In this document: in pieces, positions 1 through 64,000 of the stretch
How the letters are laid out: each line of letters begins with the position of its first letter
Position numbering within the stretch: the first letter of the stretch is position 1
NCBI GenBank assembly: GCA_016874775.1
Contig: VGTJ01000002.1
Coordinates: 8,700 to 72,699 of the forward strand
Length of the DNA stretch: 64,000 bases
From: Deltaproteobacteria bacterium
GTDB taxonomy: Bacteria > Desulfobacterota > Binatia > Bin18
Reading direction: 5' to 3'
Program-made: the position numbers and the translations under genes
The notes under the pieces: model-generated
Told to the model about the DNA's origin: nothing
The model's input: the letters and a program-made list of their open reading frames with translations, nothing else
The model's database searches: none

Positions 1-460
1 GAATACCGGAATGGACGACTTCAGCAAAATGGGCGAAATTCACCGGATCTAAAACCGCAACCAGTGAAGCAACACGCACAAGCGGGAGGACCTCTTCTTT
101 CGTCGCTTGATCAATAAGCTCAATGGGGTCGGCCAGCCCGGTCGCTTCGATGAAAATCACATCAGGTTTGTACGCAACAACATCGACTAAGGCGAGTCCT
201 AGCGTTCCTCCGATCGTGCAACAGATACAACCATTGGTCATCTCACGGACTGTGTATCCCTGCCCACGCAAGAGTTCTCCATCGATGTTCACTTCGCCAT
301 ATTCGTTCATCATGATGGCAGGCTTACGCCCATGCGCCAGGCAATAGTCAAGCAGATTTTGCAGGAGAGTGGTTTTCCCACTGCCAAGAAATCCCGAGAT
401 CAGATGGACCGGAATGCGACCACCTTCCGAAAAGACAATACGCTCTTTCACCTCGTCCAT
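1..460 (-). CDS. CobW/YjiA-family (COG0523) metal-chaperone GTPase, partial; the C-terminal part lies beyond the window start
   Basis: Reverse-strand translation from the ATG at 460 gives MDEVKERIVFSEGGRIPVHLISGFLGSGKTTLL...GCICCT. This is a P-loop GxxGxGKT followed by the CxCC motif typical of COG0523 GTPases. The ORF has no stop before position 1, so the ORF track does not list it. The plus-strand ORFs 123..347, 332..550 and 487..687 are antisense artefacts. Confidence 0.75.
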   Translation of the reverse strand, partial: MDEVKERIVFSEGGRIPVHLISGFLGSGKTTLLQNLLDYCLAHGRKPAIMMNEYGEVNIDGELLRGQGYTVREMTNGCICCTIGGTLGLALVDVVAYKPDVIFIEATGLADPIELIDQATKEEVLPLVRVASLVAVLDPVNFAHFAEVVHSGI

Positions 461-637
461 AGCCTTATGTTGTACTGCATGAAAAGATGCAAAGAAAAGT
501 GGGGCAACAGTTCTTGTTTTTCTGCTTTGTCTTTTTTCCCTACAGCATGAAGCTTGTAGCCTCATGCCTCTCTTTCCCCTTTTACCATTTTCCCTTTTCC
601 GTTATTGTTCCTCCATCCTGTTTCCAGGAGTGGTGTG

Positions 638-2794
638 GTGAACGAAGATACGCGTCCGCAAAAGTATGTGCTAGAGTCCGAAACTGAATTAACCCAACCT
701 CGACGGTTTCTCATTGACTACCAGGCAGAACTGAATCCCTCACAATACGAAGCGGCAATTACCCATAAAGGTCCGATGCTCGTGCTCGCTGGCGCGGGGA
801 GTGGGAAAACTCGCACTCTTGTCTTTCGTGTTGCCCGCATGGTTGAGGAAGGAATTGATCCCTCATCAATCCTGCTGATGACGTTTACTCGTCGTGCAGC
901 CGAGGAAATGTTGGAACGCGCGGGAGCGTTACTGGGTGCGCAGTGTGATCGTGTTACTGGTGGCACCTTTCATTCGTTTGCTAATACCGTCTTGCGTCGT
1001 TACGCGCAGCTGCTCGGGTTCGCCAATTCTTTTACCATTTTAGATCGTGGCGATTCCGAGGATGTCATTAATCTCATCCGTTCTCGTCTTGGCCTAGAGA
1101 AAAAAGAGCGCCGCTTTCCCAAAAAGCAAACGATTATGGAAATTGTCAGCCTCTCGGCCAACAAGATGTGTAGTGTGGCCGAGACCCTGGATGATCAATA
1201 TCCCCACTTATTCTCTGAACTCGAAGAGTTGCAGCAAATTGACCGGATGTATCGTCAGTATAAACACGAGCGTAGCTTGCTGGATTATGATGACCTGCTG
1301 ACGAAGTTAAATGATTTGCTGCACAGTCACACCGAAGTCGCCGATCGCTTGTCGCACAGTTTTCGGTACATCATGGTCGACGAATATCAGGACACTAATC
1401 GCCTGCAGGCGGATATTATTCGTGCCCTTGCCCACGCTCATGACAATGTCATGGCCGTTGGTGACGATGCGCAGTCGATTTACAGCTTTCGTGGTGCGAC
1501 GGTGCGCAACATTCTCGAATTTCCCAAGCTCTTCCCTGGAGCCAAGATCGTTAAACTCGAAGAGAATTATCGCAGCACCCAGCCGATTCTTGATCTCTCC
1601 AATCAAATTATTGTTGGCGCGAAAGATCAATACACCAAGAATCTCTTCACTAAACGGGATAAAGGAGTGAAGCCGGTTCTGGTTGAAGCTGAGAGCGAGC
1701 GCTATCAGTCGCGCTTTATCGCGCAGAAAATTTTGGAATTGCGAGAACAAGGCGTACCGCTGACAGAAATGGCCGTGCTCTTTCGCTCGAGTTTTCATTC
1801 GTTCGATCTCGAATTAGAGTTAGCGAAACGTAATCTGCCATTCATCAAACGTGGTGGGTTCAAGTTTATTGAAACGACGCACGTAAAAGACGTGCTCGCC
1901 CATCTACGTATTATTGCCAATCCACAAGATGCAGTATCGTGGAACCGCGTGATTCTCTTACTTGAAGGGATTGGGCCGAAAGGCGCAGAGAAAATCTTAG
2001 CACACGTAACCGCCGGGGAGAGCCCTGCCCAACAGTTGGTGACCTATCCTGGTAAAGGAGTGATTGGCGACGAGTTGCGGAGGCTGTCGGATCTTCTTAT
2101 GGAAGTGAACGCGCCAGAGTCGAAACCAGCCGAACAAATGGAAGCGGTAGTGCGATACTACCAGCCGATTCTCAAACGCAATCATCGCGATGATGCCCCC
2201 AAGCGACAGAAAGACCTTGAGCATTTTATCGCCATCACTGAACGGTATACGAGTTTGGAGAAATTACTGGCTGACATGGCGTTGGAACCACCCAACAATA
2301 GCGTGGGAGATGTGCTCGCCACCGAACGTGAAGAAGAAGGGTTGCTCACGCTTTCCACTATCCACTCGGCAAAAGGTTTGGAGTGGCACTCAGTGTTTGT
2401 TATCTGGGCGACCGAAGGACGCTTTCCGTCGTTGTACAACAAAAACGATGATGAAATCGAAGAAGAGAGGCGTCTCATGTATGTAGCCGTGACGCGCGCG
2501 AAAGAGAAGCTGTTTATTTCCTATCCCATCAATGTCTTCGACAAAGCAACTGGCATGGTGTTGAGTAAACCGTCACGTTTTCTCGACGGTCTGTCGCGCA
2601 AAATCATCGAGCCGGTCTTCTTAATGGAAGACGATGACAGTCGCGACAACGCCTGGCGCTCCAATCGTTATGAAAACGGTGGAGGTGCAAACAGCCACTT
2701 TGGCAGCGGGAATCGTTTCGGCAACAATAACCGGGTTGGTTCAAGCCGACCAAGCGGCGGCAGTTGGCAACCGCCGCGCAAACGGACGTGGTAA
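638..2794 (+). CDS. UvrD/PcrA/Rep-family ATP-dependent DNA helicase with a Gly/Asn/Arg-rich C-terminal tail
   Basis: LNPSQYEAAITHKGPMLVLAGAGSGKTRTL matches helicase motif I. The protein also has DEYQDTN (motif II) and the remaining UvrD-like motifs, over about 690 aa. The ORF opens at 605 (TTG), but the GTG at 638 sits 7 nt after AGGAG (626-630) and is the likelier start. The last ~45 aa are low complexity (NGGGANSHFGSGNRFGNNNRVGSSRPSGGSW). Confidence 0.85.
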   Translation: MNEDTRPQKYVLESETELTQPRRFLIDYQAELNPSQYEAAITHKGPMLVLAGAGSGKTRTLVFRVARMVEEGIDPSSILLMTFTRRAAEEMLERAGALLGAQCDRVTGGTFHSFANTVLRRYAQLLGFANSFTILDRGDSEDVINLIRSRLGLEKKERRFPKKQTIMEIVSLSANKMCSVAETLDDQYPHLFSELEELQQIDRMYRQYKHERSLLDYDDLLTKLNDLLHSHTEVADRLSHSFRYIMVDEYQDTNRLQADIIRALAHAHDNVMAVGDDAQSIYSFRGATVRNILEFPKLFPGAKIVKLEENYRSTQPILDLSNQIIVGAKDQYTKNLFTKRDKGVKPVLVEAESERYQSRFIAQKILELREQGVPLTEMAVLFRSSFHSFDLELELAKRNLPFIKRGGFKFIETTHVKDVLAHLRIIANPQDAVSWNRVILLLEGIGPKGAEKILAHVTAGESPAQQLVTYPGKGVIGDELRRLSDLLMEVNAPESKPAEQMEAVVRYYQPILKRNHRDDAPKRQKDLEHFIAITERYTSLEKLLADMALEPPNNSVGDVLATEREEEGLLTLSTIHSAKGLEWHSVFVIWATEGRFPSLYNKNDDEIEEERRLMYVAVTRAKEKLFISYPINVFDKATGMVLSKPSRFLDGLSRKIIEPVFLMEDDDSRDNAWRSNRYENGGGANSHFGSGNRFGNNNRVGSSRPSGGSWQPPRKRTW

Positions 2795-2851
2795 TACAAC
2801 TTTAGAGTACAACCATTCGCCGATTCTCGATCCCGTTGCACTCCATCGAGG

Positions 2852-3676
2852 CTATATTGTCACAACCGATGCTCGCTGGGCATGCTGTTCCAGGAACGGA
2901 CGTAGCGCAGATTTGAACGCTTCGGGTTTTTCGATGTTGGTGAGATGTCCGGCTTGCGGGATTGTGACTAACTCTGCGCCACGAATATTGGCAACCAGAA
3001 AATCTGACGCTGGTGGTGGCGTGACGACATCTTCATCGCCGACAATAACCAAGGTCGGCACGGTGATCTTGGGCAACACCGAGCGGAAGTCGGTGGTAAC
3101 AATCGCATGTAGCGCTTGTTTGTACGGACCGGCTCGTAACGCAGAAAGTGAGGCGATAAGCTTCGCTCTTGCAGCTTCAGAGGCGCTTTTCCCCGCCAAG
3201 ACTTGTACGACACCAGGAGCGATATCTGCGGGAGTCATGCCCTTTTCTAGTGGATCGAGTCGACGAGCAAGGAAGTCGCGTTTGGCTTCTTCTGAGGCAA
3301 CACCAAAGCCCGCAGAGGTATCAACTAGTGATAACGTCGCGACCCGTTGTGAATAGCGATCATAGAAATCTTGGATAATCATCCCGCCCATCGACAAGCC
3401 AACCAGATGAGCGCGTTCAGCTTTGAAGTGATCCAGTAGACGATTGAGATCATCGGCATAATCGCTGAATTTCAAGGTTTGCGGAGGATCATCACTCGCG
3501 CCATAGCCACGTGCATCCCACGTCACTGCACAAAAGCGATCACCAAATTGATCAAGCTGTTCATACCAATTGGTACGATTCCCACCGATGCCGTGCAGAA
3601 ACACAACTAGCGGGCCGTTGCCGTGCTTTTCATAGGCTATCGATACAGGACCAGCGGTACGTTGTACTTGGCGCAT
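2852..3676 (-). CDS. alpha/beta-fold hydrolase (3-oxoadipate enol-lactonase-like)
   Basis: VVFLHGIGGNRTNW and the GLSMGG nucleophile elbow are present, and the length is 274 aa. A perfect RBS AAGGAGG precedes the ATG at 3676 on the minus strand. Confidence 0.8.
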   Translation of the reverse strand: MRQVQRTAGPVSIAYEKHGNGPLVVFLHGIGGNRTNWYEQLDQFGDRFCAVTWDARGYGASDDPPQTLKFSDYADDLNRLLDHFKAERAHLVGLSMGGMIIQDFYDRYSQRVATLSLVDTSAGFGVASEEAKRDFLARRLDPLEKGMTPADIAPGVVQVLAGKSASEAARAKLIASLSALRAGPYKQALHAIVTTDFRSVLPKITVPTLVIVGDEDVVTPPPASDFLVANIRGAELVTIPQAGHLTNIEKPEAFKSALRPFLEQHAQRASVVTI

Positions 3677-3773
3677 AGGGCCTCCTTTTTTCGTGGTGCG
3701 TCACGTATGTTGCGTATTGCGTGTTACGTGGACGATAAGACGCAACACGAATCACGCAACACGTTTCACGTTT

Positions 3774-5492
3774 TTACATCGTTTCCACCGTCTCAATCCC
3801 CAACAACTCTAGTCCTTTCTTAATGTAACGTGCCGTGAGATCGCAGAGGAGCAGCCGGGTAGGACGGACATCATCTGGAGCTTTGAGCACTGGGTGGGCT
3901 TGGTAGAACAAGTTGAACTTCGTCGCCAAGTCGAACAGGAAACCAGCGAGCATATTGGGCTTATAGGTACGCTCGACTTCCAGGAGTGTATCGCCAAAGC
4001 GGATCATCTGTTTGGCGAGGTCGAGTTCTTCTGGTGCGGTCAGTCGGACTTCCGTGTTCGGTTCTGGTTGCCATTGTTCAAGCTCGCCTCTGCGGAAGAT
4101 CGAGCGAATACGTGCGTAGACGTATTGCAGATACGGTGCGGTATTGCCTTCCAAGGCAAGCATCTTATCCCAACTAAAGCGATAATCAGCCGTGCGGTTC
4201 TGCATGAGGTCGGCGTACTTCACTGCACCGATACCAACCACACGGGCGATATGCGCTTGCTCTTCTTCCGACAGGCTGGGGTTTTTGTCGCGCACGACGG
4301 CCCGAGCACGCTCCTCTGCTTCATCAAGTAAGGCTTCGAGTTTGATTGGTTCACCTTCACGGGTTTTGATTGGCCTTCCGTCTTCACCCAAAATCGTCCC
4401 GAAGCCGACGTGTTCTAAGGTCATCGAGTAGCCCCAGCGTTTGGCGGCAGCAAAGAGCTGGCGGAAATGGAGTTGCTGGCGGCTATCGACAACATAGATA
4501 ATGCGATCAGGGTGAAAATTGTCCGCGCGGTATTTGATGGTCGCTAGATCGGTAGTGGCATAGAGAAAGGCCCCGTCTTGTTTCTGGATGAGAAAAGGCG
4601 TGCCGCTCAGTTCCGGGTCATCCGCATAGAAAATGCACATCGCGCCCTCACTGGGCTGGGCTAAGCCTTTGGCTTGTAAGTCTTGCACCACTTCTGGCAA
4701 AAGTGGATTGTAAAAGCTCTCCCCTAGCCAGTGATCAAATCGAATATGTAACCGTCCATAGACTCGCTCGAACACGGTACGCGAGACGGTAGAGAACTCT
4801 TTCCACAACGCCAGGTTGTCGGAATCGCCTTTTTGCAACTTTGCCAATTCTTCACGTGCTTGCTGAGCAACGGCTGGGTCAGCCTTGGCTTTCGCCTGAA
4901 TAGTTTTGTACACCCGTTCGAGTTCGGCGATCGGATCGCGTTCATAGGCCGCACGATCAAGCACGGTGCGATAACCAACGATCAACATGCCAAACTGAGT
5001 TCCCCAATCGCCCACATGATTATCAGTTACTACCCGATGACCAAGAAACGCAAACGTTTTTGCCAGTGCATCACCAATGATGGTCGAGCGAATATGACCA
5101 ACATGCATCGGCTTGGCAGTGTTCGGAGCACTGAAGTCAACGACAATCGTTTCTGAGTGAGCTGCTCGTTCGATCCCAAGGCGTTCATCTAAAGCTGTGG
5201 CGAACACCGTACGCTCAAGCCAGTGCGGATCAAGACGAAAGTTGATGAACCCAGGGCCAGCAATTTCGCAGGTGGCTGGTAATTCAGTCGGATGAAATGC
5301 AGCAATGACTTTCTGGGCCAATTCGCGCGGATTGACCTTGCGCGCTTTAGCAACGGCCATCACTCCGTTGGCTTGGTAGTCGCCAAACTGGGCATTGGCT
5401 GTGGGTTGAACTAAGGCTGGAGCGGACATGCCACTGGCAACTGCCAGTGCCGCCGAGGTTTTCTCCTCTAATAACTGGGTAATGGTTGGCAT
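3774..5492 (-). CDS. argS: arginine--tRNA ligase
   Basis: PNTAKPMHVGHIRSTIIGD is the class I HIGH region. The N-terminus MPTITQLLEEK...FGDYQANGVMAVAK and the C-terminal ...LGIETVETM are both typical of ArgS. The track ORF starts at 5603, but the first 37 codons are a non-homologous extension, so the true start is the ATG at 5492. Confidence 0.9.
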   Translation of the reverse strand: MPTITQLLEEKTSAALAVASGMSAPALVQPTANAQFGDYQANGVMAVAKARKVNPRELAQKVIAAFHPTELPATCEIAGPGFINFRLDPHWLERTVFATALDERLGIERAAHSETIVVDFSAPNTAKPMHVGHIRSTIIGDALAKTFAFLGHRVVTDNHVGDWGTQFGMLIVGYRTVLDRAAYERDPIAELERVYKTIQAKAKADPAVAQQAREELAKLQKGDSDNLALWKEFSTVSRTVFERVYGRLHIRFDHWLGESFYNPLLPEVVQDLQAKGLAQPSEGAMCIFYADDPELSGTPFLIQKQDGAFLYATTDLATIKYRADNFHPDRIIYVVDSRQQLHFRQLFAAAKRWGYSMTLEHVGFGTILGEDGRPIKTREGEPIKLEALLDEAEERARAVVRDKNPSLSEEEQAHIARVVGIGAVKYADLMQNRTADYRFSWDKMLALEGNTAPYLQYVYARIRSIFRRGELEQWQPEPNTEVRLTAPEELDLAKQMIRFGDTLLEVERTYKPNMLAGFLFDLATKFNLFYQAHPVLKAPDDVRPTRLLLCDLTARYIKKGLELLGIETVETM

Positions 5493-5657
5493 TATACAAA
5501 CTCTCAATCGTTTTAAGGTCAGGTCCACAGCTTTCAGGACAAGAGTACGAGAGTCAATAGATGGGAAAAACGAAGACACCAGCGTTTCTAGACACCCCAC
5601 CACTTCATGCTTAAATAGAGGCGGGACTATTCCTCAGAAGAAAAGGCAACAGGCACG

Positions 5658-6800
5658 ATGGGCGAAGGACTCGCAGGGAGAGATCTCTTGCAACAGTGGC
5701 GATATTGGCTTGCTCTTCGGTTGGTCCGTGGAGTAGGGAACGTCACATATCGCGAACTTCTTGAACGTTTTCAATCACCTGAAGTAATTTTGCGGACACC
5801 GGCTTCCGCACTGATCGATGCCGGCATTCACTCGACAGTTGCCCAGGCTATTGCCACCTTCGACCAATGGAAAACTGTTGATACCGAGCTGCAAAAACTT
5901 TCGCGGACCAACATACGGCTCGTAACCCGAGCCGATGATGCATATCCAATCAACTTGACCCATCTCCATGATCCTCCACCGTTCCCCTATATTGCTGGAG
6001 AACTGCTCCCAACCGATCGTTTAGCGATTGCAATTGTCGGATCACGATCTGCAAGCACTTATGGCAAAACAGTTGCCCGTGACTTGGCTCGTGGTTTGGT
6101 AGAAAAGGGTGTAACCGTCGTCAGTGGCTTAGCTCGTGGCATCGATGCCGAGGCACACCGTGCAACTCTCACCGTTGGCGGGAGAACATTCGCGGTATTG
6201 GGCTCGGGCGTTGATGTCATTTATCCCAGTGAACATCGAAGCCTCGCGCAGGAAGTGACAAAAAATGGAGCACTGATCTCCGAGTTTGCCCTGGGTAGTA
6301 AACCTGATGCCATGAATTTTCCTTATCGTAATCGGGTAATTAGCGGGCTGACGTTGGGGACGGTCGTAGTTGAAGCAGCGGAAAAGAGCGGATCACTGAT
6401 CACAGCACGTTGCGCATTGGAACAAAATCGGGAAGTATTTGCGGTACCGGGAAGTGTGACGTCAGATCGCAGCCGGGGACCGCACCGGTTGATTAAGGAA
6501 GGAGCAAAGCTAGTTGAAGGGGTAGAAGATATTTTGTCTGAAATTGCGCCCTCGCTTGTTTCTACTCCTGCGGCTCCGGTGACTCCGCCGCTACAACTTG
6601 AACCGCACGAAAAACAATTGATAGACTTGTTGAGGGATGATTCACTACATGTCGATGTGTTGATTAGTAAAAGTGGCTTGGGGGCCGCACGCGTGCTTGA
6701 GATTCTCCTCGCGTTAGAGCTAAAGGGTGGAGTAACGCAACTACCGGGAATGCATTTTGCGCTTGCCGGTACGCTCTTCAGTACAAAACAGAAAAGGTAG
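5658..6800 (+). CDS. dprA: DNA-processing protein DprA (Smf)
   Basis: VVSGLARGIDAEAHRATL and GSGVDVIYPSEH form the DprA Rossmann-like domain, and there is a C-terminal winged-helix region. The gene sits directly upstream of topA, which is the classic synteny. Confidence 0.85.
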   Translation: MGEGLAGRDLLQQWRYWLALRLVRGVGNVTYRELLERFQSPEVILRTPASALIDAGIHSTVAQAIATFDQWKTVDTELQKLSRTNIRLVTRADDAYPINLTHLHDPPPFPYIAGELLPTDRLAIAIVGSRSASTYGKTVARDLARGLVEKGVTVVSGLARGIDAEAHRATLTVGGRTFAVLGSGVDVIYPSEHRSLAQEVTKNGALISEFALGSKPDAMNFPYRNRVISGLTLGTVVVEAAEKSGSLITARCALEQNREVFAVPGSVTSDRSRGPHRLIKEGAKLVEGVEDILSEIAPSLVSTPAAPVTPPLQLEPHEKQLIDLLRDDSLHVDVLISKSGLGAARVLEILLALELKGGVTQLPGMHFALAGTLFSTKQKR

Positions 6801-6805
6801 TTGGG

Positions 6806-9118
6806 ATGGCAAAGAATCTGGTGATCGTTGAATCTCCGGCCAAAGCCAAGACCCTTGGGAAATACTTGGGCCGGAACTATCAAGTGAAAGCGTCAGTCGG
6901 GCACGTCGTTGACTTACCCAAGAGTAAGCTTGGCGTCGATGTCGAAAAAGGATTTGCTGCCGAATATCAAGTCATCAAGGGCAAGTCGAAAATCATCGAC
7001 GACCTGAAAAAGGCAGCAAAAGACAAAGAACACATATACCTTGCCTCGGATCCTGATCGTGAAGGTGAAGCAATCGCCTGGCATATCGCTGAGAAGCTCG
7101 ACAAAAAAGGTAAAAAGATTCACCGAGTGCTGCTGAACGAAATCACCAAAAAAGCCGTTCAGGAAGCCATTCAGAACCCAACCGATCTCAATCGTGACCG
7201 TTACGAAGCTCAGGCGACTCGTCGCATTTTGGACCGCCTCGTTGGATACCAAATCAGTCCGTTATTGTGGAAGAAAGTGCGACGCGGGCTTTCCGCTGGG
7301 CGCGTTCAGTCAGTCGCTGTCCGCATCATCACAGAACGAGAGCGCGAGATTCAAGCCTTCGTACCAGAAGAATACTGGTCGATTATCGCTAACCTCGAAG
7401 GGAAGGACCCACCGCCATTTGAAGCACGACTCGCAAAAGTTGCCGATAAACGCGTTGATAATAAAACCTTCCGTATTGGCAATGAGGCTGAGGCCAAAGA
7501 GATTCTCGAACATCTCGATAAAGCCGACTGGATTGTCAACAAGGTCGAAAAGCGCGACCGGCGACGCAACCCTGCACCTCCGTTTATCACCTCCCGATTG
7601 CAACAGGAGGCATCACGCAAACTTGGCTATTCTCCCAGCCGCACGATGGGAATCGCGCAACGACTCTATATGGGCGTCGAACTCGGAGACCAAGGCTCAG
7701 TCGGTTTGATTACCTACATGCGGACCGATTCACCACGGATTGCGCCGGAAATGATGACAGCCGCCCGAGGCTACATCAACGAGACATATGGTGAACAGTA
7801 CGTTCCAGAGAAGCCAAACACCTATCGTTCCTCTAAGAGTGCCCAGGAGGCCCATGAAGCCATTCGGCCAACGTCTTTAGAAAACACGCCAGAAAAAGTC
7901 GCACCGTACCTCAGCCGTGAAGAACTCAATTTGTATACATTGATCTGGAACCGTTTCATGGCTAGCCAGATGCCCCCTGCCCTGTTCGAGCAGACTAGCG
8001 CCGACATCGCAGCCAATGCTTGTACGTTCCGAGCCAGCGGACAAGTCATGCGCTTTGATGGGTTTCTGCGAGTGTACATGGAAGGCAGAGACGACAAAGC
8101 TGCCGATGACGACGATGACGACGAAAAGCAGCTTCCCCCTCTGAAGGAAGGGGACCGTCTACAATTATTGAAGCTGACGCCGAATCAGCATTTTACGCAG
8201 CCCCCGCCGCGCTTCACTCAAGCGACACTGATCAAAGAATTGGAAGAAAAAGGCATTGGACGACCGTCAACCTATGCCTCAATCGTGGGCACGATTATCA
8301 ACAAGGATTATGTCGAAGAAGACGAACAACGTCGCTTGCGCCCTACAAACCTCGGGATGCTCGTCACTGACCTCCTGGTCGAATCCTTCCCTGACATCCT
8401 CAATGCTGAATTCACCGCTGGCATGGAAGAAGTCCTCGACAAGATCGAAGACGGCCAGGAGGACTGGAAGAAGGCGATGGAACGGTTCTATCAGCCGTTC
8501 TCGGCTGATCTCGAACGTGCCGAAAAAGAAATGCGTGACGTCAAAGGGACAGGGGAAATGACCGATATCGCCTGTCCAAAGTGTGAAGATGGCAAGATGG
8601 CGATTCGCTGGGGCCGCAATGGAGAATTCCTCGCCTGCTCCAATTATCCCGAGTGTAAATCGACGAGCAACTTCACTCGTGACGACCAGGGCAACGTCAC
8701 TCCAACGAAGGAAGAAGAAGAAGCAACCAACGAAGTGTGCGAAAAATGCGGCAAACCTATGCAAGTGCGGTTTAGTCGTTACGGCAAATTCCTTGGTTGC
8801 TCTGGCTATCCGGAATGTAAGAACATCAAGAAAACTGGACAGGCTGCACCTATCTCTCTCGGAGTGACCTGTCCGGACTGCAATGAAGGCGACATCCAGC
8901 AAAAACGTTCACGACGAGGCAAGACCTTCTATAGTTGTAGTCGTTACCCCAAATGCGCATTTGCACTCTGGGATCGTCCGATTTCTGAACCCTGTCCGCA
9001 ATGCCAGGCGCCCTTCATCGTCGAGAAAACCACCAAACGTACAGGTACCACTCGGCGCTGTTTCCGTGAAGAGTGCGATTATCAAGAGGTAGTAGAACCG
9101 ATCGCGGAAGCAGGATAA
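6806..9118 (+). CDS. topA: DNA topoisomerase I
   Basis: MAKNLVIVESPAKAKTLGKYLG is the Toprim N-terminus. The Tyr active-site region and the C-terminal tandem Cys4 zinc ribbons (CPKCEDGKM..., CEKCGKPMQ..., CPDC..., CPQC...) are present. Confidence 0.95.
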   Translation: MAKNLVIVESPAKAKTLGKYLGRNYQVKASVGHVVDLPKSKLGVDVEKGFAAEYQVIKGKSKIIDDLKKAAKDKEHIYLASDPDREGEAIAWHIAEKLDKKGKKIHRVLLNEITKKAVQEAIQNPTDLNRDRYEAQATRRILDRLVGYQISPLLWKKVRRGLSAGRVQSVAVRIITEREREIQAFVPEEYWSIIANLEGKDPPPFEARLAKVADKRVDNKTFRIGNEAEAKEILEHLDKADWIVNKVEKRDRRRNPAPPFITSRLQQEASRKLGYSPSRTMGIAQRLYMGVELGDQGSVGLITYMRTDSPRIAPEMMTAARGYINETYGEQYVPEKPNTYRSSKSAQEAHEAIRPTSLENTPEKVAPYLSREELNLYTLIWNRFMASQMPPALFEQTSADIAANACTFRASGQVMRFDGFLRVYMEGRDDKAADDDDDDEKQLPPLKEGDRLQLLKLTPNQHFTQPPPRFTQATLIKELEEKGIGRPSTYASIVGTIINKDYVEEDEQRRLRPTNLGMLVTDLLVESFPDILNAEFTAGMEEVLDKIEDGQEDWKKAMERFYQPFSADLERAEKEMRDVKGTGEMTDIACPKCEDGKMAIRWGRNGEFLACSNYPECKSTSNFTRDDQGNVTPTKEEEEATNEVCEKCGKPMQVRFSRYGKFLGCSGYPECKNIKKTGQAAPISLGVTCPDCNEGDIQQKRSRRGKTFYSCSRYPKCAFALWDRPISEPCPQCQAPFIVEKTTKRTGTTRRCFREECDYQEVVEPIAEAG

Positions 9119-9202
9119 GGACAGAGCTGAGAAAAAACGTGATGCGTAAAATGTAACCTCTCCCTCCTCTTTTTACGTTTTACGATTTACGTTTTACGGA
9201 TT

Positions 9203-10567
9203 ATGCAATCAGTTACTGTCATTGGCGCTGGCTTAGCTGGTAGTGAGGCCGCTTGGCAACTTGCTCGCCGCGGTGTTGCGGCACGCCTCTATGAGATGCG
9301 CCCAGTGCGGGCAACTGAAGCGCATCACACCGACAGTTTTGCCGAATTGGTGTGTTCTAATTCACTGCGCAGTGCCTCGCTCGATACCGCGATTGGCCTG
9401 TTGAAAGAGGAAATGCGCCGGTTAGATTCGCTGGTCATGGCGGCCGCAGATGTCGCGCGGGTCCCGGCAGGAAGCGCGTTGGCAGTCGATCGCACGATCT
9501 TCTCGCAGTATATCACCGAGGCGTTAAGCCAACATCCACAGATTGAGATTCGTCGCGAAGAAGTACGCACACTGCCCAGTGAGGTCACTATCGTTGCGAG
9601 CGGCCCATTAACTTCTCCTGCGCTCTCGTCCCAACTCCGAGATTTATTCGGCAGTGAGTATCTGTACTTCTACGATGCTATTGCACCCGTAGTTACAACT
9701 GAGTCGATTAACACTGCTGTGGCATTTCGTGCGTCACGCTATGATCACGGCGACGACTATTTTAACTGCCCGCTCACACGCGAAGAATATTATCATTTTA
9801 TCGATCAACTGCTTGCCGCTGAAAAAGTCGCGGAAAAAGACTTTGAACGAGCGATCTATTTCGAAGGGTGTTTACCGATCGAGGAAATGGCTCGACGAGG
9901 GAAGGATACGCTTGCGTTTGGGCCGATGAAGCCTGTGGGGCTCACCGATCCTCGGACTGGTAACCGCCCCTACGCAGTCGTGCAACTACGGCAGGATGAC
10001 CGCGCGGGAACATTATGGAATCTCGTCGGATTTCAAACCAAGATGACGTACCCAGAGCAACGGCGAGTGTTTCGTATGATTTCCGGTCTAGAGAAAGCCG
10101 AGTTTGTTCGCCTAGGAAGTCTTCATCGCAATACGTTTATCGATTCGCCACGATTGTTGTTACCAACCTTACAGTTTAAGGACCGTCACAACCTGTTCTT
10201 TGCCGGGCAGATGATCGGGGTCGAAGGATACCTGGAATCTGCGGCTGCCGGATTGTTGGCAGGACTGAACGCTGGACGACTTGTGCAAGGACTCCCGCTA
10301 CGTACTGCGCCACCGACAACCGCTCTCGGTTCGCTGATCACCTATATTTCCAGTGATGAACGCCGCGATTTTCAACCGATGAATGCCAACTATGGGCTGT
10401 TTCCTCCACTCGAACGCCACATGCGTGGACGCGAGAAAAAAGCGGCATTGGCTGAGCGTGCCCTGCGCGACCTCACGATTTGGCAAACAACCTTGGCAAA
10501 AGATTCTCTGTCTGCAGTTCCTCCTCAGTCCGCAACCGCTAACCCACAATGGTCGAAGCCACTATGA
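9203..10567 (+). CDS. trmFO: methylenetetrahydrofolate--tRNA-(uracil-5-)-methyltransferase TrmFO (Gid)
   Basis: [21 protein letters not shown]...[17 protein letters not shown] is the FAD-binding TrmFO signature. It lies downstream of dprA-topA as in many genomes. Confidence 0.9.
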
Positions 10568-11019
10568 GATACTGGACCACGCTTTTCGCGCTCTGTGCGC
10601 TGTTATCGAGCTGCACCTCAACGACCACCAGCTCTCGATCTCTTGACATCTTTGGCAAGGCTTATACCCCTGTCGTTCTTTCCCAAGAATGTAAAGGACT
10701 ACAGGTGAAGTTCTCCTTTGAACGAAAGTCACAAACACTTGCGGCTTACTCGTTACACATTACCGATGAATTCGGACAACCATTGTCCAACATTACGCGC
10801 ATTATTCTGGCGTTTACGCCACTCGATCAAAATGACGACAATACCGTCACACTTGTTGCGCACCAGAATTTTCAAGATGCGACATTGTATGCCCCCAAAA
10901 GTACCTATGCCCCGAATCCAGGCTTATGGAAGGTCGAGGCTTGTGGTCCGCCGCGACCGAGCGAACGACACTCTGTGTACGTTCACCTCAAATCTCTAAT
11001 TGACAGCGTTGTTCCGTAG
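10564..11019 (+). CDS. hypothetical lipoprotein
   Basis: The start ATG overlaps the trmFO stop (ATGA at 10564-10567), which suggests translational coupling. The signal peptide [17 protein letters not shown] carries a lipobox (LSSC). I recognise no conserved domain. Confidence 0.5.
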
Positions 11020-11084
11020 GCCTTTCTTTTCTGTTCCCAACCTTGGTAAAGTGCGGGCGATTTTCGCTTGCGAAGGAACCTATT

Positions 11085-12251
11085 ATGGATTTTTCACTGC
11101 TCGAAGAACACCGCATGTTACAAGACACGGTCCGTCGCTTTGTCCGACAGGAACTCTTGCCACTTGAGCCTCTCGTGTTGCAACGTGACACCGAAGGGCA
11201 TACCGGAGAAGATATCCTGCCGCAGGATGTTGAAGAGAAGCTGCTGGTCAAAGCTCAAGAGGCCGGGCTCTGGGGACTCGACGTGCCAGAGGAATTTGGC
11301 GGCCTGAACTTGAGCGCATTGCCCAAATGTCTGGCGAACGAAGAGTTACATAAGACCGTAACGCCATTCATCTTCCCGCCCGATGCCCCCAACTTGCACA
11401 TGTTGATGCAAACCTGCACGCCGGAGCAGCGCGAACGTTATCTCATTCCGTATGCGCAGGGAACGAAGCGTTCGGCGATTGCCATCTCCGAACCAGGAGC
11501 TGGCTCTGACCCAGCAGGAATGCAAACCACTGCGGTCAAAAAAGGTGATCAGTGGGTCATCAATGGTCGTAAAATCTGGATCTCACGCGCCCATGTTGCA
11601 GACTTTATTATCGTCATGGCCGTGACCGACAAGGAGAAACGTGCACGAGGAGGGATCACCGCGTTTCTCGTCGACAAAGACACACCGGGATTGATTCTCC
11701 AACGCCAGATTCCGGTAATCGGTGGCCATGCTCCCTGGGAAATTGTCTTTGAAGATTTGACCCTGCCAGAATCTCAGATCCTTGGTCCCATCGGTCAGGG
11801 GTTCGCACCAATGCAACTGCGCTTGACCGTACGACGGTTAGAGATCGGCACCTGGTGTGTGGGTATGGCCCAGCGTGCGCTCGATATGATGATCGACTAT
11901 GCCAAACAACGAGTGACTTTTGGCCAACGTCTCGCTGACCGACAAGCGGTGCAGTGGTTTATTGCCGACTCAGCAACTGACATCTATGCCTCGCGATTGA
12001 TGACGCATCATGGAGCGTGGAAATTCGATCAAGGAGAAGACGTGCGCCAAGAAGCGTCGATGTTGAAGATTTTTGCGACCGAGATGGCGACCAGGGTTGT
12101 CGATCGTGCCATGCAGGTGCATGGGGGGATGGGAATGTCAAAGGATCTGCCGTTGGAGTTTATGTACCGTCGTCTACGACCGATGCGAATTTTTGAAGGG
12201 CCCACCGAGGTTCATCGCTGGGTGATCGCTCGTTCGCTGCTGAAAGACTAA
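11085..12251 (+). CDS. acyl-CoA dehydrogenase family protein
   Basis: It has the ACAD N-terminal, middle and C-terminal domain pattern. The C-terminus ...IFEGPTEVHRWVIARSLL is typical. The ATG at 11085 follows AAGGA, and the track ORF begins 14 codons upstream. Confidence 0.85.
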   Translation: MDFSLLEEHRMLQDTVRRFVRQELLPLEPLVLQRDTEGHTGEDILPQDVEEKLLVKAQEAGLWGLDVPEEFGGLNLSALPKCLANEELHKTVTPFIFPPDAPNLHMLMQTCTPEQRERYLIPYAQGTKRSAIAISEPGAGSDPAGMQTTAVKKGDQWVINGRKIWISRAHVADFIIVMAVTDKEKRARGGITAFLVDKDTPGLILQRQIPVIGGHAPWEIVFEDLTLPESQILGPIGQGFAPMQLRLTVRRLEIGTWCVGMAQRALDMMIDYAKQRVTFGQRLADRQAVQWFIADSATDIYASRLMTHHGAWKFDQGEDVRQEASMLKIFATEMATRVVDRAMQVHGGMGMSKDLPLEFMYRRLRPMRIFEGPTEVHRWVIARSLLKD

Positions 12252-12326
12252 TGCTCGTCTTCACTCGCAGGAACTTTTACGCGAAGATTACGTTAAATGA
12301 GAGAGCTTTCTACGAAAGGGATACGT

Positions 12327-12593
12327 ATGCAAAAAATCCTGCTGACCGTACTCGTCTTTGGAATACTCTCCACCACAGGCTGCACTGCGGCAAACTCGCA
12401 GAACGTCGCCCGGCAACAAGCGTCCACGTACTACGGTCGCTCCTATGAACAACTGACTCCCCAGGAAAAGATGCGCTTAGAAAACCACCTTTCCCGCCAA
12501 GACGCGGTGGCTTGGAACACAGGCGCGCATGTCGCGTCCGGTGTGGGACGCCTCCTACAAGGAGTCGGAGTGCTAATATGGAGCGTCAGGTAG
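12327..12593 (+). CDS. small secreted/lipoprotein, hypothetical
   Basis: MQKILLTVLVFGILSTTGC is a signal peptide ending in Cys. AAGGGA RBS precedes the ATG at 12327. The protein is about 88 aa with no recognisable domain. Confidence 0.45.
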   Translation: MQKILLTVLVFGILSTTGCTAANSQNVARQQASTYYGRSYEQLTPQEKMRLENHLSRQDAVAWNTGAHVASGVGRLLQGVGVLIWSVR

Positions 12594-12622
12594 AGATCGC
12601 GTACTGACTATTCAGCCCACCA

Positions 12623-12838
12623 TTACGGGTGGGCTTCGTTCTCAGCCAGTATCTCGATTTCATGCGGAAAGACTGGGACAGTGAATCCCTGATCCCAATC
12701 TACCATGACAAGGGTCCGCCCAAGGTTCTCCATTTCATAACGGATCGTCCCCATCGCGGTTCTGACTAAGTCTCCCTCCACCGTCCGAACGAGTTGGTTT
12801 GTCCGGCACCGCCTCCCAGCTTTGCTCCGATCGATCAT
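12623..12838 (-). CDS. small hypothetical protein (71 aa), possibly DUF4926-like
   Basis: A strong RBS AAAGGAG sits 6 nt before the ATG at 12838 on the minus strand. The sequence is MIDRSKAGRRCRTNQLVRTVEGDLVRTAMGTIRYEMENLGRTLVMVDWDQGFTV.... The longer track ORF, which runs to 12925, lacks an RBS. Confidence 0.4.
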   Translation of the reverse strand: MIDRSKAGRRCRTNQLVRTVEGDLVRTAMGTIRYEMENLGRTLVMVDWDQGFTVPVFPHEIEILAENEAHP

Positions 12839-13125
12839 ATAAACTCCTTTCTCGACCGTTGTTATATTTATACCACAGCAAATGACATACCAAAAGACCT
12901 CGTTTTGTTTCGAGAAAAAGCTCAATGAAATTGGAGTTTTTTTCGCCGCAGAGACGATGTTTTCCCAAGGGGCTAAAAAAATAGACAGCGGTGTCTCAAT
13001 TTTTGACAGCGGGGAGACCTAATTTGTCTCATGCTAGAGTTGCATGAGAGGAATTGACGAACTATTGTAATGCCCTTCTCCTTGTTGCGTTCATAGTTGA
13101 TCTTTATTGTAGGAGGGAGCCCATC

Positions 13126-13593
13126 ATGAAAGCTGTTTGTGTCTGGCTATCGTTATTCTGTGGGTTACTCGCACTGAGTTGTGCAGGGAGAATCTATCCA
13201 CCTATTGCGCTCACAAATCGGACCAACACCATTTATCCAGAGCCACGCCCAGAAAACTGCCGACTCACCATTTTGACCAGCCCGCCATCCGAGCCTCATG
13301 AATCTTTTGCGCACATCATTTCATACGCAGGCTCAGCAGAGATGGCCGAAAAGATGGAATCGCTTATCAAAGCCAAAGCGTGTGAGGAAGGCGCAGAGGC
13401 GATCATCCTTCTCCCATTGCAAAAAGTCGATCACGTCAACACTGACAGTATCTATCCCGACTGGGTGACAGTAGGACAATACAGTGATCAAGGTCAGCGG
13501 TTTCAACACTGGCAGGACAAACGGTATTCGGTTGCGCAACGAGCGATTGCGCTAGTGCGGAAACGTGAACCGGTAGCAGCGGAGAATAAGTAA
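13126..13593 (+). CDS. hypothetical lipoprotein
   Basis: AGGAGGGA RBS precedes the ATG at 13126. MKAVCVWLSLFCGLLALSCAG is a signal peptide with a Cys. No domain is recognised. Confidence 0.5.
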   Translation: MKAVCVWLSLFCGLLALSCAGRIYPPIALTNRTNTIYPEPRPENCRLTILTSPPSEPHESFAHIISYAGSAEMAEKMESLIKAKACEEGAEAIILLPLQKVDHVNTDSIYPDWVTVGQYSDQGQRFQHWQDKRYSVAQRAIALVRKREPVAAENK

Positions 13594-13708
13594 CGAGGAG
13601 TGAAAAATTCGCTCATGCCCGGAGCAAAACAGTCAGACACTTGACGATGAACCAAGGGTAACACAGCCAGGATCTTATCCTTGTACCTCTCAGTAGCGAT
13701 CTTGCTCT

Positions 13709-14584
13709 TTACGGCTCTCGTCCTGTTACATCTAGATCCACTTCCTGCACCCCGGTAATTGAAGCAAGCGAAAATAAAGTATCCGCAAGTACCGGATTCA
13801 TATCGACGCGTTCGTAGTAGATACCAACCTCTTGTCCACCTTGGAAATCAGTCAACACAATCTCAAAAGGGAACTCGTGTCCTTGCACGATGCGGTAATC
13901 GGCTAAGGACATCCGAGCAGACACCGTTCCGTCGCTGTTGAGAGTTTCCCAACGCAACAAGTGACGTTTCTTTGCATCGAACGTTAAGGTTTGACTGTTT
14001 CCCCCCTCGTCAGGCACTGAAAGAACATACCAGTCCCGATCGGCATCAAAGCGGACGTTGCTGTTCTCTTCTTGAGGTGTCGAGAGTGGTAGGCCGAACA
14101 ACAAACTCGCAATATCACTGGCAGAGAGCATAATCCGGAGGAAACGCGCAGCGTTTTCTGCACTCGCAGCTCCACGATAGATCGTCTTTTCTTTGGGGAA
14201 ATAGGCAGACAGTCGCTGGCCGTTCGTTGTCACCAAAGCGGCAATTCCGATCGGAGAAAAGAGTTCCACACGAGTGCGATCGGGAGCAACAACGGCAACG
14301 GCTTGTCGTGCCGTCCCCTTTTCCTCACGATCTTTGTAGGTCACTCGGGTTAAGCCTCGCAGGCTTGTCAATTGTTGTTGGCGCAAGCGTAACGGGGCAA
14401 GGAGCTGCGCTGCCGTTGGTATCCCTGAACCTGTAGGAGTTTCCCCTGACGTAACAGGTGGGGTCGAGGGAAGCGGTTGACGTGGGGCACAGCTGGTAAC
14501 AATGGCGAATAGGAAGAAACAAGCGACAGTAAACGTCCGAAGTCCAGAGTCCGAAGTCCAGGGGCGGCGAGAGAAAAGCGGCAT
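13709..14584 (-). CDS. lipoprotein, possibly LolA-fold (DUF4292-like), partner of the downstream TPR lipoprotein
   Basis: The signal peptide ends ...AIVTSC, with lipobox VTSC. The protein is about 290 aa. It lies immediately upstream of, and on the same strand as, the TPR lipoprotein gene. The family assignment comes from size and context only. Confidence 0.45.
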   Translation of the reverse strand: MPLFSRRPWTSDSGLRTFTVACFFLFAIVTSCAPRQPLPSTPPVTSGETPTGSGIPTAAQLLAPLRLRQQQLTSLRGLTRVTYKDREEKGTARQAVAVVAPDRTRVELFSPIGIAALVTTNGQRLSAYFPKEKTIYRGAASAENAARFLRIMLSASDIASLLFGLPLSTPQEENSNVRFDADRDWYVLSVPDEGGNSQTLTFDAKKRHLLRWETLNSDGTVSARMSLADYRIVQGHEFPFEIVLTDFQGGQEVGIYYERVDMNPVLADTLFSLASITGVQEVDLDVTGREP

Positions 14585-14660
14585 GAGATGTTAACGTGGC
14601 GTCGAACTTCCCACCCGTACCGAGTTCATCACGCGTGCAGCTCCTCGCCGGAACAGTCAG

Positions 14661-16442
14661 TTAGATTCCGTCACTGATGGCTTTTTTATCGCTCGCGATG
14701 GTATCGATTTTTCCTCGCAACCGTTGAGTTTGGCTTTCTTCTTTGGCGTGTGCGAGGGCTTCACGATATGCACGTGCAGCATCCATCGTGCGTCCGACTT
14801 TTTCGTACGCATCACCGAGATGCTCATTGACCGTTGGGTCCTGCCCCACAAGTTCAGCCGCCCGTTCTAACTGCTGGACAGCTTTGGCATACTCACCACG
14901 CTGGTAATACACCCACCCTAAGCTATCGATATAGAACCCGTCGTTAGGTTCTACCTGGAGTGCTTGGCGAATGAGTTTTTCCGCCTCATCGAGACGCACT
15001 CCTTGTTCAGCCCACGTATAGCCCAGATAGTTGAGGGCAGCCGCGTTTTTGGGATTCAACTTAATTGCCTGCTCCATATTGAGGATACAGTTCTGCTTAT
15101 CCTTCGTTTCATCGTACACAGCACCCAGAGTGAAATAAAACTGATCGTTCTCTGGGTTCAACGAGATCATATTTTTCAGAATCTCAATTGCTTTCTCACG
15201 ATCTCCCTTTTCTCGCTGGAGCGATGCCAAGAATCCCAAAAGATCAAGGTCATCTTTCTTCGCTGCAAGTGCTTTATCGGCTTCGCCGATTGCCTCATCC
15301 AATTTTCCCTGCCGTTGATACACATAACTGAGATACAGTCGTGCATCAGGGTAGTATTCCGATCCTGTAGCGATACGATTCAGTTCCGCAATCGCTTTGT
15401 CGTACTCTTTGCCTTCTGTGTAAACGACACCAAGAAAGTAACGTGCACGTTCATTGTCCGGCTGGGCGGCAAGGGCCAGGCTTAGTTCGGTCTCCGCCTT
15501 CTGATATTCCCCTTTCTCACGATAAATGAGGCCAATGCGGACTCTGGTTTCTTGCGGGTCGGCTTCAATTTTTTCGAGTTCGCGATACTGCAGCAGTGCA
15601 TCATCTAATTTCTTCTGCCCCACGTAAAACCCACCGAGTCGTTTGCGCACTTGCGCGCTTTGTGGGTTTAACGACAGCGCCTTCTGGTAGATCTCCATGG
15701 CCTTTTCTGGCTTTTTCTGTAACTCGTAGACCAATGCCAGATCGAGCATGACCAGTTCTGACTGAGGATTCAGCTTGAGCGCTCTTTGGTAGTAGGACTC
15801 TGCTTTGTCAAATTGATTAGCGGCAGCATGCACCTGGCCTAGATAATACAAGCCTAGGATCGATCGCGGGTGCACATCCATCAATTTATTGAGAACGGCG
15901 ATCGCTTTGTCAAATTTCCCTTGCTTGGCATAGAGAGTACCAAGATAGAGGTACGGCTCTTGGTTCCGTGGTGAACGTGCCAGGACAGCCTCGTACAACT
16001 TGGCAGCTTCCTCTTCTTGGTTCATGGAAGAGAGAAGTCCAGCCATTAGCAACTCAGCTTCAGCGTTGTTCGGGTCTTGTTCTCTCACCTTCCGACAATG
16101 CTCAAGCGCTTCCGCCAGCTTCCCTTTACGAACATAGAGTTTGGCAAGCTGTAAGCGCAGAAAGGTACTTGCCGGGTCATTAGTCACTGCTTGTTCAAAT
16201 GCCGGAAGTGCAACTTCAGAATCCCCTCGATCAAGCGCGACTTTCCCCTTGAGAAAATTTCCCAGGGCGCGGTCGGCTGGGGAGAGAACGACAGGCTCAC
16301 CAGGAATCTTGAAGACTGGAGGAGCGACAGGAGGAGGCGGGGGAGGAGGAGCCGGACGAAAGGCTGCACAGCCAGACACCGAAAGACCGACAAGGAAAGA
16401 AAAAACGACACGGCACATAACCGTGGCTGTCTTTACAAACAT
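14661..16442 (-). CDS. tetratricopeptide-repeat (TPR) lipoprotein
   Basis: The signal peptide MFVKTATVMCRVVFSFLVGLSVSGC has lipobox VSGC. A poly-Pro stretch (PAPPPPPPPVAPP) follows. Then come more than 12 TPR units, recognisable by the repeated (L/Y)G..Y...G.Y..A pattern. Confidence 0.85.
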   Translation of the reverse strand: MFVKTATVMCRVVFSFLVGLSVSGCAAFRPAPPPPPPPVAPPVFKIPGEPVVLSPADRALGNFLKGKVALDRGDSEVALPAFEQAVTNDPASTFLRLQLAKLYVRKGKLAEALEHCRKVREQDPNNAEAELLMAGLLSSMNQEEEAAKLYEAVLARSPRNQEPYLYLGTLYAKQGKFDKAIAVLNKLMDVHPRSILGLYYLGQVHAAANQFDKAESYYQRALKLNPQSELVMLDLALVYELQKKPEKAMEIYQKALSLNPQSAQVRKRLGGFYVGQKKLDDALLQYRELEKIEADPQETRVRIGLIYREKGEYQKAETELSLALAAQPDNERARYFLGVVYTEGKEYDKAIAELNRIATGSEYYPDARLYLSYVYQRQGKLDEAIGEADKALAAKKDDLDLLGFLASLQREKGDREKAIEILKNMISLNPENDQFYFTLGAVYDETKDKQNCILNMEQAIKLNPKNAAALNYLGYTWAEQGVRLDEAEKLIRQALQVEPNDGFYIDSLGWVYYQRGEYAKAVQQLERAAELVGQDPTVNEHLGDAYEKVGRTMDAARAYREALAHAKEESQTQRLRGKIDTIASDKKAISDGI

Positions 16443-16474
16443 GGAGAAACCCTAGCACGTCGAGAAATGTACGG

Positions 16475-18670
16475 TCAATGTATGAAACTGGTTCGTAACC
16501 CACGAGGGAACACCACCACGACAGTACAAGGGACTTGATTGACGATTTGCTCGGTTCCTTGACTCAATATCGTTCCGGCGCGGCCCGAGCGACTCTCTAC
16601 CCCCAAGACAACCAGGTCATAACTACCACTGCGAGCTTCCCGGAGAATCTCCTCAGTCGGGCGCGCCCCCTCAATCACTTTAGCTGCCAAGCGTAGTTCA
16701 GGTTTCACTCCTGTGGGGCGCATCTCCCACAGCATGGTGTCAGCCATCATTTTCAGGACATTTTCCTCAAGTCCGTCTTGTCTTCGGCGAAACCAGCGAA
16801 ATCGCTGCGGTTCTGGGGACGGCAAGACATGCAACAACGTCACTTGCGCGCCGACGTCTTCGGCATACATAGCAGCGAATTCGACCGCAAGCTGTGAATA
16901 GACGTCGTCAGCCGTAGGCACAAGAATATGCTCGTAGCGTGGCTTTTCATCTCGTGCTTTAACAATAGCAACATGCGTTGGTGGGTCTTTTAAAATCTCG
17001 CCAAGAAACTCTCCCCCTAGCGGATTCTGATATCCAGACGCTCCCAACAGGATCAAGTCGTATCCACGCTGAGCCTCACGTCGGACCAGTTCCCCTTCTC
17101 GCATGCCATCCGCCGAAATGACACGTTTCTCAATCGTCACGCCAAAATCCTGAGCTATGCGTTGCAACGCAAAGAGCGGCTCTCCTTCAACAGACGGGGC
17201 CCTCTCTCGCCACCATCGTCGCAGGACGCCAAAGCTCTGCGACGGATCTTTTCCGACGAACAAGGTTGTGATTCGCGCTTCGGCATTCGTTGCCAGCGGT
17301 GCAGCCATACGCATGGCGGTCTGGGCATTGGGTCCACCGGCTGCTGGAAGCAGCACGCGAAGCGTACGCTTGTTAAAAATTCCCCGTTGGACCGTCGTGA
17401 GTCCCAGCCGTTCTTGTTCTTCACTGGAGAGAGGGATGTGTTGCAGTGCCCATTGCAACAAAGGCGGAGCCATAAACGACGTCACCATCGCCATCAACAC
17501 AAGGCTGCTATAGACTTCTGGTCCAAGAATTCCCGCAGTCAGCCCAATCAACGCCACAATGAGTTCCATACCTCCGCGTGCATTCATGCCAATGCCGATC
17601 GAGAATGACTCCCACCACGGCAGGCGTCCTAACAACCCACCGAGGGTACAACCGATTAATTTCCCGGCGCAGGCAACTACAATAACGGCAACAATCAGGC
17701 CCCAATCGCTTAAGAGCGTGAGGTTCACCCGTAACCCGACAAAGGCAAAAAAGACCGGCGTAAATGCGCCATGTACGACACCAACTAACTTCTCCAGAGC
17801 ATTGGCACGTACACGCGGAGATTGCGCCAACATCACGCCAGCAACAAAAGCGCCAAAAACCGCATGGATGCCGATGGCTTCGGTAATTGCTGAACAGATC
17901 AACGTAACCACCAACACCGCAGTGATATGGCCTTCCTCGACGAGTACCCGTTCATCAACCCACCGCATCAGGCGACGGACAAGGTGTACCCCAAACACAA
18001 GCGCCACAAGCACAAAAACTGCAGTACTCCCAACGGCAACAGCCACATCGCGAAAATCGAGAACACCTTTCGTGGTCATGCCAATCAGAGTTGACAAGAT
18101 GAGCCATCCAGCGATGTCGTCAACGATGGCCGATCCCATAATAATCGCGCCGATATTGCGGCGCAGCATATTGAGGTCCATGAGAATCTTGGCAATCACC
18201 GGTACGGCAGAGATTGCCATCGCCGTTCCCATGAATAGATGAAAAACCACTCGCTGCTCTGGACGCGCAACCAGGCGGTCGGGGATCATGGTTCCGAGAA
18301 TGTAACCAAGAGTGAAAGGCAGAAGAATACCGAAGAGTGAGGCAAGTGCTGCTGGTCGGCCAAGTTTGCGTAGAATGGTGATATCGGTTTCAAGTCCAGT
18401 CAGCAGCAGCAGGAAAATCATGCCCAGCCAGGAGATCAATTCGAGCAGTTGATATTGCAACGCATCACGGGGAAAGAGCGCGAGAGAAACCTCGGGGAGC
18501 AGCCACCCCAACAAGGAAGGGCCAAGAACGATCCCAGCCAATAACTCACCAAAGACGGGTGGCTGGCCATAGCGCTTCATCATCTCACCGAACAAACGAG
18601 CGCTAGCCAACAATACAGCGAACTGCACAAGGAACAGAAAGATCTGATGCGCACTAATCGGAGCAATCAT
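16475..18670 (-). CDS. CPA2-family monovalent cation:proton antiporter (KefB/NhaP-like) fused to two C-terminal universal-stress-protein (USP) domains
   Basis: The N-terminal ~400 aa are polytopic membrane, with GELLAGIVLGPSLLG as the CPA2 signature. The C-terminal ~300 aa contain two USP-like alpha/beta units (VLLPAAGGPNA..., ILVPTADD...VVLGVESRSG). Confidence 0.8.
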   Translation of the reverse strand: MIAPISAHQIFLFLVQFAVLLASARLFGEMMKRYGQPPVFGELLAGIVLGPSLLGWLLPEVSLALFPRDALQYQLLELISWLGMIFLLLLTGLETDITILRKLGRPAALASLFGILLPFTLGYILGTMIPDRLVARPEQRVVFHLFMGTAMAISAVPVIAKILMDLNMLRRNIGAIIMGSAIVDDIAGWLILSTLIGMTTKGVLDFRDVAVAVGSTAVFVLVALVFGVHLVRRLMRWVDERVLVEEGHITAVLVVTLICSAITEAIGIHAVFGAFVAGVMLAQSPRVRANALEKLVGVVHGAFTPVFFAFVGLRVNLTLLSDWGLIVAVIVVACAGKLIGCTLGGLLGRLPWWESFSIGIGMNARGGMELIVALIGLTAGILGPEVYSSLVLMAMVTSFMAPPLLQWALQHIPLSSEEQERLGLTTVQRGIFNKRTLRVLLPAAGGPNAQTAMRMAAPLATNAEARITTLFVGKDPSQSFGVLRRWWRERAPSVEGEPLFALQRIAQDFGVTIEKRVISADGMREGELVRREAQRGYDLILLGASGYQNPLGGEFLGEILKDPPTHVAIVKARDEKPRYEHILVPTADDVYSQLAVEFAAMYAEDVGAQVTLLHVLPSPEPQRFRWFRRRQDGLEENVLKMMADTMLWEMRPTGVKPELRLAAKVIEGARPTEEILREARSGSYDLVVLGVESRSGRAGTILSQGTEQIVNQVPCTVVVVFPRGLRTSFIH

Positions 18671-18813
18671 GCTAGAGCGATTCCCACCTCGCCCTCCACC
18701 TTACACGGATGGGATACGCAATCAAAAGCCCCGTCATAAATTGTCTTGTCACATTCCGGCGGGTCACATCTGTCCCATGATTCACATCGTGGGCTGAAAT
18801 ATATCGTCATGCT

Positions 18814-19085
18814 CCACGGTTAACACCGTGGGCTATAATCTGCCGCCTCTCCGAGGCTCATGAAGAAGTGACAATTCACCAACGAGCCCCGTTAGGGGCG
18901 ACATAATGCAGCCCATAGCGTGAGCTATGGGGAATCGGCAAATGACACGATCGTCATTCTCGCCAACGCCCCCACGGTTAACACCGTGGGCTGTATAATG
19001 TCGCCCTTCCAGGGCTCAACGAACCTCGCTAGGGGTGACACAATACAGCCCACAGCGTGAGCTGTGGGTAACTGTGGGGAACCGT
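18814..19085 (+). repeat. two tandem copies (~157 bp each) of a hairpin-rich intergenic element, REP-like or a candidate structured RNA
   Basis: Copy 1 spans 18814-18970 and copy 2 spans 18971-19085. Each starts with the perfect palindrome CCACGGTTAACACCGTGG. Three further hairpins follow in each copy. Their stems differ between copies by compensatory changes: GCCTC/GAGGC versus GCCCT/AGGGC, and CCCATAGC-GTGA-GCTATGGG versus CCCACAGC-GTGA-GCTGTGGG. The GTGA loop is a GNRA tetraloop on the plus strand. Confidence 0.6.
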
Positions 19086-19089
19086 GAGA

Positions 19090-20223
19090 TTATTTCCCAG
19101 CCCGCACCGGTGCCGATGCGTTGACATCCACCGCAGTGCGACGTGGTTGCGGCGATGGTTTCCAACTCTTAATTTCTGGCCCGACTTCTTTGGCGAACAA
19201 CTTCATGCAGGCTTCAACTTGGTCGTACGGAATACTCTGGTAGCTGAAAGCACCGTTAACTTCAAAGTCACCAATCAGTTCACGGCGCTTGCGCAGCTTG
19301 GCAATAATCATGTCCGGGGTGCCCCACAGGTTGGCACTGAGAAAATCTTCAACTACTGCGTCTTGCCCTGCAGCCTTCATTGCCTCTGACGCTTTGGCAT
19401 AATGTTGGTATGAATTGCCAGTACCAGAGAAATGGTCACCGAGCATTTCGTAATGTTCCATGACACTGAAGTAGTAGCCAACGATCTTTTCGCGCGCGAC
19501 TTCTTCAGCTTTCTTCTTATCTGTGTAACAGGAGACGAAATCGGCAATGTGAATCGGTGGTGCTTCCTCACCATTATTCTTCTGGCGATATTCTTCGCGA
19601 TACGCCCAGATGACGTCCGCGACTTTTTCCCACGACATCTGCGAAAACAACATCGCGCCAAGACCGAGTGACGCCGCAACCGAGAATGACTCAGGCGACA
19701 TGCACACCATGTAACGACGACCTTTGAAGCTCTTGATCGGGCGTGGGCGCACTTCAATGCGGCTCTGGGGATAGTATTTGCCGTTCCCTTCAACAAAGCC
19801 AGTTTCCAAGCCTTTCACGATCATCTCAGAGGCCTCGTTAAAACGATCACGGGCTTCGGACATCTCGACACCCATGCCTCGATACTCACGACGGGCGAGG
19901 CCGCGCCCCAATCCCAGAACAGCACGACCATCAGATAGATGATCCAACAAAACCATTTTCTCGACCACGCGCATTGGATTGTTCCACGGCACGATAATGG
20001 CACCAGTCGCCAGTTCCATGCGCTCGGTCCGTGCCGCGATGTAGCTCAGATACTGCATGTTGTCCGGGCAAATTGAGTAATCAAAGAAGTGATGTTCCAC
20101 TGGCCACAGAATGTCGTAGCCCCAGCCTTCTGCTTCAATCGCTAGACGCAGCTCGTGCTTATACATCTCGCGGTCGGAGTAATCCTTGTGATTCTGGATA
20201 ACCATCTGAATGCCAACTCTCAT
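19090..20223 (-). CDS. LLM-class (luciferase-like) flavin-dependent oxidoreductase
   Basis: MRVGIQMVIQNHKDYSDREMYKHELRLAIEAEGWGYDILWPVEHHF is the typical bacterial luciferase-like monooxygenase TIM-barrel N-terminus. Confidence 0.8.
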   Translation of the reverse strand: MRVGIQMVIQNHKDYSDREMYKHELRLAIEAEGWGYDILWPVEHHFFDYSICPDNMQYLSYIAARTERMELATGAIIVPWNNPMRVVEKMVLLDHLSDGRAVLGLGRGLARREYRGMGVEMSEARDRFNEASEMIVKGLETGFVEGNGKYYPQSRIEVRPRPIKSFKGRRYMVCMSPESFSVAASLGLGAMLFSQMSWEKVADVIWAYREEYRQKNNGEEAPPIHIADFVSCYTDKKKAEEVAREKIVGYYFSVMEHYEMLGDHFSGTGNSYQHYAKASEAMKAAGQDAVVEDFLSANLWGTPDMIIAKLRKRRELIGDFEVNGAFSYQSIPYDQVEACMKLFAKEVGPEIKSWKPSPQPRRTAVDVNASAPVRAGK

Positions 20224-20334
20224 GTCGATTCCTTTCGTGTCACTCCGCGCGAGGCTTTAGCAGGATACCAGGCGGGAGCAGAAGAATTTCTGGGAAGGCT
20301 ACCTTAATCAGATAGCGAGAGCAAGAAGAAGCGC

Positions 20335-21222
20335 TTATGCTACACGATACCGCTCTCCCTCCTGCACCACCCTTCCCTCCTGTATCAGTTTTTGGAGATG
20401 AAACTGCATCGAATTCTTCTCGACCGCATCAATCCAGACGACGTTATTGTAATCTTTGCGGTAGACGATTCGCTTCTTAATGATCTCGGTCAACGTGCGT
20501 GGTTGGGCAAGAAACTCCAGCAACATCTGCTCACGTTCATAGACGATATCCAGATAACTTTGCACTATTGCCGCTTGATCCTTCTCGCAAATCCCGACGT
20601 GATGGAAACTGACCAACGTGTTCGTACTGAGGGCACGAATCTGCTCTAGCGATGCGATGGTAGCAATAAGATCAGAGGTGGCATCGCCATACACCGGGCC
20701 AAATTTGGTCAGATCCCAATCTCCTAAGAACAGCAACCCTTCGTTCTCAAAAAAGAAACAGCAATGTCCGCCCGTATGACCGGGCGTATGCAGCACGCGC
20801 ATACGCGTGTGCCCGAAGTCATACACCTGACCATCGTGGAAATGCACCATCTGTTCGCGTGACTTATAGTGATACTTCTTGAGCAAAACTGGTCGCCACA
20901 CGTCATTCGACGCTTCATCCATACCATAGTAGTCCAGAAGCGTTTCCAACGAGCGCATCGCTGGCGCATCGAGTGCGTGGATGTGGAGCGGTACCTCGGG
21001 GAACCAATGACTGCCGATCCAGTGGTCTTCGTGGTAGTGGCTGTTGAGCAGCATATCCACCGGTCGGCCTGTCACCTTTCCTTGCATTTCATACACTGTC
21101 TGTGATGGGTCGATCAGCGCGGTCACATCATCTTCGACCAGGATCGAGTTACCGTGCGGATACTTGCCGTTTTTCTCACCGATAATGACTTTGACGCGAC
21201 CGAAACTACGCACCTCTGCCAT
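20335..21222 (-). CDS. MBL-fold metallo-hydrolase with a C-terminal winged-helix-like domain
   Basis: The HxHxDH motif (SHYHEDHWIGSHWF) is present, followed by downstream His/Asp ligands. GGAGG RBS precedes the ATG at 21222. The track ORF extends 122 codons further upstream (to 21588) with no homology, so I treat that extension as spurious. Confidence 0.75.
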   Translation of the reverse strand: MAEVRSFGRVKVIIGEKNGKYPHGNSILVEDDVTALIDPSQTVYEMQGKVTGRPVDMLLNSHYHEDHWIGSHWFPEVPLHIHALDAPAMRSLETLLDYYGMDEASNDVWRPVLLKKYHYKSREQMVHFHDGQVYDFGHTRMRVLHTPGHTGGHCCFFFENEGLLFLGDWDLTKFGPVYGDATSDLIATIASLEQIRALSTNTLVSFHHVGICEKDQAAIVQSYLDIVYEREQMLLEFLAQPRTLTEIIKKRIVYRKDYNNVVWIDAVEKNSMQFHLQKLIQEGRVVQEGERYRVA

Positions 21223-21367
21223 GAGTCCTCCGTGTATTACTGGTTGAGAAAGCGAAGTTATATACCGAATCCAGTTAATCAAGTAGGGAAGCGGCAGAAT
21301 GAATTGACCGACTATTGCAGGTGTGTATATTGAGGAAGAAATTTCCACACGTGGAGAAGCAAGCAGT

Positions 21368-21592
21368 ATGCGCACCTCTGGAACCCTGGCGAGAAAAAAT
21401 TTTATGGTCAATGAAGAAGACGTTCGTATGCTAAAGCGTGTCTTGCAAGTCGCCACTGAATCAGAAGCAGTCCGTATTGCCGTACGAGACCGACTTGCGC
21501 TTGAAAAAGCCCAAACCGCTTTTCGCCGCATCCGTGCACGCGGCGGTATTGAGGATGTTTTCCATCGGAGCGCCCCAGACTCGCGCAAATAA
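21368..21592 (+). CDS. vapB: type II antitoxin, VapB-like (DUF2191-like)
   Basis: MRTSGTLARKNFMVNEEDVRMLKRVLQVATESEAVRIAVRDRLALEKA has the ribbon-helix-helix-like pattern. Its stop lies 5 nt before the PIN-domain gene. Confidence 0.55.
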   Translation: MRTSGTLARKNFMVNEEDVRMLKRVLQVATESEAVRIAVRDRLALEKAQTAFRRIRARGGIEDVFHRSAPDSRK

Positions 21593-21597
21593 CCCCG

Positions 21598-22245
21598 ATG
21601 ATTGCTTTGCCTGTTATCTTCGATACTTCGATTTACATCCCATACCTCCGAGAAGAGGCATATACGGATCTTATAGAAAGCATGATCCGCACGGCTCGCG
21701 TTCGTCTCAGTACTGTCGTATTGAGTGAACTTTACGCTGGAACACGTTCTGCCCGGGATAAAGTGGATTTAGATGTAATTTATCGTACATATCAGTACTT
21801 CAGACACTTTTTCGGCGGAACATTTCTATAAAATCAGAAGGTTACGGCTACAAAATCGAATAAAAGCAAAGTTAGCATGCTCCCTGACTTGCATTTAATT
21901 CTCTGATCTCAAAGAAGTCGGCCATTTACGAATCGTCTATCTCCAAAAAGTGTCTACAGTATTGGTACATATCAGACATTGGGTTTTCTCGTGGTACCGA
22001 CCGCAGAAGATTGGATACGGGCAGGTCAAGGGATTCGCCACTACAGTCGGCTTTATGGGAATATTGAACCTCGAGAACATGTCAATGACATCCTCATTTT
22101 GCTCGCCGGTGCAGCGATTGGAGCTGAAGTTGTCACTGAAAACGCAAAGCACTTCACACGTTGGGCATTCTTATTACGGCGTATGGGATTCTCCACACGT
22201 GTGAGAGAAGTGCGTCGGAACGAGCATCTAGATCGGAATAGGTAA
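21598..22245 (+). pseudogene. vapC: PIN-domain toxin gene vapC split by a 169-bp insertion
   Basis: The N-terminal half (21598-21795, MIALPVIFDTSIYIPYLREE...DVIYRTYQ) continues in frame with the C-terminal half (21976-22245, TLGFLVVPTAEDWIRAG...DILILLAGAAIGAEVVTENAKHF) only once the element at 21796-21964 is removed. Both track ORFs (77 and 88 aa) are fragments of a single PIN domain. Confidence 0.7.
21796..21964. mobile_element. MITE-like non-autonomous insertion (169 bp) with terminal inverted repeats and an 11-bp target-site duplication
   Basis: The direct repeat GTACATATCAG occurs at 21785-21795 and again at 21965-21975. The element ends are TACTTCAGACACTTTTTCG (left) and, reverse-complemented, TACTGTAGACACTTTTTGG (right), matching at 17 of 19 positions. 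The interior is AT-rich with no ORF. Precise excision would restore an intact vapC reading frame. Confidence 0.6.
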
Positions 22246-22250
22246 CCACC

Positions 22251-23222
22251 ATGCCCATCTTGGGTCAGGCAATTTACGATCTCACACGCCTCTTTGGCTT
22301 ACGAGAAGCCGTAGACACACTCGACCTTGTTGCTCCTCCGACCGTCCGACTTGTTGCTCCTCACACCGCACCATCGCTCCGTCGTGTCGGAATCCTGTGC
22401 GGGTCATTCAATCCTCTCACTTTCGCCCACACGACCTTAGCAGAAAAAGCAATCGAAGCCTTTACCCTCGATCAGGTCTTCTTTACCCTTGCTAAAGTGA
22501 CAGTTGATAAAGAGCAAGTAACAGGCATGAGCTTAGAAGATCGTCTGTTGTCACTCTCGCTCTATGTTGAGCAACATCACAACCTCGGCGTCGCCCTCGT
22601 CAATCGTGGACTCTATTTCGAGCAAGCACAAGCATTTCACTCATTGTTTGGCAATCAGGTAGAGCTGAATTTCCTCATCGGCATGGACAAGTTGTTACAG
22701 ATTTTTGACCCGCGTTACTATCAAGATCGGGACGCAGCGCTACAACAACTCTTCAGTCTTACCTCACTTATTGTTGCCAATCGTGGCGATATGGATGAGC
22801 AGAGCTTTTCCCAATTATTCGACCAGCCTGAGAATCATCCGTTTCGTCAACACGTGCATTTCTTCACTCTCCCCGCAAATATCACCGACTTATCGGCGAC
22901 ACAGGTCCGTCACAACCTTGCGACCGAGCAACCCATCTCAGCGTATGTCCCTCCAGCAGTAGAAGAATTCATCAACGAGACTCGTGCGCATCATCCTCCG
23001 CAACAATGCGGCGAAGAACAGCTCTACGCTTATGCCGTTCGTCAAGCACTGCTCGCGTTACTGTTCACTGAACGTTCCTGGACAGAGCAAGAAATCGATT
23101 TTCAACGCCTGATGACTGCAGCGCTTTCACCAGATGCTCACGGTCGAGCACTACGCCAAGCGGGGAGTGGAAAGGATATCGGAGAGTCCATTGCCATCTT
23201 CCCCCTAAAGCCTGAAGCCTAA
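22251..23222 (+). CDS. NadD-like nucleotidyltransferase (nicotinate/nicotinamide-nucleotide adenylyltransferase family) with a ~130-aa C-terminal extension
   Basis: VGILCGSFNPLTFAH is the (H/T)xGH-type motif. The block order FTLAKVTVDKEQ...SLEDRLLSL...FLIGMDKL parallels NadD (FLP..PPHK, HRLAML, FIIGAD). Confidence 0.6.
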   Translation: MPILGQAIYDLTRLFGLREAVDTLDLVAPPTVRLVAPHTAPSLRRVGILCGSFNPLTFAHTTLAEKAIEAFTLDQVFFTLAKVTVDKEQVTGMSLEDRLLSLSLYVEQHHNLGVALVNRGLYFEQAQAFHSLFGNQVELNFLIGMDKLLQIFDPRYYQDRDAALQQLFSLTSLIVANRGDMDEQSFSQLFDQPENHPFRQHVHFFTLPANITDLSATQVRHNLATEQPISAYVPPAVEEFINETRAHHPPQQCGEEQLYAYAVRQALLALLFTERSWTEQEIDFQRLMTAALSPDAHGRALRQAGSGKDIGESIAIFPLKPEA

Positions 23223-23318
23223 AGGCTGGCCTTCGCCCAAGCCGATAGCTTTTTTCCCACGGTCCCTTGCGCCAGGCTGCCATAGCTCTCGCGCGATGAA
23301 GTTTATATAATACAGAGC

Positions 23319-24215
23319 ATGGATCAGCCAACGACAACTCTCGCCATTCTCTTTGCCGATATCAGTGGAAGTACCCGCCTGTATGAGACCTTGGGTGACG
23401 CACTCGCGCGGCAGAAGGTTGCGGATTGTTTATCGGTGCTCAGCGAAGCGATTCAGCAACGTGGAGGTACAGTCATCAAAACTATCGGTGACGAAGTGAT
23501 GAGTACATTTCCCAGTGCTGAAGTTGCGGTCCAGGCGGCCTGTGCGATGCAGGAATCGTTGGCCGAACGTGCGGCCTTGAGTAAAAGCCCGCTCACCATT
23601 CGGGTGGGTTTACATTATGGCCCAGCTTTGGTCGAAGCAGCGGATGTTTTTGGCGATGCCGTCAACCTGGCTGCCCGTATCGTCGGCCTGGCAAAAGCGA
23701 ATCAGATTCTTACTTCCCGTCAAACTGTCGACACACTCCCCACCTCGCTGCAAACCATGACACGACATGTCGACCGTGCCCCGCTCAAGGGAAAACAAGA
23801 AGCCGTTGATATTTATGAAGTCATCTGGCGTGAGGATGAACTCACCCGCATGGAAGGGCCTAGCCTTGCTCCACTTCCCACAGCACATTCCGCGCGATTA
23901 CGCCTGAGCTTTGGTGAGCAAGCGGTAGAAGTTACCCCATCTCGTCCGTCGGTTTCTATCGGCCGCGGACAAGAGAATGACCTCGTGATCGCTGATGAAT
24001 TCGCCTCACGGCTGCATGCGCGGGTCGAGTTGCGTCGTGGAAAATTCGTCCTTCTCGACCAAAGCACCAATGGGACTTTCGTCATCATTCAGAACGAAAA
24101 GCCGTTGCACCTCCACCGCGAAGAACTGCTCCTGCAGGGAACAGGAGTCATCAGCCTTGGTCGCCCGTTGGATGGAAATCCGCCAACCCTGATTCATTTC
24201 GTCTGCGAACCATAA
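23319..24215 (+). CDS. class III adenylyl/guanylyl cyclase (CHD) fused to a C-terminal FHA domain
   Basis: TLAILFADISGSTRLYE...GGTVIKTIGDEVMSTF is the cyclase homology domain. The C-terminal VSIGRGQENDLVIADEFASRLHARVELRRGKFVLLDQSTNGTFV is a canonical FHA domain, with the GR...SR.H...NGT pattern. Confidence 0.85.
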   Translation: MDQPTTTLAILFADISGSTRLYETLGDALARQKVADCLSVLSEAIQQRGGTVIKTIGDEVMSTFPSAEVAVQAACAMQESLAERAALSKSPLTIRVGLHYGPALVEAADVFGDAVNLAARIVGLAKANQILTSRQTVDTLPTSLQTMTRHVDRAPLKGKQEAVDIYEVIWREDELTRMEGPSLAPLPTAHSARLRLSFGEQAVEVTPSRPSVSIGRGQENDLVIADEFASRLHARVELRRGKFVLLDQSTNGTFVIIQNEKPLHLHREELLLQGTGVISLGRPLDGNPPTLIHFVCEP

Positions 24216-24526
24216 TTTCGCCAGATTTGGTTCACCTGCGTGCGAGAAATTTCCCCCATGAGGGAAATTTCGTACCTTCCTCAGGCTGTTTCTGTATAGA
24301 CATCTCCCCCCTCTCCCGCCATCGTCTCTCTCCGAGGCCGTTGAAACGGAGAGACTCGCTCATACATCGAATATGAATAAGGGGACATTTGACATTACGA
24401 AGCGTGGTTTAGTAAGTTAACAAAGGGACACCCAACAACCTGTTTCTCCTTCCTCTTGGTCCCAGCCCGTACTTCATCCCGCTACTCTGCTTCGGAGTGT
24501 AACAGGGAGTTAATAAGGAGAAACGC

Positions 24527-25360
24527 ATGCACGACAGTGAGCAGCTTACCCGGCTGCGCGAAAAGGCCCAACACATCCGTCGGTCGATCATCGAAATGTT
24601 GGCTGCTGCCGGCTCAGGCCACCCAGGAGGGAGCCTCTCGGCGACTGACCTTGTTACCTGCTTGTACTTCCAGGTCATGCGCCATAGGCCGACCGATCCC
24701 ACGTGGCAGGATCGCGACCGCTTCATTCTCTCGAAAGGTCATGCCTGTCCGGTGTTGTACGCCGCGCTGGCCGAAGCCGGATACATTACCCCAGATCTAT
24801 TAACCTCGTTGCGGCGCTTTGGCAGCCCACTCCAAGGGCATCCTGACCGGCGCAAATTTGGCCTTATGGAGGCCTCGACGGGATCGCTGGGCATCGGCCT
24901 CTCACTCGGTGTGGGGATGGCTCTTGCCGCTCGTCTGCGTAACAGCCCTTCTCGCATCTACGTCATGCTTGGCGACGGAGAGTGCGAAGAAGGGCAAATT
25001 TGGGAAGCGGCGATGTGGGCAGCGCATCAGAAGCTCGACAATCTCTGCGCTATCGTCGATTACAACCGCCTGCAGCTCGATGCCAGCGTCGAGGAAATTA
25101 CTAGCCTCGAACCATTGGCCGAGAAATGGCGTGCTTTTCAATGGAACGTGCAGGAAATCGACGGGCACAATTACGAACACATCCTCAGCGCCTTTACACA
25201 TGCCGAACAGACCAAAGGGAAACCTACAGTTTTGGTTGCCACTACGGTGAAGGGAAAAGGCGTGTCATACATGGAGAACCAGATCAAGTTTCACGGCAGT
25301 GTCCCCGAAAAAGCTGAACAAATCCAGCAAGCCTTGCAAGAAATCACCACCGGGAGATAA
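24527..25360 (+). CDS. tktA-N: transketolase, N-terminal (TPP-binding) subunit of a split transketolase
   Basis: GHPGGSLS, the GDGE TPP-binding motif (LGDGECEEGQIWEA) and the 277-aa length point to the split transketolase N-terminal section. AAGGAG RBS is present. Confidence 0.9.
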   Translation: MHDSEQLTRLREKAQHIRRSIIEMLAAAGSGHPGGSLSATDLVTCLYFQVMRHRPTDPTWQDRDRFILSKGHACPVLYAALAEAGYITPDLLTSLRRFGSPLQGHPDRRKFGLMEASTGSLGIGLSLGVGMALAARLRNSPSRIYVMLGDGECEEGQIWEAAMWAAHQKLDNLCAIVDYNRLQLDASVEEITSLEPLAEKWRAFQWNVQEIDGHNYEHILSAFTHAEQTKGKPTVLVATTVKGKGVSYMENQIKFHGSVPEKAEQIQQALQEITTGR

Positions 25361-25365
25361 GCGCC

Positions 25366-26355
25366 ATGATCAAACGCTGGCCGACACAATGGGAACTGGG
25401 GATGGCGACACGCGAGGCATACGGTCACGCGTTAGCACAATTGGGAGAAGAGAATTCTAAAGTTGTGGTCCTTGATGCTGACCTGTCGAAGTCGACTTTC
25501 ACTTCGCTGTTTGGCAAAAAATTTCCGGCGCGCTTTTTTGATGTGGGGATCGCCGAGGCCAATATGTGTTCTATCGCCGCCGGACTCGCCTCTGACGGCT
25601 TTATTCCGTTCGCTTCGAGTTTTGCCTCGTTCCTCTTATGCAAAGGCTATGAACAACTCCGTATCTGTTGCTCGTACATGGAAATGAATGTCAATTTCGT
25701 TGGCTCACACGGTGGAATCAGCTTAGGGGAAGATGGCCCATCGCAGCAGTCGATCGAAGATATTGCGCTGGCGTGCAGCCTCCCAGGCTTCACGGTTGCC
25801 ATGCCCGCGGACGAGGTGGCCACACGCGAATTGGTCCAAGCCGCGGCTGCCCATTACGGTCCGGTCTACCTTCGTGTCAGCCGCCCACGCGCGCCCAAAA
25901 TTTATCCTGCCGGAGAACGGTTTGCTTTCGGTCGTGCCAAAACACTCTCAGATGGTGACGACGTCACTGTCATCGCCAATGGCCTGATGGTTGCCCTGGC
26001 GTGCCAGGCAGCAGAATTAGCGGAACGCAAAGGCATTCACACGCGGGTGATCGATCTCCATACGGCGAAGCCGTTGGACGAAGCGACGATCGAGATTGCC
26101 GCGCGTGATACCGGAGCGTTAGTCGTAGTTGAAGAGCACTTAAGCCGCCCAGGGCTAGGCTCGCTTGTCGCTCAAGTAGTCGTCAATCGCTGTCCAGTCC
26201 CGATGGAGTTTGTTGGTTTGCCCGACAGTTTTGCCGAGTCTGGCACCCCGCAAGAACTTTTCCGCGCCTATGGTCTGACAGTTGAACATGTGCTGGGCGC
26301 TATCCAACAGGTTGTTCGGCGCAAAGACAAACGTCAAGTAGCCTCAGCTCGTTAG
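25366..26355 (+). CDS. tktA-C: transketolase, C-terminal (pyrimidine-binding) subunit
   Basis: Immediately downstream of the N-terminal subunit gene. It carries the Transket_pyr domain and the C-terminal domain, 329 aa. Confidence 0.9.
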   Translation: MIKRWPTQWELGMATREAYGHALAQLGEENSKVVVLDADLSKSTFTSLFGKKFPARFFDVGIAEANMCSIAAGLASDGFIPFASSFASFLLCKGYEQLRICCSYMEMNVNFVGSHGGISLGEDGPSQQSIEDIALACSLPGFTVAMPADEVATRELVQAAAAHYGPVYLRVSRPRAPKIYPAGERFAFGRAKTLSDGDDVTVIANGLMVALACQAAELAERKGIHTRVIDLHTAKPLDEATIEIAARDTGALVVVEEHLSRPGLGSLVAQVVVNRCPVPMEFVGLPDSFAESGTPQELFRAYGLTVEHVLGAIQQVVRRKDKRQVASAR

Positions 26356-26369
26356 AAGGGGAAGCCACG

Positions 26370-29240
26370 ATGGCAAACCAAATATTCGATCTCCGCCAGT
26401 ATGGTCAAAGTGTGTGGTATGACTTTATCAGTCGCCAACTCCTCGCATCTGGCGAGTTATTACGCATCATCAACCGAGACGGCGTCTCCGGCGTCACCTC
26501 AAACCCCAGTATTCTTGAACAGGCGATCAACAAAACCGATGCCTACGACGAGGAAATGGCCATCCTCGCTCGTCATGGTTTGTCTGCTGAAGACATTTAT
26601 ACGCGTGTCGCCGTGCAAGATATTACCGAAGCTGCAGATATTCTGCAGACTGTCTCTGTCGCGACCAATGGCGGCGATGGCTATGTCAGTCTCGAAGTTT
26701 CTCCACGTTTAGCTGATGATGCCGAGGGAACGATCGCCGAAGCGCATCGCCTGTGGCAACAGATCCGACGCGATAACGTGATGATCAAAGTCCCTGGTAC
26801 GCCAGCCGGATTTCGCGCGGTACGCAAACTCATCAGCGACGGCATCAACGTCAACATCACCCTCCTCTTCTCGATCGCCGACTATGAAGCTGCTGCGCAG
26901 GCATATATTGGTGGACTCTCTGACCGTTTGAATAAAGGCGGAGACATCAGTCGTGTCGCCTCAGTCGCGAGCGTCTTCGTGAGCCGGATTGACTCTCTCG
27001 TCGACAAACTCCTCGATCAAGCGCTGGCTACCACCCGTGACAGCGAAGCACGCCAAGGCATCGAAAACTTGAAAGGCAAGGCCGCCATCGCCAATTCCAA
27101 ATTGGTGTATCAGCGCTTCAAAGCGCTCTTCTCTAGCAGTGAGTGGCAAAGACTAGAAGAGCACGGAGCCCGTCGCCAGCGTCCACTGTGGGCTTCCACT
27201 GGCACGAAAAATCCCAAATATAGCGACGTCCTCTACATCGAAGAACTTGTCGGCCCGGACACGGTGAATACGGTTCCTCCTGGTGCACTTGCGGCGTTTC
27301 GCGATCATGGCCGTGCGCGCCCCACGATCGAACTCAACACGCAAGAGGCACAAAATGCGTTTGATCGCCTTGGCGAATTGGGTGTCGACATGACCAAGGT
27401 CCACGGGCAACTCAAAGAGGAAGGGCTCCAAGCTTTCGCTGATTCGTTTGACACCCTTCTTTTAGGAGTCGATACCAAACGCAAAGCCGCACTGTTGAAA
27501 GGCCGCTATCAGATTGCTGGCGCCAAATTGGGTGACGCGCTCGACCGCTACAATATCGACCTGCAACTCCAAGACTATGTCGAAGGCATGTGGAGCAAAC
27601 GCGCGGAACTGTGGTCAGACGATCCGACGGAACAAAAACGGATCGCGAATCGCTTAGGGTGGTTGGATTCACCTGAAGTGATGGCAAAAGCGCTCCCGCG
27701 GCTGAAGCGCTTTGCTGCCGCTGTCCGTCATGACGGTATCAAACACGTGGTCCTGCTTGGCATGGGGGGCTCAAGCCTCGCCCCAGAGGTGATGCGGGCG
27801 ATCCTCGGGGTGCAGCCTGGGGCTCCAACGTTCACGATGCTTGACTCGACTGACCCTGGATCCATCAAGGCAATTACTGATCGCATATCACTGAAAGAGA
27901 CGATCTTCCTCATTGCCAGTAAGTCCGGCACAACGATCGAACCCAACACTTTGTCGGCCTACTTCTGCCAGCTGTTGAAAAACGCCGGGATTGCGAATCC
28001 TGCTCGTCACCTCGTCGCGATTACCGACGAAGGAACTGCACTCCATGAACAGGCGCAACACGATCATTATCGCGAGATCTTCGTGAACCCGTCAGACATT
28101 GGTGGCCGCTATTCCGCTCTATCTTTCTTTGGATTCGTGCCAGCCGCACTCATGGGGATTGATTTGGTCGACCTCCTGGCCTGGGGGCGGGGAATGGCAC
28201 TCTTATGTGGTCCAACCAACGCCATCGCCCAGAACCCTGGCGTCGCCTTAGGTATCGCAATGGGTGCGGCTGCCCGTACTGGCCGCGATAAGTTGACGCT
28301 CGTTACTGGCCCACATCTGCGTCCATTTGGCTTGTGGATTGAACAGCTTATCGCTGAGTCCACGGGGAAAAAGGGGACAGGCATTGTTCCCATTGTTGGT
28401 GAGCCACTCGGACTGCCAGAGGTGTATGGAGGCGATCGGTTGTTTGTCCGCTTGCGACTCCATGGCGGCGATCCTGAAGAACATGATCGAGACGGCAAAA
28501 TGGAGCGACTGCGAGCAGCGGGGTTTCCCATTATCACGATCAGTATGCATGCTCCTGCCGCAATTGGTGCAGAGTTCGTACGTTGGGAGATCGCCACCGC
28601 TACCGCCGGTGCCATCTTGGATATCAACCCGTTCGATGAACCAAATGTTCAACAAGCAAAAGATGCGACAAAAGCGTTGTTGCGACGATTCACCACCGAG
28701 GGAAAGCTCCCTGTTCCCACACCCCAGGTACCAATACACGGCACCTCGTTGACCTGTGATCAGGCCAGTTGGGAAAAGATCAAAGCCAGTGGTAACGATG
28801 TGTCTCGCCCTCTCAGTGCGCTGGCAGAGTTTCTGCGCACGGTGGAGAAAGGCGATTACCTCGGACTGCTTGCCTATCTGCCAGTCAACGACAAGATTGA
28901 AGCATCATTGCAGCGTGTCCGTAGCCAACTGCGCGACCTGTGCCGTGTAGCAACGATGGGCGGTTACGGCCCTCGCTATCTCCATTCAACCGGCCAGTTA
29001 CACAAAGGTGGTCCGAATAGTGGTGTGTTTATCGTGCTTACAGCAACACCGCAGGAAGACCTGGCCATTCCAGGTGAGCCCTTCTCCTTTGCCACTTTGG
29101 AATTGGCGCAGGCACTAGGCGATGTTGCTTCACTTGAAGCGACCGGGCGACGGGTGGTGCATGTGCACCTCGACTCCCCAGACCCAGGACACGTTGAGCG
29201 AGTGTGCGATCTCATAGCAGGAGCGGCGGCAAAACAGTGA
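26370..29240 (+). CDS. tal-pgi: bifunctional transaldolase / glucose-6-phosphate isomerase fusion
   Basis: The N-terminal ~370 aa are a transaldolase TIM barrel (NPSILEQAI..., active-site Lys region). The C-terminal ~580 aa are a PGI SIS-domain fold (VVLLGMGGSSLAPEV, ...GGRYSALS...). Confidence 0.85.
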   Translation: MANQIFDLRQYGQSVWYDFISRQLLASGELLRIINRDGVSGVTSNPSILEQAINKTDAYDEEMAILARHGLSAEDIYTRVAVQDITEAADILQTVSVATNGGDGYVSLEVSPRLADDAEGTIAEAHRLWQQIRRDNVMIKVPGTPAGFRAVRKLISDGINVNITLLFSIADYEAAAQAYIGGLSDRLNKGGDISRVASVASVFVSRIDSLVDKLLDQALATTRDSEARQGIENLKGKAAIANSKLVYQRFKALFSSSEWQRLEEHGARRQRPLWASTGTKNPKYSDVLYIEELVGPDTVNTVPPGALAAFRDHGRARPTIELNTQEAQNAFDRLGELGVDMTKVHGQLKEEGLQAFADSFDTLLLGVDTKRKAALLKGRYQIAGAKLGDALDRYNIDLQLQDYVEGMWSKRAELWSDDPTEQKRIANRLGWLDSPEVMAKALPRLKRFAAAVRHDGIKHVVLLGMGGSSLAPEVMRAILGVQPGAPTFTMLDSTDPGSIKAITDRISLKETIFLIASKSGTTIEPNTLSAYFCQLLKNAGIANPARHLVAITDEGTALHEQAQHDHYREIFVNPSDIGGRYSALSFFGFVPAALMGIDLVDLLAWGRGMALLCGPTNAIAQNPGVALGIAMGAAARTGRDKLTLVTGPHLRPFGLWIEQLIAESTGKKGTGIVPIVGEPLGLPEVYGGDRLFVRLRLHGGDPEEHDRDGKMERLRAAGFPIITISMHAPAAIGAEFVRWEIATATAGAILDINPFDEPNVQQAKDATKALLRRFTTEGKLPVPTPQVPIHGTSLTCDQASWEKIKASGNDVSRPLSALAEFLRTVEKGDYLGLLAYLPVNDKIEASLQRVRSQLRDLCRVATMGGYGPRYLHSTGQLHKGGPNSGVFIVLTATPQEDLAIPGEPFSFATLELAQALGDVASLEATGRRVVHVHLDSPDPGHVERVCDLIAGAAAKQ

Positions 29241-29374
29241 AGCATTGAGAATGCACGATGAAGATGATGAACATTGCAAATGGCACGCGACAAAATCTCA
29301 CATGCGGTTATCTATATTCTTCATTTGGCATTCTCCATTCTTAATTCATAAATTTTTTAATGAGGAGGCATCAT

Positions 29375-30271
29375 ATGCAATTAGGATTCATTGGCTTGGG
29401 ACGTATGGGTGGCAACATGGTTCGGCGTTTATTGCAAGGTGGGCATCAAATCATTGCCTACAATCGTAGCCCAGAACCAACTCGTGAAGTGGAAAAACTC
29501 GGGGCTACGGCTGCTTTCTCGATTGAAGAGCTAGTCAAAAAGCTTCCCGCCCCTCGGACCGTATGGGTCATGGTCCCGTCAGGAAAGGCGACGACTGACA
29601 ACATCAATACCTTGGCAGGCCTTCTCAGCGCTGGAGACACAGTCATTGAAGGTGGCAATTCTCATTACAAAGATGACGTAGCCAACGCAGCCATGCTGAA
29701 GCAAAAAGGTATTCATTATCTTGATGCCGGTACCAGCGGCGGTATTTGGGGACTCAAAATCGGTTACTGCATGATGGTTGGCGGTGACCGCGAAGTGTTC
29801 AACAAACATGAGCCCATTTTCAAAACGCTTGCACCGGAGAACGGCTACGGCTACATGGGCGGACACGGCTCTGGCCACTACGTCAAGATGATTCACAACG
29901 GCATCGAGTATGGCATGATGCAAGCGTACGCCGAAGGGTTCGAGCTGATGCAAAAAAGCGATTTTAAACTCGACCTCCCCTTCATCGCCAATATGTGGAT
30001 GCAGGGCAGCGTTGTTCGTTCGTGGCTCTTGGACCTCGCCGCCAGTGCCTTGAGTAAAGATCCACAACTGGCAAAGATTCAAGGCTACGTCGAGGATTCA
30101 GGCGAAGGTCGATGGACAATTCTTGACGCGATCGAGAAAGATGTTCCGGCCCCTGTGATTACCCAATCCTTGTACACCCGTTTTCGTTCGCGACAGGCGG
30201 AGTCGTTTGGCGAGAAGGTACTCGCGGCGTTACGTAATGAGTTTGGTGGGCATGCGGTGAAGGCGAAGTAA
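29375..30271 (+). CDS. gnd: 6-phosphogluconate dehydrogenase (decarboxylating), short-form Gnd
   Basis: MQLGFIGLGRMGGNMVRRLL is the NAD(P)-binding Rossmann N-terminus. The 6PGD C-terminal domain follows. GAGGAGG RBS sits 6-7 nt upstream of this ATG. Confidence 0.85.
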   Translation: MQLGFIGLGRMGGNMVRRLLQGGHQIIAYNRSPEPTREVEKLGATAAFSIEELVKKLPAPRTVWVMVPSGKATTDNINTLAGLLSAGDTVIEGGNSHYKDDVANAAMLKQKGIHYLDAGTSGGIWGLKIGYCMMVGGDREVFNKHEPIFKTLAPENGYGYMGGHGSGHYVKMIHNGIEYGMMQAYAEGFELMQKSDFKLDLPFIANMWMQGSVVRSWLLDLAASALSKDPQLAKIQGYVEDSGEGRWTILDAIEKDVPAPVITQSLYTRFRSRQAESFGEKVLAALRNEFGGHAVKAK

Positions 30272-30304
30272 ACACGTCCGTCTTCGCTCTGGCAATAGCA
30301 GAGA

Positions 30305-30412
30305 ACTGGCACCCCAGAATTGTCCCCCTGAACGAGGTGAAGGGTCTCTCCTAGAGAATTCTTCACTCCGCTCAGAATGACAATGGCGAATAGGTACCGC
30401 GGAAGGTGTACG
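30305..30412 (+). repeat. copy A of a ~110-bp conserved intergenic element with an internal hairpin, upstream of zwf; copy B is at 53806-53914
   Basis: ACTGGCACcccaGAATTgtcCCCCTGAACgAgGTGAAGGGTCTCTCctAGAGAaTTCTTCaCtcCGCTCAGAATGACA...AAGGTGTACG aligns at about 80% identity with 53806-53914. The GAAGGGTCTCTC...GAGA(A)TTCTTC hairpin is conserved in both copies. It uses G-U wobble pairs that only work as plus-strand RNA. Confidence 0.5.
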
Positions 30413-30428
30413 AATTTTGTGACGTCTG

Positions 30429-30460
30429 GTATTGGGAGGTGCCGAGGCACCTCCCAATAC
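30429..30460. promoter_or_regulatory. perfect 14-bp inverted repeat (hairpin or operator-like palindrome) in the zwf 5' region
   Basis: GTATTGGGAGGTGC-cgag-GCACCTCCCAATAC has a 14-bp perfect stem and a 4-nt loop, with no U-tract after it. It lies 52 nt upstream of the zwf start. Confidence 0.4.
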
Positions 30461-30511
30461 GCGGCGCCCGGGATACCGTGCTCCGACATGTAAATCATAA
30501 GAGGACATACT

Positions 30512-32113
30512 ATGGACAGCGCAGGCGAAGTCAAAACATCGGTCACAGGAAACCGCGACACAGGAGTTGAGGTAGGAGACGAGGTCTTTCGCGCCAAAGA
30601 TCCTGTTACCATTGTCATCTTTGGTGCGTCTGGCGATCTCAGTAAGCGCAAGCTCATCCCTGCGCTCTATCAGTTGCAAAGGGCCGGGTACCTGCCAGAG
30701 CGATACGCCGTAGTCGGTTTCTCACGTACCTCGATGAGCGATGAAGCCTATCGCGAAAACATGCGTACTGCGTTGCAAGAACAACTGGCAAGTGAAGGGC
30801 ATACTGTCACTGCCGACAACCAACTCGTGCAAGCGTTGCACTATCACCCAGGTAGTAACGATGATCTGGCTTCGTTCAAAGCGTTGAAAGAAAAACTCGA
30901 ACAGCTCGATCGGGAGCGGAATCTGCCTGGAAACAGGCTGTTTTATCTCTCGGTTTCACCAGAGTTTTTTACCGTCATTATTCAGAACCTGTGCGCTGCA
31001 GGCTTGATTTGTGGACGCCAAGATAAGACGTGGTCGCGCGTGATTATCGAAAAGCCGTTCGGTAGAGACCTCACCAGTGCCCGGCAATTGAATACGGATG
31101 TCACCGCACTCCTCGACGAGAGTCAAATTTACCGTATCGACCATTACCTCGGCAAAGAGACGGTACAGAATATTTTGAGCTTCCGTTTTGGCAACTCGAT
31201 TTTCGAGCCGCTGTTCAACCAAAAATATGTCGACAACGTGCAGATCACTGTCGCCGAAACCCTCGGCATGGAAGGCCGACGTGGTGCGTACTATGACACC
31301 TCTGGAGCGATGCGTGACCTGGTGCAGAACCACATGCTGCAATTACTGTGTCTCCTCGCCATGGAGCCACCAGCCGCACTCGAAGCACGTGCCATTCGTG
31401 ATGAGAAAGTAAAAGTGCTGCGTGCCATACTCCCACTCTCGCGCAAAGAGGTCGCGGCCAATACAGTGCGTGGTCAGTACGGTGTCGGAGAAAACAACGG
31501 CACGATTGTCAAAGGGTATCGACAAGAAGAAGGCGTGAATCCGAAGTCCATCACCGAAACCTATGTTGCTATGCGTCTGAAGATCGACAACTGGCGCTGG
31601 GCCGGTGTCCCGTTTTTGTTGCGCACGGGCAAACGCTTGCACAAGCGCGTGTCGGAAATCGCGGTAGAATTTAAACATCCCCCGCTCCATTTGTTTGGCC
31701 AACTCGAAAACAATGGCAACGAAGATGTCTCCCGGTCAAAATCGAATGTGCTGGTTCTGCGGATTCAGCCTGACGAAGGCATCAATCTCTCATTCGCCTG
31801 CAAACAGCCAGGAATGCGTATTCATCTTGAAGATGTCCACATGGATTTCTTCTATAACAAAGTATTCCAGCAACGCTCACCCGAAGCCTACGAACGGCTC
31901 TTACTCGATGCGTTGCGTGGTGACGCCTCGTTGTTCACGCGTTCGGATGAAGTCGAGTATGCCTGGCGCGTTATCTCATCAATTCATGATGGCTGGGCAA
32001 ATCTTCCTTCCCCGACTTTTCCCAACTATTACCCATTTACCGATGGGCCGGATGAAGCGCAGAAGTTATTCGACGGGACACAAGCACAGTGGCGATCGAT
32101 TCGTGACATGTAG
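30512..32113 (+). CDS. zwf: glucose-6-phosphate 1-dehydrogenase
   Basis: VIFGASGDLSKRKLIPALYQL..., RIDHYLGKE and the EKPFG motif are all present. The length is 533 aa. Confidence 0.9.
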   Translation: MDSAGEVKTSVTGNRDTGVEVGDEVFRAKDPVTIVIFGASGDLSKRKLIPALYQLQRAGYLPERYAVVGFSRTSMSDEAYRENMRTALQEQLASEGHTVTADNQLVQALHYHPGSNDDLASFKALKEKLEQLDRERNLPGNRLFYLSVSPEFFTVIIQNLCAAGLICGRQDKTWSRVIIEKPFGRDLTSARQLNTDVTALLDESQIYRIDHYLGKETVQNILSFRFGNSIFEPLFNQKYVDNVQITVAETLGMEGRRGAYYDTSGAMRDLVQNHMLQLLCLLAMEPPAALEARAIRDEKVKVLRAILPLSRKEVAANTVRGQYGVGENNGTIVKGYRQEEGVNPKSITETYVAMRLKIDNWRWAGVPFLLRTGKRLHKRVSEIAVEFKHPPLHLFGQLENNGNEDVSRSKSNVLVLRIQPDEGINLSFACKQPGMRIHLEDVHMDFFYNKVFQQRSPEAYERLLLDALRGDASLFTRSDEVEYAWRVISSIHDGWANLPSPTFPNYYPFTDGPDEAQKLFDGTQAQWRSIRDM

Positions 32114-32145
32114 ATCATGCACAGGGAGAGAGCAACGAGGCACGC

Positions 32146-33144
32146 ATGGCACAGTATATATTGGCTGGTGATATTGGTGGTACCAAGACGAACCTGGCGA
32201 TCTACGCAGTCGAGCGACCTGCGCACGTTACCCTTGTCCGCGAGTCCTCCTTTTCCAGTCGACAACACGATGGATTGGAATCAGTGCTGGGTGAGTTCCT
32301 CAAGGAAGGCCGAGAACACGTCTCCGCCGCTGCCTTTGGTATAGCCGGGCCGGTGCTCGATGGCGTCGTGTTGGCCACGAACCTGCCGTGGAAGGTAGAA
32401 ACTGACCGCATTGCCAAAGCACTCGATTGTTCGCGCATTCAGCTGATGAATGATCTGGAAACAACGGCCTATGGGTCGCTGTTCCTTCCACCCCAGGAAA
32501 TCCAGATTCTCCACGAAGGGAAAACACGCAACGGTCACCGCGTCGTCATAGCGGCCGGGACCGGTCTGGGGCAAGCGTTCTTGATGTGGGATGGTACCCG
32601 CTATCGGCCAATTGCCACCGAAGGAGGCCATGCCGATTTTGCTCCTCGGACAGAAAAAGAAGTCGAGTTACTCCATTTTCTCAGAAGGAGTTACCCGCAC
32701 GTATCGTACGAGCGTCTCCTGTCAGGCCCTGGGCTCGTCAATATCTTCAACTTTCTCGATCAGCATTTGCATCAGCCCGTCGCTCCTATCGTTCGCCAAC
32801 GTCTGGTCAACGAGGACCCAGCTGCAGTCATCGGCCAGGCAGGCGTCGAGGATCTCTGCTCGACGTGCGCCGAGGCAGTCGACATTTTTTTTGGCGTGTA
32901 TGGTGCCCAGGCTGGCAATCTCGCACTGACAATCATGGGGCTCGGCGGTGTGTACATAGGTGGTGGCATCATTGTAAAGCTGCTTGCGAAAGCTATCTCC
33001 GGCGCGTTTATGGATGCTTACCTGGCAAAGGGACGTTACGCCTCGTTCATGGCTGACATTCCCGTACGGATCATTCTTAATGCCAAGGCCTCACAGTTTG
33101 GTGCCGCCCATGCTGCTCGCGAATTATTAGCTGAGAACCACTAG
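32146..33144 (+). CDS. glk: glucokinase
   Basis: [20 protein letters not shown] is the ROK/glucokinase N-terminal ATP-binding motif. The 332-aa length and the location next to zwf support the call. Confidence 0.85.
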
Positions 33145-33160
33145 AACGGAACCGCTACAC

Positions 33161-35872
33161 ATGGCCAAACGAGCGAAGGCTCCACGAAAAACAGTCACTG
33201 TAGAAGCCAAACGGCTTGCCGAAGACGCCCGAGGCAAAGCGTCCTGGAAACGTTGGGGACCGTATGTCAGCGAACGGGCCTGGGGCACGGTTCGTGAAGA
33301 CTACAGCCCCTACGGTACAGCCTGGGATTACTTTCCTCATGATCATGCGCGATCTCGCGCGTACCGCTGGGGGGAAGATGGCCTCGCCGGAATTTGCGAT
33401 CGGTACCAACTGTTAGTGTTTGCGCTCGCACTGTGGAATAGGAAAGATCCTATTCTCAAAGAGCGGGCGTTTGGCCTGGTCCCGACTGAAGGAAATCATG
33501 GCGAGGACGTGAAAGAGTACTTCTTCTATCTCGACTCTACCCCTACGCACTCGTACATGAAGTACCTCTACAAGTATCCGCACGCGACGTATCCCTACGT
33601 GCAACTGATAGAGGAAAATCAGCGACGACAAGGAACTGGGGAGACTGAATACGAACTCCTCGATACCGGCATCTTCGACGAGAACCGTTACTTCGATGTC
33701 TTTGTTGAATATGCCAAAGCTGGACCAGACGACCTGTGCATTCGCATTGAGGTGTGCAACCGCGGCCCAGAAGCAGCACCGGTTCATATTATCCCACAAC
33801 TCTGGTTCCGTAATCGCTGGGCCTGGGACCCCACGGCAAAGCCCGAACCTGTGATTGAGGTCGGCCCGCGTGGGAAAAACTTCCTGAGCCTTCGCGCCAA
33901 TGACTCTGCTGCTGAACCACTCACCAACTTGTTGACGTCCTATCAGCTCGGGCCACGGTATTTGTATGGCGAAGCTGGGGCCCAACTGCTGTTCACCAAC
34001 AATGAGACCAATGCAGAACGGGTGTGGGGTCCACAGGTGCAATCCCGTAGCCCGTATGTCAAAGATGCCTTTCATCGCCATATCATCAACGGTGAAGATT
34101 GTCTCAACCCTAAGCAAATTGGTACCAAAGCCGGGTTCCACTATGCAAACCTCACTGTTCCTGCTCATGGGTCAGTGGTGGTCCGCCTCCGTTTAACGGA
34201 TACGAAACTTGCGAGTCCGCTTGCTGAAGTGGACACCATTGTCAAAGAGCGGAAAAAAGAAGCTGATGCCTTTTACCGCTCGATTCATCCTGAGAACGCC
34301 ACTGAAGATGAATGTCTGATTCAACGCCAGGCCCTCGCCGGCATGCTGTGGAACAAGCAGAGTTATTTATATGATGTGAACGTGTGGCTGCACGGTGACA
34401 ACCCGCAATGGCCACCCCCAGAATCACGCCACCACATTCGGAACGTCCACTGGCGACATTTGAATTCACAGCGCATCTTGTCCGTGCCAGACAAATGGGA
34501 ATTTCCTTGGTTCGCCGCCTGGGATCTCGCGTTTCATTGCCTCCCGCTGGCCCTCGTTGATCCTGCATTTGCCAAGGAACAACTCTGGTTGTTACTCTTC
34601 GAGCAGTTTCAACACCCGAACGGGCAGATCCCTGCGTACGAATGGGAATTCTCTGACTTAAACCCTCCAGTCCAAGCATGGGCAGTGTGGCGGGTGTACA
34701 ACATGGACCGTGTCCGCTCCGGCAGTGCCGACCGCCAGTTTTTAGAGCAGTGTTGTCACAAATTGTTGTTGAACTTCACCTGGTGGGTCAATAAAGTCGA
34801 TAGTGAAGGGAATAACGTATTCGAGGGTGGCTTTCTCGGCTTGGACAACATCACCGTGATCGACCGCAGCCATGAGAAACCCCACGGCGCCAAGCTCGAA
34901 CAATCTGACGCAACCGGCTGGATGGGCATGTTCTGTCTCAATATGATGCGTATTGCCTTGGAATTGGCCAAAGAGAACAAAACCTACGAGGCCTTAGCCA
35001 CGAAATTCTTCGAGCACTACGTCTATATCGGCGCGGCGATGAAGAACATGGGGAGCCGCGACTACCAGCTCTGGGATGAAAAAGACGGATTCTTTTACGA
35101 CGTCTTACGTTACCCGAACGGTGAGTTTCACAAATTCCGCGTGCGTTCCCTGGTGGGGTTGATTCCTTTATATGCGATTGAACGCCTCGAAGAAGAGTGG
35201 ATTGTGCCCTTCGCAGATTTCCGTGCCAACCTGCACTGGTTTTTACGCAATCGCCAAGATTTAGTGCAACAGTGTGTCACGACCGTACAACAGGACGGGC
35301 AACAGGTTCATGTTCTCGCCATCATGAATCCTGAGCAGATCCGCCAGCTCCTGCAGCGAGTATGGGATCCACAGGAGTTTCGCTCGCCGTTTGGGGTTCG
35401 TAGCCTTTCCAGGTATCACGAGCAGCATCCGTTTACCTTCGGCAACGACGGAGTGGAGTATGAGCCCGGCGAATCCCGAGCCATGCATAAAGGCGGGAAC
35501 TCGAATTGGCGCGGACCGGTCTGGTTGCCAACGACGTTTCTCCTGATCGAATCCTTGCGCAAACTTCGGAAAGCCTACGGGGCTGCATTGACGATTGCTG
35601 ACCCTACAAATCCTGCCAAGCAAGTCACTCTCGATGAGTTAGCACGTGGGCTTGCCAATGGTCAGATCAATTTGTTTACTCGCAATGAACGCGGGGAACG
35701 TCCAGTCCACGGGGCAGCTCAGAAGTTTCGTGATGACCTCTACTGGCGTGATTGTCTGCTCTTTTACGAACATTTCCATGCTGATACCGGGCGGGGCCTC
35801 GGCGCCTCTCATCAAACCGGCTGGACCGGTCTGGTAGCTTCATTGATTGATGAATGGAGACGAGACGAATAA
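33161..35872 (+). CDS. GH63-like (alpha/alpha)6-barrel glycoside hydrolase, MGH/YgjK-like glucosidase family
   Basis: The protein is 903 aa. The N-terminal [21 protein letters not shown] motif and the large acidic catalytic-barrel C-terminal half resemble bacterial GH63 and mannosylglycerate-hydrolase-like enzymes. The assignment is from memory of the family and not from a database hit. Confidence 0.55.
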
Positions 35873-35917
35873 ACGCGGCTGTGAAGTCTACAGCCTATGG
35901 CTTACTTTTTATAACCT

Positions 35918-36673
35918 ATGACAAACCTTCACATATACCAGGATACCCAAGAGTTATATTCCGAAGCCGCGGCCCTGTTCACACGCTTGGCGAACGAGGC
36001 CATTGCCAGCCAAGGACGCTTTACGGTCGCCTTCTCTGGAGGATCCACTCCCAAAAGCGTCTACACTTTGCTTGCTCACGGTAATCCTCGCATGCAACCG
36101 ATCGCCTGGCCCTACGTGCATGTGTTCTGGGGTGACGAACGTTGTGTGCCACCAACGCATCAAGATAGCAACTATCACATGGCAAACGAGGCGTTACTCG
36201 CGCACGTTCCTATTCCCCCGGAGAATATCCATCGCATTCAGGCAGAACTGGAGCCGCTTGAGGCAGCCTATAACTACGAGCGAAAACTCCGAGAGGTATT
36301 TTCACTGCCATCCGACGGCACCCCGTGCTTTGACCTCGCACTCCTCGGGATGGGGCCTGACGGCCACACCGCGTCCCTCTTTCCTGGAACAAGTGGCTTA
36401 CAGGAAAAAACCCGCCTCGCCGTCGCCCATTACGTCGAAAAACTCTCAAGCTGGCGTGTCACACTCACGGCAAAAGTCTTCAATGCTGCTGCGCACGTCG
36501 CTTTTCTCGTTGCCGGAGCAGATAAAGCACTGACGTTAAAAGAAGTGCTCGAAGGTCCGTTTCAACCCGACCGCCTTCCTTCACAACTGATTCAACCCGC
36601 ACCGGAAAGCCTCCAGTGGTTGGTGGAGGCAACGGCAGCAAGCGGTCTCACACACCGCCCCAGCGACACGTGA
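35918..36673 (+). CDS. pgl: 6-phosphogluconolactonase
   Basis: FSGGSTPKSVYTLLA..., the ...ALLGMGPDGHTASLFPG motif and the ~250-aa length match NagB/Pgl-family lactonases. The gene sits within the zwf/gnd cluster. Confidence 0.8.
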   Translation: MTNLHIYQDTQELYSEAAALFTRLANEAIASQGRFTVAFSGGSTPKSVYTLLAHGNPRMQPIAWPYVHVFWGDERCVPPTHQDSNYHMANEALLAHVPIPPENIHRIQAELEPLEAAYNYERKLREVFSLPSDGTPCFDLALLGMGPDGHTASLFPGTSGLQEKTRLAVAHYVEKLSSWRVTLTAKVFNAAAHVAFLVAGADKALTLKEVLEGPFQPDRLPSQLIQPAPESLQWLVEATAASGLTHRPSDT

Positions 36674-36721
36674 CACGTACCATGCAGCACAACACACACA
36701 TCACAAGTAAGTGAGGAACCT

Positions 36722-37492
36722 ATGCCTAGTAATTATGTCATCGATATGGACGGGGTGATTTATCTTGGTAACGAACTCATTCCCGGCGCAAAGCACTTTA
36801 TTGACCGCCTCACGAAGGGAAACCATCGGTTTCTTTTTCTCACCAACAGTTCAAATCTGACGCCGCCGGACTTACAGCGCAAACTCAGCAAAATGGGAAT
36901 CGAGGTCAGCGAACATCATTTTTTCACCTCAGCCATGGCCACCGCTGATTTCCTCAACAACCAGTTGCCCAATGGCCGTGCGTTCATCATCGGCGGAGAA
37001 GGGCTACGCGAAGCGCTCCTCGCCGTAGGATACACAATTACCGAAGATCGCCCCGACTACGTCATCGTCGGCACCACCCGGACATATGACTATGACCGCA
37101 TGGAAAAAGCTGTAGCTCTCGTTCGTGGTGGAGCACGGCTTATCGGGACCAATCCCGATGTCACTGGCCCATCTGATCATGGAATTATTCCAGCGTGCGG
37201 CGCATTGGTTGCACCTATTCAGCTCGTGACCGGAGCCCATCCCTATTTTGTCGGTAAGCCAAATCCGTTGATGATGCGCACAGCCCTGCGTCGGTTACGT
37301 GCGCATTCAGGAGATACCTTTATGGTTGGGGATCGTATGGATACGGATGTCATCGCTGGCACTGAAGCGGGTATGCGTACGATTCTCGTGTTATCCGGCG
37401 TCACCAGACGTGAAGACATCTCCACGTATGCCTTCCGTCCGCATTATGTGTTCGATACAGCTGGTGATATTCCAGTTGATGAGCTAAATTAA
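36722..37492 (+). CDS. HAD-IIA family sugar-phosphate phosphatase (NagD-like)
   Basis: VIDMDGVIY is the DxDG motif I. FLTNSS (motif II) and the C-terminal GDRMDTDVIAG (motif IV) are present. Confidence 0.8.
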   Translation: MPSNYVIDMDGVIYLGNELIPGAKHFIDRLTKGNHRFLFLTNSSNLTPPDLQRKLSKMGIEVSEHHFFTSAMATADFLNNQLPNGRAFIIGGEGLREALLAVGYTITEDRPDYVIVGTTRTYDYDRMEKAVALVRGGARLIGTNPDVTGPSDHGIIPACGALVAPIQLVTGAHPYFVGKPNPLMMRTALRRLRAHSGDTFMVGDRMDTDVIAGTEAGMRTILVLSGVTRREDISTYAFRPHYVFDTAGDIPVDELN

Positions 37493-37601
37493 CTTTAATC
37501 ACAACGACGAAAATGAAGACGTTCTCTTTTGCACACTTGAGATCGTAAATGTCTCTTGTTACGTTAGGGCGCTTCCTTCATTTTCCTCAACGGTAGAACA
37601 T

Positions 37602-39170
37602 ATGCCATTTACTGAATCTGCTGGGCAGCATCGCCCGATATTTTATCATCCCTCTGGTGACACCGCGCGCCAGATTACCCTGAACGCGCGGGAAAAACTG
37701 GATTATTTTACCCGCCTGCCAATCTTTGGCGATGTGCTTGATGAACTTTTTGAAAAGATGCGTCCTGTCCTCATGCCTGACGGTAGCAAACAGCGACGTG
37801 ACATTTACGTCCGGGACGCGCTGGTTGAGAATGCCGATTTCTACGAAGTGCCAGCAGGGACGGTCATCTTTCAGGAGGGAAGCTTCGGCGAGCATCTCTT
37901 CATCGTCCTCAAAGGAACGGTACGCACCAACACCAGCGTCTCGTTAGATAACGAACGTAAAGCAATGGTTCCGCTCGAAGACCTCAAAGACGGGCACTTC
38001 TTTGGTGAGATGTCTGCGCTCTCCATGAATTCCCATCTCATCACGGCTGAGGCGGTGACGCCGACACTGTTGCTCCTGGTGCCGCAGTTTATCGTTCAAG
38101 AACTCGCAAAAACTCAAGATGCGTTCCGTGGCCCGATCATGCAAGAGTATGTACGACGAGCAGTGCTCACCCTGCTTCGTCGTATTCCGATGCTGCGTTT
38201 CACCTCCGACAACGACATCACACGTCTCCTAGAGAAAGTGGAGTTGAAGACGTTTGAAGCTGGCGACATCATCTTTGAAGAAGACGATCCACCAGACGAC
38301 TTGTATGTCATCCATCAAGGGTTCGTCAAAATCTCGAAGCGCGGCGAAGCCCGACAGCGCATTCTCAGCTATCTCAGTGAAGGCGATTGCTTCGGCGAAA
38401 TCGGCGTCCTGAACAATGCCCCACGCGCAGCAAGTGCGACAGCCATGAGCCGTACGGAGTTGCTGGTCGTGCCAGGTCCACAGTTCCAAATACTGGTCAA
38501 TGCCAACCCACAAGCGATCCAGGAAAGTCGCGGCGTTGCCAATCTACGTCGGTTAGATGCCGACATGGCACAAGACGTGACATTTATTGGTGCACGGTTG
38601 CAGTTCAAAGCCGAGGTGATGCCGAACCTGGATGTTCTCGCCATCGATGAAACCCTCTGCGTTCGTTGCGATAACTGCGTAAAGTCGTGTGCCGCCGCTC
38701 ACGATGATGGCATCTCTCGCCTTATTCGTAAGGGAACGATCTTTCAGGAGATGCTGTTACCCACAGCGTGTCGGTTCTGCCAGGATCCCGTGTGCCTCTT
38801 GTGCAAGTCAGGTGGTATCAAACGCGACAAAGACGGAGATATCTACTTCACCGATAGTTGTATTGGTTGCAGCGGGTGTGCGCAACGCTGCCCGTACGGC
38901 AACATTATTATGGTCGACATCGAAGAGTTGGAGCATTTGACACCACCGACCTTAGCGGATCAGCTTTTTCATATCGCTGCCCACAAACGCGGCGAAACCG
39001 TTGGGGCTGAGCAACGCCCACGGTTGAAAAAGGTGCCGGTCAAGTGTGACCTCGATAAGGGCCACCTCTTTCCCGCGTGTGTGAACAACTGCCCAACCCA
39101 AGCCATTCGGCGCTACCGGGCCGATGAACTTGACGTCATCATCACTGGACAACGTAACAAGAAGTCTTAA
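37602..39170 (+). CDS. tandem cyclic-nucleotide-binding (CAP-effector) domains fused to a C-terminal multi-[4Fe-4S] ferredoxin-like domain
   Basis: The first cNMP domain is ...FGEHLFIVLKGTV...GHFFGEMSAL...ITAEAV. The second is DIIFEEDD...GDCFGEIGVLNNAPRAASATA, carrying the FGE...R(S/A)A phosphate-binding cassette. Four Cys clusters follow: CVRCDNCVKSC, CRFCQDPVCLLC, CIGCSGCAQRCP and C...CVNNCP. Confidence 0.75.
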   Translation: MPFTESAGQHRPIFYHPSGDTARQITLNAREKLDYFTRLPIFGDVLDELFEKMRPVLMPDGSKQRRDIYVRDALVENADFYEVPAGTVIFQEGSFGEHLFIVLKGTVRTNTSVSLDNERKAMVPLEDLKDGHFFGEMSALSMNSHLITAEAVTPTLLLLVPQFIVQELAKTQDAFRGPIMQEYVRRAVLTLLRRIPMLRFTSDNDITRLLEKVELKTFEAGDIIFEEDDPPDDLYVIHQGFVKISKRGEARQRILSYLSEGDCFGEIGVLNNAPRAASATAMSRTELLVVPGPQFQILVNANPQAIQESRGVANLRRLDADMAQDVTFIGARLQFKAEVMPNLDVLAIDETLCVRCDNCVKSCAAAHDDGISRLIRKGTIFQEMLLPTACRFCQDPVCLLCKSGGIKRDKDGDIYFTDSCIGCSGCAQRCPYGNIIMVDIEELEHLTPPTLADQLFHIAAHKRGETVGAEQRPRLKKVPVKCDLDKGHLFPACVNNCPTQAIRRYRADELDVIITGQRNKKS

Positions 39171-39193
39171 CGCCAGCAGGAGACGAGAAGCGT

Positions 39194-40267
39194 ATGCGGT
39201 CACCCGCACGTTGGTATGTTATCGCTACCATATTAGTAGCTCTGGTCAACATCGCGTATTACGATCACTATACGGCACACTTGGTCGGGCCGCCGTCGGG
39301 CCGCACGTTTGAAGGGCTCGTTCTGGGGAATCTCGGGTTTGCGGCCATGATCGGTGCGCTGCTGTATAGTGTCCGCCGTCGCTTTCTCAGTCGCGCAATG
39401 AACGCGATCCGCGTTGATCCAGATGTACGACGGAAGATTAAAGAAGGCGAGCGCACCGCACTTGAACAGCTGCAAAACTTGCAACGCCAGGTCATGCAGA
39501 ATGCCTCACTGACGGTTTCCGCAGTTCGTCGTCAAGCGAGCGCCATCCTGCGACAAACCGGGATGAAACGTTTTCTCTATGCCCAAGTGGATGCCGGTCC
39601 AGGCGGACGTGGTGTACGGTTGGCCATTGGTCGACGCGAGTGGGGAGGCCGTTTACAGACCTGGTATTACTGGCACTTGATGCTTGGCCTCCTCTCGATC
39701 TTGCTCATTCTGACGCACGCGGGTTTTCGTTTCGGTAATCTGGTCGCCGTCCTCGCTCTCATCTGCCTGATTGGCGTCGTAGCGACAGGGACTTGGGGCT
39801 ACATCATTTATCAACTTGTTCCCACGGCCTTGACCAAGGTGGAAGAACGAGTCGAAAAAACGCCAGAAGAGTTGCGCGATGAGTTACAAGAAGTGACCCA
39901 AGAGTTAGAAACGATTATCCAAGGCAAATCCCAACTGTTCAATGAAATCTATCAACAGGAAACCGCTATCCCTGGGGTGAGTCTCAAGCCATCGTGGCGT
40001 TGGTTGTGGGCACCAGCAGAAATTGCCCGCGATACGACCCGTCCGGATCGTCTACGTCTGATCGTCAAAGAAATTCCCGGCACCGAACAAGAAGATTTCC
40101 GCCAGATGGTGCGGTTACTCTTCCAGAAAGAGAAACTTGAAGTCTCACTTTACCCGCAGTTGCGGTACGACTATCTGCTGAAGATCTGGCTCAGTTTGCA
40201 TATTCCGTTAACCGCTGGGCTGATGATCTTTTCACTCATTCACATTGTCTCGATCCTCTACTACTAA
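39194..40267 (+). CDS. polytopic membrane protein with two H-x13-H transmembrane pairs, candidate di-haem b-type cytochrome
   Basis: Four or five hydrophobic helices are visible. Helix 3 reads WHLMLGLLSILLILTH and helix 5 reads LHIPLTAGLMIFSLIH. Each has His-x13-His, the spacing that ligates two b haems in a four-helix bundle (as in cytochrome b of the bc1 complex). Helix 1 ends with HYTAH. A ~90-aa cytoplasmic coiled region lies between helices. Confidence 0.5.
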   Translation: MRSPARWYVIATILVALVNIAYYDHYTAHLVGPPSGRTFEGLVLGNLGFAAMIGALLYSVRRRFLSRAMNAIRVDPDVRRKIKEGERTALEQLQNLQRQVMQNASLTVSAVRRQASAILRQTGMKRFLYAQVDAGPGGRGVRLAIGRREWGGRLQTWYYWHLMLGLLSILLILTHAGFRFGNLVAVLALICLIGVVATGTWGYIIYQLVPTALTKVEERVEKTPEELRDELQEVTQELETIIQGKSQLFNEIYQQETAIPGVSLKPSWRWLWAPAEIARDTTRPDRLRLIVKEIPGTEQEDFRQMVRLLFQKEKLEVSLYPQLRYDYLLKIWLSLHIPLTAGLMIFSLIHIVSILYY

Positions 40268-40287
40268 ACGCAGAAGGAATAGCGGCC

Positions 40288-43200
40288 ATGATCAAGCTCA
40301 CGGTACAGACCGGAACAGAAACAGGGAAAGAGATCTCCCCCTCAAGCGATCCGATTATTCTCGGACGGAGTAGCACCTGTACGGTCGTGCTCCATGATGC
40401 CGCAGTGTCTCGTCGCCATTCCAGCATTGAACGGCGCGGTAACGACTATATCTTGACCGATCTCCAAAGTGGCAACGGGACGTTTGTCAACTCACAAGGA
40501 ACGCGCATTACCGAGCCCTATACGCTGAAAGACGGCGATGAAATCCTCATCGGGAAAAGTCGTATCCGTGTAGACCTGTCGCTGCAGTCGCAGGAAAGTC
40601 CGGGGCCGCGCAACACTGCCAGTGCAGGACAACCCGCGGCTGCGACAGACGAATCCACTCGTATTGCCCAAGCACCGCCACCGGTCAGCCCAACCCCACC
40701 GGTCAGTCCAACGCCGCCGACTGCAACGGACGGTCTCAATGCCGTTCATCAACCAGACGTGCCGATCGTTGTGACTATCGTTGGTGGCCCAAACCGCGGC
40801 ATGGTTTACTCTCCGGCACGAGAGGTTATTTCCATCGGTCGTGCAACAACATGTGACATTGCCGTCAATGACTCTACCGCTTCTCGGGTGCATGCCACGA
40901 TTAAGCGGGAGGCAGGGAAATACCGCCTGTATGATAACAATAGTGTCAATGGTGTGTATTTAAGCACCCCGCAAACTCGCGTCTATCAAACCGACCTCGC
41001 TGATGGAGATACATTTTTCGTTGGCCAGAACCAATTTCGCGTCGAAATCCATCTTACGCATCCCCCTGTATCCTTAGAAGTTGGCAGTGAAGAAGCCATG
41101 CGCATTACTGGAACCGTCGGCGGCAAAAACTTTACTTTCACCCTGAGCGCGCTCAGCGGCGGCACACGAGCAACGCAGATAGTGCCAACCGATGAAGCAA
41201 CTCGCGTTGCGATGGCACAAAGCAGTACCCCACCTCTTGATGAAGCAACCCGTTTTGTTAGGCAACCTGCGGTTCCACCAAAGCAACCGACGAGCGCGGC
41301 TCCGGCTGGTCCTAAAATTTCCCTACGGGTGATCGAAGGAGCAGATCAAGGGACGGTTTTCACTCCTCTTCCTGGTGTGGAACGTTACACCATCGGTCGT
41401 GGCGAACAAGCAACGTTTCGTCTGCAAGATCGCGGAGCATCACGTATTCACTGCGCAATCGAGATTTCCCCCGCTGGGTTTTTCCTAGTCGATGATGGAA
41501 GCCTGAACGGGACGTTTATCGGACAGAACACCGAGCGTATTACTCGTGTGGCTCTCAAGGGCGGCGAAGAAGTCTTGCTGGCAGACACTCGGTTCAAGGT
41601 TGAGATCACCCTTCCTGAAGGTGCCGCAGCCGCCGCTGAGGGTGCCGATGAAAAGACCTCGTATGTTCCCTATCATGCGCCAACTCCACCAGCCGCAACA
41701 CCGGATGCACCAGTACCTGTGGTCGTTGAGCAGCCCGCCACCGAGAATGTCAGGTCACGTTCGGCGGCGTTCAAAGATCGTTTAGCTATTATCGCTCGGC
41801 AAAGTGGAGTGACGTTACGACCGTTCACAGTTCCCGGCACTCCTCGACAGTGGGCCACATTTGCCTTGATGTTGGTTGCAGCCCTGAGTTCGTATGGCTT
41901 CGCGGTGCTCGGACGGTCTGACTATTTTGCCGGTGGTCCAATTTCAGAAAGTCACGCCAAGCTAGAGAACGGCACCTTTGAACAGCGCTGTACAGCGTGC
42001 CATCCCACTTGGGGTCTTCAACCAGTCAATGCCACCTGCGCCGCCACGGACTGTCACGCTGATGTATTGAAAGTGAGAGACGACCGGCGTGACGATTGCG
42101 TCAGTTGTCATACTGAACACCGAGGCCGGACCTTCGCGATCAAAGGCGGAAAAGAGCAATGTTGGAGTTGTCATGAAGCAGGCATGAACGTCCGTGCGTA
42201 TGCCTCACGTCCGATGGGAGTGTATCACACGCAAGTCTTTTCTGTCGCTGAACAGCTGATCCCACAACCCGGAAAAGTGCCGACGCAAGGGATACAACCG
42301 GCAGCACTCTCCACCGCACGAGAGACCTGGCAGAAAGATTTCTCTGCGCAGCCGACTGGGCTCAAGTATGCACACGCTCTCCACAGCGCGCAGGTGTTAG
42401 AGAAAAACAAGAAGCAGGAGCAATGTTTGGATTGCCACGTCAAGTTATTAGACGGGCAGTTTGCGCCATTCCCCACACATGCTCAGTGTATCGATTGTCA
42501 CAAAGAGGTTGCCAACGTCGATCCCCAGATCGCCAAGAAGAGCGCCTCGAAAGATTGTGAGTTGTGCCACACCCAGGCCGACGGGGGTGTGACCCATGTC
42601 GCACGAAATATCAACTACGTCGTCTTTCAGCATAACGATCATGGGCAAATGCGCTGTGTTCAGTGTCATGCGGTTGTGACAAGCGAGACTGAGTATCGCC
42701 CGGTCCTCCGCTCTTCAGCAGCATATCCGATGCCGATGGACGCCTGCTATTCGTGTCATGAAGAGAAGAAAGTAACGATCGCCTGCTTAGATTGCCATCG
42801 ACAACATCACAGTTATCCATCGACGACCGAATTGGCTTGGGGTTGGTTTGGTGGTCTGTCATTGAACGGCGTGCTTCTTTCTATGCTTGGACTCGTAGGT
42901 GCGACCGGTGCCTATATCTACGCAGACATGCGCCTCGCTCGACGATGGCTGGCGTCATTAGAAACGGCTACGCCACCCCCCGCAAACGAAGCGGCACCAG
43001 CAGCAGCAGGACACGACGGGCATGAGGGAGAAGCGGCACCAGCAGCAGCGGCACCAGCAGCGGCGATCCCACCACCTACTCCGAGTAGTGAGGGAGCCCT
43101 GTACCCCTATCCGACAATTGACTCCGACGCCTGTCTGCCATGCGGTACCTGTTATGACTCATGTCCCGGAAAAGTACTGGCACTGTCTCCAGCGACACAC

Positions 43201-44280
43201 AAGGCTGCGGTTGTCACTCCTGGTGCATGTCGGTCACTCACCGAAGGCTGTACCATTTGTCATGAGAACTGCCCGACCGGCGCGATCCGTATCTCGCCTG
43301 TGCCGATCGTCAGAAAATCTGAACGACCGGATATTGACCCCAACAGCGAAAGTCACAATGTTCCGGGCATCTTTTTGGGCGGAGAAATTCTGGGCAACGC
43401 TCTCATCAAAAAGGTCGTCAATCAGGGCGGACAAATTGTTCGTTACATCGATACTCGTAAACCGCGGATTCCTGAAGCCCAGTACGACGTTATCATCGTC
43501 GGTGCTGGTCCTTGTGGACTCGCTGCCGGTCTCGAAGCCAAACAACGTGGTCTTCGGTACGTGGTGCTTGAACGCGAGAGTTTGGCGAATACGATCCAGA
43601 ACTACCCACGAGATAAAGCCGTGCTCGCCGAACCAGTGCAGATGGCAGTCTACGGCTTGTTACCGATGAAAGATGCAACCAAGGAAGACCTCGTCGCACT
43701 GTGGGAAGACATTGTCCGCAAGGAAAGCTTGCACGTGAATACCCACGAAGAGGTCAGCGAAGTCAAGAAGAACGGCAACGTGATAACCGTCACCACGAAT
43801 AAAGGCACCTATCAGACCGGGTATGTGATTCTCGCCTTAGGTGCGCGGGGCAACCCTCGCAAACTCGGTGCAGCGGGTGAGGATCTTCCTAAAGTATCGT
43901 ATAACCTCAACGACCCTGCAGAATGGCAAGGGAAGCACGTGCTGGCCGTCGGTGGCGGTGACAGCGCCATTGAGGCGGCAGTAGCGATCTCCAAACAGCC
44001 AGGGGCCACGGCGACAATCTCGTATAGAAGCGGGGCTTTCTCGCGCGCGGCAGCACGAAACGTCGAAGCCATTAAAGAACAAGAAAAAGCCGGAAAACTG
44101 AAAGTGTTATTGAATTCTAACGTCACAAAAATCGAAGAGAAACGGGTCTCAATCAAAGCAGGGAACGAAGTCCACGAACTCGACAATGACGCCGTGTTTG
44201 TCCTCATCGGTGCTGATCCACCAAAGGCCTGGCTGGAAAAAATGGGGATAAAATACGTGATTGTTGAGAAAACGATCTAA
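40288..44280 (+). CDS. 1330-aa multidomain fusion protein: three FHA domains, TM helix, periplasmic ~10-haem cytochrome c, TM helix, 2x[4Fe-4S] ferredoxin, FAD/NAD(P)-binding pyridine-nucleotide oxidoreductase
   Basis: The three FHA domains are ILGRSSTCTVVL...SRRHSSI...NGTFVN, ISIGRATTCDIAV...SRVHATI...SVNGVYL and YTIGRGEQATFRL...SRIHCAI...SLNGTFIG. Pro-rich linkers join them (PPVSPTPPVSPTPP). TM1 is WATFALMLVAALSSYGFAVLG. Nine CxxCH motifs plus one Cx4CH (CAATDCH) follow. TM2 is GLSLNGVLLSMLGLVGATGAYIYA. Then come CLPCGTCYDSCP plus C...CTICHENCP, then YDVIIVGAGPCGLAAG and VLAVGGGDSAIEAA Rossmann motifs. The reading frame is uninterrupted throughout. Confidence 0.8.
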   Translation: MIKLTVQTGTETGKEISPSSDPIILGRSSTCTVVLHDAAVSRRHSSIERRGNDYILTDLQSGNGTFVNSQGTRITEPYTLKDGDEILIGKSRIRVDLSLQSQESPGPRNTASAGQPAAATDESTRIAQAPPPVSPTPPVSPTPPTATDGLNAVHQPDVPIVVTIVGGPNRGMVYSPAREVISIGRATTCDIAVNDSTASRVHATIKREAGKYRLYDNNSVNGVYLSTPQTRVYQTDLADGDTFFVGQNQFRVEIHLTHPPVSLEVGSEEAMRITGTVGGKNFTFTLSALSGGTRATQIVPTDEATRVAMAQSSTPPLDEATRFVRQPAVPPKQPTSAAPAGPKISLRVIEGADQGTVFTPLPGVERYTIGRGEQATFRLQDRGASRIHCAIEISPAGFFLVDDGSLNGTFIGQNTERITRVALKGGEEVLLADTRFKVEITLPEGAAAAAEGADEKTSYVPYHAPTPPAATPDAPVPVVVEQPATENVRSRSAAFKDRLAIIARQSGVTLRPFTVPGTPRQWATFALMLVAALSSYGFAVLGRSDYFAGGPISESHAKLENGTFEQRCTACHPTWGLQPVNATCAATDCHADVLKVRDDRRDDCVSCHTEHRGRTFAIKGGKEQCWSCHEAGMNVRAYASRPMGVYHTQVFSVAEQLIPQPGKVPTQGIQPAALSTARETWQKDFSAQPTGLKYAHALHSAQVLEKNKKQEQCLDCHVKLLDGQFAPFPTHAQCIDCHKEVANVDPQIAKKSASKDCELCHTQADGGVTHVARNINYVVFQHNDHGQMRCVQCHAVVTSETEYRPVLRSSAAYPMPMDACYSCHEEKKVTIACLDCHRQHHSYPSTTELAWGWFGGLSLNGVLLSMLGLVGATGAYIYADMRLARRWLASLETATPPPANEAAPAAAGHDGHEGEAAPAAAAPAAAIPPPTPSSEGALYPYPTIDSDACLPCGTCYDSCPGKVLALSPATHKAAVVTPGACRSLTEGCTICHENCPTGAIRISPVPIVRKSERPDIDPNSESHNVPGIFLGGEILGNALIKKVVNQGGQIVRYIDTRKPRIPEAQYDVIIVGAGPCGLAAGLEAKQRGLRYVVLERESLANTIQNYPRDKAVLAEPVQMAVYGLLPMKDATKEDLVALWEDIVRKESLHVNTHEEVSEVKKNGNVITVTTNKGTYQTGYVILALGARGNPRKLGAAGEDLPKVSYNLNDPAEWQGKHVLAVGGGDSAIEAAVAISKQPGATATISYRSGAFSRAAARNVEAIKEQEKAGKLKVLLNSNVTKIEEKRVSIKAGNEVHELDNDAVFVLIGADPPKAWLEKMGIKYVIVEKTI

Positions 44281-44309
44281 GGCCTCGCCACCTCCCCCGT
44301 ACAAATGCC

Positions 44310-44337
44310 GTAGGGACGTCGCAGACGACGCCCCTAC
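44310..44337 (+). terminator. GC-rich hairpin downstream of the fusion gene, possible terminator lacking a U-tract
   Basis: GTAGGGACGTCG-caga-CGACGCCCCTAC begins 30 nt after the stop at 44280. The stem is 12 bp with one mismatch. Confidence 0.35.
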
Positions 44338-44421
44338 AGTACCCACCGTCTGACAATAAAATACTTCTAGAATAGGCCGATAAAGTAGGGTACAGTAATT
44401 TGCAGTACAAAGAGGTATCGT

Positions 44422-44919
44422 ATGAACCTGTACCGGATCGCCACTCTTGTTATCGTGCCGTGGTTGGGCCTTTTGACAGCGACATCCTCTTCGTTCGGGG
44501 AAACATCACAGCCTGCTACGGTTATTGCAGCCTCACCAGAACAGGCCCAACAACAAGCTCCATTATTCACCTTTTTGCAGGGCTATTTCTCGTCGTTAGC
44601 CCAAGGCGAGGTGAATAAACTGGCCCAGTACCACCCCACCCTGACGACAGAGCAACTTTCTACTTTGCAAGGCTATTTTTCTCACACGATTCGTGACTTA
44701 CACATCGATGTGCGCAATGTACAAGTCCAGCTCACGGCGAATACCGCTACGGTCTCGTTTTTCCGCACCGATCGTTTTATTGATCGCCTCACAGAACGAC
44801 AGATCGAAAAGAGTATTCAATTGTCGACTGTTCTTGAATATGGTGCAAATGGGTGGCGGCTCGGCGGCCTTGATCAGGTCGCGTTTGCCTTAGTGCCGCG
44901 CACCACTCAGGCGGGGTAG
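44422..44919 (+). CDS. small secreted NTF2-like/SnoaL-like protein, paralogous to the C-terminal domain of the adjacent Ser/Thr kinase
   Basis: The signal peptide is MNLYRIATLVIVPWLGLLTATSS. The core LQGYFSHTIRDLHIDVRNVQVQLTANTATVSFFRTDRFIDR resembles the kinase C-terminus LEGYKSYSVSFRDVSVRNEGNRAVVRFIRVDTIDGK. Confidence 0.5.
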   Translation: MNLYRIATLVIVPWLGLLTATSSSFGETSQPATVIAASPEQAQQQAPLFTFLQGYFSSLAQGEVNKLAQYHPTLTTEQLSTLQGYFSHTIRDLHIDVRNVQVQLTANTATVSFFRTDRFIDRLTERQIEKSIQLSTVLEYGANGWRLGGLDQVAFALVPRTTQAG

Positions 44920-44929
44920 ACAAAAAAGC

Positions 44930-47900
44930 CTATCGCGTGCGAGCAACACGCCCGCCATTACTTTTTTCTAACTTGACTTCTTTCGGTGGCAGGGCAAGAG
45001 TCTTGCCATCTATCGTGTCAACTCGGATGAAGCGGACCACCGCACGGTTCCCTTCGTTGCGGACGCTCACATCCCGGAACGATACACTGTAGCTTTTGTA
45101 CCCCTCCAGGATCCCACGAAGTCTGGTCGCGTCCTGTGCTGAGATTTCGCCGAGCTGCACCAGGGCATCCGTATTTTTGTTTTCCCATGCCGGGCGATAG
45201 ATGGTTTCCAGCCAGTTCATGGCTTCTCTATCACTGGGAGGTCCGGCTTCCTTTGCCCGTTCAGTTTCTTCGCGTTGGACCTTCGCCAATCGTTCCTCTT
45301 CCGCCAGTCTCGCGGCTTCTGCTTTCCGCCGCTCTTCCTCTGCAGCTCTCTGGCGAACGGCCTCTTCTGCTCTGCGCCGTTCCTCTTCCGCTCGTGCAGT
45401 TTTCTCTTGTTCAGCTCTCAAGCGCTCAGCTTCTGCCTTTGCTGCCTTCTCTTGTTCCGCTTTCAACCGATCGGCCTCCGCCTTTGCCGCTTTCTCTTGA
45501 TCCGCCTTGAGCTTTTCAGCTTTGGCTTGTTCGGCTTTCACACGATCGGCTTCCGCTTTTGCCGCCTTTTCTTGTTCAGCTTTGAGTCGTTCCGCCTCGG
45601 CCCGTAGGGTCTTTTCTTGTTCAGCTTTTAGGCGGTCAGCTTCCGCTTTTGCCGCTTTCTCTTGGTCCGCCTTAAGCTTCTCAGCTTTGGCTTGTTCGGC
45701 TTTCACACGATCGGCTTCCGCTTTTGCTGCTTCCGCCTTTCGCCGATCTTCCTCTGCTTTCTGAGCTTTGGCTACTTCTTCAGCTTTGCGGCGATCGTCT
45801 TCTGCCTTTTGGGATTTAGCTACCTCCTCGGCCTTACGACGTTCTTCCTCTGCTTTCAATTGGTCGGCTTTGGCTTGTTCAGCTTTCAGACGCGCCTCTT
45901 CTTCTTGTGCTGCATTCGCTTGGGCGGCCTTTCGGGCTTCTTCCTCCTGCGCCTGCTGAGTCGACGGTTTCTGCGGGTTAACTGACTCTCCTCCTCGGCT
46001 GAAATAAAACCCTAAGGCAGCAACAACGACAAACGCGGCGATACCTGCGACAACTGGCGAAGATTGACGCGCAGGAGAAGGGGCATCCACGGGAACGGGA
46101 CGACTGGTACGCTCGCCTTCCGTTGTTGGCCCCTGATCAAGCAGCGGATGGACTTCTGTTTCTTGCTGCTGCAATGCGGAGAGAAGTGCAGAGGCTTCAT
46201 TATAGCTCGCGAGCGCTTGTGGGTAGCGTTTTTGCTGAAACGACTGATCGCCTGTAGTGATAAACTTCTCAGCTGACTTTTTCTGTTTCCCTTTCGCAGT
46301 CTGCGTTTGTTGTCGCAGCTCGTACGCGCGAGTTCTTGCACCCTCGGCTTCATGCTTTTGCCATGCAACCTCAGACTCTTGGCGAATCTGTTTCCAGCGC
46401 GAAACATTACGGTCAAACTGGTCTCGTGCCGCATCAAACTTTTCGTCGGCAAGCGCCTGCTCTGCCTTATGCAACTCAGACATCGCCTCGACATGTTGAC
46501 CAGGAAGAAATTCTTCACTCCTGACCGCCTGGGCCTCTGCCTGGGCTGCAACGGCCCGTTTCTGCGACTCTGTCGCGGCTTGCTTCGCTCGGGCAAGCCG
46601 GGCAATTCCCAATGCCTGACCAAACAACTCTCCTGCTTGCGCTGAGAGCGTAACCGATTCCTCGAATTGCTTTGCAGCTAACGCAGCCTCCGCCTGCTCT
46701 CGCACTTCCTGTGCTTGTCGATAGAGGTCTGCAGCATATTGTGGAGCATGCACGGCGTCAGCTTCGCGTTGACGTCCTTTCGCTTCTTGATTAGCCAAGA
46801 GGGCACGTTGCTGCTGCTCCTCTACTTCAGCTTCAGCTTGCGCGTACTCATAGATCTGTGCAGCCTGCGCATAATGCGCGCGGGCTTGCTCATACGCCTG
46901 TGCCTGCCACGCTTTCTCACCTTCGGTCTCGGAGGTTTGCGCTTCTTTCCACCGGGCTGCGGCAAAACGAGGAGCTAGGGTGCTGGCCGCTTGTTTTGCC
47001 TGTGCGGCTTGCTGCCGCACAACATCGGCCTCTTCCTGAGCAATTTGTTGCTGCACCGCCTGAACGAGCTTGATAAACTGTTGTTGCGCTTGTTCGTAAT
47101 TCTGGCGGGCTGTAGTGAAGTCATCTTTTTTTTGCGCAGCCTGGCCACGTTCGAAAAGTCCTCGAACCTGAGCAAACTCGCGCGGGAAACGTTGCTCGGC
47201 AGAACTCTGGGTTGCGGCAGATCCTGCTTCTTCTGCACGTTGCAGAGCAGCAAGCATTTCCTGCTTAGCGTACTCATGCTGTGCCGTACCCTTCGCCTGC
47301 ACAAAGAGTTCTTCTGCGTGGCGATACTCACGTGTAGCTTGACTAAATTTTTGCTGTCGTTGGTGGCGACTCGCTTCATCGAGAGCCGCCGCCGCCTGGT
47401 TAAAATCCGTGGCCGCATAGCGTGGGGCATCAACTTCTTCGGCTTGCTTCTTCGCAGTACCAGCCTGTTTTTCTGCCGCAGCGGTTTCTTGTCGGAGTCG
47501 TTCCTGTTCTCCTGCTGTCGCTGCCGTCGTGTATAACTGCGCCGTCTGTGTGTACTGCGCCAGTGCGTTTTCGTAGTCTTGGTCTGAGAACGCTCGCTCG
47601 GCATCGGCTTCTTGCTTCTGCGCGGCCTCCCATTGTGCGTTGGCCCATTGTTTCAGCTCACTCGCGTTCTCTTTCGCCTGCAGCATCTGTTGGCGCGCCG
47701 CTGCAGCGTCTTCGCGTGCAGCCTCAACGTCTGCGTCACGACGAAGACGCAACAGTTGCTGACGAGCCTGTTCGTATAAATCACTCGCTTGGGAGAAGTC
47801 TTGTTGTGTTTCCGCTTGTTGTCCCCGGACAACTACCTGTTGAGCACGAGCAAACTCTTGTGCGAAGCGTGAGTGGACTGCCGCTTCAGTGGCTGCAACC

Positions 47901-50900
47901 TGAGCAGCTTCCAATCGCTGACGCAGGGCAATGACAGCCTGCCGCGCTCTTTCTTGTTGTGCATCGTGCGCAGCTTGTGACCACAGTGACCGTGCTTGTG
48001 CAAACGCTTGGCTGGCATCGTTCCAGTGCTGGGCGTGCATCTGTTGTTCGGCCTGTTGAGCAGTCTGCGCCCCTTGCTGAAAGAGCGCCGTAGCGTACCT
48101 TTCCGCCTCAGCTCGTTGCGCTTCAGCGCGAGCTTCTTCCGCTTGTTGCTGCGCATCGAGTGCGCGGCGTCGCTGCCGCTCGATCTCAGCTGCGTGTCGA
48201 GCCTTCTCGGCCTCTGTTCGCGCTTCTATGTAACGTTGCGTGACGCGATCATACGCTTCTGCTGCTTTCGCATACTGCTGGGCTTCCCAGGCGGCGTTCG
48301 CTTCAGCTTCTGTTCGTTCCGCGTCAGCCCATTTCGCTCCGCGCCATTCAGTGAGCCCCGCCAATCCATTCCTAGATTCAGCCGCACGTTTCCGTGCGGC
48401 TTCCGCCTTTTCCTTCTCAGCTTGCCGAAAGGCTTCGCCCCCAAGACGCTCCCAGAGTTGACGTGCTTGCTGATAGGCCTCGCTTGCCTGAGAGAAATTC
48501 TCTTGCGTTTCCGCTTGGGCCGCTTGCTCAACAAGGTGTGAGGCTTTAGCAAAATCCGTGGCAAAGCGTTGTGCAGCCCCGGACTTCTCGGCAATCTGCC
48601 GTGCTTCCGTTGTACGTTGTCGAGCGCTTACGGCTTCCTGTCTGTGACGTTCCCGTTGCGCATCGTCAGCAGCTTTCGCCAGCAGCTCTGCCGCGCGCCA
48701 ATAGCGTTGAATCGCCGCCCGCAATTCTTTGGTGCGAATCTGTTTTTCAGCGTCGCTCAGTGCAGCAAGCCCATCGCGCCACAACTCAGCAGCGTAACGC
48801 GTTGCTTCGCGTTGTTCAGCGCGCGTTTTTGCAGACTGCGCTTGCTGCTGTGCATCACGGACTTCCTGTTGTAATTGTTCTTGCTCAGCGTTAGTGCGTG
48901 CTTGGGTATAAGCCTTCGCAGCCTGAGTGTAGAGATCCGTAGCACTGCGATATTCTTGCTTCTGGTAGGCCTGGTCCGCACGCTGCACACGTTCACGCGC
49001 CTGCGCCCAGTTCTCCTTAGCCCAGGCCTGCAGGGGCTCACTCCCCTGCACCACTTCTGCCATTTTCTGCCGCGCGGTATCAGCCTGCTCACGGGCAGCA
49101 AGCACGGCACATTCACGCGCGAGTTGTTGAAAGCGCTGGGCGGCCTCTGTATAGCGGTGGCGAGATTCGCGATATTGCTCTCGCTTTTCGTGCTCTTGTC
49201 CCTCGGCAACCAAGCGTTGAATCTGTTGGTAGGAGGAAGCCGCGCGTTCCTTTGCTTCCGCTTGGTCAGCTTGCACTTGGGCTTGTTGCAGCTGTTGCCG
49301 GACTGCAGCAGTAGCCTGTCGATCTTGTTCGGTAGCGGCTTCTTGGGTGGCTTGCTCATAGCGATCGCGCGCCTGCAGATACGCCTGCTTGGCCTTGTCA
49401 TACGCCTTCGCTTGCAACTGCGTGTCACCTTGCTTCTGGAACAAGGTAGCTTGCTGATACAACGGAGAGGCAAGATCGCGCGCCTGCGCGTCTTCAGCTT
49501 GACGCTGTGCTTCTTTGGCTTGTTGTTGGACGGCGACGGTTTCTAACCGTTGCTGTTCATTGACTGCCTCTTGTTGCGCACGCTCATATTTTTGCGCAGC
49601 AGCAAGATATAACTCACGCGCTTGGGTAAATTCTTCATGCGTGATTGCTGCACTTGCCCGTTGTTCTTGATCTGCAGCTTCACGAAAGAGGTTAGCGGCA
49701 AGTCGTGTCGCACCTTGCTCTTCCGCCGCCGCTTTTGCAGCGGTCGCCCGCGCATGCGCTTTCTCTGCTTCGTCTTTTAGGGTCTCACGGTACGCTTGCT
49801 CGCGAGCATCAGCGAAGGAACGTGCAGCTTCACTATAGCCGTGCGCCGCGTGCTGAAAATCACCTTTCTCAAGAAATTCATCAGCTTGCGATTCCAGGGT
49901 GAGGGCACGCGCGTATCGCGTGCGCGCGTGCCCTCGTGCGCCGTAGTGCTCAGCCTCTTCCTTGGCGGCGGCCATGTTACCCCGTGCCTGCTCGGCTTTC
50001 CGTTTGGCTGCTGCGGTTTGCGCTTCTGCGGCTGCCTGGGTGAAGATCTGGATGGCCTCATCGAATGCTTGTTGAGCTGCGGTAAAGTCCTTGTCCCGTA
50101 AGCTCTTCGCACCGTGTCCTTCCGCCGTCATTCCTTGCTGAAGCAAGGTGGCAGCCCATTCTGACGCACCGTCACGAGTCGCGCGTTCGCGTGCCTCACG
50201 CGCTTGCGTCTGGAGCGACAAAATACGACGACGCTCCCGTTCTTCTTCAAGTTTGCGGATCTGGTCTTCGATATCGTCGTCAGCCTGTGCCTCTTGCTTT
50301 TTCTCTTCTTTTTTTCCCAGCCCAGAGAGAATCAGCGTACCGGTGTCTTCTCCATCAGCGCTCAAATTCCGACAGCTCTCTAGCGCTTGCAGTAGTTCCC
50401 GCATGCTGTGGTAGCGATGGGCACGATTTTTCGCGATCGCCCGCGTCAACAGGTCAGCAAACGCGGCAGGCGTTGGGCGATCAAAGTGCGGCTCGTTCTC
50501 TTTGGTATCGTACAAGACCTTGCCCAGCACGGCATGTTCATCGAGCCCGCCGAAGAATTGCCTACCGGTGCACATCTCATACATCACCATACCCAGCGAA
50601 TAGACATCCGCTCCACCGTCAAGCTGCTCATGGCGCAGTTGCTCAGGCGAGGCATATTTCAAGGTCCCGATCACCATGCCGGTCTTGGTGGAATCGCCAT
50701 CGCCCAGTTCCTTGGCGATGCCAAAGTCCATCACCACCACGCGTGACGAATGGTCCTCAATCATGATGTTGGCGGGTTTGATGTCACGATGGATGATCGG
50801 CGGGGTATGGCCGTGGGCATAGCCTAGGGCTTCAGCGACCTGGCGCGAGATACGCAGAATTTCCGGCAGCGGCAACGGGCCTTTTTCACGGATGTATTTT

Positions 50901-51199
50901 CCAAGCGTCACCCCCTCGATGTACTCCATGACAAAGTAGTAGAGGTTCAGAGTCTCATCGCGCTCGATATCAAGGACACGAACGATATTGGGATGGTTAA
51001 GCCGAGCCATGACGCGCGCTTCCCGATAGAAGCGGTTCACCATGTCTTCGTTTTCCATCAAATACGCAGGCAGGACCTTGAGGGCAGAGATGGTGTCGAG
51101 GGCGGTGTGGCGAACTTTATACACCAGCCCCATGCCACCTTGACCCAGTTGGCCAACAACCTCGTACTTGCGGGAAATCACCATCGGCTTAGTTGCCAT
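44930..51199 (-). CDS. giant (2089-aa) Hanks-type Ser/Thr protein kinase: N-terminal kinase domain, a ~1100-aa degenerate helical repeat region, TM helix, a ~300-aa K/E/A-rich TolA-like spacer, C-terminal NTF2-like domain
   Basis: The kinase domain has GQGGMGLVYKV, the K in ALKVL, HRDIKPANIMI, DFGIAKE and GTLKYASPEQ. Repeated W..A..W...Y..A..Y and RFA.EFA blocks follow. The TM helix is VVAGIAAFVVVAALGFYF. Then come KAEQEKAAKAEADRLKAEQ repeats, and then the NTF2-like domain. Confidence 0.9.
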   Translation of the reverse strand: MATKPMVISRKYEVVGQLGQGGMGLVYKVRHTALDTISALKVLPAYLMENEDMVNRFYREARVMARLNHPNIVRVLDIERDETLNLYYFVMEYIEGVTLGKYIREKGPLPLPEILRISRQVAEALGYAHGHTPPIIHRDIKPANIMIEDHSSRVVVMDFGIAKELGDGDSTKTGMVIGTLKYASPEQLRHEQLDGGADVYSLGMVMYEMCTGRQFFGGLDEHAVLGKVLYDTKENEPHFDRPTPAAFADLLTRAIAKNRAHRYHSMRELLQALESCRNLSADGEDTGTLILSGLGKKEEKKQEAQADDDIEDQIRKLEEERERRRILSLQTQAREARERATRDGASEWAATLLQQGMTAEGHGAKSLRDKDFTAAQQAFDEAIQIFTQAAAEAQTAAAKRKAEQARGNMAAAKEEAEHYGARGHARTRYARALTLESQADEFLEKGDFQHAAHGYSEAARSFADAREQAYRETLKDEAEKAHARATAAKAAAEEQGATRLAANLFREAADQEQRASAAITHEEFTQARELYLAAAQKYERAQQEAVNEQQRLETVAVQQQAKEAQRQAEDAQARDLASPLYQQATLFQKQGDTQLQAKAYDKAKQAYLQARDRYEQATQEAATEQDRQATAAVRQQLQQAQVQADQAEAKERAASSYQQIQRLVAEGQEHEKREQYRESRHRYTEAAQRFQQLARECAVLAAREQADTARQKMAEVVQGSEPLQAWAKENWAQARERVQRADQAYQKQEYRSATDLYTQAAKAYTQARTNAEQEQLQQEVRDAQQQAQSAKTRAEQREATRYAAELWRDGLAALSDAEKQIRTKELRAAIQRYWRAAELLAKAADDAQRERHRQEAVSARQRTTEARQIAEKSGAAQRFATDFAKASHLVEQAAQAETQENFSQASEAYQQARQLWERLGGEAFRQAEKEKAEAARKRAAESRNGLAGLTEWRGAKWADAERTEAEANAAWEAQQYAKAAEAYDRVTQRYIEARTEAEKARHAAEIERQRRRALDAQQQAEEARAEAQRAEAERYATALFQQGAQTAQQAEQQMHAQHWNDASQAFAQARSLWSQAAHDAQQERARQAVIALRQRLEAAQVAATEAAVHSRFAQEFARAQQVVVRGQQAETQQDFSQASDLYEQARQQLLRLRRDADVEAAREDAAAARQQMLQAKENASELKQWANAQWEAAQKQEADAERAFSDQDYENALAQYTQTAQLYTTAATAGEQERLRQETAAAEKQAGTAKKQAEEVDAPRYAATDFNQAAAALDEASRHQRQQKFSQATREYRHAEELFVQAKGTAQHEYAKQEMLAALQRAEEAGSAATQSSAEQRFPREFAQVRGLFERGQAAQKKDDFTTARQNYEQAQQQFIKLVQAVQQQIAQEEADVVRQQAAQAKQAASTLAPRFAAARWKEAQTSETEGEKAWQAQAYEQARAHYAQAAQIYEYAQAEAEVEEQQQRALLANQEAKGRQREADAVHAPQYAADLYRQAQEVREQAEAALAAKQFEESVTLSAQAGELFGQALGIARLARAKQAATESQKRAVAAQAEAQAVRSEEFLPGQHVEAMSELHKAEQALADEKFDAARDQFDRNVSRWKQIRQESEVAWQKHEAEGARTRAYELRQQTQTAKGKQKKSAEKFITTGDQSFQQKRYPQALASYNEASALLSALQQQETEVHPLLDQGPTTEGERTSRPVPVDAPSPARQSSPVVAGIAAFVVVAALGFYFSRGGESVNPQKPSTQQAQEEEARKAAQANAAQEEEARLKAEQAKADQLKAEEERRKAEEVAKSQKAEDDRRKAEEVAKAQKAEEDRRKAEAAKAEADRVKAEQAKAEKLKADQEKAAKAEADRLKAEQEKTLRAEAERLKAEQEKAAKAEADRVKAEQAKAEKLKADQEKAAKAEADRLKAEQEKAAKAEAERLRAEQEKTARAEEERRRAEEAVRQRAAEEERRKAEAARLAEEERLAKVQREETERAKEAGPPSDREAMNWLETIYRPAWENKNTDALVQLGEISAQDATRLRGILEGYKSYSVSFRDVSVRNEGNRAVVRFIRVDTIDGKTLALPPKEVKLEKSNGGRVARTR
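45420..45770. repeat. near-identical in-frame tandem DNA repeats (165-bp period with ~82-bp sub-period) inside the kinase gene
   Basis: The unit starting TCAGCTTTGGCTTGTTCGGCTTTCACACGATCGGCTTCCGCTTTTGCCGC at 45516 recurs at 45681 with only 1-2 mismatches. The repeats encode the duplicated ...AKAEADRVKAEQAKAEKLKADQEKAAKAEADRLKAEQEK... segment. Confidence 0.7.
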
Positions 51200-51214
51200 G
51201 GGTGGACTTCCGAG

Positions 51215-52000
51215 TTAGCCAGCTACGGTTGGATCTTCAATGTACGACAGAATGATGATCGTACTGTTATCTCGGCCCCCACGTTCATTGGCGAGATTGA
51301 CCAGCGCATCACACGATTTTTCGAAATCTGGAGCGGTCTCGTTAATGATACGAAGCATGTCGCTATCTTCAACCACCCCATGAATCCCGTCACTACACAA
51401 GAGGTAAATATCTCCGGATTGGGGCCGTTCGAGCCGCACTGAAGGTTGGACAAGTGGACTCACCCCAACGGCTTGTGTCAACACATGACGGTGCGGAAAT
51501 GTCTTGACTTCTGTTGGTCCGATTTTGCCTTCACGGAGTAACTGCTGCACAAGCGAATGATCTTCCGTGAGGAGCTCAATCGTACCATCACGAACGCGAT
51601 AGACGCGAGAATCGCCAACATGACAAATCCCGGCAACGCTTTCGTGCTCATCAAACAAGACAGCAGCCACCGTTGTCCCCATGCCATTGAGGGCCGGGTC
51701 CTGCTGGCTCATCTCGAAAACTTTGTTATTTGCTCCCTGGATTGCGAGGAAAAGACGACGACCAGCGACCGACGACCAGCCATTCTCGGTTGTGATGGGC
51801 GTCAGATCTTCTCCCTCAGTTTCCTGGAGAACCCCATGCATCGTTTCTACAGCTAAGGCACTTGCGCGCTCTCCCCCGAGATGCCCCCCCATCCCATCCG
51901 CCACGATATAAAACGCCGCCTCGGGAAAGAATCCGGAGGAGTCCTCGTTTTTCACACGCACCTTACCCGTGTCGGTTTTAACTGCGCCACAGATGGACAC
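51215..52000 (-). CDS. PP2C-family Ser/Thr protein phosphatase
   Basis: It uses a GTG start with AAGGAG RBS. VKTDTGKVRVKNEDS...ADGMGGHLGGERAS is the PP2C metal-binding motif set. It ends 15 nt upstream of the kinase gene on the same strand, in the PstP-PknB-like arrangement. Confidence 0.85.
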   Translation of the reverse strand: MSICGAVKTDTGKVRVKNEDSSGFFPEAAFYIVADGMGGHLGGERASALAVETMHGVLQETEGEDLTPITTENGWSSVAGRRLFLAIQGANNKVFEMSQQDPALNGMGTTVAAVLFDEHESVAGICHVGDSRVYRVRDGTIELLTEDHSLVQQLLREGKIGPTEVKTFPHRHVLTQAVGVSPLVQPSVRLERPQSGDIYLLCSDGIHGVVEDSDMLRIINETAPDFEKSCDALVNLANERGGRDNSTIIILSYIEDPTVAG

Positions 52001-52228
52001 GGAACGCTCCTTTCACAACAATACCAGTATTTTTGAGGAATCGGCTGTTTCTATCCTTTTTTTTAGCCCCCTCAGTCAGTTTTAGCAAATACATTTTACT
52101 CTTTGCAAAATAAGAGATTTTTCATACCACAGAAGGTCCCATACACTAAGTACAAACACGGAGTCTGTAGTAGCGCGTGCCATGCGCACAAATTATGACG
52201 CTGAATGGCAGCGTGCACGCAGCGCCCG

Positions 52229-53752
52229 CTACACTGTGGAGCTTTGGCTTCTATCTTCTCTACCGTCAAACGTATACCCCATCCCCCCAGATGGAATAAA
52301 ATCAGCCCGGAAGCCATCGTCATTAAGAGGCATAATAGCGCCAAAAAAGATTGACCCCGAGACCCCCAACACGTAACGCAGACCAAAAGAGATGTCGATG
52401 ACATCATTGCGTTTGAACTTAAAGGGAAAACGGAAGGGAGGGCTGTCGCCGAGGGTACAGGGGTTCGCTTGTGAGCACGATGAAGCCGGACGGGAGAGAG
52501 AAAATCCGGCAAGCCCACTGCCTTTGCCAGGTTGCAGCCGACCAAAATCGCTCCTGCCAATAATATCGATCCCCGCGCCGAGCCGTTTCCATACAAGCGC
52601 GGCAACACCGACAGAGTAGAGGAATGCACTGCGATCCATATTCTTAGTGTTAAAATCCACCCCCAGATTCACATGTGGTTCAATGCGATCCCACATCACT
52701 TGCGACAAATAAATAAACGGGCTTACGTGCGTTTCACCGGTACCATGAAAGTTGTCCTCGTCTCCACTCGGGAGGCGCAGTTCCAAGCCCGCTGCGGCAC
52801 CACCTTGTTCCCCACCCCAGAGCCGGTATTTCGTTCGCAGCGAAATATCACCGACCCCGGTCGCACTTCCCGCCACCTTGGTTAATGTTCGTCGTCCGCG
52901 ATTGGCAGCAAAAAAGCGGGCTTGGGTCAGGTCAACTGGTTGGAGAGAAGAATTGAGTAACGCAAGGTTGACATTCCCTTGTCGGTCGACATTCGACACG
53001 AGAAACGCATCGGCCGTTATAGCTACGGGAATGAGATCATGGCGCACCCGTAAGAAGGTATTCACTATGGGGATAGAAATGCCAACGTCCCAGTTCTCCG
53101 TGAGTCCGTAGCGGAAGGTAGGCACGGCCAGATGCGTCTGAATATGCATCCGGGTGCGGACCGAAGAAAGTCCAAGGGCAGCAATCCTCAGCAACGATCC
53201 ATCATCGAGAAATCGCCCGCACAGTGGATCAAGGAACAACGGCAATCCAGCCGTAGATGGGCAAAACGCTTCGAGCAGTAATGGACTACGCTTGTTCTGC
53301 AAGCTCCCGCCGTTGACGTCATCCAAACCGACATAGGAATAGCCAATACCGAAGTTGAGTTGCCCTTTCCCAAGGGTGAGCGCGCGCTCGCTAAAAAGGG
53401 GACCAGGCACACTGGTGGAGCGTTCAAACACACTCAACGAGGGGATGTAACGATAACTGAAAGCAGGGGCAACTGACGCCAGTGGGGATTGTTGCGTCAC
53501 AGCTTGCGCAACTGCAGCGGAAAGCGCTGGAGCTAACCCCTGCCCTGCGGTGGAGAAGGCAAAAAAATCCGCCCTTCCATCAGCGGCAGTAGGGAATACC
53601 AGGTTCGTAATCAGGAGTGGATTTCGTGGAATCAGATCAAACCCTTCACCGAGCACCGTTGTTAAGTTGCGTGCCTCACTCCGCGACCACGCCCCCCACG
53701 CAACTATTTGCACCACAATGAGAACGATCACACAGCGGTTGAAACATTTCAT
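52229..53752 (-). CDS. outer-membrane beta-barrel protein candidate, paralogue of 54205..55584
   Basis: GGAGG RBS precedes the ATG at 53752. The signal peptide is MKCFNRCVIVLIVVQIVAWGAWS. The sequence has alternating amphipathic strands and is aromatic-rich with Phe/Tyr near the C-terminus. The block SVFERSTSVPGPLFSERALTLGKGQLNFGIGYSY also occurs in the divergent neighbour. Confidence 0.5.
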   Translation of the reverse strand: MKCFNRCVIVLIVVQIVAWGAWSRSEARNLTTVLGEGFDLIPRNPLLITNLVFPTAADGRADFFAFSTAGQGLAPALSAAVAQAVTQQSPLASVAPAFSYRYIPSLSVFERSTSVPGPLFSERALTLGKGQLNFGIGYSYVGLDDVNGGSLQNKRSPLLLEAFCPSTAGLPLFLDPLCGRFLDDGSLLRIAALGLSSVRTRMHIQTHLAVPTFRYGLTENWDVGISIPIVNTFLRVRHDLIPVAITADAFLVSNVDRQGNVNLALLNSSLQPVDLTQARFFAANRGRRTLTKVAGSATGVGDISLRTKYRLWGGEQGGAAAGLELRLPSGDEDNFHGTGETHVSPFIYLSQVMWDRIEPHVNLGVDFNTKNMDRSAFLYSVGVAALVWKRLGAGIDIIGRSDFGRLQPGKGSGLAGFSLSRPASSCSQANPCTLGDSPPFRFPFKFKRNDVIDISFGLRYVLGVSGSIFFGAIMPLNDDGFRADFIPSGGMGYTFDGREDRSQSSTV

Positions 53753-53805
53753 ACGATTGCACCTCCAGAGAAGACTCACATTCCCCGCACTCAATCAGAA
53801 CAGCA

Positions 53806-53914
53806 GACTGGCACACCGGAATTAGCACCCTGAACAAAGTGAAGGGTCTCTCAGAGAGATTCTTCGCTGCGCTCAGAGAATGACACACTCGAAAGGTCAG
53901 AGCGTAAAGTGTAC
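53806..53914 (+). repeat. copy B of the conserved intergenic element (see 30305-30412)
   Basis: About 80% identical to copy A. Its hairpin GAAGGGTCTCTC-aga-GAGAGATTCTTC has an 11-bp stem that includes two G-U pairs. It sits in the divergent promoter region between the two OMP paralogues. Confidence 0.5.
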
Positions 53915-54204
53915 GCATACCCCCTGTTTCGATTTTCGCGAGCCCAACATAAGCGTAATCAAACTGTATAATCCCCTTCGTCAAGAAGAAAGGTCGTACC
54001 GCACACGATAGGGCTACGTCAATCGGTAGAGTTTGTGTGGAATTTTTATGGATTTTTCTTGTATAGCCAAATACTCTTGACGGTAGGAACGTAAGTAGGA
54101 TAGTTACAGGAAGTTACTCACTCGGGGTGCCATTCGCCTTCGCTCGACAATTTTGTTACGATCACATCCTGTTGCGCCGTCTGCCGTTTGGAAGGAGGAG
54201 GAGC

Positions 54205-55584
54205 ATGAAGAAAATACTGTTGGCTATCGGGGTGGTGCTCGGCGCTGTACTTCTCACCGCTCCGGCGTTTGCTCGCAACTTACGGTCCTCATTGGAGAAC
54301 TCCCTCTTTGGTGGCTCACAATCGATTTTTCTTACTGTTCGCAACCAGGCATTTTTCACTGGTTCTGATTTGCCCGACTCGCTCGTATTACTTTCGGCGG
54401 ACCGCAACTCCAAAAGTTTTGGTCGACCGATCCAAACTGCAGGCCCTGGCGGTATCGCCCGCCTTTTTTCGCGCGGCTTGAGCGGAAACATCCTCACTGA
54501 GAGTGCAGTAATTCCGCTTCCCTCTGGGAGTGCGGGTTTTGAATATACGTTTAACCCGACCTTGAGTGTGTTCGAGCGGAGTTCGATTGGACTCGGTGCC
54601 ATCTTTAGTGAGCGCGTGAATACCCTCGGGAAAGGGGTGTTCGCTTTTGGAGTCTCTTATGTTCGACAAGACTTCGACACCTTCAACGGACAGCCATTGT
54701 CGCGATTACAGTTAAATAACAAGCTGTTTCCTGGTCAAGATTCCCTCGGCCCCTTTTTAGACACCGGCATTGTCCAAGGACAAGTCAATCTCAAGGTCAA
54801 AACCAATTCCGTCGCTATCTACGGCATTTACGGGATCACCGATTGGATCGATGTGAGCCTCTTACTACCACTCACGGAGATCTCGTTACGCGCGAGGTCG
54901 ACACTGCAGCAGGGCAGTCAGACACTCCGAGATGACTTTGCAGCGTTCCTGCCAGATCCACGGTGCGGCATCGATCGCGCCAAAGCCAACCAATGCCGCA
55001 TTTCTGATTTTATTATTCTCCGTGGCTCACCAAGGGAAGGCGTGGGTACTCGTTTTTCATTCCTTCAACGGACCCAGCGCAACACCGTCGATAAGAGCCG
55101 CTTTGGGGTGGGAGATTTGCTGATCCGAGCAAAAGCGCGGTTGCTGGACAGTTACTGGGGATCATTCGGGAGTTTAGCCGAGCTGACTTTTCCTACTGGG
55201 AATAAGAACAATTTTCTTGGCGACGATGCCTTCAAAGCGCGCTTTTTGATCCTCTATTCGAAGAACTTGTTTGCCAATCGCCTCAATTTTCATCTCAACG
55301 GTGGTGGAAAGATTACAACCCAATCATCCAACAAAAACACGCTCGAATACGCTACTGCCGTCGATTTCATGGTTACGCCTCGCTTCTCGTTAGTAGCAGA
55401 AATGTTGGGTTCGTGGCGTGTGGACCCGGAAGGATTGCCGCGTCATTTCTTGGATGGAGCCTTTGGTTTTAAGGTGAATCCGTTTGCGGGTCTCATCCTC
55501 AACGCCAGCTTCCGTCTTCCCGTTACCAATGACGGACTCCGCTCCGATCTCGTCTATCTGGCGGGATTGGAGTACGACTTTTAA
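54205..55584 (+). CDS. outer-membrane beta-barrel protein candidate, paralogue of 52229..53752
   Basis: GGAGGAGGA RBS precedes the ATG at 54205. The signal peptide is MKKILLAIGVVLGAVLLTAPAFA. The C-terminal ...YLAGLEYDF ends in Phe, a classic OMP beta-signal. The shared block is SVFERSSIGLGAIFSERVNTLGKGVFAFGVSY. Confidence 0.55.
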   Translation: MKKILLAIGVVLGAVLLTAPAFARNLRSSLENSLFGGSQSIFLTVRNQAFFTGSDLPDSLVLLSADRNSKSFGRPIQTAGPGGIARLFSRGLSGNILTESAVIPLPSGSAGFEYTFNPTLSVFERSSIGLGAIFSERVNTLGKGVFAFGVSYVRQDFDTFNGQPLSRLQLNNKLFPGQDSLGPFLDTGIVQGQVNLKVKTNSVAIYGIYGITDWIDVSLLLPLTEISLRARSTLQQGSQTLRDDFAAFLPDPRCGIDRAKANQCRISDFIILRGSPREGVGTRFSFLQRTQRNTVDKSRFGVGDLLIRAKARLLDSYWGSFGSLAELTFPTGNKNNFLGDDAFKARFLILYSKNLFANRLNFHLNGGGKITTQSSNKNTLEYATAVDFMVTPRFSLVAEMLGSWRVDPEGLPRHFLDGAFGFKVNPFAGLILNASFRLPVTNDGLRSDLVYLAGLEYDF

Positions 55585-55608
55585 AAATACTTTTTAGTTA
55601 AGTTGAGG

Positions 55609-55680
55609 CATTACCCTCACCCGTACTCGCTCCGCTCGTACTGCCCTCTCCCTGGCAGGGAGAGGGATAGGGTGAGGGTC
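55609..55680 (+). terminator. compound GC-rich hairpin downstream of the OMP gene
   Basis: The outer arms CCCTCACCC...GGGTGAGGG enclose an inner hairpin, CCCTCTCCC-tggca-GGGAGAGGG. It starts about 25 nt after the stop at 55584 and lacks a clear U-tract. Confidence 0.4.
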
Positions 55681-55817
55681 GTAAGTGGAGGTCCTATGGT
55701 AGGTTCAATCGCAAATTGCTCTAGCCTTTGCCATTTTCCCTTTCTGGGGCCCCGCCTTTGCGGGAATGACATGGGAGACAATCTACGACAAACAAGATCG
55801 CACCAAGGAGAACGCTC

Positions 55818-56426
55818 ATGAAGAACACTCTGCGACTCTTAGGCTCTTTCCTAACCGCGCTGCTGTTCGTGACTCGTACCGACGCCGTCATGGTCACGCC
55901 GTTCAACATCGAAGAACTGACGCAACGCGCGGACAAAGTCTTTGTCGGCACCTGTACCAAGGTCTCCCGCAGCGTGAACGCGCAGGACATTCCAGTGCTG
56001 GAAGTCACGTTCACTGTGACCGAAGCTGTGAAAGGCGACGTCGGTCAAACAGTCACCTTCCAGCAACTTGACCCCCAAGGGCAGAGCCTGCCGACAACAA
56101 AACCACACCCAGACGAACGCATCAGTGAAGCGCCTCTGGGTATTTTCTCTGCGGCCAAGATTGCTGGCCTACCAACCTACAGTGTAGGCGAAGAAGCGGT
56201 GGTGTTTCTTGCCGCACCAGGCAAGCTCGGGTTAACCACACCGATTGGCCTCACTCAAGGGAAGTTACCAGTGACTACGCTTGCCTCTGGTCAAAAAGTC
56301 GTCACCAACAGCAGCTTACGCAAAAGCGCTCTCACCGACAGTGCTCTCCCAGAGCCTGGCAAGGAAGCACGGTATGAACGCTTCTTGACTGTTCTACGCA
56401 CGATCGCAGGCTCACGGCAGCAGTAA
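55818..56426 (+). CDS. secreted hypothetical protein, co-oriented with and sharing a duplicated 5' leader with the downstream metalloprotease gene
   Basis: AAGGAGAACGC RBS precedes the ATG. The signal peptide is MKNTLRLLGSFLTALLFVTRTDA. No domain is recognised. Confidence 0.5.
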   Translation: MKNTLRLLGSFLTALLFVTRTDAVMVTPFNIEELTQRADKVFVGTCTKVSRSVNAQDIPVLEVTFTVTEAVKGDVGQTVTFQQLDPQGQSLPTTKPHPDERISEAPLGIFSAAKIAGLPTYSVGEEAVVFLAAPGKLGLTTPIGLTQGKLPVTTLASGQKVVTNSSLRKSALTDSALPEPGKEARYERFLTVLRTIAGSRQQ

Positions 56427-56451
56427 GGAGAACCATAAAAGGAGAACGCAC

Positions 56452-58617
56452 ATGCAAAAAATACTGAGGCTCTTAGGCGCTTTCTGGACTGCCTTGCTAC
56501 TGCTGGTCCTGAACCTTTGCACTCTGCTCAGCCAAGCCCATGCTGGAGCACCGTTGTTTTACAATGAATCCACTGGGCAACCCTTTTCCTGGGTTGATGG
56601 CCGTGCCTTCTATGTGGTGGAGACTGGCGATCTCGGTACAATTGGTAATCTTCAGGCAAGAGAGATCGTCGACCGCGCATTTCAGCGCTGGGTGACCCTT
56701 CCAGGGGTGGTCCTACAGGCCGACAATTTAGAACGCATTCTCCCTCCCCTTCCACCTGCCGTACTCGCGCCGTTCCAACGTGATCTCACAATCGAGGACT
56801 TCACTACCATGGTGCCATGTCAAGTTTTTGGGAGCGACGGTCCTGATCGTCAGCGTACTCGTTTCGCTTGTGATGTCCGCAAAGCGTGCCTCGATCAAAA
56901 TCTTATAAACTGCCCCAGTCCCATTGTCTTCGACAACGATGGACAAATCATCGAGCTTATATTCGGAAAAGATAGCGGGGTCGTTGGTGTTTCTGGTCCC
57001 GAATTATTCATCCCGTCCGCAAGTGCTATCATTGGCGGCTCTGCAGTGATCAATGGCGCCGAGTTTACTGCTAAAGCTGAGCAGGCACGGATAGCAAATG
57101 AACCAGCTGATACCAATGTAAATTTTCTTGAAAGCGTGCTGGTCCATGAGATCGGTCATTTCCTTGGTATCGGCCATGGATCGGTGAACGGCGACACCGC
57201 CCTCTTGAATCCTTCAGTGCGCCGCCTGGCCACACAAGTAGCACCGGTAGCCCCAAGCACACTCATCTTTGCACCCGTCGATCAATTGTCGGCAGTCAAT
57301 GCCATCCACGTTGAGACAATGTATCCTACGCTCCTGAGCGGTAACCAGTTCAGCACTCCAGAACGCGATGATGAAAGTGCACTGGCAACACTGTACCCCT
57401 GCACCCCTAAGGCTGCAGCCAGTCAGCGCTGCTCGCGCCCGACCTCGTCGACCGGAACGATTGCCGGTCGTGTCTTCATCCCCGATCCGAACATGCCTGG
57501 TCAGTTGAAACCCGCACAAGGCGTCTTGGTTGTTGCCCGGAAAATCGATCCAGGAGACACGTTTGGCAGTTTGCGCGAAGCAGTTTCGCAGATCACAGGC
57601 AGTTCTTTTGCCCCAAGCCGCTGTAATGGTGTCCTTTTCAGTGACGACAACAACGACAACCAACCTGGTGCTGATGAAGTGCAGTTTCGTGGCCTCTTCG
57701 GCGCATGCTCGCGAAACGATGACCCATTCGGCGCTGGAGTAGAGGAGTGTAAAACGCAATTGAACGGGAAATTTCCTTCGGCTGCCTATCGTTTCCGCGG
57801 CTTCTGCGGCTTCTTGAAGCTTGGCTTCGGCTTGCCCCGCCCAGTGGGAGCACCAGAAGAAAATACGTATACGTTGGCAAACCTCACTCCTGGCAAGTAC
57901 CTGATCCACGCTACCCCGGTTTTTCAAGGCGGATTTTCATCTCCGGTGCGCAGCACTTCAGGGCTCATTGGCTTAACCGGTCAGTTAGATCCTGTGATCA
58001 ACACGGATGACAACACCAAGTTTGCCTTCTTTCCCAACCCACAGATCGGTGAATTCTACAACGGTCCGATAACAGGCTGTGGTTCCGACATCACTGTCTG
58101 TGGGGACGAAAAGCCGAACGCCACCGATAACCCTTTTGTATACTCGTTGATCGATGTCAAACCCGGAGAGCGAGTCAGCAACATCAATATTTTGATGAAC
58201 ACGTCGGAAGTGGACTTTTTACGCGATCCTGGCTTTCAGCTGTGCACCGTCGGAGATGTCAACAGCGACAAGTTGGTCAATCGGGACGACGTGCTCGCGG
58301 TACTCAAAGAAACAGACAAGTCCGAGAGAGGGAAGAAGTTCAACCAGAAGGCTGATCTGAATCAGGATGGGAAAGTCACGTTTTTTGACGTCGATCTCAT
58401 CACCGACGTTGTGACCCTTCCCCGTCTCACACCTGACGCCACGCAGCAAGAATTGAAACGAGCGATTGCCCCATTCGATGCTATTTGCCGCGCGGCGGCA
58501 AGCGGCGATTGCGCAATCGAAGCCCCAGCCTCGGATATTCAGGAGGACGGCAAAGCAAGCGAAGCGACCTGCACCCGGGCAAAAGAACTTGGCTGTCGCG
58601 TGATCGACTGTCCGTAA
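56452..58617 (+). CDS. secreted metzincin-type zinc metalloprotease with a C-terminal dockerin-like (type I) Ca-binding module
   Basis: The signal peptide is MQKILRLLGAFWTALLLLVLNL.... HEIGHFLGIGHG matches the HExxHxxGxxH motif. The C-terminal paired loops GDVNSDKLVNRDDVLAV and DLNQDGKVTFFDVDLI form the dockerin repeat signature. The RBS and leader are nearly identical to those of the upstream gene. Confidence 0.75.
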   Translation: MQKILRLLGAFWTALLLLVLNLCTLLSQAHAGAPLFYNESTGQPFSWVDGRAFYVVETGDLGTIGNLQAREIVDRAFQRWVTLPGVVLQADNLERILPPLPPAVLAPFQRDLTIEDFTTMVPCQVFGSDGPDRQRTRFACDVRKACLDQNLINCPSPIVFDNDGQIIELIFGKDSGVVGVSGPELFIPSASAIIGGSAVINGAEFTAKAEQARIANEPADTNVNFLESVLVHEIGHFLGIGHGSVNGDTALLNPSVRRLATQVAPVAPSTLIFAPVDQLSAVNAIHVETMYPTLLSGNQFSTPERDDESALATLYPCTPKAAASQRCSRPTSSTGTIAGRVFIPDPNMPGQLKPAQGVLVVARKIDPGDTFGSLREAVSQITGSSFAPSRCNGVLFSDDNNDNQPGADEVQFRGLFGACSRNDDPFGAGVEECKTQLNGKFPSAAYRFRGFCGFLKLGFGLPRPVGAPEENTYTLANLTPGKYLIHATPVFQGGFSSPVRSTSGLIGLTGQLDPVINTDDNTKFAFFPNPQIGEFYNGPITGCGSDITVCGDEKPNATDNPFVYSLIDVKPGERVSNINILMNTSEVDFLRDPGFQLCTVGDVNSDKLVNRDDVLAVLKETDKSERGKKFNQKADLNQDGKVTFFDVDLITDVVTLPRLTPDATQQELKRAIAPFDAICRAAASGDCAIEAPASDIQEDGKASEATCTRAKELGCRVIDCP

Positions 58618-58652
58618 CCGTTGTACCAGGGCATCCCCGTAGTTGTTCACGT

Positions 58653-58686
58653 GAGGGCCAGGCAGTTCCTGAGCCCTCTTTTTTTC
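58653..58686 (+). terminator. rho-independent terminator
   Basis: GAGGGCCAGG-cagtt-CCTGAGCCCTC is followed by TTTTTTT, and starts 36 nt after the protease stop. Confidence 0.6.
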
Positions 58687-58894
58687 TTCGTTCGCCTCGT
58701 TTCATAAAATTCCATAAAAATTCTCAGAAGGGAAACCGAAAGCCACGAGACTTTTTGCACGCAGGATGATAGGAGCTGGAAGCGCTAGAGAAAAAGAGCT
58801 GTTGACCCTTGCATCACGGATTGTATTTGTGTGACAATCTTCCCCAGGGGGCTGCTCATCACTACCTGTCGTCGCTTCTGTGCAGCAATGGAAT

Positions 58895-60160
58895 ATGAGA
58901 CACTTGCTTTTTGCCTTGGTGTGCGCCGTTACGATGGTCTGGGGCTCAGTGGTCATCGCACAAGATGACAAAGGCTCTCAGACCGCTCTTCCTGTATCCA
59001 CTGCTCATGAGTTGTTTGGCAAGCAGTGTGGGCTGTGTCACGAACCGTTCAAAGGAGCCCCGGAACAACTGTGCATCAAGTGTCATGCGGGCCCACTGCA
59101 TGCCGCAACACAGACCGTGACCCCACCGTGCATTTCTTGCCACGTCGAACACAAAGAACAGAAAAAGCTCGCGGCGGTGACCAACGAACAGTGCGTGACC
59201 TGCCATAAAGACCTGAAGGTAAAAGATAGTGCGCCAACCTTTGCGAAAAAAGTCACGAGCTTCGCGAGCGATCACCCTGAGTTTGCCATTTCACTCAAAA
59301 GTGGCATCGGGATAAAACGGGTACGCCTGAACGAAGCAGGTGGGAACCAAAGTGACCGCACGACATTGACGTTCCCCCATGATGAACATCTTAAAGCGGA
59401 CCTCAAAAGCCCCAAGGGTCAGGTGACATTAGCGTGTAAAGATTGCCATGCCACGGCAGATGACGGGAAACAAATTGCTCCGATCGTCTATGAAAAGCAC
59501 TGCAAAAGCTGCCATGAATTGGTGTTCCCTGGCATGCAGAACAATCGGCCTGCACCTCACGCTGAGCCCTCCATCGTGCACGGTTTCTTAGTCGTAACCT
59601 TTGCAGAACGGCGGGCGGATACTCCTCCCCCCTCCCCTTCTACTCCGCCGCTGCTCCTTTCTCCTGGGCGGCTCACGCGACCGGTGGAATCGGTGTCACC
59701 TGTAGTGACGGCCCCGACTTCAGGCCAGTCGGTGGCTGCGGCAGAAAAACATTTGTACACGATCACCTGCAATTTCTGCCATGCGGTAGAAAATCCGCAG
59801 GCACGCATTCCGACCATTGCACGCGTTGCTATTCCGAAGGTGTGGCTCCCTTATGGCCTCTATCCCCATAGAGATCACCGACTGTTAGAGTGCGCCGCAT
59901 GTCATACCGATATGGCGAAGAGCAAATCCGCGAAAGACGTCAACCTGCCCAGCATTAAAGTCTGCCAACAGTGTCATCGCGCGGATGTACAAGTGGCGAC
60001 GGCCACCTCGTCGTCGCAACACACTGCGACGACGAATTGTGTTTCCTGCCATCTGTATCACGATAAGACGAAAGATATCGATTGGTTAGGGAATTTCACC
60101 GTGCAGCGAGTCTTAACTGAAGGAGACGACCCCAAAGCAGTAGGGCAAACGAAAAAATAG
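58895..60160 (+). CDS. secreted decahaem c-type cytochrome
   Basis: The signal peptide is MRHLLFALVCAVTMVWGSVVIAQD. There are ten CxxCH motifs: CGLCH, CIKCH, CISCH, CVTCH, CKDCH, CKSCH, CNFCH, CAACH, CQQCH and CVSCH. The track ORF starts at a GTG five codons upstream. Confidence 0.85.
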   Translation: MRHLLFALVCAVTMVWGSVVIAQDDKGSQTALPVSTAHELFGKQCGLCHEPFKGAPEQLCIKCHAGPLHAATQTVTPPCISCHVEHKEQKKLAAVTNEQCVTCHKDLKVKDSAPTFAKKVTSFASDHPEFAISLKSGIGIKRVRLNEAGGNQSDRTTLTFPHDEHLKADLKSPKGQVTLACKDCHATADDGKQIAPIVYEKHCKSCHELVFPGMQNNRPAPHAEPSIVHGFLVVTFAERRADTPPPSPSTPPLLLSPGRLTRPVESVSPVVTAPTSGQSVAAAEKHLYTITCNFCHAVENPQARIPTIARVAIPKVWLPYGLYPHRDHRLLECAACHTDMAKSKSAKDVNLPSIKVCQQCHRADVQVATATSSSQHTATTNCVSCHLYHDKTKDIDWLGNFTVQRVLTEGDDPKAVGQTKK

Positions 60161-60327
60161 TAAGCGCAAGAGTTCACGGAACACTTTCGACTCTTCATTC
60201 TCGACAACCACACTTCAGGCAATTCCCTGAGTGCTCCACAGGCCGAGTTGACCGACTTTACGACAGTTCACCACTTGTGCTACTCTACGTTGATCAGCGC
60301 ATCGGGTGGGTAGGAAGGACAACACGT

Positions 60328-62022
60328 ATGCTGAGAATACGACTCTCGACTGGAGTGCTATTTGTACTGCTTTCTGTATCTAGCTTCAGTCTCCCCTCTT
60401 TTACAGCCGCACAGGCGTGTAACCCAGCAACCCCTCCGCTGTGCGCTAGTGAGGTCCAGGCTATTATTGACACAGCCATCGCGGTCACTGACCAGCCTCT
60501 GGTCGTGGCTGTCGTCGATCGGGTCGGGAATCCGCTCGCAGTATTCCGTAAGAGTGGAGCGCCGACACAGGTTGCAGGAAACTTCTCGGGTGAGGCGTTG
60601 CTCAGTAATCCACGCTATGACGCTGCAGAAGTTGCGCTTTCTCTTGCGCGAACAGGAGCGTTTTTTAGCCACAACCAAGCACCACTGTCATCGCGTACCG
60701 TCCGCTTCATCAGCGGCATCCATTTTCCCCCTGCAGTCAGATTCACTCCCAACGCCGCCTTGTACGGCATCGAAAATACCAATCGCGGGTGTGAATTTAA
60801 CGCCACGTTTAATGACGGCAAAGAGGTTCCGCGTGCCAAGGCACTCAGTGGTCTCTCGTGCAATAGTAGTGATCGTCGTGGCTGTAGTCTTGGTATTACC
60901 ACAGGAAAATTGAATTTCTTTGACAAAGACCCTGTCGACGAAGACATCGTCGCCGTCAATGGCGGCGGCATTCCCTTATTCAAAGGCAACACCGCTGTAG
61001 GCGGAGTCGGGGTCGTCGGAAATTTTTCTCCCAATCTCAATGCATCGAATGATTTCGCTGAACTGGTCGCTTTCCTCGCTGCCTTTCAGCCGAAGAAGAC
61101 GGGCGTGCTTCCCGTACCTGCATTTTTTGTCAGAGATTTGCGCGAGCGTGTGTTCATTGATGGGATTCGACTCCCATTCGTGAATCGCGATGTGGCCAAT
61201 CTCGCTGTCAAAGGTAAACTGCCCAAAGCGATCAACCCAGACCCAGCTCCAACTGGAGAACTCATCTTCCCTGCGCAAGGTGGTCCGCGCGACGGTCAGT
61301 GTTTTGATCGCGACGAGAATAATGGTGTGTGTCGCGCTGCGCCTGAAGGGTATTTGATTGGCCCCAAAGCTGGCTCGAAACTCTCGGTCGAGGAAGTCGA
61401 CCGCATCGTACAGAATTCGCTGCGGACCGCAAATGAGACACGCGCCGCCATCCGTTTTCCACGTGGGCAAAAAACCAAGATGATGATCTCGGTGGCTGAT
61501 GTAGATGGTAGTCTCCTTGCCGTCTTCCGCATGCCGGATGCGACAATTTTTAGCATTGATGTGGCAACGGCCAAGTCACGCAATGTGATCTATTTTAGTG
61601 GTGCTGACGCTAATGTCCGAGATGACCTTCCTGGGGTACCGCAAGATACGTCCATTAGTAATCGCACGCTCAGTTTCGGCAGCCAACCCCTCTATCCACC
61701 TGGCATCGATACCGGTGGCGAAGGACCATTTTTCCGCTCTTTATATATCCCAGACACCATCACCCCGTGTACACAAGGAACACAGGCGCCGAATCCGAAT
61801 CAGAGTGGCATTGTCTTCTTCCCAGGGAGTCTGCCGTTATACAGGAACGGAGAGATTATCGGTGGTCTGGGAATCAGTGGTGACGGAGTTGAACAAGATG
61901 ACTTTGTCACGGCTGCGGGAGCAGTTGGATTCGAACCACCGGATAAGATCCGAGCGGATCAGTTCTTTATTCGGGGTGCCCGTCTCGCCTATCTCAAGTT
62001 CCCAAGAAACGCCACGAAATAA
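60328..62022 (+). CDS. secreted protein with two DUF336/GlcG-like (HbpS-like haem-binding/degrading) domains
   Basis: AGGAAGGA RBS precedes the ATG at 60328. The signal peptide is MLRIRLSTGVLFVLLSVSSFSLPSFTAAQA. The first domain is ...PLVVAVVDRVGNPLAVFRKSGA...ALSLARTGAFFS. The second is ...KMMISVADVDGSLLAVFRMPDA...ATAKSRNVIYFS. Both match the conserved Vxd..G.l.A.F.R...A....s..KA.T.A.F pattern of the GlcG family. Confidence 0.45.
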   Translation: MLRIRLSTGVLFVLLSVSSFSLPSFTAAQACNPATPPLCASEVQAIIDTAIAVTDQPLVVAVVDRVGNPLAVFRKSGAPTQVAGNFSGEALLSNPRYDAAEVALSLARTGAFFSHNQAPLSSRTVRFISGIHFPPAVRFTPNAALYGIENTNRGCEFNATFNDGKEVPRAKALSGLSCNSSDRRGCSLGITTGKLNFFDKDPVDEDIVAVNGGGIPLFKGNTAVGGVGVVGNFSPNLNASNDFAELVAFLAAFQPKKTGVLPVPAFFVRDLRERVFIDGIRLPFVNRDVANLAVKGKLPKAINPDPAPTGELIFPAQGGPRDGQCFDRDENNGVCRAAPEGYLIGPKAGSKLSVEEVDRIVQNSLRTANETRAAIRFPRGQKTKMMISVADVDGSLLAVFRMPDATIFSIDVATAKSRNVIYFSGADANVRDDLPGVPQDTSISNRTLSFGSQPLYPPGIDTGGEGPFFRSLYIPDTITPCTQGTQAPNPNQSGIVFFPGSLPLYRNGEIIGGLGISGDGVEQDDFVTAAGAVGFEPPDKIRADQFFIRGARLAYLKFPRNATK

Positions 62023-62061
62023 GGTCATGTCACTAGCTGTGGGGAAATGAGGGGGGTCGTC

Positions 62062-64000
62062 ATGCGTACAAGCACATTCAGAAAAATGAAACGGAAGCGA
62101 GCATTGATTGCAGCCCTTTCGCTTCTCATCGTCACTGCGACCCACCAGAGCTGGGGCGCAGAGGCTGGAACACCCACACTCGCGATCAATCGCGGCTTAC
62201 CAATCTACACGTCCGATGTGTCTCCTCGTCTTCACGGTACGTCGACCGCGCCCCAAGGGTCACGCGTTATAGCGGTGATCGGGAAGACCACCGCCTCGAC
62301 GATCGTGCTCCCTGGAGGCACCTGGATTATCGATTGGCCGGAACGGCTCGCACCGGGCAATTACAAACTGACAGTGACGGTGAGTGACGTACAAGGAGCG
62401 AGTTCGAGCGCGGTACAAACTGTCACCATCAGTCCTCCAGGCACTGCGGTTCGGCGCCCGCTCCTCTCCCCTCCCGATGAGTTCAAACCCGTGCCGCTGG
62501 AGGAATCCGCAGAGGCAGAGTTCCAAGCCACAACAGACCGCTGGCGTATTACCCCGCCACCGTACGAAGTGAACGTCAAAGGCAGTCTGTGGGATCCCTA
62601 TAATCAGAACGTCTTGAAAGGCGACTATCCGATCTGGGGAACACAAGATGTGTTTTTGAACCTTACTGGTGCCTGGGATACGCTGACCGAGGTCCGCAAG
62701 ACACCGGTCCCAAGCGGCCCTAGTAGTGAACGCCCAGGCAGCGCACAGTTCCTTGGCAACGACACCCAATTCCTCCTGAATCAGAATTTCATTTTGTCGG
62801 CGGATCTGTTCAAGGGCGATACCGCTTTCAAACCGTTTGATTGGCGCGCGAAATTCACTTTCATTGGCAACCTTAACTATGCGTTAGTCGAAGAGCGCGG
62901 CGCCCTCTTCCCTGGCGTACGAAGAGGCACGACCCGCACCGACGGGCACCCAGCTTTACAAGAAGCCTTTGTGGAAGCCAAATTGGCCGACCTCAGCCCC
63001 AATTACGATTTCATTTCGATACGCGCAGGTATTCAGCCGTTTAACAGCGATTTCAAGGGCTTCGTCTTTTCCGATACGACCCTCGGGGTGCGGTTGTTTG
63101 GCAATTACAATAACAATTTAGATCAATACAACCTGGTGTATTTTGATCGGTTGGAGAAAGATACCAACAGCGGATTGAACCGCTATCGTCTGCGTGACCA
63201 AAAACTCTTGATTGCCAACTACTACCGGCAAGATTTTCTCGTGAAAGGGTACACGACCCAGTTTAGTGTCCATCATCTGTGGGAAGGGAAATCATTTCAC
63301 TTCGATCAAAATGATTTCTTAGTACGCCCAGACCCAGTGGGATCCTTTCGCCCACATTCCCTCAATGCGACATATTTAGGCTGGACCAGTTTTGGCCACT
63401 ATGAACGCATCAATATCGACTCGGCCTTCTACTATGTTCTTGGGCGCGACACGCGTAACCCCATTGCCGGTCGTAGTATTAACATTGCCGCGTATATGGG
63501 TGCCCTCGAACTCTCGATTGATCGCGATTGGTTACGTCCGAAGATTTCGTATTTCCACGCTTCTGGTGACGGTGACCCTCTCGACGGCAGAGGGACTGGT
63601 TTTGACGCAATTTTTGACAACCCAGCTTTTGCTGGCGGCGGATTCAGCTACTGGAACCGCCTCGGCGTGAAACTCACCGGCACCGGCGTCAATCTCGTCA
63701 ATCGCGGCAGCCTGCTACCTGATCTACGGAGTAGCAAAGATGAAGGACAGCCCAATTTCGTCAATCCCGGTATTCACCTGTTCAACGTCGGCCTCGACAC
63801 CGAGTTCACTCCAAAAGTCAAAGGCATCTTTAATGTGAACTACATGGTCTTCGACACAACCAAACCGCTCAAGTTTCTGCTGTTTCAGAAGCGGGTCGGA
63901 GACGAGCTTGGGTGGGATTTCAGTGCAGGGTTACGATACCGGCCGTATCTTAATAACAACGTCATCATTCTTGTTGGAACGGCGGTGTTTCTCCCCGGCG
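62062..64000 (+). CDS. outer-membrane protein, partial (3' end beyond the window): signal peptide, Ig-like domain, beta-barrel, possibly alginate-export (AlgE)-like family
   Basis: GAGGGGGG RBS is present. The signal peptide is MRTSTFRKMKRKRALIAALSLLIVTATHQSWGA. The beta-rich Ig-like segment is ...NYKLTVTVSDVQGASSSAVQTVTISPPG. Alternating strands follow, rich in Tyr/Phe/Gly/Asn (GDGDPLDGRGTGFDAIFDNPAFAGGGFSYWNRL). The family call is tentative. Confidence 0.4.
   Translation, partial: MRTSTFRKMKRKRALIAALSLLIVTATHQSWGAEAGTPTLAINRGLPIYTSDVSPRLHGTSTAPQGSRVIAVIGKTTASTIVLPGGTWIIDWPERLAPGNYKLTVTVSDVQGASSSAVQTVTISPPGTAVRRPLLSPPDEFKPVPLEESAEAEFQATTDRWRITPPPYEVNVKGSLWDPYNQNVLKGDYPIWGTQDVFLNLTGAWDTLTEVRKTPVPSGPSSERPGSAQFLGNDTQFLLNQNFILSADLFKGDTAFKPFDWRAKFTFIGNLNYALVEERGALFPGVRRGTTRTDGHPALQEAFVEAKLADLSPNYDFISIRAGIQPFNSDFKGFVFSDTTLGVRLFGNYNNNLDQYNLVYFDRLEKDTNSGLNRYRLRDQKLLIANYYRQDFLVKGYTTQFSVHHLWEGKSFHFDQNDFLVRPDPVGSFRPHSLNATYLGWTSFGHYERINIDSAFYYVLGRDTRNPIAGRSINIAAYMGALELSIDRDWLRPKISYFHASGDGDPLDGRGTGFDAIFDNPAFAGGGFSYWNRLGVKLTGTGVNLVNRGSLLPDLRSSKDEGQPNFVNPGIHLFNVGLDTEFTPKVKGIFNVNYMVFDTTKPLKFLLFQKRVGDELGWDFSAGLRYRPYLNNNVIILVGTAVFLPG

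Follow-up and report, generated by a model that had tools for sequence, protein, structure and literature searches.

A cluster of Acido-Lenti-1 hairpin modules in a Deltaproteobacteria-labelled genome, probably an array of REP-type DNA repeats

An array of hairpin modules between two minus-strand genes

Within the stretch of DNA analysed here (64 kb, referred to below as the window), an intergenic region of 419 nt (18671-19089) hosts a hairpin array between two minus-strand genes, one encoding a luciferase-like flavin monooxygenase (NCBI entry MBM4254376.1) and the other a Na+/H+ exchanger fused to Usp domains. The MAG to which the window belongs carries the NCBI label Deltaproteobacteria, and its nearest named relatives, judged by monooxygenase homologues, are Candidatus Binatia. 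The array is composed of five copies of one 46-nt, two-hairpin module at 18774-19068, in the order + (head hairpin only), +, -, +, -. Each module is built from a head hairpin of 8 bp with the loop T-N-A-C, a conserved linker containing GGCT, and a tail hairpin of 5 bp. On one side, copy 4 follows the monooxygenase stop codon after 21 nt, and on the other, the partial copy lies 103 nt away from the exchanger-Usp start codon. The features are given below with scores for the Rfam family RF01687 (Acido-Lenti-1; gathering score 37 bits) and for R1, our own covariance model built from 90 copies.

16475..18670, minus strand: Na+/H+ exchanger fused to Usp domains, 731 aa, downstream neighbour of the array (Pfam Na_H_Exchanger 2.3e-60, Usp 9.9e-29)
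18774..18807, plus strand: partial copy, head CCCATGAT-TCAC-ATCGTGGG and GCT linker, without the second hairpin (RF01687 23.3 bits, below the gathering score; R1 25.1 bits, E=1.9e-5)
18813..18858, plus strand: full copy 1, head TCCACGGT-TAAC-ACCGTGGG, linker CTATAATCTGCC, tail GCCTC-TCC-GAGGC (RF01687 40.2 bits; R1 57.2 bits)
18885..18931, minus strand: full copy 2, reading on that strand CCCATAGC-TCAC-GCTATGGG GCTGCATTATGTC GCCCC-TAAC-GGGGC (RF01687 43.0 bits; R1 52.9 bits)
18932..18970, no strand assigned: spacer of 39 nt separating copy 2 from copy 3 on their head sides (from the sequence and a predicted fold)
18971..19016, plus strand: full copy 3, head CCCACGGT-TAAC-ACCGTGGG, tail GCCCT-TCC-AGGGC (RF01687 50.8 bits; R1 57.2 bits)
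19022..19068, minus strand: full copy 4 (RF01687 29.1 bits, below the gathering score; R1 39.8 bits, E=1.5e-9)
19062..19086, no strand assigned: 10-nt mini-tandem CTGTGGGGAA, 2.5 repeats, at the outer edge of copy 4 (Tandem Repeats Finder)
19090..20223, minus strand: luciferase-like flavin monooxygenase, 377 aa, upstream neighbour of the array (Pfam Bac_luciferase 1.5e-54)

The family assignment comes from an Infernal/Rfam search, proposed as a check in a preliminary description of this DNA, which identified RF01687 with copies 1, 2, and 3 at or above the gathering score and copy 4 and the partial copy below it; by this curated score, the window element belongs to the family. The window copies reproduce the architecture of RF01687—hairpins of 8 bp with a 4-nt loop and of 5 bp with a 3-4-nt loop, and a 12-nt linker—along with its conserved positions T9, A11, C12, G20-C21-T22, and C32-G33, except that copy 4 has A33 instead of G33. 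With filters off, R1 matched these five copies only, and the 64-kb window holds a single cluster of the motif. Four weak extra head matches from a loose structural scan (25209, 45506, 45671, and 47526) were dropped for lack of covariance-model support, and Rfam matches to mir-3160 and let-7 were rejected as artefacts of the long inverted repeat.

The preliminary description had divided the region into two tandem units of about 157 bp, each a series of four hairpins. All four hairpins of each unit are found in the sequence as quoted, and the repetition itself stands, with bodies at 18813-18931 and 18971-19068, but the period is uneven, start-to-start spacing being 158 nt in the left half and 137 nt in the right half. 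Because the Rfam search resolves the hairpins into copies of one module, each four-hairpin unit is instead a convergent doublet of the two-hairpin module, with a gap of 26 nt between copies 1 and 2 and of 5 nt between copies 3 and 4. The fifth copy (18774-18807), a member (D1) of a direct-repeat family, lies outside the region first described. What had been called a perfect palindrome, CCACGGTTAACACCGTGG, is a stem of 7-8 bp with a TAAC loop, and this 18-mer has exactly two exact occurrences in the 64 kb, compared with 0.01 expected. Among smaller features, the tail of copy 4 contains one C-A mismatch in the sense of the motif, equivalent to a T-G pair on the plus strand; the spacer at 18932..18970 contains a small palindrome, AATGAC-ACGATC-GTCATT (18941-18958); and the mini-tandem at 19062..19086 looks like a slippage scar.

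By pairwise alignment—used here in place of Tandem Repeats Finder, which did not call the ~150-nt repeat—the two units are 79% identical, with a 21-nt indel. Between them, 20 of 26 stem pairs are unchanged, four carry two-sided changes and still pair, two carry one-sided changes to or from G-T, and none is disrupted. The compensatory stem changes reported previously are thus borne out, with one pair to be added to the list (G18886-C18899, which becomes A-T). Divergence between the units is equal in stem (10/52) and non-stem (10/50) positions, and random placement of the 10 stem substitutions kept all pairs in just 3 of 300,000 trials. These results support the view that the compensatory changes reflect selection for hairpin formation, and they confirm the earlier observation in a form slightly stronger than was stated.

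The site in relatives and the family in other genomes

The gene pair that encloses the array is kept beside monooxygenases with 97%, 85%, and 76% identity to that of the window, where the intergenic region measures 196, 180, and at most 316 nt, respectively, compared with 419 nt here. Searched with R1 with filters off, five loci of four monooxygenase homologues (44.6 kb in all, three of the loci with the same gene pair) gave zero copies. In the 97% relative (L233), the window sequence can be aligned over about 110 nt preceding the exchanger start codon, and the repeat array is missing. Absence from the same site in relatives is the pattern of a mobile or expendable repeat and not that of a gene-specific regulator.

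The position of the array, beginning 21 nt past the monooxygenase stop codon, could alternatively mark it as a transcript-end element of that gene—a bidirectional terminator or 3' stabiliser—whose function for the host, and not mobility, explains its retention. REPs of E. coli stabilise upstream mRNA, the sole terminator-like call inside the array is one of the module hairpins itself, and L233 has by eye a stem followed by T6 in the equivalent place (GGCAAGG..CCTTGCCTTTTTT) that the window is without. The L233 stem was, however, uncalled by the terminator scan, and five modules exceed what a terminator needs. We consider a role of this kind very unlikely to account for the array, and it would in any case be compatible with the REP-type reading that we favour below and no competitor to it.

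Acido-Lenti-1 was described from 89 sequences of Acidobacteria and Lentisphaerae and rated a probable RNA, with an occasional position near group II introns as the only remark on its context (Weinberg et al. 2010, Genome Biol 11:R31, PMC2864571). Rfam gives RF01687 the type "Gene; sRNA" with function unassigned, and a literature search yielded no paper assigning a function to Acido-Lenti-1. The published seed shares the 46-nt two-hairpin consensus of the window copies and likewise includes multi-copy tandem arrays, some with alternating orientations (for example, NZ_ABCK01000016 15912-16336); about 60 copies in the seed are from Lentisphaera araneosa. Whereas the family is filed as an sRNA of Acidobacteria and Lentisphaerae, the host here is a Deltaproteobacteria-labelled MAG with Binatia relatives, and the evidence is for a DNA repeat tied to a transposase.

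We scanned a genome collection with a degenerate head pattern and obtained at least 120 matches. Among the matches listed, almost all are from MAGs of Acidobacteriota, Planctomycetota, and Verrucomicrobiota, the window's own genome is absent, and other MAGs show up to five separate motif loci. These phyla share nearly the same head, CCCACGGCT[C/T/G]ACGCCGTGGGCT, including at stem positions left free in the pattern; the sequence of the tail hairpin varies freely, with pairing kept. Copies of the family shun long open frames, the median covering frame being 420 nt compared with 1212 nt at random positions. A scan of viral contigs gave 28 matches, with the full two-hairpin module only in L024 and L032; the others represent a different recurring phage sequence and were set aside.

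This distribution bears on the idea that the modules are operator sites, with palindromic heads bound by a dimeric transcription factor that controls the exchanger-Usp gene. Such a role would suit palindromes placed upstream of the exchanger start codon, with TATAAT-like strings in the linkers. Yet the motif adjoins unrelated genes in at least four phyla among the matches listed and is absent from the orthologous exchanger promoter region in L233, L236, and L237; its stems covary, without conservation of sequence; and the TATAAT strings were rejected as promoters, the scan giving the linkers no sigma-70 promoter score. Operator function is, in our estimation, extremely unlikely.

Adjacent copies in other genomes are typically inverted, but in the opposite sense to those of the window—58 of 65 adjacent pairs are inverted, 53 of them in the "-+" order and five in the convergent "+-" order, a minority arrangement of which the window supplies two cases. 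Nearly all of the "-+" pairs (49/53) are 80-131 nt apart and have a long tail-tail hairpin between them. The resulting composite is laid out as a minus-strand tail and head, ~20 nt, a long perfect hairpin of two tails, ~20 nt, and a plus-strand head and tail. The position taken up by two tail modules in these 49 composites is equivalent to that of the 39-nt spacer in the window. Common composites are ~200 nt long, with 46-nt terminal inverted repeats and no coding capacity, and no target-site duplication was found at the ends of 19 of 24, the same result as in a shifted control. A tandem of mixed-type "+-" doublets similar to that of the window occurs at locus L085, in another MAG labelled Deltaproteobacteria, beside a transposase gene.

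Inverted modules around a Y1 transposase gene

The association with a transposase was first seen at L085 and L105, where a Y1 gene lies between inverted copies. At L085, an ORF of 150 aa fills the gap between the copies (Pfam Y1_Tnp, 89 bits); its product passes the NCBIfam model for IS200/IS605 transposases (70.4 bits, cut-off 55) and fails that for REP-associated tyrosine transposases (REP_Tyr_transpos; 24.9 bits, cut-off 80). The homologue at L105 is 48% identical and bracketed alike. The solved structures nearest to this protein are ISDra2 and IS608 TnpA, and its family numbers 4,486 homologues at E<=1e-10, the best 120 of which are nearly all 150 aa long. The protein carries the motifs DHVH, WQ, and YIxxQEEHH. 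We rejected class 3 TnpAY1 (Planctomycetes/Acidobacteria, with a CnGA-footed structure) as the partner, given that the protein has DHVH/WQ/YIxxQ..HH and not NHVH/W[TA]/YV..EQ. The 64-kb window itself has no Y1 transposase gene.

To avoid circularity, we fetched 80 metagenome loci by the Y1 protein alone, in which R1 gave 268 matches. Sequence-only nhmmer under-detected flanking copies relative to the covariance model and was replaced by a structural head scan with a shuffle control; heads in the protein-fetched loci numbered 186, compared with 6 in shuffled sequence. Under strict scanning, 48 of 77 loci have a "-" head within 130 nt upstream of the Y1 gene and 55 of 77 have a "+" head downstream, and flanks in the wrong orientation were limited to seven loci upstream and one downstream. 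At least one correctly oriented flank was present in 59/74 loci and both in 40/74. Distances from head to gene are concentrated at 40-50 nt on the upstream side and 45-56 nt on the downstream side, and tail-only modules abut the Y1 ORF on both sides. The gene-bearing unit and the composite therefore share one layout, by which the ~200-nt composite, the most frequent free-standing form in other genomes, corresponds to the gene-bearing unit with its gene deleted and a short loop instead.

Composites of this form could also be regarded as MITEs, with the 46-nt module recognised by a DDE-type transposase as a double-stranded terminal inverted repeat, and their length, terminal repeats, and lack of coding capacity are all in keeping with this. 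On the contrary, the gene that lies between such ends encodes a Y1 HUH enzyme and not a DDE transposase, target-site duplications are lacking at the same rate as in the control, and hairpin covariation is unexpected for a recognition site in double-stranded DNA. We therefore hold the MITE interpretation to be highly unlikely.

DNA repeat or RNA gene

The preliminary description had also argued that a GUGA loop and a U-G pair were sensible only for a plus-strand transcript. This does not hold, as the GTGA loops sit in minus-oriented copies and the plus-oriented full copies show TAAC; no single transcript would thus have every copy in the same sense. The family-wide loop is T-N-A-C, whose complement is GTGA, GTAA, or GTCA and is therefore not consistently GNRA. 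Neither strand of the array folds better than the other (z-scores -6.9 and -7.1). In 101 R1 matches, pairing is kept in 98.2% of stem cells, and two-sided changes affect 12 of 13 pairs (120 cells), compared with only seven cells with one-sided, G-U-type changes; the pairing and covariation values were reached by none of 500 shuffles.

These data weigh on the possibility that the array encodes structured non-coding RNA, either as small RNAs in tandem or as a structured element of a UTR, with the hairpins working in a transcript. A match to an Rfam family above its gathering score and strong covariation in both helices are what such an RNA would display, and the motif was rated as probably RNA when it was described (PMC2864571). 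Non-Watson-Crick stem pairs in the Rfam orientation (A-C 23, G-T 10) lean weakly toward more G-U on the antisense strand, a count over non-independent copies that we do not use as evidence for either strand. Neighbouring copies, however, have alternating orientations, both here and in about 90% of pairs elsewhere, G-U-type changes are far outnumbered by compensatory ones, the cluster is missing at the same site in a close relative, and the motif is positioned around a transposase gene. The promoter scan found no site within the array, its single match (19116-19089, minus) falling over the end of the upstream gene, and the terminator-like call is a module hairpin. We judge an RNA gene or UTR element to be very unlikely here, though a role at the RNA level may accompany that of the DNA.

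A hallmark of REPs is a GTAG-type foot next to a GC-rich palindrome (Nunvar 2010; Di Nocera 2013, PMC3733652). Read on the antisense of the head, the family has a foot of this kind, nTAG followed by a GC-rich palindrome, with nTAG in ~77% of copies and GTAG in 44%; the feet of the window copies are ATAG, GCAG, ACAG, ACAG, and TCAG, none of them GT[AG]G. Alternating orientation, folding of both strands, nearly pure Watson-Crick stems, extragenic placement, absence of target-site duplication, and this REP-like foot point to an element at the level of DNA. Adding the identity of the module as Acido-Lenti-1, the covariation, and the polymorphism of the site, together with a REPtron-like arrangement in other genomes—a Y1 (HUH) gene bracketed by inverted modules at fixed distances—we conclude that the region is most probably not an RNA gene but a BIME/REPIN-like array in which non-autonomous DNA repeats of REP type are clustered. 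Of the two candidates offered in the preliminary description, a REP/BIME-like family and a tandem small RNA, it is the former that alternating orientation and transposase bracketing favour. The weak points of the REP reading all concern this organism: the window lacks a Y1 gene and has a single cluster in its 64 kb, with degenerate feet.

Under the REP reading, a Y1 enzyme encoded elsewhere would recognise the head hairpin and foot in single-stranded DNA, for example at a replication fork, and might cut and rejoin the DNA such that the repeats are spread or maintained in trans. Selection would then preserve hairpin formation on both strands, and a need for both strands to fold would explain Watson-Crick compensation together with the rarity of G-T pairs. 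The array itself may have arisen when convergent doublets inserted and were then multiplied locally by tandem duplication or slippage. It would have no gene-specific role at this locus, though its stem-loops might serve as a barrier or attenuator at the 3' end, as E. coli REPs do, if the monooxygenase transcript reads in. Transposition by Y1, or binding of the head hairpin by this enzyme, is a prediction for the Acido-Lenti-1 family made from sequence comparisons.

Compared with the REP/BIME/REPIN elements and RAYT (TnpA-REP) enzymes of E. coli and Pseudomonas REPtrons (Nunvar 2010; Bertels and Rainey 2011; Ton-Hoang 2012; PMC3733652), the family shares short extragenic palindromes with compensatory stems, inverted doublets of two sequence subtypes (like Y and Z REPs) in tandem clusters, a Y1 gene bracketed by inverted copies (in related loci, not in the window), absence of target-site duplication, and, in many members, the nTAG foot. 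It differs in that a conserved linker and another hairpin belong to the module, the window copies have degenerate versions of the GT[AG]G foot, and the partner enzyme is IS200-like (Y---Q--HH) instead of RAYT class 2 (Y---NP). Copy number, high in REPs as a hallmark, appears modest here—one cluster in 64 kb and none in the 44.6 kb of related loci—and the head CCCACGGCTNACGCCGTGGGCT is nearly the same across several phyla, unlike classical REPs, which are species-specific. A head so conserved suggests that the family often spreads horizontally, or else that the interface between enzyme and DNA is under unusual constraint.

Among described enzymes, TnpAY1 subclass 1.2 is reported to occur mostly in Cyanobacteria and Bacteroidetes and to have neither REPs nor typical IS200 end hairpins (Quentin, Siguier, Chandler and Fichant 2018, PMC6006769). 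The proteins studied here share with it DH[IV]H, WQ, YIxxQxEHH, and a length of ~148-150 aa, membership being judged from these motifs alone, whereas their genes, in contrast to the subclass as reported, have the motif on either side and lie for the most part on soil and freshwater contigs, Acidobacteriota-type and related. With IS200/IS605 elements (IS608, ISDra2), they share the closest structures, the NCBIfam assignment, end hairpins, and the absence of target-site duplication. The end hairpins of IS200/IS605 are, however, direct on one strand, while those here are inverted; there is no tnpB, and the window array is without tnpA. Gene-less derivatives also outnumber the gene-bearing form in the sampled loci, and because they predominate and the ends are inverted, we do not class the Y1 unit as an IS200/IS605 element. 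TIRtrons, in which a gene for a TIRYT enzyme is flanked by "double palindromic TIRs" (PMC3733652), likewise have a Y1 gene within long inverted repeats holding two palindromes, moderately abundant dispersed copies, dimers and clusters, and Acidobacteria among their hosts, a likeness drawn from the description of the TIRs; the aligned TIRYT proteins, such as Koribacter aba 1552, instead carry the class 2 motif Y---NP.

A literature search found no report linking the Rfam Acido-Lenti-1 "sRNA" to the Y1 subclass described as REP-less. On balance, we lean toward the view that Acido-Lenti-1, curated as a small RNA for 15 years, is the missing repeat partner of IS200-like TnpAY1 subclass 1.2, and that the two together form a distinct type of REPtron. 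If so, this type would be set apart by its two-hairpin module, its gene-less composites, and a head that is near-invariant across Acidobacteriota, Planctomycetota, Verrucomicrobiota, and Binatia-like bacteria, and it would stand between true IS200 elements on the one hand and domesticated RAYT/REP systems on the other. Taken alone, the locus is ordinary: a catalogued motif, met once more at a site that is not conserved. As a lead, linking an "sRNA" of the catalogue with a transposase subclass supposed to have no repeats is a modest but testable advance: the Rfam family probably needs re-annotation as a DNA repeat, after which it would no longer be reported as a non-coding RNA gene, and a Y1 subclass described without a repeat partner would gain one, with a concrete hairpin substrate for enzyme biochemistry. 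A nearly identical hairpin across phyla also offers a tractable case for how REP-type systems spread and persist.

Families of REPs with the GTAG foot are listed in Rhodopirellula baltica and Geobacter uraniireducens (Di Nocera et al. 2013, PMC3733652), and the RF01687 seed includes sequences from both species, so part of the Acido-Lenti-1 family may already be described as REPs under another name.

The head stem and inverted repeat of the array

Within window positions 18813-19016, the plus-oriented copies of the two-hairpin motif carry a head stem closed by a T-A pair rather than the usual C-G (GGTTAACACC). This variant is a minority form: setting aside a few low-quality matches from a loose head scan, it was otherwise found only in L085, a Deltaproteobacteria-labelled MAG that encodes both the motif and a Y1 transposase, and in three transposase-flanking loci (L183, L187, and L220). 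This distribution hints that T-A-closed heads form a subfamily matched to particular enzymes. At window positions 18973-19066, two microRNA precursor families of Rfam, mir-3160 and let-7, also gave matches below threshold; these were rejected as spurious, arising from the long inverted repeat that copies 3 and 4 of the array form together.

In L233, a relative with a 97%-identical monooxygenase, the place held by the array is occupied by a stem followed by T6 (GGCAAGG..CCTTGCCTTTTTT; L233:5232-5251, 3' of the monooxygenase gene), which we judged by eye to resemble an intrinsic terminator. A terminator scan of L233 did not call this stem, as its loop exceeds the length limit of the tool.

Y1 transposase loci with unusual flanks

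At two Y1 loci, the motif is repeated in tandem upstream of the transposase gene, with all copies in the same orientation and a period of 71-72 nt—six copies in L165 (1528-1950) and five in L194 (1608-1938), the latter with an additional minus-oriented copy on the downstream side, a position normally taken by a copy in plus orientation. At a third locus (L177:1888-2523), the flanks are reversed: the upstream copy is in plus orientation and the downstream one in minus orientation, and each is a partial match. This reversal suggests either that the locus has been rearranged or that it belongs to a subfamily that has diverged.

Look-alikes, probably mis-binned contigs, and a compositional anomaly

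Near-identical forms of CCCACCGCTCACGCAGTGGGCTTCCTTGGCGCGGG were found in approximately 24 phage contigs from IMG/VR (L005-L031; for example, L009:6540-6572), the majority of which derive from sample 3300045988. This sequence imitates the head hairpin of the motif (seven of eight pairs) and is contained in open frames of 300-560 nt; it lacks a second hairpin. It may represent a stretch of conserved coding sequence or an element of another kind. Perfect motif doublets were also observed on two contigs (L145 and L150) binned to MAGs labelled 'uncultured Klebsiella sp.' and 'uncultured Bifidobacterium sp.'; these contigs are probably mis-binned given that the motif otherwise occurs in soil and freshwater phyla.

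Elsewhere in the window, positions 44001-52000 combine the highest GC content with strongly negative AT skew (-0.19 to -0.23). This stretch, which includes a near-repeat, CTTRAGCTTYTCAGCTTTGGCTTG, at positions 45506 and 45671 (spacing 165 nt), may correspond to a gene for a repetitive protein.

Follow-up and report, generated by a model that had tools for sequence, protein, structure and literature searches.

MITEs are recognized by terminal inverted repeats, short flanking direct repeats, a short interior devoid of open reading frames (ORFs), and dependence on a transposase acting in trans (PMC3718332). The Sulfolobus MITEs SM3A (164 bp) and SMN1 (320 bp) are mobilized in this way by the transposases of ISC1058 and ISC1733 (PMC3718332, section 4.10). 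Here we describe a small element that interrupts a toxin gene in a 64-kb stretch of deltaproteobacterial DNA, referred to below as the window. The element is 169 bp long (or 172 bp, depending on where its boundary is drawn), has inverted repeats at its ends, is flanked by a target duplication verified against an empty site, and contains neither a transposase gene nor any other ORF. It therefore shares with SM3A and SMN1 the size class, inverted repeats, flanking direct repeats, and ORF-less interior, and, like them, would presumably rely on a transposase encoded elsewhere. In contrast to SM3A and SMN1, whose families range from several to many copies in a genome and have identified parent insertion sequences (ISs), the element described here was found as one copy with no parent, and its sequence is unrelated to anything retrievable. 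The original prediction of a MITE thus holds for the structure of the element but found no support in the family sense, since every search returned this one locus. We describe it as a MITE-like, non-autonomous, apparently solitary element, which joins an already known kind as an ordinary mobile-element insertion.

Overall, the gene of a PIN-domain (VapC-type) toxin has probably been interrupted by a short non-autonomous transposable element, which would be a MITE or else the remnant of an IS that lost internal sequence. We favor the insertion of a transposable element because the direct repeat and the inverted termini are unique, the inserted sequence is AT-rich and free of ORFs, the rebuilt PIN domain aligns without gaps, and the orthologous site is empty. 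By analogy with established transposition biology, a DDE-type transposase acting in trans would have bound the 17- to 20-nt inverted termini and cut the target with a stagger of 8 or 11 bp; gap repair would then have duplicated that stretch of vapC.

The interrupted toxin gene and its empty site

The vapC gene is split into two fragments on the forward strand. According to the ORF list and its translations, the 5′ fragment (21598–21795) comprises native codons 1 to 66 and holds residues D9 and E44, while the 3′ fragment (21976–22245) comprises codons 67 to 155 with the stop codon, holds D104 and E121/N122, and is free of lesions. When the two are joined, they yield 468 nt with an unbroken frame and a 155–amino acid (aa) product. 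To rebuild the gene, 180 bp has to be taken out, namely, the 169-bp element and one copy of an 11-bp repeat. That removal of 21796–21964 and one repeat copy restores a continuous PIN-domain ORF had been proposed originally, and every coordinate given there was borne out on reading 21200–22600. The empty-site junction of the rebuilt gene is TTATCGTACATATCAGACATTGGGTT, and an excised (uninterrupted) vapC would be marked by the junction sequence TATCGTACATATCAGACATTGGG.

The rebuilt 155-aa protein matches the Pfam PIN family with 33.2 bits (cutoff of 23.6) over residues 6 to 130, and the match crosses the junction. By itself, the 5′ fragment scores 20.0 bits, which is under the cutoff, and the 3′ fragment has no Pfam match. 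A protein search with the rebuilt sequence returned 65 homologs, nearly all of 146 to 155 aa, the best of which (P0001) is 81% identical and scores 29.5 bits against Pfam PIN. The alignment of the rebuilt protein with 12 full-length homologs (150 to 155 aa) is gap-free at the junction. In the 13 aligned sequences, D9, E44, and D104 do not vary, and E121 hardly does; the rebuilt protein keeps all four residues, which presumably correspond to the acidic active-site residues of PIN domains. Scores against the NCBIfam VapC equivalogs were 27.1 bits for NF047959 (cutoff of 80) and 17.8 bits for NF047863 (cutoff of 140). Because both fall below the cutoffs, the accurate label is that of a predicted PIN-domain, VapC-like toxin outside the curated VapC equivalogs.

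Translation of the 5′ fragment runs through 66 native and 11 element-encoded codons before reaching a TAA stop at 21829–21831, which gives a 77-aa product. A second in-frame stop, TGA, lies within the element at 21904–21906. The premature stop parts D9 and E44 from D104 and E121, so that the 77-aa product has two of the four conserved acidic residues, and a toxin truncated 11 codons beyond the junction would presumably be inactive. The two vapC halves contain no further stop and no frameshift. With regard to the suggestion that the insertion inactivated the toxin and left the antitoxin intact, the disruption of the PIN domain and the open upstream ORF were both observed, and a loss of toxicity would be expected. 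For annotation purposes, the 77-aa and 84/88-aa ORFs are better treated as a single vapC pseudogene.

The best homolog, P0001, is encoded on three contigs (L004, L005, and L006), which include the NCBI metagenome-assembled genome GCA_043772795.1. The order of genes on these contigs is the same as in the window: a luciferase-like monooxygenase, Lactamase_B, a small ORF, PIN, a nicotinate-nucleotide adenylyltransferase-like (NadD-like) gene, cyclase/FHA, and transketolase. Since the neighbors are the same, we treat the three contigs as the orthologous locus, which is ~72 to 81% identical to the window at the DNA level, with 81% aa identity in vapC. As can be seen from the DNA alignment, vapC is intact in the ortholog (155 aa), and the insertion point is represented by one copy of the site with no insert, reading ...CATC GCTCGTATCAG GCGTTAGG... 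Compared to it, the window has 180 extra bases, corresponding to the element and the second 11-bp copy. Comparison with an empty site had been proposed at the outset, and its result is clear: since the syntenic ortholog is intact, with a single-copy site and no insert, the interruption of vapC is, on this alignment, a true insertion with target duplication. The empty single-copy site rules out an ancient indel without target duplication. The two loci also differ further downstream, where an extra 207-aa gene without a Pfam match (L004:6923–7546) lies between the NadD-like and cyclase/FHA genes in a position occupied by a 96-bp spacer in the window (23223–23318).

Boundaries and composition of the element

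The direct repeat GTACATATCAG occurs exactly twice in the 64-kb window, at 21785–21795 (left copy) and 21965–21975 (right copy), while 0.01 occurrences are expected in a motif scan. Between the two copies lies the non-coding element (21796–21964, 169 bp). Its left terminal inverted repeat is TACTTCAGACACTTTTT (21796–21812, forward strand), and the right one is TACTGTAGACACTTTTT (21945–21961, reverse strand), the two being identical at 15 of 17 positions. When up to two mismatches are allowed, these are the sole matches to the terminal motif in the window, with 0.00 expected. The right inverted repeat is separated from the right direct repeat by 3 nt, TTG (21962–21964), so that the element ends are asymmetrical when the duplication is read as 11 bp.

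An alternative boundary is obtained if the left CAG is assigned to the element. In this case, the duplication is 8 bp long (GTACATAT), the element occupies 172 bp (21793–21964), and the inverted repeats are extended to 20 nt (CAGTACTTCAGACACTTTTT and CAATACTGTAGACACTTTTT), matching at 17 of 20 positions and both beginning with 5′-CA. With a single copy of the element, the 11-bp and 8-bp readings both fit. Of the boundaries proposed initially, the 11-bp target-site duplication is thus supported by the exact repeat and by the single-copy site in the ortholog, but its length is ambiguous, since 8 bp also fits; the ~19-bp terminal inverted repeats need correction to 17 or 20 nt.

The GC content of the element is 38%, compared to 53% for the window. 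Stop codons close each of the six frames, none of which stays open for more than 34 codons, in agreement with the expectation that the element has no coding capacity. No promoter-like or terminator-like site was detected inside it by consensus scan. At a permissive threshold (E ≤ 10), no Rfam family was assigned to the element; the only two matches in region 21300–22400 were at chance level (E = 7 to 9), with scores far below the gathering scores.

Target duplications of ~8 to 13 bp are typical of the IS4 family, whose ends often read 5′-CA or 5′-CT; duplications of 8 to 9 bp are also made by several other IS families. The 11-bp (or 8-bp) duplication and, under the alternative boundary, the 5′-CA at both ends are IS4-like features, and the element may resemble this family. 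Unlike IS4 family members, it has no transposase, and the collections searched yielded no IS that shares its ends.

Further copies and a parent IS

A second copy of the element or a matching IS end was sought first of all in the surrounding sequence, and none was present in the window together with ~9 kb of extra contig flanks (~73 kb in total). There was likewise no second copy in the related loci, and the interior of the element matches nothing there or in the window. Among 185,579 species-representative genomes, a set that does not include the source genome, the left-end 20-mer had one match, in Proteus. It is attributed to chance (~1 match is expected for 20 nt in 596 Gb) and shows no further similarity. 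A degenerate 19-mer covering both ends, TACTKYAGACACTTTTTSG, matched 42 loci in the metagenome collection, but only one of them, which is the known locus (L027), has the whole element. The other 41 are isolated chance matches of 19 to 26 nt, and their loci lack a partner repeat. They include L041, whose contig name belongs to the same series (Ga01941xx) as the element-carrying JGI contigs and which proved to be AT-rich unrelated sequence. The metagenome scan was incomplete, as it did not return L009, a JGI contig that carries the element.

The end motif had 0 matches in viral contigs. The sole viral match to the gapped core motif, L060, was dismissed as chance: it comes from an AT-rich phage, and the outer bases disagree. 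In the PLSDB plasmids, the whole element and each of its ends gave either no matches or only chance matches of 19 to 27 nt inside genes, and a comparison of six-frame peptides of the element with 5.8 billion proteins produced nothing at E ≤ 10. No transposase associated with these ends is encoded in the window. Of the checks proposed at the outset, the search for further copies of the 169-bp element and that for an autonomous IS sharing its terminal inverted repeats thus both came back empty, the former in ~73 kb of the genome or in the collections searched, the latter with exact or degenerate end motifs in genome, metagenome, viral, and plasmid collections. These results are weak evidence for the lack of copies because the source genome lies outside the genome collection and L009 was missed by the metagenome scan.

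Stronger evidence on the same question comes independently from assembly data. The element is crossed without a break by Logan contigs (k = 31) of four accessions (L002/L008, L007, L010, and L013). Since a second near-identical copy should have broken such contigs, this argues against near-identical copies in the same organism. A weak counter-hint for another copy is provided by the Logan contig L011, which stops 42 nt inside the element (window position 21837).

In an alternative reading, a full-length IS entered vapC and later lost its interior in situ. The two ends left behind would never have moved as a miniature and would have founded no family. This is the strongest competitor of the preferred reading, although we regard it as unlikely. 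The single copy found anywhere and the Logan contigs that traverse the element agree with it, but a full-length IS with these ends was not found either, the lack of copies carries little weight when the source genome is not wholly in the collections and L009 was missed, and the end of L011 within the element points the other way.

A mobile element would not be needed at all if the insert were filler DNA introduced by repair or replication slippage, with the 11-bp repeat and the inverted ends arising by chance or microhomology. While the lack of relatives in the searches is compatible with such an origin, an exact 11-bp duplication abuts inverted termini that match at 15 of 17 positions, each motif being expected approximately zero times by chance. 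Besides, the interior has no match elsewhere in the window or in related loci, and its AT-rich composition is unlike that of the host, which makes filler DNA very improbable. Scarcely credible is an intervening sequence that would leave vapC functional by being cut out of the RNA or DNA, through intron-like or programmed excision: the insert and one repeat together measure 180 bp, which is divisible by three (a 1-in-3 chance coincidence), both vapC halves are undamaged, and the termini can pair as a stem (−44.8 kcal/mol, z = −3.8), but group I, group II, and ribozyme matches are absent at Rfam E ≤ 10, both the TAA and the TGA stops are in frame, direct repeats with inverted termini are a transposition signature, and most of the folding signal is due to the terminal inverted repeats.

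Age, spread, and surroundings of the interrupted cassette

To return to the insertion of a non-autonomous element, its age was estimated from substitution patterns, with the divergence from the closest relative as reference. The rebuilt vapC as a whole had a Nei-Gojobori dN/dS of 0.093 against the ortholog; taken separately, its 5′ and 3′ fragments had 0.106 and 0.080. Similar values, from 0.04 to 0.10, were obtained for the surrounding genes, with the antitoxin-like ORF at 0.096 (compared with L004) and the other neighbors at 0.04 to 0.06. Given the low dN/dS and a dS of >1, vapC would have experienced purifying selection along nearly the entire branch. As a rough guide, 468 neutral bases should gather ~50 × d disabling mutations by the time they have diverged by d, which gives a 95% bound of ~6% on neutral divergence since the insertion. 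A dN/dS of ~0.09 in both halves, the lack of other lesions, and the perfect repeat suggest that the insertion occurred late on this lineage. The interrupted gene had also been read as evidence of recent transposition activity in this genome, which goes too far: the insertion is late but apparently fixed in the sampled populations, and no other fresh insertion was seen.

The interrupted allele is present in at least 12 contigs that are 99.9 to 100% identical across 4 kb. They come from Logan (SRR7053297, SRR7052762, SRR16108673, SRR7990525, and ERR14789947), ENA (ERZ27247963), and JGI (3300020200 and 3300020197). An assembly artifact was rejected, as the same structure appears in at least 12 contigs from three different assembly pipelines. 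The insertion appears to be fixed in the sampled population, since the protein database has no uninterrupted allele closer than 81%. Two of the contigs, L009 (JGI 3300020200) and L010 (Logan SRR7052762), which come from different samples and assemblers, both break off at position 23186 of the window, shortly before the NadD-like gene is complete at its 3′ end, which suggests a strain-variable point or a repeat.

Upstream of vapC, in the position of vapB, lies a full-length 74-aa ORF (21368–21592, forward strand) that is present in the ORF list, was predicted by gene callers, and is called in all metagenome copies. Its end is 5 nt from the vapC start. A 64-aa ORF occupies the same position in the orthologous locus L004. 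The 74-aa ORF has no match in Pfam or NCBIfam families and can be described as antitoxin-like by position and conservation only. Since it stays open, the cell may tolerate the loss of the toxin or benefit from it. On the opposite strand, this ORF is overlapped by the upstream part of a 417-aa ORF with a TTG start (20335–21588, reverse strand). The latter is an over-extension, as gene callers and the Pfam Lactamase_B match support a 295-aa gene (~20335–21222).

A sigma-70–like sequence, TTGACC-16-TATATT (21304–21331, forward strand), matches the consensus at 10 of 12 positions, which is not evidence of function, and is the likely predicted promoter of vapBC. Downstream, the NadD-like gene (22251–23222, forward strand; PF01467, named after the source annotation) starts 5 nt after the vapC stop. 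With so short a distance, it may depend on transcription through the interrupted operon and is possibly co-transcribed with it.

In three relatives with ~80% DNA identity (L056 to L058), the whole vapBC cassette is absent, and ~76 bp replaces window positions 21235–22268 (L056:3780–3870, L057:3899–3974, and L058:3874–3949). There, the divergent Lactamase_B gene and the NadD-like gene are immediate neighbors. An intact cassette was seen only in the lineage of L004, whereas that of the window has the interrupted form. Because L056 to L058 lack it, the cassette is, as far as these genomes indicate, accessory, having been gained or lost within the group. Other differences were noted nearby. An IS1 copy (InsA zinc ribbon and DDE_Tnp_IS1; L057:29–773) lies ~1 kb from the luciferase-like gene; the end motif of the element has no match at this locus, and the IS1 ends are unrelated to those of the element. 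Just past the luciferase-like gene, L056 (703–1415) and L058 (836–1482) carry another toxin-antitoxin–like pair, DUF433 and DUF5615, in the place taken by a Na+/H+ exchanger gene in the window. Gains and losses of toxin-antitoxin–like cassettes seem to be concentrated in this neighborhood.

In decayed type II toxin-antitoxin loci, the toxin is disrupted and an “orphan” antitoxin survives. The locus described here is similar in that a PIN/VapC-type toxin is interrupted, the small upstream ORF is intact, and the cassette is accessory; it differs in that there is a single clean insertion and secondary decay is absent. It thus offers a natural toxin-gene knockout whose empty site is preserved in a relative, a tidy example of toxin-antitoxin cassette decay in which an accessory system was disarmed while the antitoxin was kept, perhaps together with a promoter feeding the nadD-like gene.

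Precise excision is known for Tn10/Tn5-type insertions. As the vapC halves are undamaged, the 11-bp repeats perfect, and the termini inverted, such an event between the direct repeats would restore a functional toxin, and the lesion could in principle be reversible. That the insertion is a selected, potentially reversible off-switch, or else the first sighting of an undescribed IS/MITE lineage, strikes us as quite improbable, less so than filler DNA. If it were an off-switch, the antitoxin left behind would act as an orphan module against addiction, and transcription of the essential-looking NadD-like gene would continue from the vapB promoter. An undescribed lineage would be one with no relatives in ~185,000 species genomes.

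Farther from the cassette, the window contains two very large ORFs of 2089 aa (44930–51199, reverse strand) and 1330 aa (40288–44280, forward strand). Just beyond its right end, a multihaem-cytochrome–like gene cluster with faint Pfam matches is located at L062:8437–12966.

Follow-up and report, generated by a model that had tools for sequence, protein, structure and literature searches.

By the usual view, cells that export electrons to the periplasm or to the outside take them from the quinone pool and regulate the process through transcription. In the NADPH oxidase and ferric-reductase systems, which include the bacterial two-component system MsrQ-Fre, electrons pass from NAD(P)H to a flavin and then across two b haems to an acceptor beyond the membrane, and the b haems of the ferric-reductase domain are served by His pairs on TM3 and TM5 that lie about 13-14 residues apart. 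A further candidate system, ptdABCDEFG, was named by Elbon et al. as a putative porin-cytochrome operon from marine and saline metagenome-assembled genomes (MAGs) (10.1101/2023.11.21.568154). In that preprint PtdE is described as a 4Fe-4S protein that binds cNMP, PtdF as a membrane protein of ferric-reductase type, PtdG as a periplasmic decahaem cytochrome, PtdC as an FAD/NAD(P) oxidoreductase likened to a flavohaemoprotein, PtdA and PtdD as pentahaem and tetrahaem cytochromes, respectively, and PtdB as a porin; the function of the cluster is given as 'completely unknown', and there is no discussion of cyclases, FHA domains or kinases (10.1101/2023.11.21.568154).

Here we analyse a 64,000-nucleotide stretch of DNA from a member of the Binatia (the window; Table 1). 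Judged by the architecture of its products, one gene cluster in the window matches a variant of the barely described ptd system, and the same stretch encodes an adenylate cyclase fused to an FHA domain. We put at roughly 50% the probability that the window pairs a signalling input, the cyclase-FHA protein, with its likely redox target, a Ptd-like trans-envelope conduit.

Table 1. Features of the window, with coordinates given as positions within it.
Feature	Coordinates	Strand	Length	Basis
Class III adenylate cyclase with C-terminal FHA domain	23319..24215	+	298 aa	Pfam, residue conservation
Pentose-phosphate operon, between the cyclase and cNMP/Fe-S genes	24527..37492	+		Pfam, ORFs
PtdE-like subunit: tandem cNMP-binding domains and HycB-like four-cluster Fe-S domain	37602..39170	+	522 aa	
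PtdF-like membrane protein, five TM helices, putative dihaem cytochrome b	39194..40267	+	357 aa	
Fusion of three FHA domains, multihaem c, ferredoxin and flavoprotein	40288..44280	+	1330 aa	Pfam, NCBIfam, topology, motifs
Ser/Thr kinase	44930..51199	-	2089 aa	Pfam Pkinase (1.4e-50), sequence inspection
PP2C-type Ser/Thr phosphatase	51215..52000	-		Pfam PP2C_2
Stand-alone periplasmic decahaem cytochrome c, PtdG-like, N-terminal anchor or signal, 10 CXXCH	58880..60160	+		
HbpS/GlcG-like protein	60277..62022	+		Pfam HbpS-like
Porin-like cluster protein: signal peptide, Ig-like domain, ~500-aa domain; runs past the window end	62047..64000	+		

The cyclase-FHA protein and its neighbourhood

The 298-residue protein matches the Pfam models Guanylate_cyc (PF00211) over residues 3-162 (71.3 bits, cut-off 21.9) and FHA (PF00498) over residues 212-280 (45.3 bits, cut-off 20.7). 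Both matches bear out an earlier sequence-only reading of this DNA, which had described a class III cyclase ending in an FHA domain and had made that assignment depend on the presence of the catalytic Asp and metal-binding residues. These are not lost. In an alignment of 110 full-length relatives all six catalytic residues are conserved: the metal-binding residues D14 and D58, which align with those of Ma1120 and 3mr7, are present in every sequence, the ATP-specifying pair K54 and D109 in 108 and 109, respectively, and the transition-state residues N116 and R120 again in all 110. The phosphothreonine-binding residues of the FHA domain (G215, R216, S230, H233, N251 and G252) vary little or not at all in the same alignment, and Thr176, which lies within the motif EDELTRM in the linker between the two domains, is found in 110/110 relatives. 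These results suggest that the cyclase is probably catalytically competent. Among proteins of solved structure, 3mr7, Ma1120 and Rv1900c are nearest to it in sequence (E 8e-18 to 1e-11).

On its own the cyclase-FHA protein is nothing unusual: its family is large and already annotated. NCBI holds a 100% identical protein under the name 'adenylate/guanylate cyclase domain-containing protein', all of the best 120 matches have the same architecture, and a tblastn search of plasmids found it in a Mesorhizobium plasmid homologue that is 32% identical over 99% of the length. The family has thousands of members in many phyla, far wider than the Binatia cassette described below, and must therefore have other targets besides it. 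A characterised cyclase-FHA protein was not found in the literature searched.

The most constant neighbour of the cyclase-FHA gene in Binatia is the pentose-phosphate operon, not the cNMP/Fe-S module. In the window this operon encodes a split transketolase (tkt), a transaldolase-PGI fusion (tal-pgi), 6PGD, G6PD, glucokinase, GH63-like and 6-phosphogluconolactonase-like proteins and a HAD hydrolase. The cyclase gene is directly upstream of pentose-phosphate genes in six of seven Binatia-like loci. Besides the window, the operon comes after it in L009, L011, L012, L095 and L098, and only 22-23 bp separate the two in L012 and L095. Since a promoter and terminator scan around the cyclase gene gave nothing above shuffled expectation, transcription units were inferred from gene spacing.

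In one Binatia clade, represented by four contigs, the operon runs into a three-gene cassette made up of the cNMP/Fe-S gene, the membrane protein gene and the gene for the FHA3-cytochrome-flavoprotein fusion, in that order and with gaps of 20-23 bp in the window. The cassette, with the cNMP/Fe-S gene first, is also found in L001, L002, L010, L011 and L098-L100. An HMM scan of the window identified exactly one ORF with a cyclase domain and one with cNMP domains, and the two genes share a contig on four Binatia-clade contigs (the window, L009/L010, L011 and L098), in two arrangements. L011 and L098 are without tkt, tal-pgi and GH63, yet the cyclase, the pentose-phosphate genes and the cassette are still together. 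Both genes are also present, on separate contigs (L013 and L033), in the gammaproteobacterial MAG GCA_016191285.1. At L001 and L002, Binatia cassettes of more remote relationship, no cyclase, kinase or PP2C is encoded within 10 kb. Among the 72 other genomes listed, all of which lie outside the Binatia, non-orthologous cyclases (CHASE2-cyclase in five cases, and GAF-PAS-cyclase) lie within 10 kb of the module in eight, a raw count, uncorrected for background, of phylogenetically clustered loci. The Binatia statistics themselves rest on seven cassette loci and seven cyclase loci, and the synteny of cyclase and cassette within a close clade could be simple inheritance. A metagenome scan gave only five close relatives, and long flanking sequence came with just one.

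A putative Ptd-like electron-transfer cluster

The 522-residue product of the first cassette gene has 132 bits of cNMP_binding (PF00027) matches in two stretches and Fer4-family matches over residues 344-498, in agreement with the two cNMP domains and about four Fe-S clusters that had been read from the sequence. Fifteen Cys residues are invariant (353/356/359/363, 390/393/398/401, 420/423/426/430 and 482/493/497), and in the fourth motif the second Cys is replaced by an invariant Asp485, a pattern that predicts three canonical [4Fe-4S] sites and one non-canonical site. The first cNMP domain, domain A, does lack the phosphate-binding Arg, as had been proposed, but alignment to relatives places His145 at this position and not Ile147, as it had been parsed; His occupies the site in 42 of 45 Binatia sequences. 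The form R[ST]A that had been expected of the phosphate-binding cassette proved too narrow, because domain B, which reads FGEIGVLNNAPRAASA, contains the PKA-type motif FGE...PRAAS, with Arg275 kept in 44/45 Binatia sequences. We take PRAA[ST] to be the PKA R-subunit motif, and on these residues domain A appears degenerate and domain B canonical. The closest solved sequences are HycB3, HycB4 and HycB, together with the paired cNMP domains of PKA regulatory subunits; a characterised protein in which a PKA-R-like tandem cNMP module is joined to an Fe-S module of the HycB/HydN type is not known to us. A transcription-factor-like sensor was considered for this protein and rejected, as it lacks an output domain, DNA-binding or otherwise, and in most cases forms part of a fusion with a flavoprotein.

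The neighbouring 357-residue membrane protein itself has no match in Pfam or NCBIfam. It belongs to a family of 1219 representatives, and 33 of 83 relatives match members of one clan, namely Ni_hydr_CYTB (18), DUF4405 (8) and Ferric_reduct (7). Two His pairs, His161/His175 in TM3 and His336/His350 in TM5, share an i/i+14 spacing; all four residues are invariant in six distant homologues, and across 83 family sequences three are invariant and the fourth is kept in at least 90%. An AF2 model (pLDDT 90.9) has both pairs in predicted helices. A Foldseek search of the PDB found no solved structure resembling the protein, and the haem b assignment therefore rests on sequence patterns, which point to a putative dihaem cytochrome b. 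In loci L003 and L005 its homologues are fused to multihaem cytochromes.

The third cassette protein begins with three FHA stretches (163.9 bits in Pfam) that are cytoplasmic by predicted topology. Two TM helices (523-541 and 854-872) flank a predicted periplasmic haem stretch (568-837) with nine CXXCH motifs and one CX4CH; beyond the second helix come two further domains, a ferredoxin with 2x[4Fe-4S] at 943-1001 and a flavoprotein of the YpdA/TrxR-like NAD(P)H type at 1066-1323. The whole architecture was seen in only 15 clusters, all from Binatia. The three FHA domains of this neighbouring protein, which had been overlooked in the sequence-only reading, form the more telling FHA link.

The decahaem, HbpS/GlcG-like and porin-like genes are part of the same cluster as the cassette. 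The decahaem protein is homologous to the decahaem encoded 3' of the membrane gene in 52 loci listed, the HbpS/GlcG-like protein is a recurrent cluster member with homologues in 25 loci listed, and the porin-like protein has 39-50% identical homologues in 32. Big_13 is the only Pfam match of the last, and sequence and profile searches found no PDB relative; in each of its 28 full-length homologues a YSVLxNxxLT motif precedes a final Y, F or W, and the product is probably an outer-membrane beta-barrel ('porin'). No NCBIfam model reaches threshold for any protein of the cluster.

Comparison of loci indicates that the same four functions recur in other phyla with shuffled fusions. Most of the 72 loci listed encode a flavoprotein-cNMP-cNMP-Fe-S protein of ~800 aa, followed by the membrane protein, a decahaem, an HbpS-like protein, a barrel and a large decahaem; the flavoprotein is fused in 62, the membrane gene is next in 65 and a decahaem gene follows the membrane gene in 51. 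L003, L005 and L014 have a flavoprotein with two or three FHA domains, an Fe-S-cNMP protein and a membrane protein joined to a multihaem cytochrome, while L007 has a NuoEF-like protein, a NuoG-N domain joined to cNMP and Fe-S domains, a membrane protein and a decahaem. Carriers include Sphingomonadales, many Gammaproteobacteria, Planctomycetota, Acidobacteriota and Binatia. The canonical cluster is present in the cultured strains Sphingopyxis indica DS15, Altererythrobacter lauratis KCTC 52606 and Sphingomonas colocasiae JCM 31229. This context indicates that the 522-residue protein, which the sequence-only reading had cast as the sensor at the end of a signalling chain, is instead the subunit that acts as Fe-S wire in a conserved cluster for electron transfer.

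Possible phosphothreonine inputs and competing explanations

The kinase and PP2C genes at the head of that chain are both supported by Pfam. The kinase has its catalytic domain at residues 12-271, about 1400 residues of Q/A/E/R-rich repeats, a TM helix at 1716-1734 and an extracytoplasmic tail of KAEQ repeats. PP2C lies directly 3' of the distant cyclase-FHA gene of L013, and PP2C together with a kinase-cyclase protein lies beside that of L094; the kinase/PP2C pair adjoins the cassette in the closest relatives only (L010, PP2C 91% identical) and is absent from L001 and L002.

FHA domains are fused to the cNMP/Fe-S module in at least six lineages, at different positions, and in L068 a single polypeptide holds flavoprotein, FHA, Fe-S, cNMP and Fe-S domains in turn. 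At least one cNMP-site Arg is lost in 10/10 FHA-bearing modules compared with 7/70 that have no FHA domain; Fisher's test gives p = 1e-8 when loci are counted and 0.01 when lineages are counted roughly. Neither Arg is left in the L003/L005/L014 types. A second connection is a short motif, [DE][DE]xT[RK]-hydrophobic, that contains Thr176 of the cyclase and is found in one to three copies in the FHA linkers of 14/18 flavocytochromes, against a background of one match in 13,875 residues of other window proteins. In the 1330-residue protein it reads DESTRI (121), DEATRV (302) and DEATRF (318), making Thr124, Thr305 and Thr321, along with Thr176 of the cyclase, candidate FHA ligands. It is missing in L001 and L002, and its occurrence in both cyclase and flavocytochrome may be structural.

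It is possible, although we are inclined to doubt it, that the cyclase and the cassette are unrelated neighbours. The cyclase would then have some other target, perhaps the pentose-phosphate operon that its gene heads, and would reach it by way of a CRP-type regulator or a different cAMP receptor whose gene lies elsewhere; other cyclases would make the cAMP or cGMP to which the cNMP site of the Fe-S protein answers, and the closeness of the genes would be synteny inherited in one Binatia clade. The position of the cyclase gene immediately before the pentose-phosphate genes, with its short gaps, agrees with this, as do the L001 and L002 cassettes that have no cyclase nearby, the occurrence of the family in many phyla without a Binatia-type cassette, and the cyclase-FHA genes of L013 and L094, which sit beside PP2C or kinase genes with no module nearby. 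However, the link has outlasted rearrangement in L011 and L098, in other phyla the module repeatedly has cyclases of different architecture next to it, the gammaproteobacterial MAG carries both genes, and the cyclase and flavocytochrome share the Thr motif.

Two other explanations concern the cNMP/Fe-S protein. Its cNMP-like domains might, in Binatia, bind no nucleotide and serve only for structure or docking, the conduit being regulated wholly by phosphothreonine through the three FHA domains, kinase and PP2C while the cyclase acts elsewhere. The His at site A is in line with such a role, and so is the loss of one or both Arg residues in every FHA-bearing lineage, which suggests that FHA input takes the place of cNMP input. 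We nevertheless think this explanation improbable: domain B keeps FGE...PR[SA]A[ST], including Arg275, in proteins whose overall identity ranges from 56-100%, which argues for purifying selection on the predicted binding site. Least probable by far, in our estimation, is that the protein is a stand-alone redox/cNMP sensor that ends a signalling chain and whose Fe-S clusters are sensory cofactors and not a wire. Some regulators do sense by means of Fe-S clusters, among them FNR, which also has the CRP-family fold, and this, along with the non-canonical site at Asp485, counts for a sensor. Against it, the Fe-S domain is a four-cluster electron-transfer module of the HycB/HydN type, the protein has no output domain, and in other genomes the NAD(P)H flavoprotein is mostly part of the same polypeptide, with cytochrome b-like and decahaem genes almost always next.

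A possible mechanism and comparison with known systems

On the preferred reading, in which the cyclase-FHA protein provides input to a Ptd-like conduit, the 298-residue protein would produce cAMP as a class III adenylate cyclase of the soluble, homodimer type, and its FHA domain would place it under Ser/Thr-kinase/PP2C control, the ligand being either a phosphorylated partner or, in the manner of the GarA/OdhI switch, the protein's own Thr176 in phosphorylated form. The cassette and the three genes at the end of the window would encode a trans-envelope electron conduit in which electrons pass from NAD(P)H to the FAD of the flavoprotein domain, through its ferredoxin domain and the four-cluster Fe-S protein to the inner-membrane dihaem cytochrome b, and on to the periplasmic nine/ten-haem domain, the separate decahaem and the outer-membrane barrel. 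The logic would be that of an NADPH oxidase ending in cytochromes c instead of O2. This analogy, together with thermodynamics, suggests outward flow; inward flow, with a periplasmic donor reducing NAD(P)+, is unlikely on thermodynamic grounds. The pentose-phosphate operon between cyclase and cassette could supply the NADPH. Because the second cNMP site is intact, we propose that cAMP bound there, in the PKA-R-like tandem module of the 522-residue protein, gates electron flow, and the three FHA domains of the flavocytochrome would add a phosphothreonine input to the same complex.

The full scheme is a tentative one that we would not yet call likely: cAMP acting on the Fe-S wire and phosphothreonine acting through the flavocytochrome FHA domains would together switch the NADPH-fed conduit, the cyclase would join through the shared Thr motif, and cNMP and FHA inputs would have been swapped across phyla, with the Binatia hybrid keeping one of each. 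The cluster appears to be a widespread conduit with its own NAD(P)H dehydrogenase and with redox subunits that contain signalling domains. Post-translational gating of electron flow by cAMP or phosphothreonine would, if true, be a new kind of respiratory control and would give a functional handle on the 'ptd' cluster, which is found in oxygen-deficient zones. The Binatia order of cyclase, NADPH-producing pathway, NADPH-consuming conduit and kinase/PP2C offers a compact and testable set of proteins.

Among known cyclases, Ma1120, Rv1900c/LipJ and 3mr7 (minimal class III, IIIc-like) resemble the window protein in the shortness of the catalytic domain and in all six of its catalytic residues, but they are without FHA, whereas the window protein adds the conserved Thr176 linker and a C-terminal FHA domain. 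Synechocystis Cya1 reportedly has an N-terminal FHA domain; it would then combine FHA and class III cyclase in one polypeptide, as here, with the order reversed, since the window protein is compact (~300 aa) with the cyclase first and FHA last. The FHA domains of the window are closest to OdhI/GarA and FhaB/FipA. GarA shows phosphorylation-dependent FHA binding in cis, and the window cyclase likewise has a conserved Thr in an acidic context on a flexible segment adjoining its FHA domain. The GarA motif is ETTS, whereas that of the window is acidic-acidic-x-T-R-hydrophobic, its outputs would be a cyclase and a flavocytochrome, and its phosphorylation is only predicted.

The 522-residue protein aligns with yeast Bcy1 (3of1), a PKA regulatory subunit, over residues 82-299, across both cNMP domains, and with HycB3/HycB (7qv7, 7z0s) over residues 340-518; it differs from these in having His for Arg at site A and Asp for Cys in cluster motif 4. 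The proposed conduit shares with NADPH oxidase and MsrQ-Fre its overall logic, the His pairs on TM3 and TM5 and, among relatives, the matches to Ferric_reduct and Ni_hydr_CYTB. In contrast to those systems, the 357-residue protein has five rather than six TM helices, two large cytoplasmic helical inserts and no Pfam match above threshold, an Fe-S wire would lie between flavin and haem b, and the acceptor would be a multihaem cytochrome c and not O2, Fe(III) or MsrP.

The closest resemblance is to ptd, where PtdE and PtdF have counterparts in the window and PtdG, PtdC and the porin have candidate counterparts, matched by architecture and description and not by sequence. The PtdE counterpart is recognised by its architecture; that of PtdF adjoins it and has four conserved His residues and relatives that match Ferric_reduct or Ni_hydr_CYTB. 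A ptd-like layout of penta-, tetra- and decahaem genes surrounds homologues 27-33% identical to the window protein in L033, L073 and L074. Functions like those of PtdG and PtdC are fused in the 1330-residue protein, with a separate decahaem encoded downstream, and PtdC may be of a different flavoprotein family from the YpdA/TrxR-like domain. Unlike ptd, the window, which ends inside the porin-like gene, holds no four- or five-haem ORF, and its PtdE-like protein has one degenerate cNMP site and one Fe-S motif with Asp for Cys. The fusion protein adds three N-terminal FHA domains, and the cluster as a whole is split by the kinase/PP2C block and preceded by a pentose-phosphate operon that is headed by the cyclase-FHA gene.

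The cassette and its counterparts in other phyla

The two cNMP domains and about four Fe-S Cys clusters that the sequence-only reading had assigned to one protein were borne out by Pfam and by alignment. Residues 82–299 align over both domains of PKA regulatory subunits and residues 340–518 to HycB-type four-cluster ferredoxins, with 15 invariant Cys in four motifs. At the second Cys position of motif 4, all distant relatives have Cys and the Binatia sequences an invariant Asp485 (around window position 39056), which suggests from alignment that the cluster terminating the wire on one side is either [4Fe-4S] with an Asp ligand or [3Fe-4S]. In the first cNMP domain the phosphate-binding Arg is missing, as had been noted; the residue aligned there is a conserved His145, which differs from the earlier parsing of this site. 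The second domain carries PRAAS, with Arg275 present in 44 of 45 Binatia sequences; since PRAAS is the PKA-type motif, this domain is a credible cAMP site.

Positions of the features in the window
Feature	Position	Strand	Description
NadD-like (cytidylyltransferase-like) gene	22251-23222	+	
Cyclase-FHA	23319-24215	+	298 aa; ORF and Pfam
Transketolase, N-terminal gene	24527-25360	+	
Transketolase, C-terminal gene	25366-26355	+	
cNMP/Fe-S protein	37602-39170	+	522 aa; Pfam: two cNMP_binding stretches (132 bits) and Fer4-type matches
Kinase	44930-51199	-	2089 aa
PP2C	51215-52000	-	
Outer-membrane-like protein	52229-53794	-	PF13557
ORF without clear family	56452-58617		weak Dockerin and Matrixin matches
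Decahaem	58880-60160		downstream gene of cluster
HbpS-like protein	60277-62022	+	downstream gene of cluster
Conserved cluster protein	62047-64000, runs past window end	+	signal peptide, Ig-like domain

The cNMP/Fe-S gene leads a cassette of three genes with gaps of 23 and 20 bp, the second encoding a 357-aa membrane protein and the third a 1330-aa flavocytochrome. This cassette is kept at 56–89% identity in the other Binatia contigs L001, L002, L010, L011 and L097–L100. From N to C, the 1330-aa protein comprises three FHA domains, a TM helix, nine CXXCH and one CX4CH motifs, a second TM helix, a ferredoxin domain and a YpdA/thioredoxin-reductase-like flavoprotein domain of the NAD(P)H type, a fusion found in Binatia only. 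The membrane protein itself has no Pfam or NCBIfam match, and has homologues in a 308-aa protein of locus L007 and in the membrane domains at the N termini of the L003 and L005 multihaem cytochromes. Its four His form i/i+14 pairs (161 and 175 in TM3, 336 and 350 in TM5) that are invariant in six homologous sequences, and invariant or at least 90% conserved in 83 representatives of a 1219-member family, among which Pfam finds Ni_hydr_CYTB (18), DUF4405 (8) and Ferric_reduct (7). A confident AF2 model (pLDDT 90.9) places both pairs inside helices. From the His pairs, the homologues, the Pfam matches within the family and the modelled helices, we infer a dihaem cytochrome b of the ferric-reductase/cytochrome b561 kind.

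In many phyla, relatives 27–35% identical to the cNMP/Fe-S protein share its functional context, with domains combined differently. The usual form of this module among the 72 genome loci listed is a single flavoprotein-cNMP-cNMP-Fe-S polypeptide of ~800 aa (62/72), followed by the membrane protein gene (65/72) and a ~600-aa decahaem (51/72); further 3' there is often an HbpS-like protein (24/72), a conserved ~600-aa protein and a decahaem of 1200–1400 aa. In L003, L005 and L014 the order is flavoprotein with two or three FHA domains, Fe-S-cNMP-Fe-S, then membrane domain plus multihaem; L007 has a NuoE/F-like protein in place of the flavoprotein and an added NuoG N-terminal domain, and L068 (Chloroflexia) has flavoprotein, FHA, Fe-S, cNMP and Fe-S on a single chain. 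A delta-proteobacterial locus (L093, 8708-14039) has an Fe-S domain fused straight to a cytochrome-b-like membrane domain, with cNMP domains absent; the protein that comes next has 811 aa and 29 CXXCH motifs.

Directly 3' of the cassette, L002 has the HbpS-like and conserved proteins and L001 a homologue of the conserved protein, with a large multihaem cytochrome next in both. The window has a block with the kinase and PP2C genes between the cassette and the decahaem, HbpS-like and conserved protein genes. Compared with L001 and L002, this block (44422-58617) looks inserted; it encodes a 165-aa ORF, the kinase, PP2C, the outer-membrane-like protein and three ORFs without clear families. HbpS/GlcG-like proteins are regular cluster members, often with two to three domain repeats (the window, L002, L016, L021–L026 and others). 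The conserved protein, at 39–50% identity in 32 loci, is the best conserved of the whole cluster and received no family assignment. In all 28 full-length homologues a YSVLxNxxLT motif precedes a C-terminal Y, F or W, an outer-membrane beta-signal, and the protein is probably the porin or outer-membrane barrel of the conduit.

The cyclase and its possible link to the module

The class III cyclase with a C-terminal FHA domain described in the sequence-only reading was confirmed by Pfam, with Guanylate_cyc at residues 3–162 (71.3 bits) and FHA at residues 212–280 (45.3 bits), both far over threshold; among solved proteins, the small class III cyclases 3mr7, Ma1120 and Rv1900c come closest in sequence. 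In an alignment of 110 full-length relatives all catalytic residues are present: the metal-binding D14 and D58, the ATP-specifying Lys/Asp pair K54 and D109 and the transition-state Asn/Arg pair N116 and R120 are invariant or nearly so, as are the pThr-binding G215, R216, S230, H233 and N251 of the FHA domain. Because these residues are kept, the protein is predicted to be an active adenylate cyclase. The loss of catalytic or metal-binding residues, which the sequence-only reading had named as counting against it, is not seen. By itself it is ordinary, a new member of a large, annotated but uncharacterised family. NCBI already lists a 100% identical protein with a domain-based annotation, from the MAG of a 'Deltaproteobacteria bacterium'; Candidatus Binatia are the nearest named relatives among the matches listed, the best 120 matches (Gammaproteobacteria and Entotheonella among them) all share the ~300-aa architecture, and a homologue is present on a Mesorhizobium plasmid. 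The NadD-like gene ends 96 bp 5' of the cyclase gene; it is also upstream in L009, and absent there in L011, L012 and L095.

Within Binatia, the cyclase gene lies immediately 5' of pentose-phosphate genes in the window, L009, L011, L012, L095 and L098 (gap of 22–23 bp in L012 and L095), and this operon continues into the cassette in the window, L009/L010, L011 and L098. The operons of L011 and L098 are shorter, lacking tkt, tal-pgi and GH63, and the triad of cyclase, pentose-phosphate genes and cassette has therefore outlived a rearrangement. In L002 the cassette is head-to-head with rpiA-tkt-tal, and no cyclase lies within 10 kb of the cassette in L001 or L002. A gammaproteobacterial MAG (GCA_016191285.1) carries both a cyclase-FHA gene (L013) and the module (L033). 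Within 24527-29240 (+) of the window the transketolase is split into two genes, and transaldolase and glucose-6-phosphate isomerase form one 956-aa fusion, seen also in L009, L012 and L095.

A cyclase-domain ORF was found in 8 of the 72 genome loci listed (fetched locus, at most 10 kb on each side), five being CHASE2-cyclases and one a GAF-PAS-cyclase. This recurrence with differing cyclase types supports a general link from cyclase through cNMP to the module, and does not prove that the window cyclase in particular is the partner.

Phosphothreonine as a possible second input

PP2C is encoded next 3' of the cyclase-FHA gene in L013, and PP2C together with a kinase-cyclase-AAA-TPR protein 3' of it in L094. 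The latter protein (870 aa; L094 12038-14650; Pkinase, zinc ribbon, Guanylate_cyc, AAA_16, TPR) is a second kinase-cyclase coupling in that operon. FHA domains accompany the module in Binatia, the L003/L005/L014 types, L068 and L047 (there as a 2xFHA gene of its own), with differing points of attachment, and kinase genes are often near such modules. At least one phosphate-binding Arg is lost in 10/10 dereplicated FHA-bearing loci, and both in the L003/L005/L014 types, against both kept in 63 of 70 loci without FHA (Fisher p = 1e-8 by locus, the loci being phylogenetically non-independent, and 0.01 by rough lineage count). This loss suggests one machine that takes either cNMP or pThr as its input, with the Binatia version a hybrid. 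In L003/L004, L005/L006, L014 and L028, both cNMP-like domains have E/Q or E/H instead of the Arg; the flavoprotein carries 2–3 FHA domains in all except L028, which has just a neighbouring kinase gene, and most of these loci have kinase genes close by. In these versions phosphothreonine control seems to have replaced nucleotide control entirely.

The cyclase linker contains a Thr176 that is invariant in 110/110 relatives, inside W-x-E-[ED]-[DE]-[LV]-T-R-M. The motif [DE][DE]xT[RK]-hydrophobic occurs in three copies in the linkers between the FHA domains of the window flavocytochrome, in one to three copies in 14 of 18 flavocytochrome homologues, and once in unrelated window proteins totalling 13,875 residues. 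We propose that Thr176 and the linker motifs may be phospho-acceptor sites and FHA ligands. The window kinase has a kinase domain, then a Q/A/E/R-rich repeat region of ~1400 residues, a single TM helix (1716–1734) and an extracytoplasmic KAEQ-type repeat tail, and resembles the module-near kinases of other phyla in its kinase domain only.

A proposed regulated conduit

Starting from the domains, conserved residues and gene order, which are directly observed, we propose that NADPH from the adjacent pentose-phosphate pathway would reduce the flavoprotein domain, whose electrons would move on via the ferredoxin domain and then the four-cluster subunit to reach the dihaem cytochrome b. They would next cross the membrane, arrive at the periplasmic haems and the decahaem encoded separately, and go on towards the outer-membrane barrel. 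Cyclase-made cAMP bound at site B of the Fe-S subunit would gate this flow, by analogy with PKA regulatory subunits releasing their partner, and the kinase and PP2C would set the state of both cyclase and flavocytochrome via their FHA domains. The whole scheme, in which we infer cofactors, flow direction, ligand and phosphosites, is given an even chance (about 0.5). The chain from kinase through pThr, cyclase and cNMP to an Fe-S sensor, put forward in the sequence-only reading, is partly supported: it stays plausible with comparative support, but its end point had been misread and kinase/PP2C adjacency is limited to one clade.

The interest lies in the proposed regulated Ptd-like conduit and its Binatia variant, Ptd-like clusters being barely described; a literature search found no later work on ptdABCDEFG. 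That cluster encodes a pentahaem, a porin, an FAD/NAD(P) oxidoreductase, a tetrahaem, a cNMP + 4Fe-4S protein, a ferric-reductase-like protein and a decahaem, and its function was called 'completely unknown', with extracellular electron transfer suggested (10.1101/2023.11.21.568154). The window cluster resembles the one that this preprint names.

Follow-up and report, generated by a model that had tools for sequence, protein, structure and literature searches.

A Binatia locus encoding a putative ptd-type inner-membrane electron conduit with phospho-threonine-reading and cyclic-nucleotide-binding domains

The window analysed here is a stretch of 64,000 nucleotides (positions 8,700-72,699, forward strand) of contig VGTJ01000002.1 from assembly GCA_016874775.1, which derives from a Deltaproteobacteria bacterium (Binatia; Bin18). 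The host is an uncultured soil/sediment bacterium. All six of the consecutive ORFs (g1 to g6) that a sequence-only reading had singled out at 37602-52000 are present, with g1-g4 on the plus strand and g6 and then g5 on the minus strand, converging on g4 (Table 1). The parts listed in that reading (a sensor, a b-like membrane protein, a fusion protein, a kinase and a PP2C phosphatase) were correctly identified, with an NTF2-like label left as tentative, and the FHA, cytochrome, flavoprotein and other main domains pass Pfam thresholds in the HMM check that it had proposed.

Table 1 Features of the locus, in window coordinates
Feature	Coordinates	Strand	Family match
Class III nucleotidyl cyclase with FHA domain	23319..24215	+	Guanylate_cyc + FHA
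Same-strand sugar / oxidative pentose-phosphate genes	24527..37492	+	Pfam
g1, PtdE-like cytoplasmic protein: two cNMP-binding domains, then HycB-like chain of ~4 Fe-S clusters	37602..39170	+	
g2, PtdF-like five-helix membrane protein, predicted dihaem cytochrome b	39194..40267	+	
g3, 1330-aa fusion: three FHA, TM, haem c, TM, 2[4Fe-4S], flavoprotein	40288..44280	+	
g3 residues ~24-438: three FHA domains with Pro/Thr-rich linkers, cytoplasmic	40357..41600	+	Pfam
g3 residues 522-872: TM1, periplasmic decahaem c domain (PtdG-like), TM2	41851..42903	+	
g3 residues 943-1323: 2x[4Fe-4S] ferredoxin and YpdA/TrxR-like FAD/NAD(P)H flavoprotein, cytoplasmic	43114..44256	+	
g4, small secreted or anchored protein, weak paralogue of g5 extracytoplasmic C-terminal domain	44422..44919	+	
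g5, 2089-aa receptor Hanks Ser/Thr kinase	44930..51199	-	Pkinase 1e-50
g5 last ~100 aa	44933-45244	-	
g5 single TM, residues 1712-1736	45992-46066	-	
g5 kinase domain, residues 12-271	50387-51166	-	Pfam Pkinase
g6, PP2C Ser/Thr phosphatase, directly upstream of g5 on the same strand	51215..52000	-	
OMP521, Phenol_MetA_deg-like outer-membrane barrel	52229..53794	-	Pfam
p485, second barrel-like outer-membrane paralogue	54127..55584	+	
cyt426, free decahaem cytochrome c with N-terminal signal or anchor, PtdG family	58880..60160	+	
p581, secreted HbpS-like (haem-binding/degrading-like) protein	60277..62022	+	Pfam

That a single polypeptide, g3, joins three FHA domains to haem c, a ferredoxin and a flavoprotein is borne out by Pfam matches to FHA (three copies, 1e-48), to a dicluster Fer4 domain at residues 943-1001 (Fer4_21) and to Pyr_redox_3 at residues 1069-1322 (1e-47); the FHA domains also retrieve FHA-ABC transporters in database searches. 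Given the two predicted membrane segments (522-542 and 854-872), the only cofactor-compatible topology places the FHA domains inside, the haems outside, and the Fe-S and flavin centres inside. Between residues 568 and 837 lie nine CXXCH sites and one CX4CH site, so the description of g3 as decahaem stands if the latter is counted, but not by a literal count of CXXCH motifs, the tenth of which (CTICH, residue 988) is part of an Fe-S motif. This haem region has a sub-threshold match to QrcA (1.4e-13). Full-length homologues form 13 clusters (1285-1337 aa, 47-77% identity), and an alignment of 12 homologues with 49-79% identity shows the ten haem-c motifs, nine further His, Met817 and eight Fe-S Cys to be invariant. 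The ORF is thus not an assembly chimera, a possibility raised previously, as it recurs at full length with all cofactor ligands kept. Among sequences of known structure, the closest match of the flavoprotein domain is the NADPH/FAD enzyme YpdA/Bdr, a bacillithiol-disulfide reductase (PDB 7a7b, 8.6e-36), and its score of 182.7 against the YpdA NCBIfam model lies below the cutoff of 339.9. Unlike in YpdA, the family cysteine (Cys1076) is not conserved, varying among C, G and A in g3 homologues, so that no thiol chemistry is expected, and a ferredoxin domain is attached; both features point to pure electron transfer rather than disulfide reduction.

The proposed fusion of a cNMP sensor with multiple Fe-S clusters is likewise supported in g1, where Pfam detects two cNMP_binding domains (6e-39) and Fer4 families. 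Fifteen Cys are arranged as four ferredoxin-type groups, and the Fe-S domain resembles HycB-type polyferredoxins (PDB matches HycB3/HycB; 7qv7_A, 1e-14). Conserved in Binatia are a canonical second cNMP site (PRSA), a first site in which His takes the place of the phosphate-binding Arg, and the motif CDLD at the fourth cluster. Most likely, this Fe-S chain sits in the electron path and is not a sensor alone.

For g2, no Pfam family reaches threshold, and weak matches recur within its family to DUF4405 (11 of 14 members), prokaryotic cytochrome b561 (7 of 14) and Ferric_reduct (4 of 14; below threshold on g2, with a best E of 0.35). Of its five hydrophobic helices, two parallel ones (TM3 and TM5) each hold a pair of His at i/i+14 spacing (H161/H175 and H336/H350), as in dihaem cytochromes b and ferric-reductase domains. 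None of the four His varies among 19 homologues, the most distant at 29% identity, or in a wider set. The membrane protein is therefore di-haem-b-like, as suggested, with dihaem b remaining a prediction. An insertion of ~85 aa on the cytoplasmic side (residues ~65-150) is specific to Binatia. The further suggestion of a link to quinone found no support: nothing at the locus points to quinone, and profile searches detected no quinone-site family in g2, which from its sequence is more likely to be the membrane-crossing step between cytoplasmic Fe-S clusters and periplasmic haems c.

The Hanks kinase g5 has the length reported earlier, yet the description of its spacer as periplasm-spanning needs correction, since the position of its single TM renders a ~1400-aa helical region, composed of ~18 copies of a ~76-aa repeat without a conserved Thr, cytoplasmic. 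Outside the membrane are only a ~250-aa Ala/Glu/Lys coil and the C-terminal ~100 aa, to which g4 is related (32% over 66 aa, BLASTP E 2e-4). The label NTF2-like, given to g4 and to this C-terminal region, is accompanied by no Pfam match at E<=10 and by a single-sequence AlphaFold model with a pLDDT of 40; g4 occurs in one other locus only (L007). The identification of g6 as a PP2C phosphatase is sound (Pfam PP2C_2, 8.5e-12), and its match to the Stp1/IreP model (5.5e-68) falls just under the cutoff, at 228.9 bits versus 230. Further upstream, the cyclase gene does encode a class III enzyme whose catalytic motifs are intact, fused to an FHA domain, and is by sequence a candidate source of cNMP for g1.

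Between this cyclase and g1, a run of genes comprising split tkt, a tal-pgi fusion, gnd, zwf, glk, a GH63-like gene, pgl and HAD stops 109 bp before g1, and is a possible NADPH supply. On the other side of the module, the barrel OMP521 has homologues flanking g1-g2-g3 in the related loci L001, L012 and L013, and is 28% identical to p485 (E 3e-25). To the PtdB porin, OMP521 shows no homology (hhalign probability 0.1%). The free cytochrome cyt426 has 10 CXXCH motifs and matches cytochrome c3/c7 in Pfam, and its homologues adjoin g1-g2-g3 in L013 and L014. In L014, L017 and L027 (47% identity, 4e-145), the module is followed immediately by a homologue of p581.

In the synteny check that had been suggested, g1, g2 and g3 were found together and in the same order in 17/17 related Binatia-type loci. 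The trio has a giant kinase, with or without PP2C, next to it or no more than 8 kb away in the window, L001, L003, L007, L011 and L013. Orthologues of g5 with a conserved C-terminal domain adjoin g3 in L001, L007 and L011 and are 7 kb off in L003; those of g6 occur in L001 (65%) and L013 (60%), and those of the cyclase beside the module in L003/L009 (77%). Pentose-phosphate genes are adjacent in five loci (including L003/L009, L007 and L008), and are not adjacent in L013, L015 and L019; in L017, tkt/tal are divergently placed. This linkage is mostly limited to close relatives.

The sequence-only reading held that the module maps to no described system. This proved incorrect, as PtdE (28% identity to g1, E 2e-41), PtdF (E 2e-9 to g2) and PtdG (E 6e-5 to the g3 haem region) are homologous to g1, g2 and the haem-bearing segment of g3, respectively. 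The ptdABCDEFG genes (a penta/tetra/deca-haem cluster) occur in marine Alphaproteobacteria, among others; they were named in 2023/24 and are uncharacterised (bioRxiv 10.1101/2023.11.21.568154). The order of PtdE (cNMP and Fe-S), PtdF (ferric-reductase-like) and PtdG (membrane-anchored decahaem) is that of g1-g2-g3, and both clusters include an NAD(P)H flavoprotein-ferredoxin. However, there are no homologues of PtdA, PtdB, PtdC or PtdD at the locus, the flavoprotein is of the unrelated YpdA/TrxR type and fused to the cytochrome via a second TM, and g3 has three FHA domains where PtdG has a Cys-rich N-terminus. Additionally, the window differs in the insertion in g2, in the linked kinase, PP2C, FHA-cyclase and pentose-phosphate genes, and in a habitat that is not marine/saline-specific; Binatia are absent from the preprint's lineage table (bioRxiv 10.1101/2023.11.21.568154). 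In the classical ptd clusters L004 and L020, the PtdE-PtdF-decahaem core is accompanied by PtdC, a separate NAD(P)H flavoprotein-ferredoxin of unrelated origin, which amounts to non-orthologous replacement within one role. L027 has a different arrangement: its YpdA-like flavoprotein is joined to the cNMP/Fe-S protein and not to the cytochrome, and its decahaem protein (E 5e-21 to g3; 31% identity and 1e-46 to cyt426) bears one FHA. By Rosetta-stone logic, this ties the flavoprotein to both g1 and g3.

We consequently interpret the locus, with a probability of roughly 0.55, as a Binatia variant of a ptd-type inner-membrane conduit that would carry electrons from NADPH to periplasmic acceptors under tight post-translational control. 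On the basis of cofactor motifs, topology and gene fusions, NADPH would reduce the FAD of the g3 C-terminal domain, from which electrons may move into the 2[4Fe-4S] domain of g3, along the ~4-cluster wire of g1 and into g2, first to its haem b on the cytoplasmic side (His161/His336), then to that on the periplasmic side (His175/His350), and on to the ten c-haems in the periplasmic loop of g3. Exit may then proceed through cyt426, the HbpS-like protein and the outer-membrane barrels to acceptors that are probably outer-membrane or extracellular; this last leg is conjectural, given the missing PtdA, PtdB and PtdD and the barrels' lack of relationship to the PtdB porin.

The direction of flow rests on thermodynamic reasoning. 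An alternative hypothesis is inward uptake, in which the decahaem would take electrons from Fe(II) or another outside donor and pass them via g2 and g1 to NADP+/ferredoxin or quinone. Multihaem wires are reversible in principle, and nitrite oxidisers and sulfide-oxidising Alphaproteobacteria are among the carriers of ptd clusters (bioRxiv 10.1101/2023.11.21.568154). Moreover, an Fe(II) oxidiser, Ferrigenium straubiae, expresses a cluster ('NHC') of like parts, in which a nonahaem cytochrome with an FHA domain is encoded next to a 5-TM and a 4Fe-4S protein, and for which the authors favour inward Fe(II)-to-quinone flow (bioRxiv 10.64898/2026.01.22.701106). Compared by description, its cytoplasmic FHA, single TM and periplasmic multihaem resemble the L027 and L025 proteins and the middle of g3, and its neighbours (the 5-TM protein being without database match) resemble g2 and g1, but a single FHA is present instead of three, the haems number nine, no flavoprotein is joined to the cytochrome, and no kinase, PP2C or cyclase is reported. 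Against uptake, transfer from c-haems to NADP+ would run uphill in redox potential and against the membrane potential with no coupling-ion module present, g2 shows no quinone-site family, and the NAD(P)H flavoproteins, whether fused or encoded nearby, and adjacent NADPH-producing zwf/gnd fit NADPH as donor; we thus regard uptake as quite unlikely. Outward flow from NADPH is favoured by both potentials, so that energy would be dissipated, and such dissipative export would explain heavy gating.

Export of this kind has parallels in the NADPH oxidases and ferric reductases of eukaryotes and bacteria (NOX/FRE, FRD superfamily), which pass electrons from NADPH via FAD and two stacked b-haems, held by TM3/TM5 His pairs, to an outside acceptor under phosphorylation or second-messenger control, although here the flavoprotein is of another fold family and on another polypeptide, and the path additionally runs through six Fe-S clusters and ten c-haems. 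Hmc/Tmc/Qrc of sulfate reducers and CbcL/ImcH of Geobacter similarly connect periplasmic multihaem c, membrane b and cytoplasmic Fe-S, but with other subunit families; the module has no HdrD-like or NrfD-like subunit, terminates on the cytoplasmic side in an NADPH flavoprotein, and includes FHA and cNMP domains.

As for control, domain identity and conserved linkage suggest a scheme in which g5 would write pThr marks and g6 erase them, the three g3 FHA domains and that of the cyclase would read them, thereby switching or clustering the conduit and turning on cNMP synthesis, and cNMP at the intact second site would gate the g1 wire, with upstream zwf/gnd perhaps supplying the NADPH. Since linkage to Hanks kinase, PP2C and FHA-cyclase recurs in divergent genomes, phospho-Thr and cNMP control of the conduit is a reasonable proposal. 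A Hanks kinase, PP2C and FHA also attend membrane machines in the type VI secretion threonine-phosphorylation pathway (PpkA, PppA, Fha1) and in Mycobacterium Rv1747/PknF, an ABC transporter regulated through multiple FHA domains on Thr/Pro-rich linkers like those of g3; here, the machine is a predicted redox conduit rather than a secretion system or transporter. It is also conceivable, albeit unlikely, that the conduit is real and the phospho link is not, the FHA domains serving phospho-independent oligomerisation or scaffolding and the kinase and PP2C being merely frequent neighbours with other targets. Indeed, the g3 FHA domains also match Yop-YscD_cpl in Pfam (cf. FHA/YscD-like scaffolds of secretion systems), the module of L005/L006 and L017 has neither kinase nor PP2C within 7-10 kb, and the surroundings of the L025 FHA-cytochrome showed no kinase. 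No phospho-acceptor site or conserved acceptor motif was identified, and in the linker motif 'EDATRISG' the window g3 has Met where most homologues have Thr. However, the pThr-contacting signature (GR...S-x-x-H...NG) is kept in all three FHA domains of every homologue aligned, orthologous giant kinases stay beside the module across 47-77% g3 divergence, and L013 encodes, on one strand, cytochrome-g1-g2-g3-OMP-...-cyclaseFHA-PP2C-kinase.

The density of signalling domains (four FHA, two cNMP, kinase, PP2C and cyclase) is unusual for a respiratory enzyme, and might instead denote a redox-sensing complex whose centres report periplasmic redox and NADPH, coupled through FHA and cNMP domains to the kinase, phosphatase and cyclase. 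HbpS, which p581 resembles, is an extracellular haem/redox sensor partner, and PAS histidine kinases flank other ptd loci. Nonetheless, ~18 redox centres in a continuous cytoplasm-to-periplasm series far exceed a sensor's need, the core also exists without FHA or kinase beside porins and further multihaem proteins, and g1-g3 lack an output domain (DNA-binding, kinase or cyclase), making a sensing role very unlikely.

While the core conduit is already named, if uncharacterised, what appears to be new is the triple-FHA and flavoprotein fusion in g3, a second lineage joining the same flavoprotein to the cNMP/Fe-S protein instead, and the repeated occurrence nearby of genes for a giant kinase, a PP2C, an FHA-cyclase and the pentose-phosphate pathway. 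If the predicted path is correct, the unusual feature of these Binatia would be an electron wire that itself bears phospho-threonine readers and a cyclic-nucleotide sensor, beside its own kinase, phosphatase and cyclase.

The six open reading frames described in the sequence-only reading, g1 to g6, were all found where it had placed them. Genes g1 to g4 occupy the + strand, with gaps of 20-23 bp separating g1, g2 and g3, and g6 and g5 form a tight pair on the - strand that is convergent toward g4. A scan for sigma-70 promoters and terminators over 36.6-53 kb gave counts close to the shuffled expectation and is uninformative on operon structure, and an Rfam scan detected no riboswitch or RNA element inside the locus. 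Elsewhere in the window, three tandem matches to the Acido-Lenti-1 sRNA are intergenic, lying between the gene for a Na+/H+ exchanger fused to universal stress protein domains and that for a luciferase-like monooxygenase.

All of the FHA, cytochrome and flavoprotein domains that had been proposed for the 1330-aa fusion protein g3 are supported by Pfam (FHA x3, 1e-48; cytochrome c7/c3-type matches; a Fer4 dicluster; Pyr_redox_3, 1e-47). By motif count, nine CXXCH motifs and one CX4CH motif are bounded by hydrophobic segments at 522-542 and 854-872, with two Cys4 groups beyond the second, and the predicted topology (FHA domains inside, haems outside, Fe-S clusters and flavin inside) is the only arrangement that would let each cofactor be made. 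A fusion of this kind might arise as an assembly chimera, yet database searches recovered 13 full-length clusters from independent samples (1285-1337 aa, 47-77% identity, identical Pfam set), those carrying a name being Candidatus Binatia, and together with the invariance of the cofactor ligands this rules a chimera out. Indeed, in an alignment of 12 of the 13 clusters, all haem-binding Cys and His are invariant or nearly so, as are nine extra His and Met817, which thus provide distal ligands sufficient for ten hexacoordinate haems. The same holds for eight of eight Fe-S Cys, for the dinucleotide-binding motifs, and for the phospho-Thr (pThr) signature GR / S-x-x-H / NG, which is kept in each FHA domain. 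The juxtamembrane segment ahead of the first TM helix (SRSAAFKxRL...RPxxxPGxxRQW) is also highly conserved. In one related locus (L006) an insertion sequence with a DDE_Tnp_1 transposase lies inside the g3 homologue and separates its FHA part from its cytochrome-flavoprotein part; the near-identical locus L005 has an intact, shorter homologue of 1010 aa with two FHA domains.

The closest solved relative of the g3 flavin domain is the NADPH enzyme YpdA/Bdr (8.6e-36), although the score against TIGR04018, the YpdA/Bdr model, is well under its cutoff (182.7 versus 339.9 bits). YpdA-type thiol-disulfide chemistry was rejected for this domain, because Cys1076, the counterpart of the YpdA 'active-site' Cys, is not conserved and varies between C, G and A among homologues.

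The fusion of cNMP domains to multiple Fe-S clusters proposed for g1 is likewise borne out, with two cNMP_binding matches (6e-39), several Fer4 families and, by motif count, 15 Cys in four ferredoxin-like groups. At the first cNMP site (residues 140-150) every Binatia homologue has His in place of the phosphate-binding Arg, and the second site is canonical, a pattern opposite to that of marine PtdE proteins, where the intact and degenerate sites are swapped. The fourth Fe-S motif (residues 482-497) reads CDLD rather than CDLC in all Binatia homologues, which suggests an Asp-ligated or 3Fe cluster.

Neither the membrane protein g2 nor the small protein g4 has a Pfam match at threshold. In g2, four histidines (H161, H175, H336 and H350) are invariant in 19 homologues (29-82% identity) and also in a wider set of 14 sequences, and among the 19 an invariant Trp precedes the first His of each pair. 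The hydrophobicity pattern and the positive-inside rule would place H161/H175 on TM3 and H336/H350 on TM5, with both helices running from inside to outside, so that one His pair would sit close to each membrane face. This predicted layout, in which two parallel TM helices each carry a pair of His spaced by ~13-14 residues, matches the one in dihaem cytochromes b and in ferric-reductase domains. An exhaustive profile search with g2 gave 3350 representatives at E<=1e-3, most of them ~272 aa long and without the cytoplasmic stretch of ~85 aa that is inserted in the Binatia proteins, and sub-threshold Pfam matches recur within the family (DUF4405 in 11/14 members, prokaryotic cytochrome b561 in 7/14, Ferric_reduct in 4/14).

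The locus had been thought to have no described counterpart, which is incorrect: g1, g2 and g3 have homologues in a named cluster, namely PtdE, PtdF and PtdG. Distant g2 homologues occur in clusters (loci L004 and L020/L021) that encode a pentahaem protein, a porin-like protein, an NAD_binding_1+Fer2 flavoprotein, a tetrahaem protein, a cNMP+Fe-S protein, a g2-like protein and a TM-anchored multihaem protein, exactly the content of the ptdABCDEFG operon (bioRxiv 10.1101/2023.11.21.568154). There, PtdE is a cNMP-binding 4Fe-4S protein, PtdF a ferric-reductase-like membrane protein and PtdG a decahaem protein; the genes occur in Alpha- and Gammaproteobacteria, Nitrospirales and Planctomycetes of saline habitats, and their function, according to the same preprint, 'remains completely unknown' (bioRxiv 10.1101/2023.11.21.568154). 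The g1 protein aligns with the PtdE of L004 at 28% identity over 429 aa (E 2e-41) in identical domain order, and g2 with PtdF at 30% over 212 aa (E 2e-9), one profile search joining both groups. Like g2, apart from the 85-aa insertion of the latter, PtdF is a five-helix membrane protein of ~272 aa directly downstream of PtdE. PtdG is a membrane-anchored decahaem protein downstream of PtdF, and g3 has the same position and likewise one TM segment followed by 10 haem sites. Direct similarity between g3 and PtdG is weak (E 6e-5) and is bridged by an FHA-decahaem protein of locus L027 (5e-21) and by cyt426, the free decahaem cytochrome of the window (1e-46 to the L027 protein, 1e-7 to PtdG).

We detected no tblastn match in the 64-kb window to PtdA (pentahaem), PtdB (porin) or PtdD (tetrahaem), and two or more CXXCH motifs occur there only in g3 and cyt426. 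The outer-membrane barrel OMP521 was considered as a relative of the PtdB porin, and its family shows no relationship (hhalign probability 0.1%). Nor is there a tblastn match in the window to PtdC, an NAD_binding_1 + Fer2 flavoprotein whose role would apparently be taken by the non-homologous Fer4 and Pyr_redox_3 domains fused to g3. In Ferrigenium straubiae, an FHA-1TM-nonahaem cytochrome lies next to a 4Fe-4S protein and a 5-TM protein that matches nothing in the databases, and the combination of FHA and multihaem domains had, according to that 2026 preprint, not been reported earlier (10.64898/2026.01.22.701106); compared by architecture alone, this cluster is the same core. We found nothing specific in the literature on multihaem or extracellular electron-transfer systems of Binatia. 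The locus is a variant of the named, functionally uncharacterised ptd-type module, distinguished by its three FHA domains, by a covalently attached flavoprotein, and by its linkage to genes for a kinase, a PP2C, a cyclase and pentose-phosphate enzymes.

Two other lineages vary the arrangement further. In locus L027 (66% GC), a YpdA-like flavoprotein, two cNMP-binding domains and a four-cluster Fe-S domain are joined in one 790-aa protein, in which the flavoprotein is 32% identical to g3 residues 1067-1323 (3e-37) and the cNMP/Fe-S part 32% identical to g1 (2e-64); downstream lie a PtdF-like protein, the FHA-TM-decahaem protein and an HbpS-like protein, the last sharing 47% identity with its counterpart in the window. 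In L025 (46% GC) the gene order differs from that of the window, with an 18-haem cytochrome, PtdF-like, cNMP/Fe-S and FHA-TM-16-haem genes in succession, so that the two cytochromes flank the others; a separate membrane-anchored 2xFHA protein is also present. The fusion partner of the flavoprotein is therefore the cytochrome in Binatia and the Fe-S wire in L027, and in its place classical ptd clusters have an unrelated NAD(P)H flavoprotein-ferredoxin. This changing attachment and replacement argues for a single electron path with four components: a flavoprotein that oxidises NAD(P)H, the Fe-S wire, the His-rich membrane protein and the multihaem protein.

The identification of g5 as a Hanks kinase and of g6 as a PP2C phosphatase was upheld, with a Pkinase match of 1e-50 and visible HRD and DFG motifs in g5, and a Stp1/IreP match of 5.5e-68 in g6. 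The spacer of the kinase had been placed across the periplasm, which needs correction: a single TM segment (residues 1712-1736) leaves outside the membrane only an Ala/Glu/Lys coil of ~250 aa and the last ~100 aa, and makes the Ala/Gln/Glu/Arg-rich region of ~1400 aa cytoplasmic. Autocorrelation resolves this cytoplasmic body into ~18 copies of a helical, TPR-like repeat of ~76 aa, with super-periods of 226-233 and 459 aa; self-BLAST of g5 gave nothing useful on the repeats, and visual inspection revealed no conserved Thr docking site in them. The repeat body may serve as a scaffold. The g4 protein and the g5 C-terminus share weak mutual similarity (E 2e-4), and a permissive Pfam scan of both gave no match at E<=10. 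A single-sequence AF2 model of g4 (pLDDT 40) has a helix-helix-strand-strand-strand order, a pattern compatible with NTF2 that is no evidence for that fold.

Conservation of the neighbourhood was assessed in 17 related Binatia-type loci, comprising 13 species-level genomes plus metagenome contigs, with a Binatia-only alignment used in the search for related loci. Genes g1, g2 and g3 are kept together in the same order in 17/17. Orthologues of the giant kinase, which share 50-77% identity with g5 in the C-terminal domain, lie directly beside g3 in the window, L001, L007 and L011, and 7 kb away in L003; a kinase and PP2C are within 5-7 kb of the FHA protein in L003 and L013, and none is nearby in L005/L006 and L017. 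In L013, where g3 identity is only 35-50%, a decahaem cytochrome, g1, g2, g3, an OMP521-like barrel, a cyclase-FHA protein, PP2C and kinase share one strand. Orthologues of the FHA-cyclase of the window, whose catalytic motifs are intact, adjoin the module in L003/L009. Upstream of g1 and on its strand, the window, L003/L009, L007 and L008 carry oxidative pentose-phosphate genes, and tkt/tal genes are placed divergently in L017; in the window, pentose-phosphate and sugar genes form a long same-strand operon that ends 109 bp before g1. Two further genes for secreted proteins (721 and 202 aa) sit between the outer-membrane paralogue and the decahaem gene, and in the other loci neither turned up close to the module.

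Table. Positions of features in the window and in compared loci
Feature	Sequence	Position	Strand	Remark
FHA domain 1 pThr-binding residues	g3	G26-R27 / S41-R43-H44 / N63-G64		12-sequence alignment
FHA domain 2 pThr-binding residues	g3	G184-R185 / S199-H202 / N218-G222		12-sequence alignment
FHA domain 3 pThr-binding residues	g3	G370-R371 / S385-H388 / N407-G408		12-sequence alignment
Na+/H+ exchanger fusion	window	16475-18670		two universal stress protein domains
Acido-Lenti-1 matches	window	18813-19016	alternating	RF01687; 50.8, 43, 40.2 bits
FHA-cyclase	window	23319-24215	+
Transketolase	window	24527-26355		split across two genes
Transaldolase-phosphoglucose isomerase fusion	window	26370-29240		956 aa
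g1	window	37602-39170	+
g2	window	39194-40267	+
g3	window	40288-44280	+
g4	window	44422-44919	+
g5	window	44930-51199	-	2089 aa
g5 cytoplasmic repeat body	window	46100-50302	-	residues ~300-1700
g6	window	51215-52000	-
Phenol_MetA_deg-like outer-membrane protein (OMP521)	window	52229-53794	-	recurrent neighbour, outside the span of the sequence-only reading; paralogue 54127-55584
Secreted protein	window	55818-56426		202 aa
Secreted protein	window	56452-58617		721 aa; matrixin-like zinc-protease motif, dockerin domain
Free decahaem cytochrome (cyt426)	window	58880-60160	+	recurrent neighbour, outside that span
Secreted HbpS-like protein (p581)	window	60277-62022	+	recurrent neighbour, outside that span
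Phosphoglucomutase gene	L001 (divergent Binatia locus)	4091-5749		before the module, where others have pentose-phosphate genes
Cytochrome_C554-type multihaem gene	L001	22938-23876		beyond PP2C and outer-membrane protein
Insertion sequence in g3 homologue	L006	11829-13215
Cytochromes, PtdF-like and cNMP/Fe-S genes	L025	3288-12317
Flavoprotein-cNMP-Fe-S fusion	L027	5628-8000

A potential explanation for this assembly is that the module acts as the bacterial equivalent of a regulated NADPH oxidase or ferric reductase, a dissipative NADPH-to-outside valve whose wire is gated by pThr and cNMP together; we hold this tentatively, at a probability of roughly 30%. Electrons would pass from NADPH to FAD and 2[4Fe-4S], both on g3, then through the ~4 Fe-S clusters of g1 to the inner and then the outer haem b of g2, and finally to the ten haems c of g3, cyt426 and outer partners. 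Outward flow from NADPH is favoured by both redox potential and membrane potential, whereas the reverse, inward flow to NADP+, would be doubly uphill, and no coupling device is in sight. Dissipative export of reducing power by such a valve is an activity of a kind that needs gating, and the locus offers two candidate gates. The first would be the canonical second site of g1, at which the cNMP made by the FHA-controlled cyclase could be read by the Fe-S chain. The second would combine the kinase and PP2C with the FHA domains of g3 and of the cyclase as pThr readers: the giant receptor Ser/Thr kinase would write pThr, PP2C would erase it, and the FHA domains of the cytochrome itself would read it. 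As candidate docking targets, these domains might bind the kinase once it is autophosphorylated, the linkers within g3 (the arrangement in Rv1747), the g2 loop specific to Binatia or the conserved g3 juxtamembrane segment. A phospho- and cNMP-controlled electron path, as proposed from the sequence, stays plausible and gains comparative support, although its supposed lack of any described counterpart does not stand.

The PtdE/PtdF core is widespread, with 3350 cluster representatives for the membrane subunit alone, occurs in marine Alpha- and Gammaproteobacteria, Nitrospirales, Planctomycetes, Gallionellaceae-type iron oxidisers and Binatia, and is transcribed in oxygen-deficient zones. The first sequence-level argument on what feeds the module, namely an NADPH flavoprotein, comes from the fusions in Binatia and L027, and the variant features of the locus give the ptd family its first testable functional hypothesis, for which three core genes and a kinase domain form a compact, testable model. 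Control of known extracellular electron-transfer systems has been described mainly at the level of transcription. If the linkage to kinase, PP2C, FHA and cyclase is functional, bacteria would be able to gate an electron conduit post-translationally, and, should the valve reading prove true, the locus would provide the first case of Hanks-type signalling acting directly as the switch of an electron-transport conduit and would assign a function to the widespread, uncharacterised PtdE/PtdF family.
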